A DNA stretch of 23,591 nt from a candidate division WWE3 bacterium CSP1-7 (GCA_001443395.1 LDXK01000006.1:1-23591), one strand, 5' to 3'. Counted from the first letter of the stretch, positions 1 through 23,591 are shown. Translations and numbers: made by a program. The notes: a model not told the origin generated them from the sequence alone.

Positions 1-938
1 TGGAGAGAATCCAGGAAATCGATGGTGTCGGCGTTGGCGGCGCTGATCGACAGGGTCGATTCGTCGATCTCAGCGGTGGTGAGGCAGTTGGCGCAGGTGC
101 CGATCTCATTGCCGAGATCAAGGTAGTAGCTTCCCGGCTGCCCTTCCAGGGTATCGGCATCCCCGCCGGTGGCGAGCCCCCCGCCCCCTCCCGTTCCTGT
201 CACCCCGGTGGTGGTGCCGGTGACGGTCAGGTTTTCAACGTTCAAGGAGGTGACACTGATAGCGCCAGAATTGACGCTATTAAAGGAGGCATCGCCGGTG
301 GGGGAGATGAAATAATCATCGCCATTTCCAAAGAAAACCGTCCCTAAGAAGCGGGCGGTGTTGAGAATCGCATCTTCGGCAACGTTCAGAGATTTTGCGA
401 AGAGAACCCCGATATCGACCGGAAATTTTAAACCCAGTCGAAGCTCTCCGGTCTCTGTTATCTTGTACTCTAGTGCATCATTGACATCCACGATCGGGTT
501 GGCTGGTCCAGGAGAAAAAGCCCTCTCTAATCGCATTTTGGTCAGAAGTGGGATGGAGGAAAAGAAGATATATCCGGTGAGAAGGAAGGTTAGCGCAAGG
601 GCGAAATGAAAGTAAGGACGAGGACGGCGAGGACGGTAGTTTTCAATTTGGCGAATGGGAATTAACGGCGGTGGGGGCGGGGTTACCGGATCGGGATTAA
701 GAGGAAGCGGGGGAAGCGTTTCAACTTCGGTATTTAAGCGCTGGTCTGTTTCTTTACGGAAGGATTGAAGGATATTTTGGATGTCTTCAGGAGAGAAGCG
801 GCGGTCGCCGCCGGGAGTGCGGGCGGGGGTAAGCCGGCCCTCGTCTTCCCAACGGCGGAGAGTAGTGGGGGATACCCCTAAAATTCGAGAGGCTTCAGTA
901 ATCGAATAGAGACTGGATTCGGGCAGAGCGTTATTCAT
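1..938 (-). CDS. MerR/excisionase-like HTH + single TM + extracellular domain protein (partial, runs off left edge); paralog of 21409..>23591
   Basis: Not in the ORF track; translated by hand from ATG at 938-936: MNNALPESSLYSITEASRILGVSPTTLRRWEDEGRLTPARTPGGDRRFSPEDIQ (MerR-type HTH), then a Pro-rich linker, RPRRPRP, TM YFHFALALTFLLTGYIFF, and NPIVDVNDALEY...NTARFLGTVFFGNGDDYFISPTGD...TCANCLTTAEIDESTLSISAANADTIDFLDSL. The frame stays open to position 1. Confidence 0.9.
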   Translation of the reverse strand, partial: MNNALPESSLYSITEASRILGVSPTTLRRWEDEGRLTPARTPGGDRRFSPEDIQNILQSFRKETDQRLNTEVETLPPLPLNPDPVTPPPPPLIPIRQIENYRPRRPRPYFHFALALTFLLTGYIFFSSIPLLTKMRLERAFSPGPANPIVDVNDALEYKITETGELRLGLKFPVDIGVLFAKSLNVAEDAILNTARFLGTVFFGNGDDYFISPTGDASFNSVNSGAISVTSLNVENLTVTGTTTGVTGTGGGGGLATGGDADTLEGQPGSYYLDLGNEIGTCANCLTTAEIDESTLSISAANADTIDFLDSL

Positions 939-1053
939 TTAGGTTTCCCTAAATGCTAGCGATCAAAAGATCGCGTCCATTTAGGCAGGTCGAAACCAAT
1001 CTTGCTGTATTTCCCATAGATAAGGGATTTGGCAAGTTTGGATAGCTACTTGA

Positions 1054-1083
1054 AAGTTAGCAAATTTAGCATCAGTGTGTCAA
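1054..1083 (-). promoter_or_regulatory. Putative sigma70 promoter of the left HTH gene
   Basis: Minus strand reads TTGACA-N18-TAACTT with a TGn extended -10. Confidence 0.55.
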
Positions 1084-1130
1084 GGATGGAATGATTGGGG
1101 CTTGACACCTGTGTGCTATTATCGCCGAAG

Positions 1131-3080
1131 ATGAAGCTGGTAATCGTTGAATCCCCGACAAAAGCAAAAACTCTCCAGAAGTTCTTGGGGGAGGGGTATG
1201 AAGTGCTCTCCTCCAAGGGACATCTGGTGGACCTTCCCAAAAAGAATTTGGGAGTGGATGTGGAGCACGATTTTACCCCCGAGTACGACCAGGTTCCTGG
1301 GAAAAAAGAGGTCATCACGGAGCTGAAAAAAGCGGCGGCCAAAGCCGAGGAGATTTTTCTCGCCACTGACCCTGATCGGGAGGGGGAGGCGATCGCCTGG
1401 CACATCAAACAGTTGATCGGGGACCACAAAACCAAACGAGTCGCCTTTCATGAGATTACGGAAGAAGCGGTGAAGGAGTCGTTCCTTGCGCCGCGGGAAA
1501 TTAACCAGCAGCTCGTGGATTCCCAGCAGGCCCGGCGGGTTTTGGATCGGTTGGTGGGCTACAAACTTTCCCCTCTCCTTTGGAAGAAGGTCCGGTACGG
1601 TCTTTCGGCGGGGCGAGTGCAATCGGTAGCGGTGCGGTTGGTGGTTGATCGAGAGAAGGAGCGCCAAGCCTTTCACCCCGAAGAATACTGGGAAATCCTT
1701 GCTAAATTGAGCGACAGCGGAGATTTCGAAGCGAAACTTCTCGAAAAGGACGGGGTAAAGATTGCGATTGGCAGCCAGGAAGATTCCGACCGGATCGCCG
1801 CGGAACTCAAAAAAGAGGAATATCTGGTCTCTCGAGCTGAAAAGTCGGAACGAAGACGCCATCCCTATCCGCCCTACACTACCTCCACTCTCCAGCAGGC
1901 CGGGGTGAATGTGCTGGGATTTTCGGGAAAGAGAACGATGCGCGCCGCTCAAGCGCTCTACGAAGCCGGTTTGATCACCTACCACCGAACCGATTCCACG
2001 GTGATCGGAGAGAAAGCTCTCGAGCAGATCCGCAACTTTATCGGGAAGAATTACGGTAGCAATTACTTGCCGGCGGATGCTATCAGATACAAGACCAAAG
2101 TGCGGTTGGCTCAGGAGGCCCACGAGGCGATTCGGCCTACCAAGGTTGAATTAACCGGAGAAAAGTTGGATGTCTCCGGGGACGAAAAGAAGGTCTACGA
2201 ACTGGTCTGGCGGCAGACGGTCGCTTCCCAGATGCTGCCGGCGGTCTATGAACAGGTATCGGCCGATATCCAGGCCGGTTCCTATCTTTTCCGAGCGACC
2301 GGATCGAAGTTGATTTTTGACGGTTGGGAGAGACTGAACAGGGGTGAAGAAGCGCGTTCCCTGCCGGAGTTGAAGGAGGGGGAGAAGCTGAAACTGCTGG
2401 AACTAGTTCCATCTCAGCACTTCACCGAACCACTAGCGCGCTATACCGAGGCCACTCTCATCAAAAAGCTGGAGGAGGAAGGAATCGGCCGGCCTTCTAC
2501 TTATGCGCCGATTATTTCGACGATTCAGGACCGCGGTTATGTTTCTAAAGAGGGGCGGGCGCTCAAGCCGGAGGATGCGGGGGGGATCGTCAATGACAAA
2601 ATCTTGGTTCCCTACTTCACCGACGTGGTGGATCTTTCTTTCACCGCCAAAATGGAAGAGGGTTTTGACGAGATCGCCCGCGGTGAAAAGAATTGGGTGG
2701 AGCTGATTCGGGGATTCTACGGGCCGTTTTCCCAAGAGTTGGAGAAAGCCGAAGAAAGTATTGATAAATCTTCGATGACCACGATCGCCGAAACCGATGA
2801 GAAGTGCCCCGATTCCGGCCACCCGCTGGTGATTAAACTTGGCCGTTACGGCCGGTTCTATTCGTGTACCGGGTTCCCCGAATGCAAATACGCCCGTCCC
2901 TATATTGAAAAGATCGGGATGAGCTGCCCGGATTGCAAAGAGGGGGAAGTGATTATTAAGAAGACCCGTCGGGGAAAGAATTTCTACGGTTGCAGTCGGT
3001 ATCCGGATTGTAAATTCGCAAGTTGGAAAGACCCCCGCCCATCCAAACCAGAAACCCCATCCGAAACCCCTTCTCCCTAG
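1131..3080 (+). CDS. topA: DNA topoisomerase I (type IA)
   Basis: MKLVIVESPTKAKT, LATDPDREGEAIAWH (TOPRIM), SAGRVQS, active-site ITYHRTDS, GIGRPSTYA and C-terminal Zn ribbons. Start moved to ATG 1131. Confidence 0.97.
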   Translation: MKLVIVESPTKAKTLQKFLGEGYEVLSSKGHLVDLPKKNLGVDVEHDFTPEYDQVPGKKEVITELKKAAAKAEEIFLATDPDREGEAIAWHIKQLIGDHKTKRVAFHEITEEAVKESFLAPREINQQLVDSQQARRVLDRLVGYKLSPLLWKKVRYGLSAGRVQSVAVRLVVDREKERQAFHPEEYWEILAKLSDSGDFEAKLLEKDGVKIAIGSQEDSDRIAAELKKEEYLVSRAEKSERRRHPYPPYTTSTLQQAGVNVLGFSGKRTMRAAQALYEAGLITYHRTDSTVIGEKALEQIRNFIGKNYGSNYLPADAIRYKTKVRLAQEAHEAIRPTKVELTGEKLDVSGDEKKVYELVWRQTVASQMLPAVYEQVSADIQAGSYLFRATGSKLIFDGWERLNRGEEARSLPELKEGEKLKLLELVPSQHFTEPLARYTEATLIKKLEEEGIGRPSTYAPIISTIQDRGYVSKEGRALKPEDAGGIVNDKILVPYFTDVVDLSFTAKMEEGFDEIARGEKNWVELIRGFYGPFSQELEKAEESIDKSSMTTIAETDEKCPDSGHPLVIKLGRYGRFYSCTGFPECKYARPYIEKIGMSCPDCKEGEVIIKKTRRGKNFYGCSRYPDCKFASWKDPRPSKPETPSETPSP

Positions 3081-3207
3081 GTTAATTCTCAGGATAAACC
3101 AGCAATCACCTAACATAGTATACTATAATTAATACAGTAGCCACCCTTTCTCTCTGGATCTTTTTCGTCGTGCTATCATAGACAAAATCTTATAAGAGGA
3201 GGGAGAA

Positions 3208-3894
3208 ATGTTGGTCGTCCTTTGGACGGTCCTGATGGTTATGTCCATTCTTGTGATCCACGAGGCCGGGCATTTCGTGATGGCCCTTCTGGTTAGACTG
3301 CCGGTGAGGTCTCTCCATCTCGGTATCCCCTTGGGGCCGCAGATCAGGACGAAGTTGGGAAAGTATCCGTTCACGATCTCACTCCTCCCTTTTGGAATGG
3401 CGGTGATGATCGACGAGGAAATGATGTGGAGAATACCACTGCCCAGGCGGGTGTTGGTTTTTCTCAGCGGTCCGTTTGCCAATCTCGCCGCGGCGATAAT
3501 CGTGTCTCTGGTCGTTTTTGGTCCCGAAGAGGGGATCAGGCGAGGTCTGGCAACGGTCGTCTTGTCGCTACTTGGTCCTCTGATGATCGCTACCGGACAA
3601 GTTCCGGTTAGCGACATTTCCGGACCGGTGGGGATCGTCTCGATCTCCGCGAGAGTAGTTTCGATCGCCCCGATCATTGGGACCGTGATGATGTTCACGA
3701 TCGTTTCGGCGGCCCTGGGGGCGATCAATCTTCTACCAATTCCCGGTTTGGATGGCGGTCAGATAATGATGCACAGCCTGGTCCGGCTGGGGATGCCGAA
3801 GAAATGGGAGCAGTGGTCCACCTACGGTTCTCTAACGCTGCTGATCGTGGGGATGATTTTGATCACCGTCAAGGATATCGTCAATCTGCTCTAA
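3208..3894 (+). CDS. Site-2 protease family (M50) membrane metalloprotease, no PDZ
   Basis: HEAGH, GPFAN and NLLPIPGLDGG motifs; hydrophobic; SD AAGGAGG upstream. Confidence 0.9.
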   Translation: MLVVLWTVLMVMSILVIHEAGHFVMALLVRLPVRSLHLGIPLGPQIRTKLGKYPFTISLLPFGMAVMIDEEMMWRIPLPRRVLVFLSGPFANLAAAIIVSLVVFGPEEGIRRGLATVVLSLLGPLMIATGQVPVSDISGPVGIVSISARVVSIAPIIGTVMMFTIVSAALGAINLLPIPGLDGGQIMMHSLVRLGMPKKWEQWSTYGSLTLLIVGMILITVKDIVNLL

Positions 3895-3922
3895 ACCCGA
3901 GATCCAACTTCTCGGGTTTTTT
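3893..3922 (+). terminator. Intrinsic terminator
   Basis: AAACCCGAGA-tccaact-TCTCGGGTTT followed by a T tract. Confidence 0.8.
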
Positions 3923-3928
3923 CTTGTC

Positions 3929-3957
3929 TTGACCTCGACTTGGGTGTAGATTAAATT
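3929..3957 (+). promoter_or_regulatory. Putative sigma70 promoter of Nudix-tmk
   Basis: TTGACC-N17-TAAATT. Confidence 0.5.
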
Positions 3958-3985
3958 TAACCGAAAAATAAGAAAGGAGATTGAG

Positions 3986-4405
3986 ATGCCTGCGAACGCC
4001 TCGAATCTCGAGGGAGTTTTTCTAGCTGTTCGGGCGGTGATAAACCGCGGTGGGAAGCTACTGATCCTGCAGCGGAACAGCTCCCACAACCGCAATCCTG
4101 ACCACTGGGAAGTTCCTGGCGGATTGATCGAGATCGGTGAGCCTCTCAATCTGGCCCTAAAGCGAGAGGTCAAAGAGGAGGCCGGTCTGGTGATCTCACC
4201 GCAATCGGCCGAATCACTGACCTTTATTAGTCCAAAAGCAAAACCGCGCTATCTGGAACTGATCTATCGCTGCAAGCGGGTACGGGGGGAGAAAGTGATT
4301 CTCTCCGATGAACATCAAGCTTTCCGTTGGGCGACAGTGGAGGAAACGCTCGATCTGGAGCTCACCCCTACCGCTCGAGCGCTGATGGAATTTCTTCTAA
4401 AATGA
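3986..4405 (+). CDS. Nudix hydrolase
   Basis: Intact Nudix box GGLIEIGEPLNLALKREVKEEAGL; SD AAAGGAG. Confidence 0.92.
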   Translation: MPANASNLEGVFLAVRAVINRGGKLLILQRNSSHNRNPDHWEVPGGLIEIGEPLNLALKREVKEEAGLVISPQSAESLTFISPKAKPRYLELIYRCKRVRGEKVILSDEHQAFRWATVEETLDLELTPTARALMEFLLK

Positions 4406-4414
4406 GGAGGAGCG

Positions 4415-5098
4415 ATGACTTACCAGCTTGAAGATTATCTCTTTGATTTGGTCCGAACGCTTCTTAAGGTTAATTCTCTTCCGGGGAAGCTGATCAGCTT
4501 CGACACGTTGGATGGAGGGGGGAACTCAACCCAAGTTTCTCTTTTGACGGAGCATCTACGAAGCCGCGGAGTAGATGTTTTGGAAACAAAGGAACCGACC
4601 GAGGAACACATCGGCCGGAGGATCCGGGCAATCCTGCGCCGTGAGGAGCGTCTGAGCGATCTTCCTCTCCAACTTCTCTTCTCGGCGGATCGGGGCGATC
4701 ATCTGGGAAAGTTAATCCTTCCCGCCTTGAAGAATGGCAAGTGGGTGGTTTCAGCCCGCTATGCGTTAACCACCGTGGCTTGGGGGTCGGGGCAGAAGGT
4801 TCCTTCTTGGGTTCTCCTGGCGGCTAATGCCTATTATCCTTGGCCAAACCTCAACATTGTACTGATGCTTTCAATTGAGGAGTGTCTACGGCGGATCTTT
4901 GCACGTGCTAAGCGGGCAACCGACAAGCTTGAGCTTTTTGAAACACGTGCTTACATGGAGGCGAACGAAGCTTCTCTCAAGCAGATGGCGAAGAAACTTC
5001 CCAACGTGGTGCTGGTGGACGGGATGGGAACGGAAGAGGAAGTCTCCGCCCGCGTTTGGAATCTCGTAGAAGAACGGCTTCTGCCCTTGGCATTGTAA
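4415..5098 (+). CDS. tmk: Thymidylate kinase-like protein with degenerate P-loop
   Basis: Tmk layout (GKLISF..DG.G.STQ, TKEPT, LLFSADR..H, ILPAL..GKWVVS.RY), but the P-loop reads TLDGGGNST and DRY reads ARY. Confidence 0.8.
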   Translation: MTYQLEDYLFDLVRTLLKVNSLPGKLISFDTLDGGGNSTQVSLLTEHLRSRGVDVLETKEPTEEHIGRRIRAILRREERLSDLPLQLLFSADRGDHLGKLILPALKNGKWVVSARYALTTVAWGSGQKVPSWVLLAANAYYPWPNLNIVLMLSIEECLRRIFARAKRATDKLELFETRAYMEANEASLKQMAKKLPNVVLVDGMGTEEEVSARVWNLVEERLLPLAL

Positions 5099-5105
5099 GA
5101 CTTTT

Positions 5106-5137
5106 AACCCCGGATTCTTAGGAATACCGGGGTTTTT
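5106..5137 (+). terminator. Intrinsic terminator
   Basis: AACCCCGG-ATTC-ttag-GAAT-a-CCGGGGTT followed by TTT. Confidence 0.8.
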
Positions 5138-5159
5138 CTTGTTTGCTACACTTTTTCTG

Positions 5160-5960
5160 ATGTTAATCGATGGGAAGAAAATTTCCGCCGAAATCGGATC
5201 TCGCTTAGCGAAAGAAATTCGCCGGCGCAAGGCCAAACCACGCTTGGCGGTGGTTCTGGTCGGGAACAATCCCGCTTCCCGAATTTATGTCCGGAAAAAG
5301 GGAGAAGCGGCCTCACGGGTGGGAATCGGATTTACACTTTACGAACTCCTGAACCCTTCCCAAAAAGAGGTTCTGATCTTGATTGGGCGGCTGAATGCGG
5401 ACCGAGAGGTAAACGGGATCATCGTTCAGCTTCCTCTTTCCAAAAAACTCGATGAGGAGTTGATTATTAGTCACATTTCTCCAGATAAGGACGTGGATGG
5501 GTTGAACCCCTTTAGCGATTTTACACCAGCGACCGCCGGGGCGGTTTTGGAAGTCCTGCAACGTCAGAAAATAAAAATCGCCGGTGCGCGGTCGGTGGTG
5601 GTGGGCCGGGGAAAGGTAGCTGGAATGCCGGTTGCCCTGGCGCTTTTGGCGAACGATGCGACCGTTACGATCGCTCATTCCAAAACCAAAAATCTGGCGG
5701 AGCTAACAAAACAGGCGGATATCTTAGTGAGTTCGGTTGGTCGACCAATGATGATCAAACCGGCGATGGTCAAAAAAGGCGCTGCGGTGATTGATGTCGG
5801 GATTTCACGGATGGGCGGTAAGCTTCGAGGTGACGTTGATCCGGCGGTTGAGAGGAGAGCGCGTTTCCTTACTCCGGTTCCCGGCGGAATTGGTCCACTC
5901 ACGGTCGTGAAACTTTTGGAAAACGTCATCCGCGCTTCCCAACTCCAAAGCACACGCTAG
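5160..5960 (+). CDS. folD: Bifunctional methylene-THF dehydrogenase/cyclohydrolase
   Basis: MLIDGKK, ASRIYVRKK (YxxxK), GIIVQLPL, KDVDG, VIDVGI and TPVPGGIGPLTV. Start at ATG 5160. Confidence 0.95.
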   Translation: MLIDGKKISAEIGSRLAKEIRRRKAKPRLAVVLVGNNPASRIYVRKKGEAASRVGIGFTLYELLNPSQKEVLILIGRLNADREVNGIIVQLPLSKKLDEELIISHISPDKDVDGLNPFSDFTPATAGAVLEVLQRQKIKIAGARSVVVGRGKVAGMPVALALLANDATVTIAHSKTKNLAELTKQADILVSSVGRPMMIKPAMVKKGAAVIDVGISRMGGKLRGDVDPAVERRARFLTPVPGGIGPLTVVKLLENVIRASQLQSTR

Positions 5961-6077
5961 TCTATATTTTGAGATCGCTTTTTTACTACATTAGTATACT
6001 ATTCGAGATTTTTAGATTGACGGTATCGTATAATTGCTCGGCTTTATAATTCTTCCTAATTCCCAAGGAGGGAGGAG

Positions 6078-6662
6078 ATGGGACGCCGTCGCCGCACCGG
6101 GCTTTTTGTCTTTACGGGCTGTATGTTTGCCGGCAAAACCGACCGGCTGATCCACGAGCTGGAGGTGCGGGTCAACCACGCCCACCAGAAGGTGCAGGTT
6201 TTTTCGCCGGCGATTGATACCAGGACCGGATTGGGAAACATCATTGCCAAGGACGGCTACCGCCATTCCTTCCCGGCCCAAACGATTGCCAAAGCTGCCG
6301 ATATTCTGGATCTCGTCGCGGAAGATACCGACTTAGTGGCGGTCGACGAGGCCCAGTTCTTAGACGCCGGTTTGGTTGGCGTTTGCCGAAGGCTGATGCG
6401 CCATCACGAGGTCTTCGTGGCGGGATTAGACACCGATTTTCGGGGCGAACCGTTCGGGCCGATGCCGGAAATTCTCGCGATCGCTCTGCGGGTGGAGAAA
6501 CTGGCGGCGATCTGTGTCGTCTGCGGCGAGGACGCCCACTGCACCCAGCGACTGGTGAACGGTCTGCCGGCGCACTACAACGACCCGATCGTTTTGCCCG
6601 GCGGCACCGCGGAAGGATACGAGGCCCGTTGCCTGCTGCACCATCGGGTTGAGAGAGACTGA
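6078..6662 (+). CDS. tdk: Thymidine kinase
   Basis: GCMFAGKT, VDEAQF, GLDTDFRGEPF and CVVCG...YEARC..H; strong SD AGGAGG. Confidence 0.95.
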   Translation: MGRRRRTGLFVFTGCMFAGKTDRLIHELEVRVNHAHQKVQVFSPAIDTRTGLGNIIAKDGYRHSFPAQTIAKAADILDLVAEDTDLVAVDEAQFLDAGLVGVCRRLMRHHEVFVAGLDTDFRGEPFGPMPEILAIALRVEKLAAICVVCGEDAHCTQRLVNGLPAHYNDPIVLPGGTAEGYEARCLLHHRVERD

Positions 6663-6668
6663 CTCCAC

Positions 6669-6702
6669 ACCCCCAGACGAAAGTTTGGGGGTTTTTCTTT
6701 TT
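6669..6702 (+). terminator. Intrinsic terminator (GAAA loop)
   Basis: ACCCCCAGAC-GAAA-GTTTGGGGGT followed by a T tract. Confidence 0.8.
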
Positions 6703-6764
6703 AAGCGGCCGCCCCTTTTGTCTGATATAGTTTAGAAAACCGAAAGAAAGAGGAGGAGAGGGAG

Positions 6765-7550
6765 ATGCGCAGAGTCGAACCGAAAGTGTTCCTGGTCGGA
6801 GAGACCCGCGTTGTGGAAGAAGGTCTGCAGGCTTATCTCGAGCACATCGGTGTTCCGGATTGGGAAACGGATGCACCCTCCGATGCGGAAAAGGTGGTCG
6901 AGGTGATGGGCCGGCTCTGCTATCGGAGCTTCGAGCCGGGTTTGAATCTCAACGTCACCAAGGTCCGGGAGGGGAGCGCGGCCTACCTCGGGAACATTCT
7001 CAAAGTCGCCCACGGATCCGTGATCGAGCACCCGGTGATGAATTTCATCTTCGCCGATGTTTCGCGGGTTTTCACCCACGAACTGGTGCGGCACCGGGCC
7101 GGAGTGGCGATCTCCCAAGAGAGCCTGCGGTTCGTTCGCTTGGACAGCCTTGGCCAGTGGCTGCCGACGGTGATTCGCGAAGATGAAAAGGCGATGGAGA
7201 TTTTCGCCCAGACATTTGAGCATTTGGAACACCTCCAGCATGTACTCGCGGAGCACTTCCACCTCGACGATCCCGGAACACCTTTCCACCGCAAGAAGAT
7301 CGTCACCTCCGCGATGCGCCGAATCGCCCCGGATGGTTTGGCCACGACCATCGGCTGGTCCGCCAATCCCCGTACCATTCGTTGGGTGCTGGAGATGCGG
7401 ACCGATCCTTCCGCCGAGGAAGAGATCCGGCTGGTCTTCGGCAAGGTCGGCGAGATCCTAGTGGGGCGTTATCCCAACCTCTTCGGCGATTTCACGGTTG
7501 AGATGGTAGAGGGTTTGCCCTGCTACCGTCCGGCTCACCGCAAGGTTTAG
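6765..7550 (+). CDS. thyX: FAD-dependent thymidylate synthase
   Basis: GRLCYRS, HGSVIEH and SRVFTHELVRHRAGVAISQESLRF (RHRx7-8S motif), plus EEIR. Confidence 0.93.
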   Translation: MRRVEPKVFLVGETRVVEEGLQAYLEHIGVPDWETDAPSDAEKVVEVMGRLCYRSFEPGLNLNVTKVREGSAAYLGNILKVAHGSVIEHPVMNFIFADVSRVFTHELVRHRAGVAISQESLRFVRLDSLGQWLPTVIREDEKAMEIFAQTFEHLEHLQHVLAEHFHLDDPGTPFHRKKIVTSAMRRIAPDGLATTIGWSANPRTIRWVLEMRTDPSAEEEIRLVFGKVGEILVGRYPNLFGDFTVEMVEGLPCYRPAHRKV

Positions 7551-7551
7551 A

Positions 7552-8058
7552 ATGCGGATTTCAATCGTGATTGCGATGGACCGTAACCCGGTGAGGGGCC
7601 GGGCCAGAAAGCGACCGCGGATTAGGCCCCCTGCTGCTCAGAATTGGTTCCAAGAAACCATCGCCGATAAGCCGGTGGTAATGGGTCGTAAGACCCACGA
7701 AAGTCTGGGTGGATCCCTCCCCGGCCGGTTCAATGTGGTACTGACGCGGAACCGAAAATACGAGGCCGAGGATTGTCTGATGCTTCACTCCGTCAAGGAT
7801 GTTTTGGAGGTTATGGCGGAATTCGAAGATGTGATGGTGATCGGAGGCATGGAGATATTTCGGCAGTTTCTCCCCTATGCTTCCAAGGTTTACCTTATCG
7901 TTGTTGGTCGCGATCCGGCGGAGGACTTCTACTCTCTCCCCGAGGATTGGTCCCGCGATTGGCGGACCGTCGAGAGAAAAGAGGTTCACCGCGGAAACTA
8001 TACTCCTTACGATCTGACCTTTCTCGTTCTAGAACGGATTGATTTGGCTCATTCCTAG
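7552..8058 (+). CDS. folA: Dihydrofolate reductase-like protein with degenerate folate site
   Basis: KPVVMGRKTHESL, LPGRFNVVLTR and VIGG are retained. The N-terminal IG..N.LPW..P.D motif is replaced by RGRARKRPRIRPPAAQ. Starts 1 nt after thyX. Confidence 0.8.
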   Translation: MRISIVIAMDRNPVRGRARKRPRIRPPAAQNWFQETIADKPVVMGRKTHESLGGSLPGRFNVVLTRNRKYEAEDCLMLHSVKDVLEVMAEFEDVMVIGGMEIFRQFLPYASKVYLIVVGRDPAEDFYSLPEDWSRDWRTVERKEVHRGNYTPYDLTFLVLERIDLAHS

Positions 8059-8093
8059 CCCCGAAGGCACTTGCGCTTTCGGGGCTTTTCTTG
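8057..8093 (+). terminator. Intrinsic terminator (copy 1 of duplicated hairpin)
   Basis: AGCCCCGAAGGC-acttgc-GCTTTCGGGGCT followed by TTT. Confidence 0.8.
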
Positions 8094-8153
8094 TTGATTC
8101 GAAATCCGGTCGTGTTATTCTACAATCGAAAACTCTTCTTGAGGAGGGAGAAA

Positions 8154-9131
8154 GTGAAAAAGTCGATCTACGCTCCGTGGCTGGTTCGTTTCTATCACTG
8201 GTACCACGAGGATCGGCGAAGGCGGCGCCAGGAAGACCTCTGCCACTTTGGGCGGGTGGTCTTCTTCTGGGCCCCGCTCTATTGGTTCTTTGAACGGCGG
8301 ATTTTCGGATGGGTTCGGCCTTGGCTGATCGTTCTCTCGACCGCGCTCCTCACCTTCTACGTCGTTCTCTTCGCCGCCCAACCGCAGATGGTGCGAATCA
8401 CCACCATCTACCTTCTGGCAATTGTAGCTGGGTCGGCCGCGATTTTCGCCGTCGCCGTGCCGACACTACAGTCTTTGGACCACGGTCGGCTGGGCAAATT
8501 ACTCGTCTGGCCGGAACACAGCCTGGTGCACGTCTGGATGTTCCTGGCGGTTGGTGCCTTCGCGATCCTCTCCTACTTCGCCGCGTACCACATCGTTATG
8601 GTTGTGATGATTTCTTTGGGTCTGGCAGCGGTGCTCGGGGGAGCTGCCGGAATCATCGTGTTGGGTGGATACCTCGTCGTCGCTGCGTTCAAGGGATTAT
8701 TCGCCGTTCTGGGTCGGATTCTGCCCCCGTTGCCGTCGATTGAGATTTCTTTTCCGGCGCCGGTGGCGAACGCCTTCAAGAACGCCGCCGGGGCGATCTC
8801 ACTGGCTTGGAACTGGCTCTTGACGCTCAAGCGCCGGACGATCTGCCCCTGGGTGACTTTCAGGGATGGGGTGATCGAGTTTGAGTTTGCGCCCGAGCCC
8901 GCCAAACCGTCGGCTCTGGCTGCGGTGGTGTCTTCCGCTGCGAAGGTCCAAACGGCGATCTATCCCAAGCCGAAGGGCAAGGCCAAACGGAAAGCGGGAA
9001 CCAAACCGAAGTCTAAGTCCAAGTCGAAGAAGAAATCGGCCTCGTCCCGCAAATCCGATTCGATCCGCGCTCTACGCCGCTCCGGCTTCAAGTTCGGAAA
9101 ACCGGAAGAAGGTGGTCGCAACGATATCTAG
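8154..9131 (+). CDS. Hypothetical multi-pass membrane protein with Lys/Arg/Ser-rich C-terminal tail
   Basis: GTG 8154 after SD GAGGAGGG; several hydrophobic helices; tail KPKGKAKRKAGTKPKSKSKSKKKSASSRK. Confidence 0.75.
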   Translation: MKKSIYAPWLVRFYHWYHEDRRRRRQEDLCHFGRVVFFWAPLYWFFERRIFGWVRPWLIVLSTALLTFYVVLFAAQPQMVRITTIYLLAIVAGSAAIFAVAVPTLQSLDHGRLGKLLVWPEHSLVHVWMFLAVGAFAILSYFAAYHIVMVVMISLGLAAVLGGAAGIIVLGGYLVVAAFKGLFAVLGRILPPLPSIEISFPAPVANAFKNAAGAISLAWNWLLTLKRRTICPWVTFRDGVIEFEFAPEPAKPSALAAVVSSAAKVQTAIYPKPKGKAKRKAGTKPKSKSKSKKKSASSRKSDSIRALRRSGFKFGKPEEGGRNDI

Positions 9132-9141
9132 TGTTTGTTTC

Positions 9142-9177
9142 AGCCCTGAAGGCATCTGCGCTTTCGGGGCTTTTTTT
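9142..9177 (+). terminator. Intrinsic terminator (copy 2 of duplicated hairpin)
   Basis: AGCCCTGAAGGC-atctgc-GCTTTCGGGGCT followed by T6. Confidence 0.8.
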
Positions 9178-9211
9178 GTTCCCTTTTCCCTATGGTAATA
9201 TTTAACCTGGC

Positions 9212-9940
9212 ATGGCAGAGAAAAAACCGAAAACAAAAAAGCAAGAAGCGAAAAGTGCGATTGTTAGATTAACGATTCCCTCCCCCGAGCAGCTCCTGGA
9301 AGCGGGAGTGCACTTCGGGCACCTCAAACGGCGCTGGTATCCAAAGATGGCGCCCTTCATCTACACCGAAAAAGAGGGCGTACACGTCTTCGACCTCTAC
9401 AAGACCCGGGACCAGCTCTCGGCGGCGGCGAAATTCCTCCGGGAGGTGGTTTCCAAAGGCGGGAGAGTTCTTTTCGTCGGCACCAAAAAGCAGGCTCAGG
9501 AGATCGTCGCCCGGGAAGCCTCTCGGGCCGGCGCGTTCTACCTCAACAAACGCTGGGTCGGGGGACTGCTGACCAATTTCGGCTCGGTCAAGAAGAATAT
9601 CGAAAAGATGGAGGATCTCTCCAAGAAGATTCGCGAGAAGGAACTCTCTCAATACACCAAAAAGGAGCAGCTTTTGGCGGCGCGGGATTTGGCGAAGTTG
9701 GAGAGTGATATCGGGGGACTCGACGGGATGCGCGAGCTTCCCCAGGCCTTGGTCCTGGCTTCGGCGAAATCGGAAGAGATCGCTGCCGCCGAGGCTCGCC
9801 AGCGGGGGATTCCGATTGTGGGGATCGTTGACACCAATGCTGATCCTTCCAAGGTCAACTATCCGATTCCAGGGAATGACGACGCCTCGGCTGCGATTTC
9901 AATTATTATTGAGACGTTGGCGAATGCCGTGAAGAAGTAA
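9212..9940 (+). CDS. rpsB: 30S ribosomal protein S2
   Basis: LLEAGVHFGH, LFVGTKKQA, RWVGGLLTNF, IVDTNADP and YPIPGNDDA. Confidence 0.97.
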   Translation: MAEKKPKTKKQEAKSAIVRLTIPSPEQLLEAGVHFGHLKRRWYPKMAPFIYTEKEGVHVFDLYKTRDQLSAAAKFLREVVSKGGRVLFVGTKKQAQEIVAREASRAGAFYLNKRWVGGLLTNFGSVKKNIEKMEDLSKKIREKELSQYTKKEQLLAARDLAKLESDIGGLDGMRELPQALVLASAKSEEIAAAEARQRGIPIVGIVDTNADPSKVNYPIPGNDDASAAISIIIETLANAVKK

Positions 9941-9942
9941 AA

Positions 9943-10395
9943 ATGGCGGTCACGACCGAAGACATCAAAAAACTGCGGGAGGAGACCCAGGCTCCGGTGA
10001 TGGAGGTCAAGCATGCCCTGGAAGAGGCCGGGGGAAATGCGGCCGAAGCGAAGAAGCTCCTCTCCGAGAAGGCCCTGGTCCGCGCCGAGAGCAAAAAGGG
10101 CCGAGAGGCCGGGGACGGGATGGTGTTTTCTTACGTGCATTCGGGAGGGAGAGTTGGCGTATTGGTGGACCTCCGCTGCGAAACCGATTTTGTCGCCCGG
10201 ACGGAAGTTTTCAAGAACCTGGGAAAGGAACTCTGCCTCCAGGTTGCTTCGATGGATCCCCAGAGTGTGGCCGAGCTTCTCGAACAGGAGTACATCCGCG
10301 AGCCGGAGAAGAAGATGGCGGACTTGGTTGGCGAAGCATCCGGAACGCTGGGAGAACACGTCAAAATTGAGCGTTTTGTCCGTTATGATATCTGA
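9943..10395 (+). CDS. tsf: Elongation factor Ts (short, 150 aa)
   Basis: IKKLREETQA.VMEVK.AL, SYVH, L.CETDFVAR and IERFVRY; follows rpsB. Confidence 0.95.
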   Translation: MAVTTEDIKKLREETQAPVMEVKHALEEAGGNAAEAKKLLSEKALVRAESKKGREAGDGMVFSYVHSGGRVGVLVDLRCETDFVARTEVFKNLGKELCLQVASMDPQSVAELLEQEYIREPEKKMADLVGEASGTLGEHVKIERFVRYDI

Positions 10396-10921
10396 TTTAG
10401 AGCAAAATTTTGAGAGGATTTTGGCCAAACTTCAGGAAGATCTGGCCCTGATTCGTACCGGCCGGGCTTCCTCCACTTTGGTAGAAGGCCTAAAAGTTAC
10501 CGTTTACGGTTCGGTGATGACTCTCAAAGAGCTCGCCTCAATTGCGATTCCCGAACCCCGCCAAATTCTGATTACTCCCTGGGATAAGACGATTATCACC
10601 GATATCGAAAAGGCCCTTCGGGTCCAGAACTTTAGCCCCGTGGTCGATGAGACGATGATCAGAGTTGCTCTCCCTTCCCTCACCGGCGAGGAACGCGAGA
10701 AGATTGTCAAGGAAGTAGGGGTGAAGATCGAGGAGGCCAAAGTCGGCCTGCGATTTGTCCGCCGGGGCGAGGTTGAGAGGATCGAATCCGCCCAGAAAAA
10801 CAAAGAGATTTCCGAGGACGAGGAGTTCTCGCAAAAGAAAGCGGTCGACCAACTTTTGGAAAAATATGGCCGGCGGATAGACGAGATTTCACAGGAGAAA
10901 GTAGCCCAGCTTCAGCTTTAG
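10385..10921 (+). CDS. frr: Ribosome recycling factor
   Basis: IRTGRAS, ITPWDK, P.LTGEER, R.VRR and ISEDE. Likely start is ATG 10385, overlapping the end of tsf (same frame as track ORF 10013..10921). Confidence 0.93.
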   Translation: MISDLEQNFERILAKLQEDLALIRTGRASSTLVEGLKVTVYGSVMTLKELASIAIPEPRQILITPWDKTIITDIEKALRVQNFSPVVDETMIRVALPSLTGEEREKIVKEVGVKIEEAKVGLRFVRRGEVERIESAQKNKEISEDEEFSQKKAVDQLLEKYGRRIDEISQEKVAQLQL

Positions 10922-10938
10922 ATAAAATAAACTAGATT

Positions 10939-11982
10939 ATGGAAATTTTGTCAATTCTTCGATTCTTGTTTTTGCTTTCGGTGCTTATTTTTGTGCACGA
11001 AGGGGGCCATTTTTTGATCGCCCGTTTGTTTGGAGTAGCGGTAGAGGAATTCGGATTCGGAATCCCGCCTCGCATTTGGGGAAAGAAGATTGGCGGTACG
11101 ATCTACTCGATCAATCTTCTCCCGATCGGGGGATTTGTCCGCCTTAAGGGCGAGGAGGGGGAAACTCTCGGTTTTGGAGGGGCGGGCTCTTTTGCTATCC
11201 AGAGCAAACTCAAACGGGCCGGGATCGTTGCGGCCGGCGCTTTAGGTAATTTTGTGCTGGCCTGGTTGGTCTTTTCTCTCCTGTGGGGATTGGGGAAGAA
11301 CGTTTCGGCCGAAAAGGTGCTGGTGAACAAGGTTTCGCTCGGTTCACCGGCGGCGGCCGCGGGAATTGCCGAGGGAGATTACATCCTTTCCTTCAACGGC
11401 GAGCGGGTGGAAACGGCCGAGGAACTGCTCACCCTAACCAAAGATAGCTTGGAGAAAACCGCTACTTTGGGGTTCGAGCGGGATAGTGAGGCGGTTTCGG
11501 TGAGCATCGTGCCGCGGGCTGATCCTCCGAAAGGGGAAGGGCCGCTGGGAGTAGGAATCACGACCGCTATCAAAGAAGAGAAAGTTCCTTTCTGGCAGAC
11601 ACCCTGGTTTGGTCTAAAGGAGACTTTCGAAACAACTATCATGATGATCAAGAGTTTTGGGGGAACAGTCACCTCTCTTTTCCGAGGAGAGGAAGTGATG
11701 GTCGGGGGTCCGGTGGCGATCTACGCCTTTTCCAAGGTGTATGCGGATGGTTTTAAACCTTTCCTTGATTTCATGGCGCTCCTCTCATTGAACCTGGTGG
11801 TGGTGAACCTTCTCCCGATTCCGGCGCTGGATGGGGGGAGAATTCTCTTCATCGGGATCGAAGCCCTACGGCGCAAGAAGCTTTCGCCGCGGACCGAAGC
11901 CGCGATCAATTCCGTGGGTTTGATAATCCTGATTGCGCTGATCGTAATCCTATCGGTTCGCGACATTCGAACTTTCTTTTAG
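10939..11982 (+). CDS. rseP: RIP metalloprotease RseP (M50, one PDZ)
   Basis: HEGGH, FGFGIPP, LPIGGFV, PDZ (GSPAAAAGIAEGDYIL) and NLLPIPALDGG; conserved position downstream of frr. Confidence 0.92.
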   Translation: MEILSILRFLFLLSVLIFVHEGGHFLIARLFGVAVEEFGFGIPPRIWGKKIGGTIYSINLLPIGGFVRLKGEEGETLGFGGAGSFAIQSKLKRAGIVAAGALGNFVLAWLVFSLLWGLGKNVSAEKVLVNKVSLGSPAAAAGIAEGDYILSFNGERVETAEELLTLTKDSLEKTATLGFERDSEAVSVSIVPRADPPKGEGPLGVGITTAIKEEKVPFWQTPWFGLKETFETTIMMIKSFGGTVTSLFRGEEVMVGGPVAIYAFSKVYADGFKPFLDFMALLSLNLVVVNLLPIPALDGGRILFIGIEALRRKKLSPRTEAAINSVGLIILIALIVILSVRDIRTFF

Positions 11983-12003
11983 TTAATATAAGGGTGTCCT
12001 ACA

Positions 12004-15000
12004 ATGCCTGCCTGGCTGAAGAGAGTTCTTTCGGTTCTAACCTTGTCGATTCTTCTTTTTGCCCAAGTTCCTTGGGTTTACGCCGCTGATCTCTCCCTGA
12101 GCAACTCCGCGAATTACGATGTTCGTTACGACGGATCGGTTGTTGACGAAAGTCTTTCAGATTGGGGAAATACCCTGATTGGAGATGTAAATGGAGACGG
12201 AGTGGACGATTTGGTTATGGGGGCGAGTGCCTATGACGGGGTTGATTACTTCGGAGCCGTTTACGTTATTTTCGGCGGCCCCCAGTCCGGTAATAAGTCC
12301 CTCTCCACCGCCGGCAACTACAACATCCGTTACGAAGGAGCGGTGGACGAGGAGATCGGGACCTCGGCGGCGTTGGCAATCGGTGATGTAAACGGAGACG
12401 GAAAGGGGGATCTGATTATCGGTTCTCATCCGGCGAATAACAACGGGGTCGACTCCGGTTCCGCTTGGGTAATCTTCTCCACTCTGATTGACGATGTCGG
12501 GACCACTACCGGCAACAACAAATCCCTCCCCACCGCCGGCAACTACAATATCCGTTACGATGCTCCTGACTCGGCGGGATTCGGTTTGACTTTTGAAGCG
12601 GGGATTGCGGTGGGAGATGTGAATGGAGACGGGAAGAGAGACCTAGTGTTGACCGACCGGGATGCCGACAACAACGGAGCCAATTCCGGTTCGGTTTGGG
12701 TAATGTTCTCAACCTTGATCGACAACGTCGGTGCCACCACCGGTAATGATAAGGATTTGTCTGTTGCCGGTAACTACAACATCCGTTACGACGGCGGAGC
12801 CGTCAGTGATCTTCTCGCGATCGACGGGGCTATCACGATTGCCGATGTGAATGGAGACAATTTTAGCGATCTGATGCTAGGAACTCGGCTTGCTTCCAAT
12901 AATGATTTGTTCTCCGGTTCGGTCTGGGTAATGTTCTCGACCCTAATCGATGACGTTGGGGACACTACCGGCAATGACAAGCCTCTTGATGTTGGTACCA
13001 ATTACAACATCCGCTATGACGGCGGAGCGGCCGATGATCAGTTGACCGAAGGTGGTACTGGAAGACAAATTCTCGGAGAAGATGTGAACGGGGACGGAAA
13101 GGGAGATCTGGCGGTCGCCACGAATAGTGCCAGTTACAACGGAGCCAGTTCCGGTTCGGTCTGGGTAATGTTCTCGACCCTAATCGATGACGTTGGGGAC
13201 ACTACCGGCAATGACAAGCCTCTTGATGTTGGTACCAATTACAACATCCGCTACGACGGCGGAGCCGTGAGCGATTTTTTGTCTACCAGAGGATCATTAG
13301 CTATAGGTGACATCAACAACGATGGATTGGGCGACTTGGTAATCGGGGCGTCGGGCGCCAGCGGGGGTGGCGACACCCGCGGTTCGGTGTACAAGTTCCT
13401 TTCTACTCTGATCGACGACGTCGGGGCCACTACCGGCAACAACAAATCGCTGGGAGTTTCGGCGAACTACACCGACCGTTATGACGGAGCGGCCGATTTT
13501 GACGAGTTAACTGCGGATGGGGCTTTGGCAATCGGAGATGTTAACGCTGACGGTGGGAACGATCTTTTGATGGGTACATTCGATGCCGCTAACAACGGGG
13601 ACTTCTCGGGTTCGGTCTGGGTCGTTTACGGTCCGTCTCCTGCCCCTCCGCCTCCTGCCAACAGTGCTCCGAACGTGCCGTCTTCACTGGGAGGACATGT
13701 TTCCGGCTTTTACATTGCTGACAACACCCCGACTCTAACCTTTAACCTCTCCGATCCCGACACCGGTGATCAGGTTAGGTTTCGAATCCAGGTTGATAAC
13801 AACTCCGATTTCTCTTCTCCGGTGGTAGATTCCACTTCCTCTCTGGGTTCCCAGGGAGCCCGCTCCTTCACGGTCGGAACACCTCTCGCCGATGGCTCCT
13901 ATTATTGGAGAGTGCGGGCGACCGACGGGGACGGGGCGGCGAGCGCTTATGCCACCGCCAATGGAGGGAGTGTGGCGTTTCGGGTGGATACGACTCTCCC
14001 TTCTGCCCCGGGAACTCCCTTGGGAACAGTGGCGGAAGGAAGCCGAACTCCCACTTGGGTTTGGGACACGGCGATCGATACCGGGTCGGGTTTGCGGTCG
14101 GCCGACACCTACTTACTGCAATGGAGTATGGATTCGACTTTCACCACCGGCTTGTTCTCGATCTACGTTGATGCGGCGACATTTATCCACACCGTCGACC
14201 TGGAAGACGGCACCTGGTACCTGCGGGCGCAGGCCTTCGATGCGGTGGGGAACTCTTCCGAATTCTCAGCCACTGGAGAGGTTACGGTTTTAGGGGCCGA
14301 AGAAGAGCCGCTCCCGATTTCCGGGTGCATCGATCCGAACGCAAACAATTACAACCCAAGTGCTGAAGTAGATGATGGCAGTTGCCAGTACCCGACTGAG
14401 GAAGAGCAACCGCCCTTGATCCAGGTTATCGTCGGGGCGATCACCGGCCTTTATCAAAATATTCGGGCTCTAATAGATACGCTAGCGCAGGATGTTCAAC
14501 GCCTTCCCCTTCCGGTAAAACAGGGAGCAGATCTTGTTTCCAAAGGCGCCTTGCCGGTGATTGCGGTTACTTTATGGTTGCAGACGGGGATCTTATTTTT
14601 CGACCTGTCGTTTCTCCTAAATCCCCAACTTTTGGGGGCGGCATTCTTGGCACTTCTCGGGCTGCGCAAGAAAAAAGAACGGCCCTGGGGATTAATTTAC
14701 GATTCGATTACTAAACACCCGCTTAATTTTGGGATTGTCCGGCTCTTTTCCAAATCCGGGCAGGAAATCGGGACCGAAATCACCGATCAGTTCGGCGCCT
14801 TTTCCTTCCTCCCTGCTCCGGGGGCGTACGCGCTAGGCGCCCAACGCCCCGGATACCTCTTTCCCTCGAAATTTGTTAAGGGAGCAAGAGACGGCGAGTA
14901 CGAAAATATTTATCGGGGCGGGGAGTTTGCAGTAGGGCCGGAACAGGCTGCGGTGAGTTTGAGCGTTCCGTTGGATCCCCCGGATACGTCCACCTATGGG

Positions 15001-15477
15001 AGAGTTCTAACCATCTTCCGGAGAAGGGGATTCGGTATCAATGCGGTAATCCTCTTGATCGGTGTATCTTTATCGGCCCTCTCCTATCTCGCGATTCCGA
15101 CCGCGCTAAACCAAGTTTTAGTGATTATTTACATGGGTGGTCTGGCGGTTCTGCTTGCTTCTCGGACCGCAAGCGCTTCCCATTGGGGAGCAGTAAGAGA
15201 TGAGAGCGGACAGCCACAGGGAGGAATTGCCCTGGCTTTGGTCAACGCCAAGAGCGGGGCATTGGTGAAGCGGCGGGTAACCAACCCTGAGGGACGGTAT
15301 CAATTCTTGGCGCCGCGGGGCGAGTATCGGATTCTGCTTTCCTCCGTAGATTGGGAGCGTGTTCCCGATGGCTACCAAGGAGAGAACATCCGCCTCAAAA
15401 AAGACGGGGATTTAGTGAACCCTAGGATCACGGTTCGAAAGAAGTCCGAAACAGCGTTGAAGCGGCGAGAGATTTAA
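12004..15477 (+). CDS. Membrane-anchored surface protein with about 7 FG-GAP (integrin-alpha-like) repeats, Ig/FN3-like domains and C-terminal TM plus carboxypeptidase-regulatory-like domains
   Basis: Signal peptide; repeats of GDVNGDGxxDL....GSVWV.F; PSPAPPPP linker; DGSYYWRVRATD and DGTWYLRAQAFDAVGN; GCIDPNANNYNPSAEVDDGSC; TM helices; PWGLIYDSITK.P...TDQFGAFSF and TNPEGRYQF. Confidence 0.85.
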   Translation: MPAWLKRVLSVLTLSILLFAQVPWVYAADLSLSNSANYDVRYDGSVVDESLSDWGNTLIGDVNGDGVDDLVMGASAYDGVDYFGAVYVIFGGPQSGNKSLSTAGNYNIRYEGAVDEEIGTSAALAIGDVNGDGKGDLIIGSHPANNNGVDSGSAWVIFSTLIDDVGTTTGNNKSLPTAGNYNIRYDAPDSAGFGLTFEAGIAVGDVNGDGKRDLVLTDRDADNNGANSGSVWVMFSTLIDNVGATTGNDKDLSVAGNYNIRYDGGAVSDLLAIDGAITIADVNGDNFSDLMLGTRLASNNDLFSGSVWVMFSTLIDDVGDTTGNDKPLDVGTNYNIRYDGGAADDQLTEGGTGRQILGEDVNGDGKGDLAVATNSASYNGASSGSVWVMFSTLIDDVGDTTGNDKPLDVGTNYNIRYDGGAVSDFLSTRGSLAIGDINNDGLGDLVIGASGASGGGDTRGSVYKFLSTLIDDVGATTGNNKSLGVSANYTDRYDGAADFDELTADGALAIGDVNADGGNDLLMGTFDAANNGDFSGSVWVVYGPSPAPPPPANSAPNVPSSLGGHVSGFYIADNTPTLTFNLSDPDTGDQVRFRIQVDNNSDFSSPVVDSTSSLGSQGARSFTVGTPLADGSYYWRVRATDGDGAASAYATANGGSVAFRVDTTLPSAPGTPLGTVAEGSRTPTWVWDTAIDTGSGLRSADTYLLQWSMDSTFTTGLFSIYVDAATFIHTVDLEDGTWYLRAQAFDAVGNSSEFSATGEVTVLGAEEEPLPISGCIDPNANNYNPSAEVDDGSCQYPTEEEQPPLIQVIVGAITGLYQNIRALIDTLAQDVQRLPLPVKQGADLVSKGALPVIAVTLWLQTGILFFDLSFLLNPQLLGAAFLALLGLRKKKERPWGLIYDSITKHPLNFGIVRLFSKSGQEIGTEITDQFGAFSFLPAPGAYALGAQRPGYLFPSKFVKGARDGEYENIYRGGEFAVGPEQAAVSLSVPLDPPDTSTYGRVLTIFRRRGFGINAVILLIGVSLSALSYLAIPTALNQVLVIIYMGGLAVLLASRTASASHWGAVRDESGQPQGGIALALVNAKSGALVKRRVTNPEGRYQFLAPRGEYRILLSSVDWERVPDGYQGENIRLKKDGDLVNPRITVRKKSETALKRREI
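12913..13253 (+). repeat. Exact 104-bp direct repeat (12913-13016 = 13150-13253, offset 237) inside the FG-GAP gene
   Basis: Compared base by base; identical including third codon positions. Confidence 0.9.
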
Positions 15478-15542
15478 CCCCTTTTAATTGATTTGACTCC
15501 CGGTGTTATAGTTGTAGGAATTAGCTAGGAAAGGAGAGAAAC

Positions 15543-15818
15543 GTGTCCGCCAGCGATGCTTCTGCCGGTCCGTTTGCGTTGGCAAATCCGGAGGGGATTG
15601 AGCTCTTGGAGGGATTGGTGAGGGAGATTGTGGCGGGGAGGGCGAGATTCCCGACCGAGGAGCAGCTCGACGCGGCAGGAGTCGATTCCTGGTCGGTCGT
15701 TCTAAACTACCTGGCCGCCCGTCGGATCCACGCCTTGTGTCCCCGGGTTGATCCAAAGATGGAAGAGGAACGGATCTGGTCGCGCCTGCAGGTTTTCTGG
15801 AAGATCAGTCGAGCATAA
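15543..15818 (+). CDS. Small hypothetical protein
   Basis: GTG start after SD AAAGGAG; TGnTATAGT upstream; own terminator downstream. Confidence 0.65.
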   Translation: MSASDASAGPFALANPEGIELLEGLVREIVAGRARFPTEEQLDAAGVDSWSVVLNYLAARRIHALCPRVDPKMEEERIWSRLQVFWKISRA

Positions 15819-15849
15819 TCGGGCTTTTCCCCAGCCCGATTTTTCTTTT
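15817..15849 (+). terminator. Intrinsic terminator
   Basis: AATCGGGCT-tttcccc-AGCCCGATT followed by a T tract. Confidence 0.75.
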
Positions 15850-15862
15850 GCCCTGACGATGA

Positions 15863-15891
15863 TTGCTTTTTTCAAATTTACATCCTATAAT
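15863..15891 (+). promoter_or_regulatory. sigma70 promoter of the tadG-tadE pair
   Basis: TTGCTT-N17-TATAAT. Confidence 0.7.
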
Positions 15892-15931
15892 AGTTGGAGT
15901 CAAAACCCATAAACGGAAAAGGAGAGAACCG

Positions 15932-16987
15932 ATGTTGGGATTTTTGCGACACTCGCGCTCCGAAAGGGGCCAGGCTCTGGTGCTTTTGGCCATCGGATTT
16001 ATGGCGCTGGCGGCCTTTGTGGGCCTGGCGATCGACGGCTGGCACTGGTACAGGGAAATCGATCGAGCCCGCCGCGCCGTCAATGAGGCCTGCGGCTACG
16101 CTGCCGCCGCGGTTTGGCAGGGAGGAAACGGCTTGGCCGCTTTCCAGAGTTCCCTGCAGGCGAACGGGATCGCTCCCGAGGCCTATGCGCCGAACGAGGG
16201 AACGGGTTTCGATCTCACCCGGGGCTACGAGTACGACGGCTACAGCCGCAGTATCTTCACCGCCCTCAAGTCCGATACCGAAACCTACTTCCTTCCGATC
16301 GTTGGTTGGAACACTCTGCCGGTGGTGGCGTGGGAGCGTTGTACCACGACCGGAGCGTTCATTAGCCCGGTTGCGGTTGACATTCTCCCCTTCCAAGATT
16401 CCTTGGATAATGGGACTTGGATCCATGTGGTGGGACAGGGAAGCGAAGCGCGGATTGACTCCGGCGCGAACTATCGCGGGGTGATCTTTCCCTTCATCTG
16501 GTGCGTGAACAGCGCTTCGGATTACACCCCGAACACCAACTGTCCCTACGCTGCGCCTTTTTGGCCGATCTCGGAATCCCCGCCTTCGGCCCAGACCGCC
16601 AAGAACGAATTAGCGGACTACTGCTGGGCGGGGCTCTGCAATCGCATCTTCACTCCGGTGGGGACGCGTCTGGCGACCGTTTCGGGAACCAGCAACAATC
16701 AGCTCTGCAAATCCGCGGTGGATGCCGGTTTGGTGCCGGGAACGGAGTTCGTCGCGATCATCTACGACGGCGAGGTGATTTCCCCGGATCCCAGCTACGG
16801 CGGATGGGAGAACATCGGCGTGCTGGGGTGGGGGAAATTCAGGGTCGTGGACCTCCAGCCCAGCACCAACAACTGCAATTCGCTGGTGGCCGTCGCCATC
16901 GGTGGAATCTACTCGAGTCTGCAGGAAATTCCGGGTCCGTTCAAGACCCGAGAGATTCCCTGGGACGCGCAAGGAGGTTGGTGGTGA
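15932..16987 (+). CDS. TadG-like Flp pilus pseudopilin with Cys-rich C-terminal domain
   Basis: RSERGQALVLLAIGFMALAAFVGLAIDG (Tad N-terminal motif) and TYFLPIVG. ATG 15932 follows SD AAAGGAG; the track start at 15863 overlaps the promoter. Confidence 0.8.
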   Translation: MLGFLRHSRSERGQALVLLAIGFMALAAFVGLAIDGWHWYREIDRARRAVNEACGYAAAAVWQGGNGLAAFQSSLQANGIAPEAYAPNEGTGFDLTRGYEYDGYSRSIFTALKSDTETYFLPIVGWNTLPVVAWERCTTTGAFISPVAVDILPFQDSLDNGTWIHVVGQGSEARIDSGANYRGVIFPFIWCVNSASDYTPNTNCPYAAPFWPISESPPSAQTAKNELADYCWAGLCNRIFTPVGTRLATVSGTSNNQLCKSAVDAGLVPGTEFVAIIYDGEVISPDPSYGGWENIGVLGWGKFRVVDLQPSTNNCNSLVAVAIGGIYSSLQEIPGPFKTREIPWDAQGGWW

Positions 16988-17397
16988 AAAAGAGAGAACA
17001 AGGCCAAGGCCTGGTCGAGTTTGCGCTGATTCTTCCCCTGCTGGTCATGTTGGTTCTGGGAATCTTTGAGACGGGGATGCTATTCAGTGATCTGGTCCAG
17101 GCAAACGCCAGCGCTCACAACGCGGTGCACGCCGCCGCCGTTCACATCGTGGACGGGTCGGGGAAGAGCTGCTATGACCGAGCGATGGAATCCCTGGGTG
17201 AGCCGGCCTTCCTCCTGGCGGAGGGGTCGATCTTCACGATCGAGCCCTGCTCGGACAACCCCTACTGGGTCGGTCCGATGGGCGCACAGGTGGTCGGTAC
17301 TTGGGAGTTTGTGATCGATCCCATCGATCCCATCTTCCACGACAACTTCGGTTTTCCGGTAACGGTTAACATGCAGTTCCGAGGAAACTTCCGCTAG
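16984..17397 (+). CDS. TadE family pseudopilin
   Basis: REQGQGLVEFALILPLLVMLVLGIFETG; GTG overlaps the upstream TGA (GTGA); SD AGGAGG. Confidence 0.88.
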   Translation: MKKREQGQGLVEFALILPLLVMLVLGIFETGMLFSDLVQANASAHNAVHAAAVHIVDGSGKSCYDRAMESLGEPAFLLAEGSIFTIEPCSDNPYWVGPMGAQVVGTWEFVIDPIDPIFHDNFGFPVTVNMQFRGNFR

Positions 17398-17407
17398 AAG
17401 GTGGGTT

Positions 17408-17452
17408 CAAAAAGAAACCCGCGAATCGGCAAGCCGATTTCGCGGGTTTTTC
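17408..17452. terminator. Terminator between convergent genes, possibly bidirectional
   Basis: AAACCCGCGAATCGGC-aa-GCCGATTTCGCGGGTTT with an A tract before and a T tract after. Confidence 0.75.
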
Positions 17453-17489
17453 ATTTCTAGTACCTTGATCAGAGTCGGAGGGATTGAAA

Positions 17490-19076
17490 CTACTCTCCCA
17501 CCGAAACGGCCCGAGCCTCACTCTGCTCTTCTTCGTTACCAGCTCGGAACCGTGCTCTAGCGTGTCTCGTGCCGGTTCCTCTGGTCATGTCTTCGCCCTT
17601 CTTTTGGCCGTCTTTTCCGGTGGCTAGCCGATGCGCCCGCTCCGAACCGCTGATCACCTTGTACTCGTGCATCCGCAGCGGTTCATCGATCTTCTGCAGG
17701 CACTCGGCGAGGATGTTCCAGTCGGAGTGAGCCAGGGCCGGCAGGGCCTTCGCCTCAAAGGACTTCCAAGCGGCGATCCAGTCCTCCGAGAGGGGAACTT
17801 CGTGTTCCTTGCCGTAGGAGTCCACAATCTTGCGGCGCATCTCTTCGGTCTTGGCGACGCGCTCTTGGATGGCCTTGACCTTCTTTCCCCGGTTGCGGAA
17901 CTCCCGGGCGAAGTCGGCCAGCTGGTTGAGCATCTCCCGAATGTCCACTAGCCGGCTCTTGAGATCAATCCATTCGGCGCTGCCCCAGAGGTTCGGGACA
18001 TCCTCGTGGAAGAGATAGGAGATCCGAACGGCCTGCGGCGGGGGATCAAACTCCCCAAAGTCCTCCTTGAGATGGTCGAGGGTCTCCAACACCTGTCCGT
18101 AGAACTGCCGGTCCTTAGCGACGGACTCGGCCCAGAACCGGAAGCCGTGCTGCAGGTCCTCGGCGGTCAGTTCCAGGGCGTTGATCTGGTCCTCGGTCGG
18201 GGCGGGTTTCCCGTCCCCCACCAAGGAGTCCATTTCCGCCAATCCTTCCTGGAGATAAGTCTCAACGGCCGCGAAAGGCAGCTGAGATTCGGGTTCGATC
18301 GGGTTATCGGCCTGCTCTTCTTGCAGCTCTGCGAAGGCCCGGTTGACATCTTCCCGAGCCATTCGGAATCGGTTCCGGATGTCTCGTTCTCCGGCGATCC
18401 GCTTGGCTTCCTTGTCTCGCTCTCGGAGCAGGTGGGTTTGGGCCGCGATCGGAGTTTCTTCGCCATCGACCGAGATGATCCGCTCGATCTCCCGGACGAG
18501 CTCATCTTGGGTGGCGACCAATCCTCGCAGCTGCTCGCGCAGGGCGGCGATTTTGGCGTTACGCGGATGGTGCAGGAAGCGGGTGTAGAAGAACCAGTTC
18601 ACCGCCAGCACCGCGTTCAGTACTTTCCTGGAAATCCAACTCACGTCGGCCACGAATTCCCAGGCCCACCGCCGGAGGCGCGGTTTGGCCCAGTCCTCTT
18701 TCTTGTCAAACCAGGCGGTCTCTTCAAATCGACGAATCCGCCAGCGGGAAGGATTGACCAGGTTCAGCAGCCACAGGGAGGTGAGCTGAACGGAATACGA
18801 CCACCAGTAGGTGTCGAATCCCAGTTCCTGCTCGCTGTAGGGGAGATTGGCGATCGCCATCCGGTAGCGGAGGGACATCGCCTCGATCCGCTGGTTTTGG
18901 CGCCGGATCTGATTCTTCAGCGAATTCCGGCTGAGGTAGATTTCAAAATCGAGCCGGGCTCGCTCCAGAAGATATCGGGGGAGCCACATGACCGCGTTAC
19001 CGATCTTGGTCAGAATGGGCCTCCAATCCGACTTTTTCGCCTTCGAGCTCTTTCGGACCGTGCGTTTCTTGCTCAC
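17490..19076 (-). CDS. Hypothetical coiled-coil protein (528 aa)
   Basis: Long ORF; GTG overlaps the upstream TGA; SD GGAGG; Trp-rich amphipathic N-terminal third followed by heptad-like charged helices. Confidence 0.8.
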   Translation of the reverse strand: MSKKRTVRKSSKAKKSDWRPILTKIGNAVMWLPRYLLERARLDFEIYLSRNSLKNQIRRQNQRIEAMSLRYRMAIANLPYSEQELGFDTYWWSYSVQLTSLWLLNLVNPSRWRIRRFEETAWFDKKEDWAKPRLRRWAWEFVADVSWISRKVLNAVLAVNWFFYTRFLHHPRNAKIAALREQLRGLVATQDELVREIERIISVDGEETPIAAQTHLLRERDKEAKRIAGERDIRNRFRMAREDVNRAFAELQEEQADNPIEPESQLPFAAVETYLQEGLAEMDSLVGDGKPAPTEDQINALELTAEDLQHGFRFWAESVAKDRQFYGQVLETLDHLKEDFGEFDPPPQAVRISYLFHEDVPNLWGSAEWIDLKSRLVDIREMLNQLADFAREFRNRGKKVKAIQERVAKTEEMRRKIVDSYGKEHEVPLSEDWIAAWKSFEAKALPALAHSDWNILAECLQKIDEPLRMHEYKVISGSERAHRLATGKDGQKKGEDMTRGTGTRHARARFRAGNEEEQSEARAVSVGE

Positions 19077-19399
19077 TTCTTGTTCCTCCTTGTTTGTTGT
19101 TGGAATCGCTTGTGCGCTTCCAGCATTGGTTGGACCCGGGTGTAGTAGAGATTGGCCAGGAATTTTTCCCGCCTTTCTCCCCTCATCCTTCTGATGTTTC
19201 TTTGTATCTCCTGCCAGTGGTATAGGAAAATCTGAGCCTCGGTTCCCAGGCCACTGTTTTGATACAGGGCGGCGATTTTTCGCAGCTCGGGGATGCTCTC
19301 GTAGATATCCTTGGAAGGGTTGTCTCTTCCGAATAACAGGACGAGAATCACCAAAATCGCCAGAACAGCGACCACCACAAACAGCGCCATCTGTTCCAT
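19073..19399 (-). CDS. Hypothetical protein with N-terminal TM anchor
   Basis: MEQMALFVVVAVLAILVILVLLFGR; SD-rich upstream; translationally coupled to the next gene. Confidence 0.75.
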   Translation of the reverse strand: MEQMALFVVVAVLAILVILVLLFGRDNPSKDIYESIPELRKIAALYQNSGLGTEAQIFLYHWQEIQRNIRRMRGERREKFLANLYYTRVQPMLEAHKRFQQQTRRNKK

Positions 19400-19421
19400 C
19401 TCCCTTTCCTCCTTCTACTGA

Positions 19422-19453
19422 TTTTGGGGTGCTGTCTCGCTTAACGCGAGTTG
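19422..19453 (-). promoter_or_regulatory. Conserved 32-nt leader hairpin motif, copy A
   Basis: 29/32 identical to 21123-21154; lies between the promoter and the SD. Confidence 0.7.
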
Positions 19454-19489
19454 CAATTTCGCTTTCGCGAAGGTGCGGAATCTCCTGTT

Positions 19490-19517
19490 ATTATAGGTTA
19501 CGTCTGTCTTTTGTCAA
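19490..19517 (-). promoter_or_regulatory. sigma70 promoter
   Basis: Minus strand reads TTGACA-N16-TATAAT. Confidence 0.7.
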
Positions 19518-19544
19518 AACCTATAGCAATATATGGGGAAAAGT

Positions 19545-19579
19545 AAAAAAGCCGGCGAGATCGTGTAGATTTCGCCGGC
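19545..19579 (-). terminator. Intrinsic terminator of the M23 gene
   Basis: Minus strand reads GCCGGCGAAATC-tacac-GATCTCGCCGGC-TTTTTT. Confidence 0.8.
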
Positions 19580-19586
19580 CCGTTGC

Positions 19587-21101
19587 TCATTGCATCTCTC
19601 TATCCGTAGTTTCGATCGAAGCTTCCAAGCGCTCGCTGATAAACCCGCGGACGTCAAGGAAGAAGCGATCGATCGTTTCCCGCGATTCCTCCGGGTAGTA
19701 CCAGGGGGTGTCCCGCAGGAATTTGTCGCAGGTCTCGCTGTAGGCAAGATCGAGGTGGAGGTGGGCGTAGAAGTTCGGGTCGCTTTCGTTGCCGCTCTTC
19801 CCGACTGTGCCGATGACATCGCCGATCTCGACCGTTTGGCCCCGCACCACGTCGATCTCGTTGAGATGGGCGGATCGGCTGCAGACCTCGGACCCCTCGG
19901 GGAGCCGGTGGCGAAGGACGACGATGTTTCCCAGTCCGGTGCCCACTCTTCCCGCGTAGAGAACTTCGCCCGTGCCGATGGCGACAACGGGGAAGCCCAG
20001 GTCTTCGTTTCCGCCTCCAACGTTGAAGTCCTCACCGATGTGGTAGCGGTCGATCCGTTCACCGGTCTCTCGATCCTGTTGGTTTTCCAGGTGTCGATAG
20101 CCGCCATAGGTTTGAACAGCGGTGGGGATGGGGTAGGCAAAGTTCTCCGCCACGGGCGTTTCTCTTCCGAAGAAGGCATCCATGAGCAGAAAGTACCCTG
20201 TTTCCGCCTCCCAATCCTGGATCTCCTTCGGGGTGAGGATTCGCGAGAGGTACTCGCGGATGGCGGAGAAGTAGTTCTCCACCGCCGCCTGGCGGTCTCC
20301 GTCCGGACCGAGAAACGATCCGAAGTAGAGCTGTTTGTCGGCCTCGCTCCCGCGCTCGAGCGCGATCAGGCCGAGATAGAAGCGAATCTTTGCGGCGGCG
20401 GCCAGTCCCAGGTCCCGGCTCGGGTCGCGGTTGTTCCCGTAGATCTCGCGGTTGTCGAAGATCTGCCAGGCGCTGATATCGTAGCGGCGGAGGGCCCAGA
20501 GGACCTCCACCAGATTTCCGAGCGATTCTTCTTGAAACTGCTCGTCAATCTTCACGATGATCGCCCGGCGTCGGATGCTGATCCCGGTTTCGTAGATCTC
20601 CGCCAGGGAAGTCCCGATCCCTCGGAAGCGGGGATCGCGGGAGACGGTCGTCGCCGAATAGACGAAGGGCTGACCGTGCTGCTTGTAGGAATCCCAGTCC
20701 ACGAGCGGTAGTTGCCAGATGACCGCCGGCGATCCGGAGACCTCCGGTTCCTTGGTCTGGGATACTCCGGCGGTGCTGACGGCAAAATGGGAGTAGCGGT
20801 AGAGATCGTCTGCGCTTGTATCGTTTGCGGTCTGCAGGACAACCACCCACGATGCGGACTCGTTCAGCTCCGCCGTCTCCAAGTCGGCCGGTCCTCTCAC
20901 CACGAGAGGACTTTCTTCCCAAACCGATTCCACCGGATTGAATCGGCGCAGATAGCCATCCGTTCCGATCCGGAGCGGGTCGGTCGATCCGATGATCCGC
21001 CGGGTTTCCTCGGGGAGCCTCTCGATCGAGAAGTTGGGCCAGACGGTGCTGGTCAGGATTGCCAGGACAGCGCCAAGCTGCAGGACAAGGATTGCATTCA
21101 C
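19587..21101 (-). CDS. Secreted/anchored M23 family peptidase with an N-terminal degenerate amidase-like domain
   Basis: C-terminal HIGED (HxxxD), VVAIGTGEV, GLGNIVVLRH, AHL, GDVIGTVGKSG and AHLHLD (HxH); N-terminal hydrophobic segment; GTG after SD GAGGAG. Confidence 0.88.
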   Translation of the reverse strand: MNAILVLQLGAVLAILTSTVWPNFSIERLPEETRRIIGSTDPLRIGTDGYLRRFNPVESVWEESPLVVRGPADLETAELNESASWVVVLQTANDTSADDLYRYSHFAVSTAGVSQTKEPEVSGSPAVIWQLPLVDWDSYKQHGQPFVYSATTVSRDPRFRGIGTSLAEIYETGISIRRRAIIVKIDEQFQEESLGNLVEVLWALRRYDISAWQIFDNREIYGNNRDPSRDLGLAAAAKIRFYLGLIALERGSEADKQLYFGSFLGPDGDRQAAVENYFSAIREYLSRILTPKEIQDWEAETGYFLLMDAFFGRETPVAENFAYPIPTAVQTYGGYRHLENQQDRETGERIDRYHIGEDFNVGGGNEDLGFPVVAIGTGEVLYAGRVGTGLGNIVVLRHRLPEGSEVCSRSAHLNEIDVVRGQTVEIGDVIGTVGKSGNESDPNFYAHLHLDLAYSETCDKFLRDTPWYYPEESRETIDRFFLDVRGFISERLEASIETTDREMQ

Positions 21102-21122
21102 TGTTTTCTCCTCTCAAATAGG

Positions 21123-21154
21123 TTTTGGGGTGCGGTCTCGCCTAAGGCGAGTTG
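21123..21154 (-). promoter_or_regulatory. Conserved 32-nt leader hairpin motif, copy B
   Basis: 29/32 identical to 19422-19453. Confidence 0.7.
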
Positions 21155-21164
21155 TACTTGGGAA

Positions 21165-21193
21165 ATTATACCCGGTATAAGCCCAATAGTCAA
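21165..21193 (-). promoter_or_regulatory. sigma70 promoter of the M23 gene
   Basis: Minus strand reads TTGACT-N17-TATAAT. Confidence 0.75.
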
Positions 21194-21314
21194 AGTATAT
21201 AGGTTACATATTAATTCCACCTCTGCAAACCCGAAGGGTTTGACGGTCGACTATCGAAGATAGCTAGCGACGCCAGTCACGTCCTTCGGCGACCTAGCAA
21301 TCCCACTCAGTTTG

Positions 21315-21344
21315 TTGACATCTACCTCCGGAAACTGGTAATCT
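21315..21344 (+). promoter_or_regulatory. sigma70 promoter of the right HTH gene
   Basis: TTGACA-N18-TAATCT with a TGn extended -10. Confidence 0.65.
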
Positions 21345-21408
21345 TACACTCAGATTAAGTAAACCTTTAAATTGCCTTAGCTAAGGCAGATTAAGGTGAC
21401 CTGTCCAA

Positions 21409-23591
21409 ATGAATAGCAGCCTGCCCGGCTCAACTGATAATCTTTATCCTATCTCTGAAGCGGCCCGCATTTTGGGCATTCATCCTTCTACCCTTCGTCT
21501 CTGGGAAAGCCAGGGTTTAATTTCTCCGGATCGTACTCCGGGGGGCGACCGTCGTTATCGCCTTGCTGATCTGCAAGATCTCTTAAGCCGCAAGAACGAC
21601 GGTCGCTTGAAAGAGAACGGCGGTGGAGTTCCGCCGGAAGAGCGCTCTTACACTATTTCCGAAGCGGCCCAGTTTTTGGGGGTGCATCCTTCAACCCTGC
21701 GGTTGTGGGAAGAGCAAAGGTTGGTGACCCCGTCCCGCACTCCCGGTGGCGATCGGCGCTTTAGTTTTAGGCAACTGGAAGATATTTTGCGCCGCCAGTC
21801 CGATGGCCGGCGGAAAGCCGAGGAGATAAAAGTCGCCGAGCCGGCTCCAAGGTCCTACGAGAAGATTAAAGTTCGCCAGCTCGAACACTACCAACTTCCC
21901 TCGCGGACGAGGCTGGCAGCAACGCGGGTCTTTATTTTGGGATTGGCAATCCTGGTTTCTTGGTTTGTCTGGAACTCGGTTCCCGACCTTACCAGGGAAC
22001 GGGTCAAGCGCGCTTTCGTTCCTGATATCGACAACCCGATTGTCGATGTGAATGACGCGCTAGAGTATGTTGTAGAAAACGATCGAGTGGCGTGGTTAAA
22101 GTCCAAATTTCCGTTTCTAACCGATTTTCTCAAAGTATCCCAGGATGCCCTTTTCAACACCGCCCGTTTCTTAGGGACGGTTTTCTTTGGAAATGGCGAT
22201 GATTACTTTATCTCGCCCACCGGGGATGCTTCCTTTAATAGCGTTAATTCTGGCACTATCAGCGTCCCCTCCTTGAACGTTGAAAACCTGACCGTTACCG
22301 GCACCACCACCGGGGTGACAGGAACGGGAGGGGGCGGGGGGCTCGCCACCGGAGGAGATGCCGATACCCTGGAAGGGCAGCCGGGGAGTTATTATCTTGA
22401 TTTGGGGAACGAGATCGGCACCTGCGCCAACTGCCTCACCACCGCTGAGATTGACGAATCCACTCTTTCCATTTCCGCCGCCAACGCCGACACCATCGAT
22501 TTCCTGGATTCTCTCCAGTTCCTTCGATCGGACGTGGGCGACACCGGCACCGGGAATTACATCTTCGAGGACGACGTTACCCTGGGCCTCTCCTCCGCCG
22601 ATACTCTGGTGATCAACTCTGCGATCGGTTCCGATCTGATCCCGGACACCAACGTCGAATATGATCTTGGTTCGGCCGGGATCCGCTGGGGCGTCGGTTA
22701 CTTTGACGAGGTGGTGGTGAATACCCTCTCCGCCGGTGCTTCCGACATCTCCGGTACGATCTCCTCGGACTTCTCGATCAACACCGACAACGCCTCCGCC
22801 GATATCCAGGACGCCACCCTTACCTTCATCCGAGGGACCGAATCCCCCAATGCCGTCCTCCGCTGGGATTCCACCAACGACCGCTACCGGTTTGAAAGTT
22901 TTCCGCTTTATTTGGATAGCGATCTTCTAGTTGCCGGAGGCACGATCGATCTTTCCAATTCGGCCAAAGCTGTTTCCCTCGCCAACGCGGCCAACGCGCT
23001 TAACTTCGATTCCGATACCCTCGTCATCGACGCTTTCAGCAACTTCGTTGGGATTGGAACGTCCACTCCCGGCACTCCGCTGGACGTGAACGGGAACATC
23101 AACGTCCAAGCCGGGAACAATTACGAGATTGACGGTTGGGCGATCATCGGCTCCGACGGCCTCGGCGACAACAACTACCTCTTCTCGGCCCAAGACTCGC
23201 TCTCGGTCCGGAACTGGCAGGACACCGCCGACCTGCTCGTGATCGAAAACGGCGGGGACGTGACCGTCGGGGGGGATCTCACCGTCAGCGGGGGGGAGAT
23301 CTTCCTCACTCCGATTACCTCCTCCGGATCGACGACCGAAGGCACGGTCTACTACGACTCCGACAACGACAAGCTCTTCGTCTACGCCAACGGGGCCTTC
23401 CAGCGGCTGGCGACCGACATGACGAAATACACCGCCACCGACACCGCCCTCGCCAACGCCGGCTACGTTGAGATCGCCCACAACCAATCGACCAACGACC
23501 TCTCCCTCACCGCCTGGTACTACGACAGCCTCCTCGGGCAATGGCGGACGATCGAGAACTTCACCACCGTCATCAGCCAAGACCTTCAGAA
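21409..23591 (+). CDS. Large surface protein with two tandem MerR/excisionase-like HTHs, single TM and beta-rich extracellular region (partial, runs off right edge)
   Basis: Not in the ORF track; translated by hand from ATG 21409: YPISEAARILGIHPSTLRLWESQGLISPDRTPGGDRRY and YTISEAAQFLGVHPSTLRLWEEQRLVTPSRTPGGDRRF, TM VFILGLAILVSWFVW, then adhesin/fibre-like sequence (YDLGSAGIRW, VGIGTSTPGTPLDVNGNI, GDVTVGGDLTVSGG, GTVYYDSDNDKLFVY). No stop seen over about 727 codons. Confidence 0.9.
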   Translation, partial: MNSSLPGSTDNLYPISEAARILGIHPSTLRLWESQGLISPDRTPGGDRRYRLADLQDLLSRKNDGRLKENGGGVPPEERSYTISEAAQFLGVHPSTLRLWEEQRLVTPSRTPGGDRRFSFRQLEDILRRQSDGRRKAEEIKVAEPAPRSYEKIKVRQLEHYQLPSRTRLAATRVFILGLAILVSWFVWNSVPDLTRERVKRAFVPDIDNPIVDVNDALEYVVENDRVAWLKSKFPFLTDFLKVSQDALFNTARFLGTVFFGNGDDYFISPTGDASFNSVNSGTISVPSLNVENLTVTGTTTGVTGTGGGGGLATGGDADTLEGQPGSYYLDLGNEIGTCANCLTTAEIDESTLSISAANADTIDFLDSLQFLRSDVGDTGTGNYIFEDDVTLGLSSADTLVINSAIGSDLIPDTNVEYDLGSAGIRWGVGYFDEVVVNTLSAGASDISGTISSDFSINTDNASADIQDATLTFIRGTESPNAVLRWDSTNDRYRFESFPLYLDSDLLVAGGTIDLSNSAKAVSLANAANALNFDSDTLVIDAFSNFVGIGTSTPGTPLDVNGNINVQAGNNYEIDGWAIIGSDGLGDNNYLFSAQDSLSVRNWQDTADLLVIENGGDVTVGGDLTVSGGEIFLTPITSSGSTTEGTVYYDSDNDKLFVYANGAFQRLATDMTKYTATDTALANAGYVEIAHNQSTNDLSLTAWYYDSLLGQWRTIENFTTVISQDLQ
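22154..22517 (+). repeat. Inverted repeat partner of 1-364
   Basis: The reverse complement of 1-364 aligns without gaps; 29 mismatches by manual count (about 92% identity). Confidence 0.93.

Follow-up and report, generated by a model that had tools for sequence, protein, structure and literature searches.

A 390-nt inverted repeat shared by two divergent paralogs, genes A and B, has probably been homogenised by repeated homologous recombination, and the same segment probably acts as the handle by which the heads and ectodomains of these proteins are re-assorted (we put the probability of this reading at roughly three in four). The repeat lies in a 23,591-nt stretch of DNA from candidate division WWE3 bacterium CSP1-7 (LDXK01000006.1), a member of the Patescibacteria (CPR); the stretch was analyzed at its full length and is called the window here. 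Recombination in the 390-nt block is well supported by sequence comparison. A programmed phase switch is unsupported: the window yielded no recombinase gene, and an exchange would leave neither gene silenced nor newly activated.

Architecture of the two paralogs

Genes A and B are divergent paralogs that face outward and bracket a 20-kb housekeeping block.

3..938, minus strand: gene A (partial, 312 aa, open at the left edge), with one MerR/BldC-like HTH, a Pro-rich linker, a TM helix and an ectodomain
21409..23589, plus strand: gene B (partial, 727 aa, open at the right edge), with two MerR/BldC-like HTHs, a TM helix and an ectodomain
22518..23589, plus strand: gene B past the repeat arm, comprising a type-1 variable cassette (aa ~376-620) and then a second conserved segment (aa ~620-727; GGEIFLTPITSSGSTTEGTVYYDSDNDKLFVYANGAF...)

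The HTH of gene A spans aa 10-59 (about 762-911) and its TM helix aa ~111-133 (about 540-608); the HTHs of gene B lie at aa 13-58 and 81-131, followed by a TM helix at aa ~168-192 (about 21910-21984). These N-terminal HTHs exceed the Pfam cut-offs for MerR, MerR_1 and HTH_17, gene A scoring 50.9 bits (PF13411) and 48.1 bits (PF00376) and gene B, which has two copies, 84.8 and 97.9 bits, respectively. The best NCBIfam resemblances were to HspR, BldC and an excisionase-type HTH, all below cut-off except the 'excise' domain, and the matches in a PDB sequence search, which included 6ama/6amk ('putative DNA-binding protein'), CarH and GlnR, were confined to the HTH. Family-profile scans detected no effector-binding or coiled-coil dimerisation domain in A or B, and full-length regulator models scored far below their cut-offs. 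The TM helices follow the HTH and linker (KD 1.88 and 2.13), and an AlphaFold2 model of gene B from a 21-sequence alignment placed a helix at residues 168-190; this model (mean pLDDT 43.5) was confident for the HTHs and TM helix only and unusable for the ectodomain (pLDDT <50 for 200-644). The heads of A and B are predicted to be cytoplasmic, with a large ectodomain beyond a single TM helix, which amounts to a membrane-tethered architecture.

The C-termini of both genes lie beyond the window, and tail-fibre-type chaperone domains are known from the longer relatives only: an S74 domain in P0035 (57.9 bits), K1-lyase_C in P0034 and a G2 domain, below cut-off, in P0037. A tblastn search with P0002 against 50,697 phage records gave no match. 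The A/B family appears to be small and lineage-restricted, with ectodomains that in the longer relatives end in such chaperone domains. Among the papers listed in literature searches, none dealt with this HTH-TM-fibre family or with inversions in Patescibacteria.

The inverted repeat

1..390, minus strand: left arm, encoding aa 183-312 of gene A, an extracellular membrane-proximal segment (...NTARFLGTVFFG...GSYYLDLGN...DFLDSL)
22128..22517, plus strand: right arm, corresponding to aa 240-369 of gene B and aligning with the left arm in frame and gap-free
466..526, minus strand: weaker inverted match to 22007-22067 (61 nt, 74%), encoding the NPIVDVNDALEY motif just outside the TM helix

Positions 1-390 align with the reverse complement of 22128-22517 over 390 nt without gaps (90% complementary, 38 mismatches), the arms being 21737 nt apart and read in one shared frame of genes A and B. 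This is the sole large inverted repeat among the 59 inverted pairs that a repeat search listed in the window. The runner-up, 466-526 with 22007-22067, falls in the same two genes and reflects ordinary paralog conservation of the family-wide NPIVDVNDALEY motif, outside the homogenised tract. The longest exact inverted match in the window is 56 nt, compared with a maximum of 15 and a mean of 14.0 in 30 base shuffles.

An earlier note on this DNA had described 1-364 and 22154-22517 as matching gap-free with 29 mismatches and 2 amino-acid changes, and a recount returned identical figures, the changes falling in 2 of 120 codons. Its identical runs of 56 and 42 nt also reappeared in an ungapped comparison, which gave exact runs of 56, 42, 41, 38, 29 and 28 nt; the 42-nt run occupies window positions 1-42 and touches the edge. 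Since the match cannot be traced beyond base 1, the outer end of the repeat may lie off the window. The inner boundary is as sharp as the note had claimed, with 5-11 identities per 30 nt outside the block and 21-30 per 30 from 390/22128 to the window edge. Within the arms, one 30-nt patch holds 7 mismatches and includes a Ser codon for which the alignment shows AGC in arm A but TCC in arm B, and this points to old or imported sequence within the tract.

Silent sites and concerted evolution

Four-fold sites at identical residues agree between A and B at 55 of 72 positions (76%) in the block and at 15 of 38 (39%) upstream (Fisher p=1.8e-4), the composition-only expectation being 0.34, and identical codons number 94 of 122 and 28 of 70, respectively (p=4.4e-7). 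Because silent sites are 76% alike in the block and 39% upstream, the identity of the arms goes beyond what purifying selection alone would leave. The homogenisation does not look recent: the arms are 8-10% diverged, their JC distance at four-fold sites is about 0.28 and their longest identical run is 56 nt, so the last homogenisation lies some way back and exchange here must be rare.

A related MAG provides counterparts of both genes, and we refer to the window genes as winA and winB, to these counterparts as relA and relB and to the other paralogs of that MAG as relC and relD. When the block was compared with relC and relD, amino-acid identity was ~70%, four-fold identity 0.31-0.57 and nucleotide identity 0.63-0.73; relC and relD share inverted matches in the block of 174 nt at 76% and 55 nt at 82%. 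On the strength of this control, neither codon bias nor constraint at the nucleotide level was accepted as the source of arm identity.

The related contig (DATDSA010000045.1, 18337 nt, loci L003 and L001) is colinear with the window over the stretch that opens with the A head, takes in topA...M23 and closes with the B head. Upstream of the block the orthologs are closest (winA-relA 48/50 and winB-relB 43/50, with winA-winB at 24/46). Over block columns 64-199, winB shares 90% identity with each of winA and relA but 70% with relB, which shows that B was converted by A-type sequence in the lineage of the window. In columns 200-341, relA and relB are identical (133/133), winA and winB agree at 92%, and identity between genomes is 84-86%. 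Four-fold identity in the block is likewise 0.79 and 0.75 within genomes versus 0.63 and 0.56 between orthologs, an order that is reversed upstream. Arms that are more alike within than between genomes indicate concerted evolution in the two genomes compared, the window and the related MAG.

The final 141 nt of the related contig's arms are identical, and the contig ends inside both arms, an outcome that any inverted repeat exceeding the assembler's k would produce. None of the 10 loci returned by a scan of genome contigs contained DNA spanning an arm into the outside flanks. Tract boundaries differ among the window, P0003/P0007 and the related MAG. Three observations support the proposal that the sharp boundary is a footprint of conversion or recombination: the silent-site contrast, the grouping of the related MAG's arms by genome and the variation of the tract boundary between lineages. 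The arrangement has further occurrences: an A-like gene adjoins topA in a Saccharibacteria contig (L005), and the related MAG contains a further divergent 2-HTH/1-HTH pair, placed around a different housekeeping block (sortase...leuS), which ORF sizes suggest recurs in a Saccharibacteria contig.

Mosaic heads and ectodomains among relatives

Six close B-head proteins form two head haplotypes (P0002/4/6 and P0003/5/7), each of which is found with a type-1 and with a type-2 ectodomain, so that all four gametes are present; the block variants 'FNS' and 'FAG' also form all four gametes with ectodomain type. Allelic recombination between strains could also yield the four-gamete pattern within B. 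Type-2 sub-alleles are shared across head types, 2a occurring with B head P0006 and A head P0016, and 2b with B heads P0004 and P0005 and A head P0015. In P0017, a third head type is joined to extended stretches near-identical to the type-1 cassette and distal segment of the window, and the distal segment of gene B (aa ~620-727) has high identity with relatives that bear other heads and cassettes. The combinations present are B+1 (window, P0003), B+2 (P0004-7) and A+2 (P0015, P0016). The mosaics among the relatives are known as protein sequences alone and may include assembly chimeras at the repeat; several, P0003 and P0015 among them, seem truncated or noisy at their ends. An A head with a near-identical type-1 ectodomain, the predicted flipped state, was absent among the 17 matches; the only near-identical type-1 ectodomain, that of P0003, follows a B head, and the A-like heads P0008 and P0012 have type-1-like pieces only.

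Two expectations of the earlier note agree with these data: close relatives pair near-identical A or B heads with differing cassettes, and exchange within the block would leave both genes in frame, the arms being gap-free and in the same frame.

A model for exchange at the block

We propose that the 390-nt repeat, which encodes the conserved membrane-proximal part of both ectodomains, owes its high nucleotide identity to repeated homologous recombination (gene conversion) between the A and B copies and not to selection alone. The inner boundary at 390/22128 would mark the limit of a conversion tract that replaced the B copy with A-type sequence, and the block would act as a crossover 'handle' for joining head modules (HTH plus TM) to ectodomain cassettes in new combinations among very close relatives. 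The exchange is presumed to be RecA-type and intragenomic, and reciprocal events, that is, inversions of 21.7 kb, may arise beside conversions as they do in tufA/tufB. Such an inversion is plausible by analogy with tuf, where as many as half of the recombination events between the inverted repeats are inversions.

The DNA that an inversion would reverse comprises the following features.

939..1094: intergenic DNA that separates the divergent gene A and topA and belongs to the bracketed segment, with a readable TTGACA box on the A strand
1095..21101: bracketed block, first part with topA, M50 peptidase, NUDIX, tmk, folD, tdk, thyX, DHFR, an unknown 346-aa protein, rpsB, tsf and frr; remainder with an RseP-like M50/PDZ protein, a 1157-aa FG-GAP protein, an unknown 91-aa protein, a Tad/TadE-like protein, unknown 528- and 108-aa proteins (minus strand) and an M23 peptidase (minus strand)
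21102..21408: intergenic DNA that separates the divergent M23 gene and gene B, likewise part of the bracketed segment, with a readable TTGACA-N17-TAATCT on the plus strand

Genes A and B have complete 5' ends, start codons and heads within the bracketed segment, and their promoters are placed there putatively from the position of these 5' ends. A consensus scan called no promoter for gene A in 939..1094 and none for gene B in 21102..21408, where its sole call was a minus-strand promoter-like site at 21193-21165, facing M23. Profile scans matched none of the 22 ORFs in the window to a recombinase family, in line with the earlier note's statement that no site-specific recombinase is present, although 5 ORFs had no family at all. 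Neither recA nor any other recombination gene was found within the window, and Rfam and tRNA scans of the window returned nothing. The note's further description of the locus as shuffling in a phase-variation-like manner was overstated: divergence between the arms is 8-10%, each gene retains its own 5' end, so that neither would be switched, and non-reciprocal conversion accounts for the data as well as inversion does.

Alternative explanations

A live inversion polymorphism, in which recombination between the arms flips the 21.7-kb topA...M23 segment back and forth within populations and re-pairs the 1-HTH and 2-HTH heads with the outside ectodomains without a dedicated recombinase, is possible yet doubtful. 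The geometry fits, with the arms in frame and the heads inside the segment, and a reversible flip would spare the independent events otherwise needed to place both head haplotypes with both ectodomain types and type-2 sub-alleles on A and B heads. Arm conversion is demonstrated and up to 50% of such events at tuf are inversions; the related MAG has a second 2-HTH/1-HTH bracket pair, as does a Saccharibacteria contig to judge from its ORF sizes. However, no locus retrieved from a relative spans an arm to the outside flank, the arm ends of the related contig being expected for any repeat of at least k nt, and the A head with a near-identical type-1 ectodomain is missing among the 17 matches. The divergence of the arms also weighs against it, as does the predicted expression of both genes in either state, which would give no on/off phenotype. 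Alternatively, most of the mosaics may stem from allelic recombination between strains that took up foreign DNA at locus A or B, with the block as the nearest homology and A-B exchange minor. The four-gamete patterns among B-head proteins require no A copy, the window and the related MAG diverge very unevenly along the bracketed block (97-98% amino-acid identity for tdk, thyX, rpsB and tsf, 53-64% for NUDIX, tmk and DHFR), and that MAG has comEC and comEA. We nevertheless regard this as unlikely, since it fails to explain the grouping of arms by genome, the A-type sequence in the first part of the winB block and the type-2 sub-alleles on both A and B heads.

The remaining readings are highly improbable. 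Inverted repeats that bracket DNA and sit in surface-protein genes recall a programmed site-specific inverton or shufflon of the Hin/Gin/Rci kind or like the Ureaplasma mba/UU172 loci, but no recombinase family was matched by the 22 ORFs (5 of them without family), the repeat is a 390-nt stretch of diverged coding sequence with scattered mismatches and no short conserved site, and tract boundaries vary between lineages with no fixed breakpoint. Equally hard to credit is an old duplication under strong purifying selection on a conserved domain with no recombination between copies: it would account for only 2 amino-acid changes in 120 codons and for the family-wide motifs in the block, but it is contradicted by silent sites far more alike in the block than upstream, by other paralogs that retain the protein motifs with saturated silent sites and by arms that group by genome. 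An assembly artefact, either a false palindromic join or a collapsed repeat, is suggested by a left arm that stops at the window edge and by the failure of assemblies at repeats. It is the least probable of all, given that the same A...topA...M23...B layout occurs in an independent MAG, that an A-like gene lies beside topA in a Saccharibacteria contig and that 38 differences in 390 positions are not those of one collapsed copy.

Implications and comparison with known systems

Patescibacteria are mostly uncultured, many are attached to other cells and, to our knowledge, little is known of surface variation among them. The locus provides sequence-level evidence for segmental recombination at a defined conserved block as a mode of evolution in a membrane-spanning HTH-fibre family, giving new head/fibre combinations among near-identical strains. 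Short-read assemblies break exactly at this block, and such genes are therefore systematically truncated in MAGs. Were the flip to occur, a transmembrane DNA-binding module would be shuffled between sensors or adhesins without a recombinase, and a block with topA, rpsB, tsf and frr would be periodically reversed. A broader proposal, that Patescibacteria keep conserved, outward-facing 'bracket pairs' (1-HTH and 2-HTH heads fused to surface fibres) which re-pair DNA-binding heads with alternative fibres when recombinase-free homologous recombination in their shared stalk segment flips a housekeeping block, is speculative and in our judgment unlikely; if true, this head-swap switch would diversify the attachment fibres of episymbionts and rewire each fibre's signalling to the chromosome.

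As in MerR-family and BldC/HspR-type proteins, the N-terminus of A and B is a MerR-type HTH. Unlike canonical MerR regulators, A and B continue from the HTH into a TM helix and an ectodomain of >500 aa, with no effector-binding or dimerisation domain detected. In Campylobacter fetus, the sap locus holds oppositely oriented S-layer paralogs that are conserved in their 5' portion and variable in their 3' portions, and RecA-dependent inversion within the conserved 5' region moves one promoter among silent homologs, giving antigenic on/off switching. A and B resemble sap in being opposite surface-protein paralogs with conserved and variable parts whose variable part is exchanged by recombination. 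They differ in having their own 5' ends and complete heads, so that both are predicted to be expressed in either state with no promoter-moving layout, and in the conserved block being internal, after the HTH and TM, and not at the 5' end. Frequent recombination and exchange of sap homologs have been reported (PMC3887049).

In Ureaplasma mba/UU172, inversion at inverted repeats in surface-protein paralogs is reported to place different C-terminal parts behind one N-terminal module, and chimeric genes can result (PMC3047005). That system is described as using site-specific recombination at short defined repeats with alternating expression, whereas A and B share long diverged homology and no recombinase was found in the window. 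The closest parallel in mechanism may be tufA/tufB of Salmonella enterica, likewise two inversely oriented copies that exchange sequence by homologous recombination with conversion tracts. These inverted repeats are reported to evolve in concert through recA-dependent conversion (PMC5485169), and the intervening DNA to be inverted in up to 50% of recombination events (PMC6735719). As reported, the tuf copies encode the same protein, are near-identical over their whole 1185 nt with 12 differences and lie ~760 kb apart. In contrast, A and B are 21.7 kb apart and homogenised in an internal 390-nt block only, and because divergent modules flank this block on both sides, exchange between them would make new head/fibre combinations.

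Genes A and B share an inverted repeat

The window contains a single large inverted repeat: positions 1-390 align gap-free with the reverse complement of 22128-22517 (90% identity), and 21737 nt separate the arms. The second-longest of the 59 inverted pairs in the window spans 61 nt at 74% identity and also falls within genes A and B, the two arm-containing genes, which point outwards from the housekeeping DNA between them:

3-938, minus strand: gene A, 312 aa, running off the left edge, one MerR-type HTH
21409-23589, plus strand: gene B, 727 aa, running off the right edge, two MerR-type HTHs

Exact runs between the arms measure 56, 42 (reaching base 1), 41, 38, 29 and 28 nt, the longest exact inverted match across 30 shuffles of the window being 15 nt. 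A recount of positions 1-364 reproduced the 29 mismatches and 2 amino-acid changes in 120 codons of an earlier note. The sharp identity boundary described there was also recovered, since ungapped identity in 30-nt steps is 5-11 per 30 outside the block and 21-30 per 30 from 390/22128 to the window edge; the outer end of the repeat is hidden, as the left arm stops at base 1.

The MerR-type HTH domains at the N-termini of both proteins exceed the Pfam cut-offs, one in A and two in B, as had been noted. The closest NCBIfam resemblances of these domains are to HspR, BldC and excisionase-type HTHs, and the full-length NCBIfam regulator models all scored under their cut-offs for both proteins. A lone hydrophobic segment preceded by basic residues follows the HTHs (aa ~111-133 in A and ~168-192 in B), and AlphaFold2 predicts a helix at aa 168-190 of gene B, suggesting that the HTHs are cytoplasmic and that the remainder of each protein is extracellular. 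Each arm codes for the first conserved stretch of this ectodomain; the two proteins are 62% identical overall and nearly identical from A aa 190 on. A 239-aa database fragment (P0046) matches gene B residue for residue over aa 1-239 (100% identity) and ends exactly one residue short of the block start (window ~22126), which could represent a contig break or a different junction where the tract ends.

Of 8000 candidates scored in a search of 5.8 billion proteins, 30 reached E<=1e-3, and those that carry a name belong to Patescibacteria, WWE3, Saccharibacteria or Kazan. When 1.84 billion representatives were searched exhaustively with HMMER, 27 proteins passed E<=1e-30 and 3213 passed E<=1e-3, and most of the weaker matches cover ectodomain region 380-570 alone, a region that recurs in very long proteins. 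Longer relatives carry C-terminal chaperone domains of the tail-fibre type (Peptidase_S74, K1-lyase_C and Peptidase_G2) and a LamG domain; tblastn against 50,697 phage records gave no match. A literature search, judged from its result lists, returned nothing on an HTH-TM-fibre protein family or on inversions in Patescibacteria.

The arms have evolved in concert

At residues identical in A and B, four-fold sites were the same at 55 of 72 positions in the block versus 15 of 38 upstream (Fisher p=1.8e-4), and identical codons numbered 94 of 122 versus 28 of 70 (p=4.4e-7), the four-fold identity expected from base composition alone being 0.34. As a control for constraint, the same block was compared with two further paralogs from a related metagenome-assembled genome (MAG), which retain ~70% amino-acid identity with four-fold identity of 0.31-0.57 and nucleotide identity of 0.63-0.73. 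Because these paralogs keep the protein at low four-fold identity, protein conservation by itself does not yield 90% DNA identity, and selection alone is insufficient to explain the arms.

A scan of GTDB species genomes gave 78 pattern matches, of which 12 were confirmed, and returned 10 loci, none of them running through an arm into the DNA beyond it. Contig DATDSA010000045.1 (18337 nt) of the related MAG ('Patescibacteria group bacterium') carries an A-like and a B-like head at opposite ends, and is colinear with the window interior but lacks the FG-GAP gene and the first M50 gene (window 3208-3894). Both of its ends fall inside the block, where they share an identical terminal 141 nt. De Bruijn assemblers leave a shared terminal k-mer at a repeat, and the contig name includes k141. 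The contig ends, which do not address orientation, show that the arms there agree perfectly over 141 nt or more.

Before the block begins, each copy is most like its ortholog (48/50 for the two A copies and 43/50 for the two B copies, versus 24/46 for A and B of the window), and four-fold sites there also place orthologs above within-genome pairs. The order within the block is the opposite, with four-fold identity of 0.79 and 0.75 for arms of the same genome against 0.63 and 0.56 for orthologous arms. In block columns 64-199, the window B arm is 90% identical to the A arms of both the window and the MAG but 70% identical to its own ortholog, which shows that A-type sequence has replaced that of the B copy in the window's lineage. 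In columns 200-341, the two MAG arms are identical at 133 of 133 positions and the window arms at 92%, compared with 84-86% between genomes, and a 9-nt indel and several substitutions are common to both arms of each genome. Since arms of one genome are more alike in the block than orthologs, with the reverse upstream, the arms have evolved in concert, recombining after the two lineages split and with tract ends that differ between lineages; the boundary at 390/22128 is one such end. Past conversion or recombination, as previously proposed, is therefore well supported by the silent-site excess, the likeness of arms within genomes and the varying tract ends.

Heads and cassettes are re-assorted among relatives

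The relatives compared here are protein sequences alone, with noisy ends in some. Six close B-head proteins represent two head haplotypes (window, P0004 and P0006; P0003, P0005 and P0007) and carry two mutually unrelated ectodomain cassettes, type 1 on the window protein and P0003 and type 2 on P0004-7, such that all four combinations of haplotype and cassette are present. In the block, variant 'FNS...' is A-like and variant 'FAG...' is that of the MAG B copy; each is found with both cassettes. Type-2 sub-alleles 2a and 2b each occur with B heads and with A heads: 2a in P0006 (B) and P0016 (A), 2b in P0004 and P0005 (B) and P0015 (A). P0012, with an A head, has a third cassette, and P0017, with a third kind of head, is nearly identical over long stretches to the type-1 cassette and the distal conserved segment of the window protein. 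These recombined sets of head, block and cassette argue for several exchanges at the block among near-identical strains, although chimeric contigs or allelic exchange between strains could possibly have produced part of the pattern.

The swapping of heads between ectodomains suggested by the earlier note is thus supported, at the protein level, insofar as these re-assorted combinations occur in relatives. The reciprocal product was not recovered: among 17 matches to B aa 370-727, none joins an A head to a near-identical type-1 cassette, and the only near-identical match (P0003, 97%) has a B head, which argues against a reciprocal model.

The bracketing layout recurs

A second contig of the related MAG (L002) has another divergent pair, one 2-HTH and one 1-HTH (L002:1-1389, minus strand; L002:9554-11692, plus strand), with an inverted match in the block of just 76-82%; the pair brackets sortase, ndk, argS, an MBL-fold protein, comEC, comEA and leuS. 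On a Saccharibacteria contig (L006), family members likewise occupy the two ends (L006:2-322, minus; L006:9368-12331, plus), and the ORFs between them (181, 554, 290, 300, 129 and 871 aa, versus 181, 554, 291, 301, 127 and 831 aa in L002) indicate nearly the same layout, judged by ORF sizes alone. On another Saccharibacteria contig (L005), an A-like gene adjoins topA. Together, these loci show that the bracket arrangement is old and conserved, recurring at two loci and across genomes.

Contents of the bracketed DNA

The genes between the arms are as follows:

topA, M50 peptidase, NUDIX, tmk, folD, tdk, thyX, DHFR
rpsB, tsf, frr, RseP-like protease, 1157-aa FG-GAP protein
Tad/TadE-like proteins, M23 peptidase, five ORFs without a family

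Amino-acid identity to the MAG along the colinear stretch (window 1095-21101 versus its loci L003/L001) is very uneven, at 97-98% for tdk, thyX, rpsB and tsf, 94% for topA, 53-64% for NUDIX, tmk and DHFR and ~69% for ORFs of unknown function, for which constraint of unequal strength or between-lineage recombination may be responsible. The FG-GAP/Ig-like/CarboxypepD_reg gene (12004-15477; 1157 aa) has five to six internal repeats of ~228-237 nt. Two 90% identical copies of a GC-rich 39-nt hairpin with a T run (8057-8095 and 9142-9180) lie on either side of an unknown 346-aa ORF (8091-9131) and look like a reused terminator module. A 37-nt motif with an internal hairpin (19422-19458 and 21123-21159; 86% identical) occurs on the minus strand just upstream of two genes, one a 108-aa ORF and the other that for the M23 peptidase, the second copy preceded by a promoter-like site (21193-21165, minus, 11/12 matches); the motif may be a leader or regulatory element common to the two. 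In window 9943-10921, the EF-Ts ORF has a short product (150 aa) and is overlapped by the longest frr ORF (10013-10921); since the RRF match spans only aa 140-300 of that frr ORF, the true frr start is probably near 10430. ORFs 15863-16987 (weak Tad match) and 16501-17397 (TadE domain at aa 168-212) overlap by 487 nt in different frames, and the related contig aligns to the latter in two pieces, leaving gene limits in 15863-17397 uncertain.

Inversion and comparison with known systems

Salmonella tufA and tufB are inverted copies reported to evolve in concert by recA-dependent conversion (PMC5485169, in part), and at most 50% of their recombination events are reported to invert the intervening DNA, with a fitness cost (PMC6735719, in part). 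We favour tuf-type concerted evolution as the mechanism acting on the arms, and by this precedent inversion of the bracketed housekeeping block would be plausible. Frequent flipping is argued against by the 8-10% divergence of the arms, their JC distance of ~0.28 at four-fold sites and a 30-nt patch with 7 mismatches, among them those in a Ser codon written AGC in one arm and TCC in its partner. There is no support for a programmed inverton, given the long homology, the variable tract ends and the absence of a recombinase from the window, as the earlier note had stated: none of the 22 ORFs scanned, five of them without a family, matches such a family. The phase-variation-like switching proposed there is not supported either, because each gene retains its own 5' end in either state; a flip would only re-pair heads and fibres, turning nothing on or off.

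In contrast to the tuf genes, homogenisation here is confined to an internal block that two variable modules flank. Recombination at the sap locus of Campylobacter fetus is RecA-dependent and involves a 5' conserved region. Homologs at that locus are reported to recombine frequently (PMC3887049, in part), and Ureaplasma mba/UU172 inversions to create chimeric genes (PMC3047005, in part). Genes A and B lack the single movable promoter of sap and differ from the Ureaplasma system in that the arms bear no sign of site-specific recombination, but the outcome is like that of both: new N-terminal/C-terminal combinations of a surface protein.

What the first reader, a model, noticed from the sequence alone, without database searches (positions are those of the whole stretch)
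21409..23591. Membrane-tethered MerR-like HTH fused to a large adhesin/fibre-like ectodomain, present in two paralogs
Seen: both edge genes (938..<1 and 21409..>23591) have a short HTH (xxSEAAxxLGVxPxTLRxWExxGxxxPxRTPGGDRR), a shared juxtamembrane motif ([IV]RQ[IL]ExY plus basic residues), one TM, and a Gly/Thr/Asp-rich beta-type region with a CxxC (TCANC). No MerR coiled-coil or effector domain is visible. Known: such short HTHs resemble excisionase/BldC/IS607-TnpA-type DNA-binding domains, and the positive-inside rule puts the HTH in the cytoplasm. Inference: this is a one-component trans-envelope device linking a surface fibre to DNA. It could be a contact sensor for an episymbiont, an autoregulated adhesin, or a chromosome-to-attachment-site tether. 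Similar fusions may already be listed in CPR annotations as 'MerR regulator', but I know of no characterised function.
Basis: partly seen in the sequence, partly recalled or inferred. Interest (0 to 1): 0.85.

Follow-up and report, generated by a model that had tools for sequence, protein, structure and literature searches.

The report
DNA-binding tail on membrane-anchored surface fibre
The two genes at the ends of this contig encode long, phage-tail-fibre-like surface fibres of a tiny Patescibacteria cell that are held in the membrane by one helix and, unusually, carry DNA-binding domains on the cytoplasmic end, so one protein may link contact with a host cell directly to the chromosome.

Summary
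Gene 21409->23591 has two tandem MerR-type winged HTHs, not one. Gene 938-<1 has one. The genome (572 kb, 7 contigs) holds four such paralogs, one complete at 3414 aa. Each has HTH(s), a disordered Pro-rich linker, one TM helix, a conserved membrane-proximal module and an acidic Gly/Thr/Asp-rich fibre.

The fusion is real. In close relatives dN/dS is 0.02-0.05 over the HTHs. 22 of 24 family members found through the TM module alone carry MerR_1. All MerR_1 and HTH_17 matches in this genome lie in these four genes.

The HTH is closest to BldC, a MerR-like HTH without a coiled coil. The ectodomain is predicted to form a homotrimer (ipSAE 0.82; best control 0.00). It is related to phage tail fibres and to Bdellovibrio MAT fibres.

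The same HTH-TM-fibre plan, with other ectodomains (Peptidase_S74, endosialidase), occurs in at least 15 of 300 sampled Patescibacteria genomes.

Function is untested. My best reading is a transmembrane one-component DNA-binding protein that reports fibre engagement. A chromosome-to-envelope tether is the main rival. I found no description in print.

The parts
21409..23591 (+). Gene a, 5' part (727 codons, runs off the contig end): 2 x wHTH, linker, TM, membrane-proximal module, fibre
   Evidence: ORF and translation. A 99%-identical longer copy, P0006, has 1257 aa. A full-length relative, P0046, has 2172 aa.
21445..21582 (+). Winged HTH 1 (MerR_1/MerR/HTH_17), residues about 13-58
   Evidence: Pfam. 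Genome scan coordinates. AF2 pLDDT 76-83. dN/dS 0.02 against the same-genus ortholog.
21649..21786 (+). Winged HTH 2, residues about 81-126
   Evidence: Pfam second stretch.. AF2 pLDDT 75-80. dN/dS 0.05.
21805..21906 (+). Disordered cytoplasmic linker (residues 133-166), containing the conserved juxtamembrane motif VRQLEHY at 21871-21891
   Evidence: AF2 pLDDT below 50. Motif conserved in paralogs a, b and d and in relatives.
21907..21978 (+). Single transmembrane helix (signal-anchor), residues 167-190
   Evidence: Kyte-Doolittle peak 2.13 at 169-187. AF2 helix 167-190, pLDDT 71-74.
21985..22017 (+). Conserved basic amphipathic helix just after the TM (LT.ER.KRAF type), residues 193-203
   Evidence: AF2 helix 193-203. 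L194 and R198 invariant, R201 and F203 nearly invariant in 30 sequences.
22021..22308 (+). Family-specific membrane-proximal ectodomain module (residues 205-300), the most conserved extracellular part
   Evidence: Invariant P210, D213, N215, D216, Y220, P235, R253, G256, F260. As a query with the TM it finds only 29 clusters among 1.84 billion representatives.
22309..23589 (+). Gly-rich hinge and acidic Gly/Thr/Asp-rich fibre with repeated D-A-D-T-L-x-G ... CxxC units (CxxC at 22423-22434). Predicted intertwined homotrimer.
   Evidence: Composition. Homotrimer model of residues 165-460 with interface 247-445. Weak PHROG tail-fibre matches.
3..938 (-). Gene b, 5' part (312 codons, runs off the contig start): 1 x wHTH, Pro-rich linker, TM, module, fibre start
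   Evidence: ORF and translation. A longer relative, P0013, has 1030 aa.
771..908 (-). Winged HTH of gene b
   Evidence: Pfam MerR_1 1.7e-13.. dN/dS 0.14.
636..656 (-). Cytoplasmic juxtamembrane motif IRQIENY of gene b
543..599 (-). Transmembrane helix of gene b (residues 114-132)
   Evidence: Hydropathy peak 1.88.
204..491 (-). Membrane-proximal module of gene b
   Evidence: Alignments..
3..203 (-). Start of the fibre of gene b (CxxC at 84-95). The 374 nt at 1-374 (residues 189-312 of b: the last part of the module and the fibre start) are 91.4% identical to gene a.

Best explanation
SHOWN OR STRONGLY SUPPORTED. The two edge genes, and two more on contig C4, encode type-II (N-in/C-out) single-pass membrane proteins of a small-genome Patescibacteria organism; relatives are labelled Saccharibacteria. 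Outside the cell is a long, acidic, homotrimeric fibre of the phage-tail-fibre / Bdellovibrio-MAT kind. It starts with a family-specific membrane-proximal module and, in complete copies, ends in a conserved C-terminal domain that resembles an intramolecular chaperone. Inside the cell, in place of a cleaved signal peptide, the N-terminus carries one or two BldC-like (MerR-type, no coiled coil) winged HTH domains on a disordered linker of 35-55 residues.

INFERRED MECHANISM. Trimerisation of the fibre brings 3-6 wHTHs together under the membrane. There they bind DNA cooperatively, as BldC does head-to-tail on direct repeats. The protein would then work as a transmembrane one-component regulator (of the ToxR/CadC 'TTR' kind) whose input is the state of the fibre: assembly, host contact, pulling force or shedding. 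Its output would be occupancy of chromosomal sites, either from the membrane or after release by intramembrane proteolysis.
For: Architecture.
- Pfam, NCBIfam and PDB matches of the HTHs. The best structural match is BldC 6ama (TM-score 0.73-0.75 normalised to the target, rmsd 1.7-2.3 A, 34-35% identity; Foldseek E only 1.1e-3).
- One TM peak per protein. The AF2 model shows two confident wHTHs, a disordered linker and a TM helix.
- Charge and Cys asymmetry across the TM.

The fusion is real and constrained.
- dN/dS is 0.02 and 0.05 over HTH1 and HTH2 at dS 0.7-0.9, against 0.16 for the ectodomain module.
- 22 of 24 relatives found with the TM-plus-module query alone carry MerR_1.
- Unitigs of three public runs tile 21117-22197 without mismatch, and one spans HTH2 through the TM to the module.

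DNA-binding signature, mapped on BldC through the alignment and passages of PMC5859096. Thr27, Trp31, Gly44-Gly45, Arg47, Arg48 and Tyr49 are kept. The MerR-type T-L-R-x-W-E recognition helix is kept.

Trimer. The homotrimer of residues 165-460 scored 0.82 and the best of 3 controls 0.00. That mark was reached by 20 of 30 proteins solved as pairs of one chain and by 1 of 23 solved as single chains. The runs agree in at least 82% of contacts and the partner's pLDDT is at least 73. Caveats: I used my own alignment and three copies, so the calibration holds only roughly, and solved trimeric phage fibres exist, so the pass may reflect likeness. The same stretch has pLDDT below 50 as a monomer.

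Fibre kinship.
- A profile of full-length relatives matches Bd2133 (8ond) at E=2.2e-15.
- Peptidase_G2 IMC matches lie just under the cut-off (20.8 and 24.2 bits against 25).
- Laminin_G_3 is present at E=7e-20 in the 99%-identical copy P0006.

Generality.
- All 6 of 6 MerR_1 and 5 of 5 HTH_17 matches in this genome lie in the four genes.
- Of the 18 longest MerR-bearing frames (426-3129 aa) listed from 300 other Patescibacteria genomes, 16 have HTH(s), then one TM, then a long tail. One ends in Peptidase_S74 (E=2.8e-14) and one carries End_tail_spike (E=4.8e-23).
- HTH copy number is 1, 2, 3 or 4.

Precedent. Transmembrane transcription regulators are common, 56% of them are single-pass, and they use more than 100 DNA-binding domain types (PMC10269533: abstract, section 6 and passages).
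Against: - No DNA target is known. The four upstream regions share no word of 9 nt or more, and only one 8-mer is shared by three of them.
- The BldC minor-groove residue His46 is Asp in genes a and b (Gln in d). H46E abolishes BldC binding (PMC5859096, passages). BldC Arg30 is Leu in both HTHs of gene a.
- There is no ligand-binding sensor domain, and it is unclear how a signal would pass along a fibre of more than 1000 residues and through one TM helix.
- High and variable valency (3 to 12 HTHs per trimer) looks as much architectural as regulatory.
- Basic residues flank the TM on both sides, so the topology is inferred. No topology predictor was available.
- There is no transcript or protein evidence.
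- All four genes have similar upstream layouts by eye only. The promoter scan did not pass them.
Confidence: 0.42

Rival explanations
1. Nucleoid-to-envelope tether. The clustered wHTHs bind DNA with high avidity and little regulation, and hold the chromosome (or particular sites) at the base of the fibre, for example at the pole that attaches to the host. RacA does this kind of job with a MerR-like wHTH in sporulating Bacillus. Equally, the nucleoid could serve as ballast that keeps a single-helix anchor from being pulled out.
For: - RacA and Xis are cited as architectural, non-transcriptional MerR-like wHTH proteins (PMC5859096, discussion passage). RacA is among the structural matches of the model (5i44, TM-score 0.67 normalised to the target).
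- Valency is high and variable: 1-4 HTHs per chain times three chains.
- There are four paralogs in a 0.57-Mb genome and no free MerR or HTH_17 protein.
- No operator was found upstream of the genes.
- The flexible 35-55-residue linker gives reach.
Against: - The HTH sequences of the paralogs differ (45-64% identity among a1, a2, b, d1, d2; 31-39% to c). Yet each is held at 92-98% identity between species at dS 0.2-0.9. That pattern fits distinct, specific targets better than generic DNA binding.
- No GC-rich or other repeated candidate site family was found.
- The polar location of the fibres is unknown.
Confidence: 0.25
2. The HTH tail does not act on DNA. It would be a folded cytoplasmic stopper or docking domain: a protein-protein interaction module, as the Xre-type HTH of RodZ binds MreB (recalled, from no call), or a handle for the secretion or assembly machinery of very long fibres.
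For: - The BldC His46 equivalent is acidic in genes a and b (alignment; PMC5859096 passages).
- The conserved cytoplasmic juxtamembrane motif and the RPRP stretch look like a docking site.
- The HTH-TM base is reused with unrelated ectodomains across the phylum, as an anchoring cassette would be.
Against: - The wing Arg-Arg-Tyr/Phe, the Gly-Gly turn, the Trp and the T-L-R recognition-helix signature are all kept.
- dN/dS is 0.02-0.05.
- Tandem duplication of whole wHTH units is what DNA-repeat binders do.
- The N side is net basic.
Confidence: 0.13
3. Artefact. A small MerR-type regulator gene and a separate fibre gene have been joined by mis-assembly, a sequencing error or a missed stop, or the HTH part is an untranslated remnant.
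For: Both window genes are cut by contig ends. The region is repetitive between paralogs. Relatives are mostly annotated 'partial'.
Against: - The frame is open with no stop in four paralogs, including a complete 3414-aa copy.
- The same order is found in 22 of 24 cluster representatives from independent assemblies and in 16 long frames of other lineages.
- The HTHs are under strong purifying selection in frame.
- Unitigs from three runs span the HTH2-TM junction with no indels listed.
Confidence: 0.02

Closest known systems
BldC of Streptomyces (PDB 6ama, 6amk), founding member of the BldC family of MerR-like wHTH proteins
   Same: A short winged HTH with a MerR-type recognition helix and a basic G-G-x-R-R-Y wing, without coiled-coil dimerisation helix or effector domain. 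It is the best PDB match by sequence profile (3e-10) and by fold. BldC multimerises head-to-tail on 9-bp direct repeats (PMC5859096, passages). That would suit tandem and trimer-clustered copies.
   Different: BldC is a free 68-residue cytoplasmic protein. Here the domain is tandemly repeated and covalently tied to a TM helix and a giant ectodomain. The NCBIfam BldC model scores below its cut-off (56.5 and 41.7 bits against 77). His46 and, in gene a, Arg30 are replaced.
Mosaic adhesive trimer (MAT) fibres of Bdellovibrio bacteriovorus (Bd2133, Bd3182 and others; PMC10769870)
   Same: Multi-copy families of long, intertwined trimeric, phage-tail-fibre-like surface fibres in a bacterium that lives on other bacteria. 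They share a conserved N-proximal domain next to the cell, variable tips and an S74-type or alternative C-terminal domain. There is sequence kinship in the beta-helix segments (Bd2133 E=2.2e-15 with a profile of full-length relatives).
   Different: [quoted passage not shown] The proteins here start with cytoplasmic wHTH(s) and a TM anchor. The organism is a Patescibacteria member (monoderm envelope: general knowledge, from no call). The complete paralog reaches 3414 aa and has three internal units of about 770 aa.
Transmembrane transcription regulators (ToxR, TcpP, CadC, BcrR, HigX; survey in PMC10269533)
   Same: A one-component layout with a cytoplasmic DNA-binding domain, mostly one TM and an extracytoplasmic part. 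By the survey's working definition (DNA-binding domain plus TM) these proteins qualify.
   Different: Known examples use OmpR-type, Xre-type or similar domains and small periplasmic sensor domains. None that I found has a BldC-like tandem wHTH or a giant trimeric fibre as its outer part. The words MerR and Patescibacteria are absent from the survey's main text apart from a surname in the references. Its supplementary tables could not be read.
RacA of Bacillus subtilis (PDB 5i41, 5i44)
   Same: A MerR-like wHTH used to fasten DNA to the cell envelope rather than to regulate (PMC5859096, discussion passage). It is a structural match of the model.
   Different: RacA is soluble, dimerises by a coiled coil and reaches the membrane through a partner protein (recalled). 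Here the link to the membrane is covalent.
Phage tail fibres and tailspikes with C-terminal intramolecular chaperones (Peptidase_S74, Peptidase_G2)
   Same: A trimeric fibre, weak PHROG tail-fibre matches, a C-terminal domain near the Peptidase_G2 IMC model, and true S74 and endosialidase domains in analogous Patescibacteria proteins.
   Different: This is a cellular, chromosomal gene among housekeeping genes. Its N-terminus is a membrane anchor with HTHs instead of a baseplate-docking domain.

Membership tests
Classical MerR-family regulators | N-terminal winged HTH of MerR type | tested here: met
   PF00376 scores 97.9 bits (cut-off 28.2) in gene a and 48.1 in gene b. PF13411 scores 84.8 and 50.9 bits (cut-off 21.6).
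Classical MerR-family regulators | Long coiled-coil dimerisation helix and C-terminal effector-binding domain | tested here: not met
   MerR_1 matches stop at profile position 46 of 69 in paralogs a, b and d. After each HTH, AF2 shows a short helix and then a disordered linker. All effector-specific NCBIfam models lie far below their cut-offs. Only paralog c matches positions 3-67 of 69.
BldC family (NF033787) | Score over the curated cut-off of the family model | tested here: not met
   56.5 bits (a, two stretches) and 41.7 bits (b) against a cut-off of 77.
BldC family (NF033787) | wHTH without dimerisation domain; DNA-contact residues Thr27, Arg30, Trp31, His46, Arg47, Arg48 | tested here: inconclusive
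   Fold and domain limits agree. Thr27, Trp31, Gly44-Gly45, Arg47, Arg48 and Tyr49 are kept. His46 is Asp (a, b) or Gln (d). Arg30 is Leu in a and Arg in b and d (alignment, sequences, PMC5859096 passages).
BldC family (NF033787) | Cooperative head-to-tail binding to DNA direct repeats | not testable with these tools
   Needs EMSA, footprinting or a structure.
Transmembrane transcription regulators (TTRs, PMC10269533) | DNA-binding domain and at least one TM region in one polypeptide | tested here: met
Transmembrane transcription regulators (TTRs, PMC10269533) | Regulates transcription from the membrane | not testable with these tools
   No expression or binding data. No RNA-holding run was listed.
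MAT fibre superfamily (PMC10769870) | Intertwined homotrimeric beta-rich fibre | tested here: met
   Prediction only: ipSAE 0.82 against a best control of 0.00, interface 247-445.
MAT fibre superfamily (PMC10769870) | Signal peptide followed by the conserved MAT N-terminal beta-rich domain of about 130 aa | tested here: not met
   The N-terminus is wHTH(s) plus a TM anchor. The module after the TM finds only 29 clusters, 22 of 24 scanned with MerR_1. Its likeness to the MAT N-domain was not compared directly.
MAT fibre superfamily (PMC10769870) | Sequence kinship of the fibre body | tested here: met
   The profile of P0003 C-terminus plus P0028, P0030 and P0024 matches Bd2133 at E=2.2e-15. Single sequences P0003 and P0004 did not reach it. 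The part of genes a and b inside the window does not include this segment.
Peptidase_S74 / Peptidase_G2 intramolecular-chaperone fibres | C-terminal chaperone-protease domain over the Pfam cut-off | tested here: inconclusive
   Peptidase_G2 scores 20.8 bits (P0003 C-terminus) and 24.2 bits (P0030) against a cut-off of 25. No S74 domain is found in this family. S74 scores 53.6 bits in the analogous protein L025 of another family. The AF2 model of the C-terminus is poor.

The most novel reading that the evidence does not exclude
A Notch-like contact or force sensor in bacteria. The phage-fibre-derived adhesin engages the host cell. Load or shedding at the conserved membrane-proximal module exposes the stub to the RseP-type site-2 protease. 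The released tandem BldC-like wHTH tail then binds direct repeats and switches the epibiont from the free swarmer programme to the attached, feeding programme. The HTH-TM base would be a phylum-wide cassette that turns any surface fibre into a transcriptional reporter of what it touches.
Probability: 0.1. Interest if true: 0.92.

Novelty: new variant of a known kind. Interest (0 to 1): 0.72.

Why it matters
How ultrasmall epibiotic Patescibacteria recognise a host cell, and how they switch between free and attached states, is described as completely unknown (PMC11665869, passage). These organisms have very few regulators.

Here the only MerR/HTH_17-type DNA-binding domains of a 0.57-Mb genome sit on the cytoplasmic end of four host-contact-type fibres. 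The same plan recurs across the phylum with different fibre types. If the tail binds DNA, this is the shortest possible path from a surface contact to the chromosome, and it gives a concrete candidate for host sensing.

It also extends transmembrane one-component regulators to an outer part of a quite different scale, and it shows a second domestication of phage tail-fibre modules by a bacterium that lives on bacteria.

Practically, these genes break assemblies and are filed as 'MerR family transcriptional regulator, partial'. That label hides both their size and their nature.

Tried and rejected
- Search for a shared operator in the four upstream regions. No shared word of 9 nt or more; one 8-mer is shared by three regions.
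- By-eye TTGACA-N18-TAAnnT layout upstream of all four genes. The consensus scan does not pass it. The scan finds only a minus-strand site at 21193-21165, upstream of the divergent M23 peptidase gene.
- Genome-wide TRF for short-period arrays. Mostly noise. Three loci with 9-bp periodic arrays were noted, but none lies near the four genes.
- AF2 monomer of the ectodomain: pLDDT below 50, unusable for fold search.
- AF2 of the C-terminal 414 aa with only 4 sequences: pLDDT 43. Only the last beta-sandwich is confident, so no fold search was run on it.
- phmmer of that C-terminus and of whole P0003 and P0004 against PDB: nothing for the ectodomain.
- ESM Atlas search of residues 1-330: no usable feature hit, and only weak MerR-type structural rows.
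- Word-based search for longer proteins with the HTH pair: only 8 hits, so limited reach.
- Expression: no RNA holder was listed for the stretch. The laid runs are contigs only.
- Self-BLAST of P0003 printed no off-diagonal rows. The three internal units rest on a motif found at residues 797, 1556 and 2336.
- Literature searches that found no description of a MerR-HTH-TM-fibre protein in Patescibacteria. Papers looked into and found not to bear on it: PMC12857230 (passages), PMC13278184 (abstract and outline; a different pilus system), PMC10633639 (passages; the words DNA-binding, transcription and transmembrane have no occurrences), PMC13384398 (passages).
Full report
WHAT IS THERE

The window is an entire 23.6-kb contig (C6) of a 572-kb, 7-contig genome rated 80% complete. 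Both ends cut through a gene. One is 21409..>23591 on the plus strand (727 codons, 'a'). The other is 938..<1 on the minus strand (312 codons, 'b').

Pfam finds MerR, MerR_1 and HTH_17 at E=2.8e-28, 4.5e-24 and 4.9e-15 in gene a. Each is matched as two stretches (residues 13-58 and 79-131). In gene b they are matched once, at about 1e-13.

The MerR_1 matches end at profile position 46 of 69, so the coiled coil and effector part of classical MerR proteins are absent. The NCBIfam excisionase-type DNA-binding model passes its cut-off. The BldC, HspR and IS607 models match but stay below theirs.

Each protein has one strong hydrophobic peak (a 169-187, b 114-132). The shared cytoplasmic juxtamembrane motif, the basic helix after the TM, the conserved module beginning P-I-V-D-V-N-D, and the CxxC inside a repeated unit are all present.

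THE GENOME HOLDS FOUR SUCH GENES

Contig C4 carries a complete copy of 3414 aa ('c', P0003) and a fourth copy that runs off the contig end ('d', P0004, 960 aa, two HTHs).

Genes a and b share 374 nt at 91.4% identity up to the contig end. They are separate genes, but the likeness explains why the assembly breaks there.

All 6 of 6 MerR_1 matches and 5 of 5 HTH_17 matches in this genome lie inside the four genes. No free-standing protein of this HTH type was found in the 80% of the genome that is available.

The neighbours are housekeeping genes:
- topA;
- two M50 proteases, one of them RseP-like with a PDZ domain;
- a thymidylate/folate cluster;
- rpsB, tsf and frr;
- an FG-GAP surface protein, a TadE-like protein and an M23 peptidase.

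Nothing suggests an operon partner.

THE FUSION IS REAL

- The frame is open in all four copies.
- Against the same-genus orthologs, dN/dS is 0.02 (HTH1) and 0.05 (HTH2) at dS 0.7-0.9. The extracellular module gives 0.16. For gene b the HTH gives 0.14 at dS 0.2.
- I searched 1.84 billion cluster representatives with residues 141-300 only (TM plus module, no HTH). This gave just 29 clusters at E<=1e-3.
- I scanned 24 of these. I dropped five weak ones (P0038 and P0042-P0045), which matched only the start of the fibre. 22 of the 24 carry MerR_1 and 21 carry MerR.
- Unitigs of three public metagenome runs tile 21117-22197 without mismatch, and one spans HTH2, linker, TM and module. No indels were listed. 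One of these runs may be the source sample.

WHAT THE PARTS ARE

The HTH.
- By sequence the closest solved structures are a CarH-like protein, BldC, CarH and GlnR/TnrA. With family profiles BldC rises to E=3e-10.
- The AF2 model gives two confident wHTHs (pLDDT 75-83), a disordered linker (133-166), a TM helix (167-190) and a short amphipathic helix.
- Its best Foldseek match is BldC (TM-score 0.73-0.75 on the target, rmsd 1.7-2.3 A). The E-value is only 1.1e-3 because the query is long. RacA is also listed.
- BldC is a 68-residue MerR-like wHTH without a coiled coil. It binds 9-bp direct repeats as head-to-tail multimers (PMC5859096, abstract and passages).
- Mapped through the alignment, Thr27, Trp31, the Gly-Gly turn and Arg47-Arg48-Tyr49 are kept. 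His46 is Asp in a and b (Gln in d). Arg30 is Leu in a (Arg in b and d). H46E and R30A abolish BldC binding in that paper, so BldC-like reading of the minor groove is not assured.

The ectodomain.
- As a monomer it is modelled poorly (pLDDT below 50).
- Three copies of residues 165-460 gave ipSAE 0.82 in each of three runs, against 0.00 for the best of three controls. pLDDT was 73-82, and the intertwined interface runs from 247 to 445.
- That mark was reached by 20 of 30 proteins solved as pairs of one chain and by 1 of 23 solved as single chains. My own alignment and three copies depart from the calibration, and solved phage fibres may be remembered by the model.
- Complete relatives (P0028 1864 aa, P0030 1909 aa, P0024 1610 aa) share the C-terminal domain of P0003. 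This domain scores just under the Peptidase_G2 intramolecular-chaperone cut-off.
- A profile of these proteins matches the Bdellovibrio fibre Bd2133 at E=2.2e-15.
- The 99%-identical longer copy of gene a has a Laminin_G_3 domain.
- Bd2133 belongs to the 'mosaic adhesive trimer' fibres, which sit on the predator surface and bind prey glycans (PMC10769870, abstract and passages).

Topology.
- The immediate TM flanks are basic on both sides, so the local positive-inside rule does not decide.
- The whole N side is net +1 to +15 and has no Cys. The ectodomain is net -15 to -154, has only 3-5% K+R, and has even Cys counts in all eight proteins examined.
- With no signal peptide ahead of a folded HTH, N-in/C-out is the only workable arrangement. 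This is inference. No topology predictor was available.

HOW WIDE IT REACHES

The module-defined family is narrow. It occurs in 7 of 9 other genomes of the same taxonomic family and in 0 of 31 genomes from 16 other families of the class. Named records are 'Patescibacteria group bacterium' or 'uncultured Candidatus Saccharibacteria bacterium' metagenome-assembled genomes (MAGs).

The plan itself is wide.
- In 300 other genomes sampled across the phylum, MerR_1 matched in 133 (134 of 301 with the window's own genome).
- Among the 150 listed matches (86 more were not listed), I fetched the 18 longest frames, 426-3129 aa.
- 16 of the 18, in 15 genomes of 7 families, have one to three HTHs, then a single strong hydrophobic peak at residue 108-310, then a long tail that is mostly Gly/Thr/Ser/Asp-rich.
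- One of these, in the same class, ends in Peptidase_S74 (E=2.8e-14). One has an endosialidase tailspike domain (E=4.8e-23) and LVIVD repeats.
- The other two are different, cytoplasmic fusions: MerR with a PEP-utilizers domain, and MerR with a C5 DNA methylase.
- A partial protein from the databases has four tandem HTHs before its TM.
- 15 of 300 is a lower bound, because contig breaks truncate these genes.

HOW IT MOST LIKELY WORKS

What is shown, or well supported by prediction: a membrane-anchored, probably trimeric, phage-fibre-like surface fibre whose cytoplasmic end carries conserved wHTH domains of a DNA-binding type.

What is inferred: the trimer clusters 3-6 wHTHs on flexible linkers under the membrane, where they bind DNA.

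I rank the readings as follows.
1. A transmembrane one-component regulator that reports the state of the fibre (0.42). Such regulators are common and mostly single-pass (PMC10269533). The paralog-specific but species-conserved HTH sequences also fit specific targets.
2. A RacA-like chromosome-to-envelope tether (0.25). The high and variable valency and the lack of any operator favour it.
3. A non-DNA role of the tail (0.13).
4. An artefact (0.02).

The proteolytic-release variant is attractive because the genome has an RseP-type protease and because the most conserved extracellular part lies next to the membrane. Nothing tests it.

COMPARISON AND NOVELTY

The proteins meet the working definition of a transmembrane transcription regulator. 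They fail the classical MerR definition (no coiled coil or effector domain), the BldC model cut-off, and the MAT definition (no signal peptide followed by the MAT N-domain).

In nine full-text searches I found no description of a MerR/BldC-type HTH tied to a fibre ectodomain, in Patescibacteria or elsewhere. Supplementary tables of PMC10269533, PMC10769870 and PMC10633639 could not be read, and they might list such proteins. NCBI labels relatives 'MerR family transcriptional regulator, partial' or 'hypothetical protein'.

I rate it a new variant of a known kind, with interest 0.72. It is unexpected, widespread in a poorly understood phylum, and directly testable now that Saccharibacteria can be transformed.

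Noticed in passing
Own genome, outside the window: C3:56404-56506; C5:14573-14602 with C5:15020-15052; C1:191132-191167 with C1:191363-191397: Paired arrays of 3-5 direct repeats with a 9-bp period and a shared TTACT-type core. In two loci they form inverted arrays, flanking a spacer of about 30 bp next to a 302-aa frame that looked integrase-like by eye only (C3), and a 131-codon gene upstream of rplL (C5). With this core, period 9 gave 3 arrays, against 0-1 for periods 7, 8, 10, 11 and 12. The 9-bp head-to-tail layout is the kind of site BldC-like wHTHs bind. No link to the four genes is shown.
   Followed up: partly
window 10939-11982 (+) and 3208-3894 (+): Two Peptidase_M50 genes. The first has a PDZ domain and is RseP-like, that is, a site-2 protease. 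It is a candidate for releasing the HTH tail if regulated intramembrane proteolysis applies. It is a common gene, so its presence proves nothing.
   Followed up: no
window 12004-15477 (+): A 1157-aa surface protein with five FG-GAP repeats, Ig-like domains and a CarboxypepD_reg domain. By eye it has several hydrophobic stretches near its C-terminus. A TadE-like gene follows at about 17000-17397. This is a second, unrelated large envelope protein in the same contig.
   Followed up: no
window 4415-8058 (+): A compact thymidylate/folate cluster: tmk, folD, tdk, thyX, dhfr.
   Followed up: no
L008 (G000:C4:24474-34715, minus strand), protein P0003: The complete 3414-aa paralog contains three units of about 770 aa, each opening with the same motif at residues 797, 1556 and 2336. 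Each includes very Gly-rich stretches with no Pfam match. Its HTH is the divergent, longer MerR_1 type, covering profile positions 3-67 of 69.
   Followed up: partly
L039 (G010:C3) and L035 (G066:C14): Other Patescibacteria fuse the same short MerR-type HTH to cytoplasmic enzymes, with no TM: a C5 cytosine DNA methylase (E=6e-78) and a PEP-utilizers mobile domain (E=5e-23).
   Followed up: no
L009 (G000:C4:43337-44223), upstream of paralog d: By eye, a tRNA-like sequence lies directly upstream of gene d, and an open frame lies before that. Neither was checked with the tRNA tool.
   Followed up: no
window 21137-21151 (+) and 21193-21165 (-): In the 307-bp gap between the divergent M23 peptidase gene and gene a, the scan finds a good minus-strand promoter-like site (TTGACT-17-TATAAT, 11 of 12) and a plus-strand hairpin. 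The by-eye TTGACA-N18-TAATCT site upstream of gene a did not pass the scan.
   Followed up: partly
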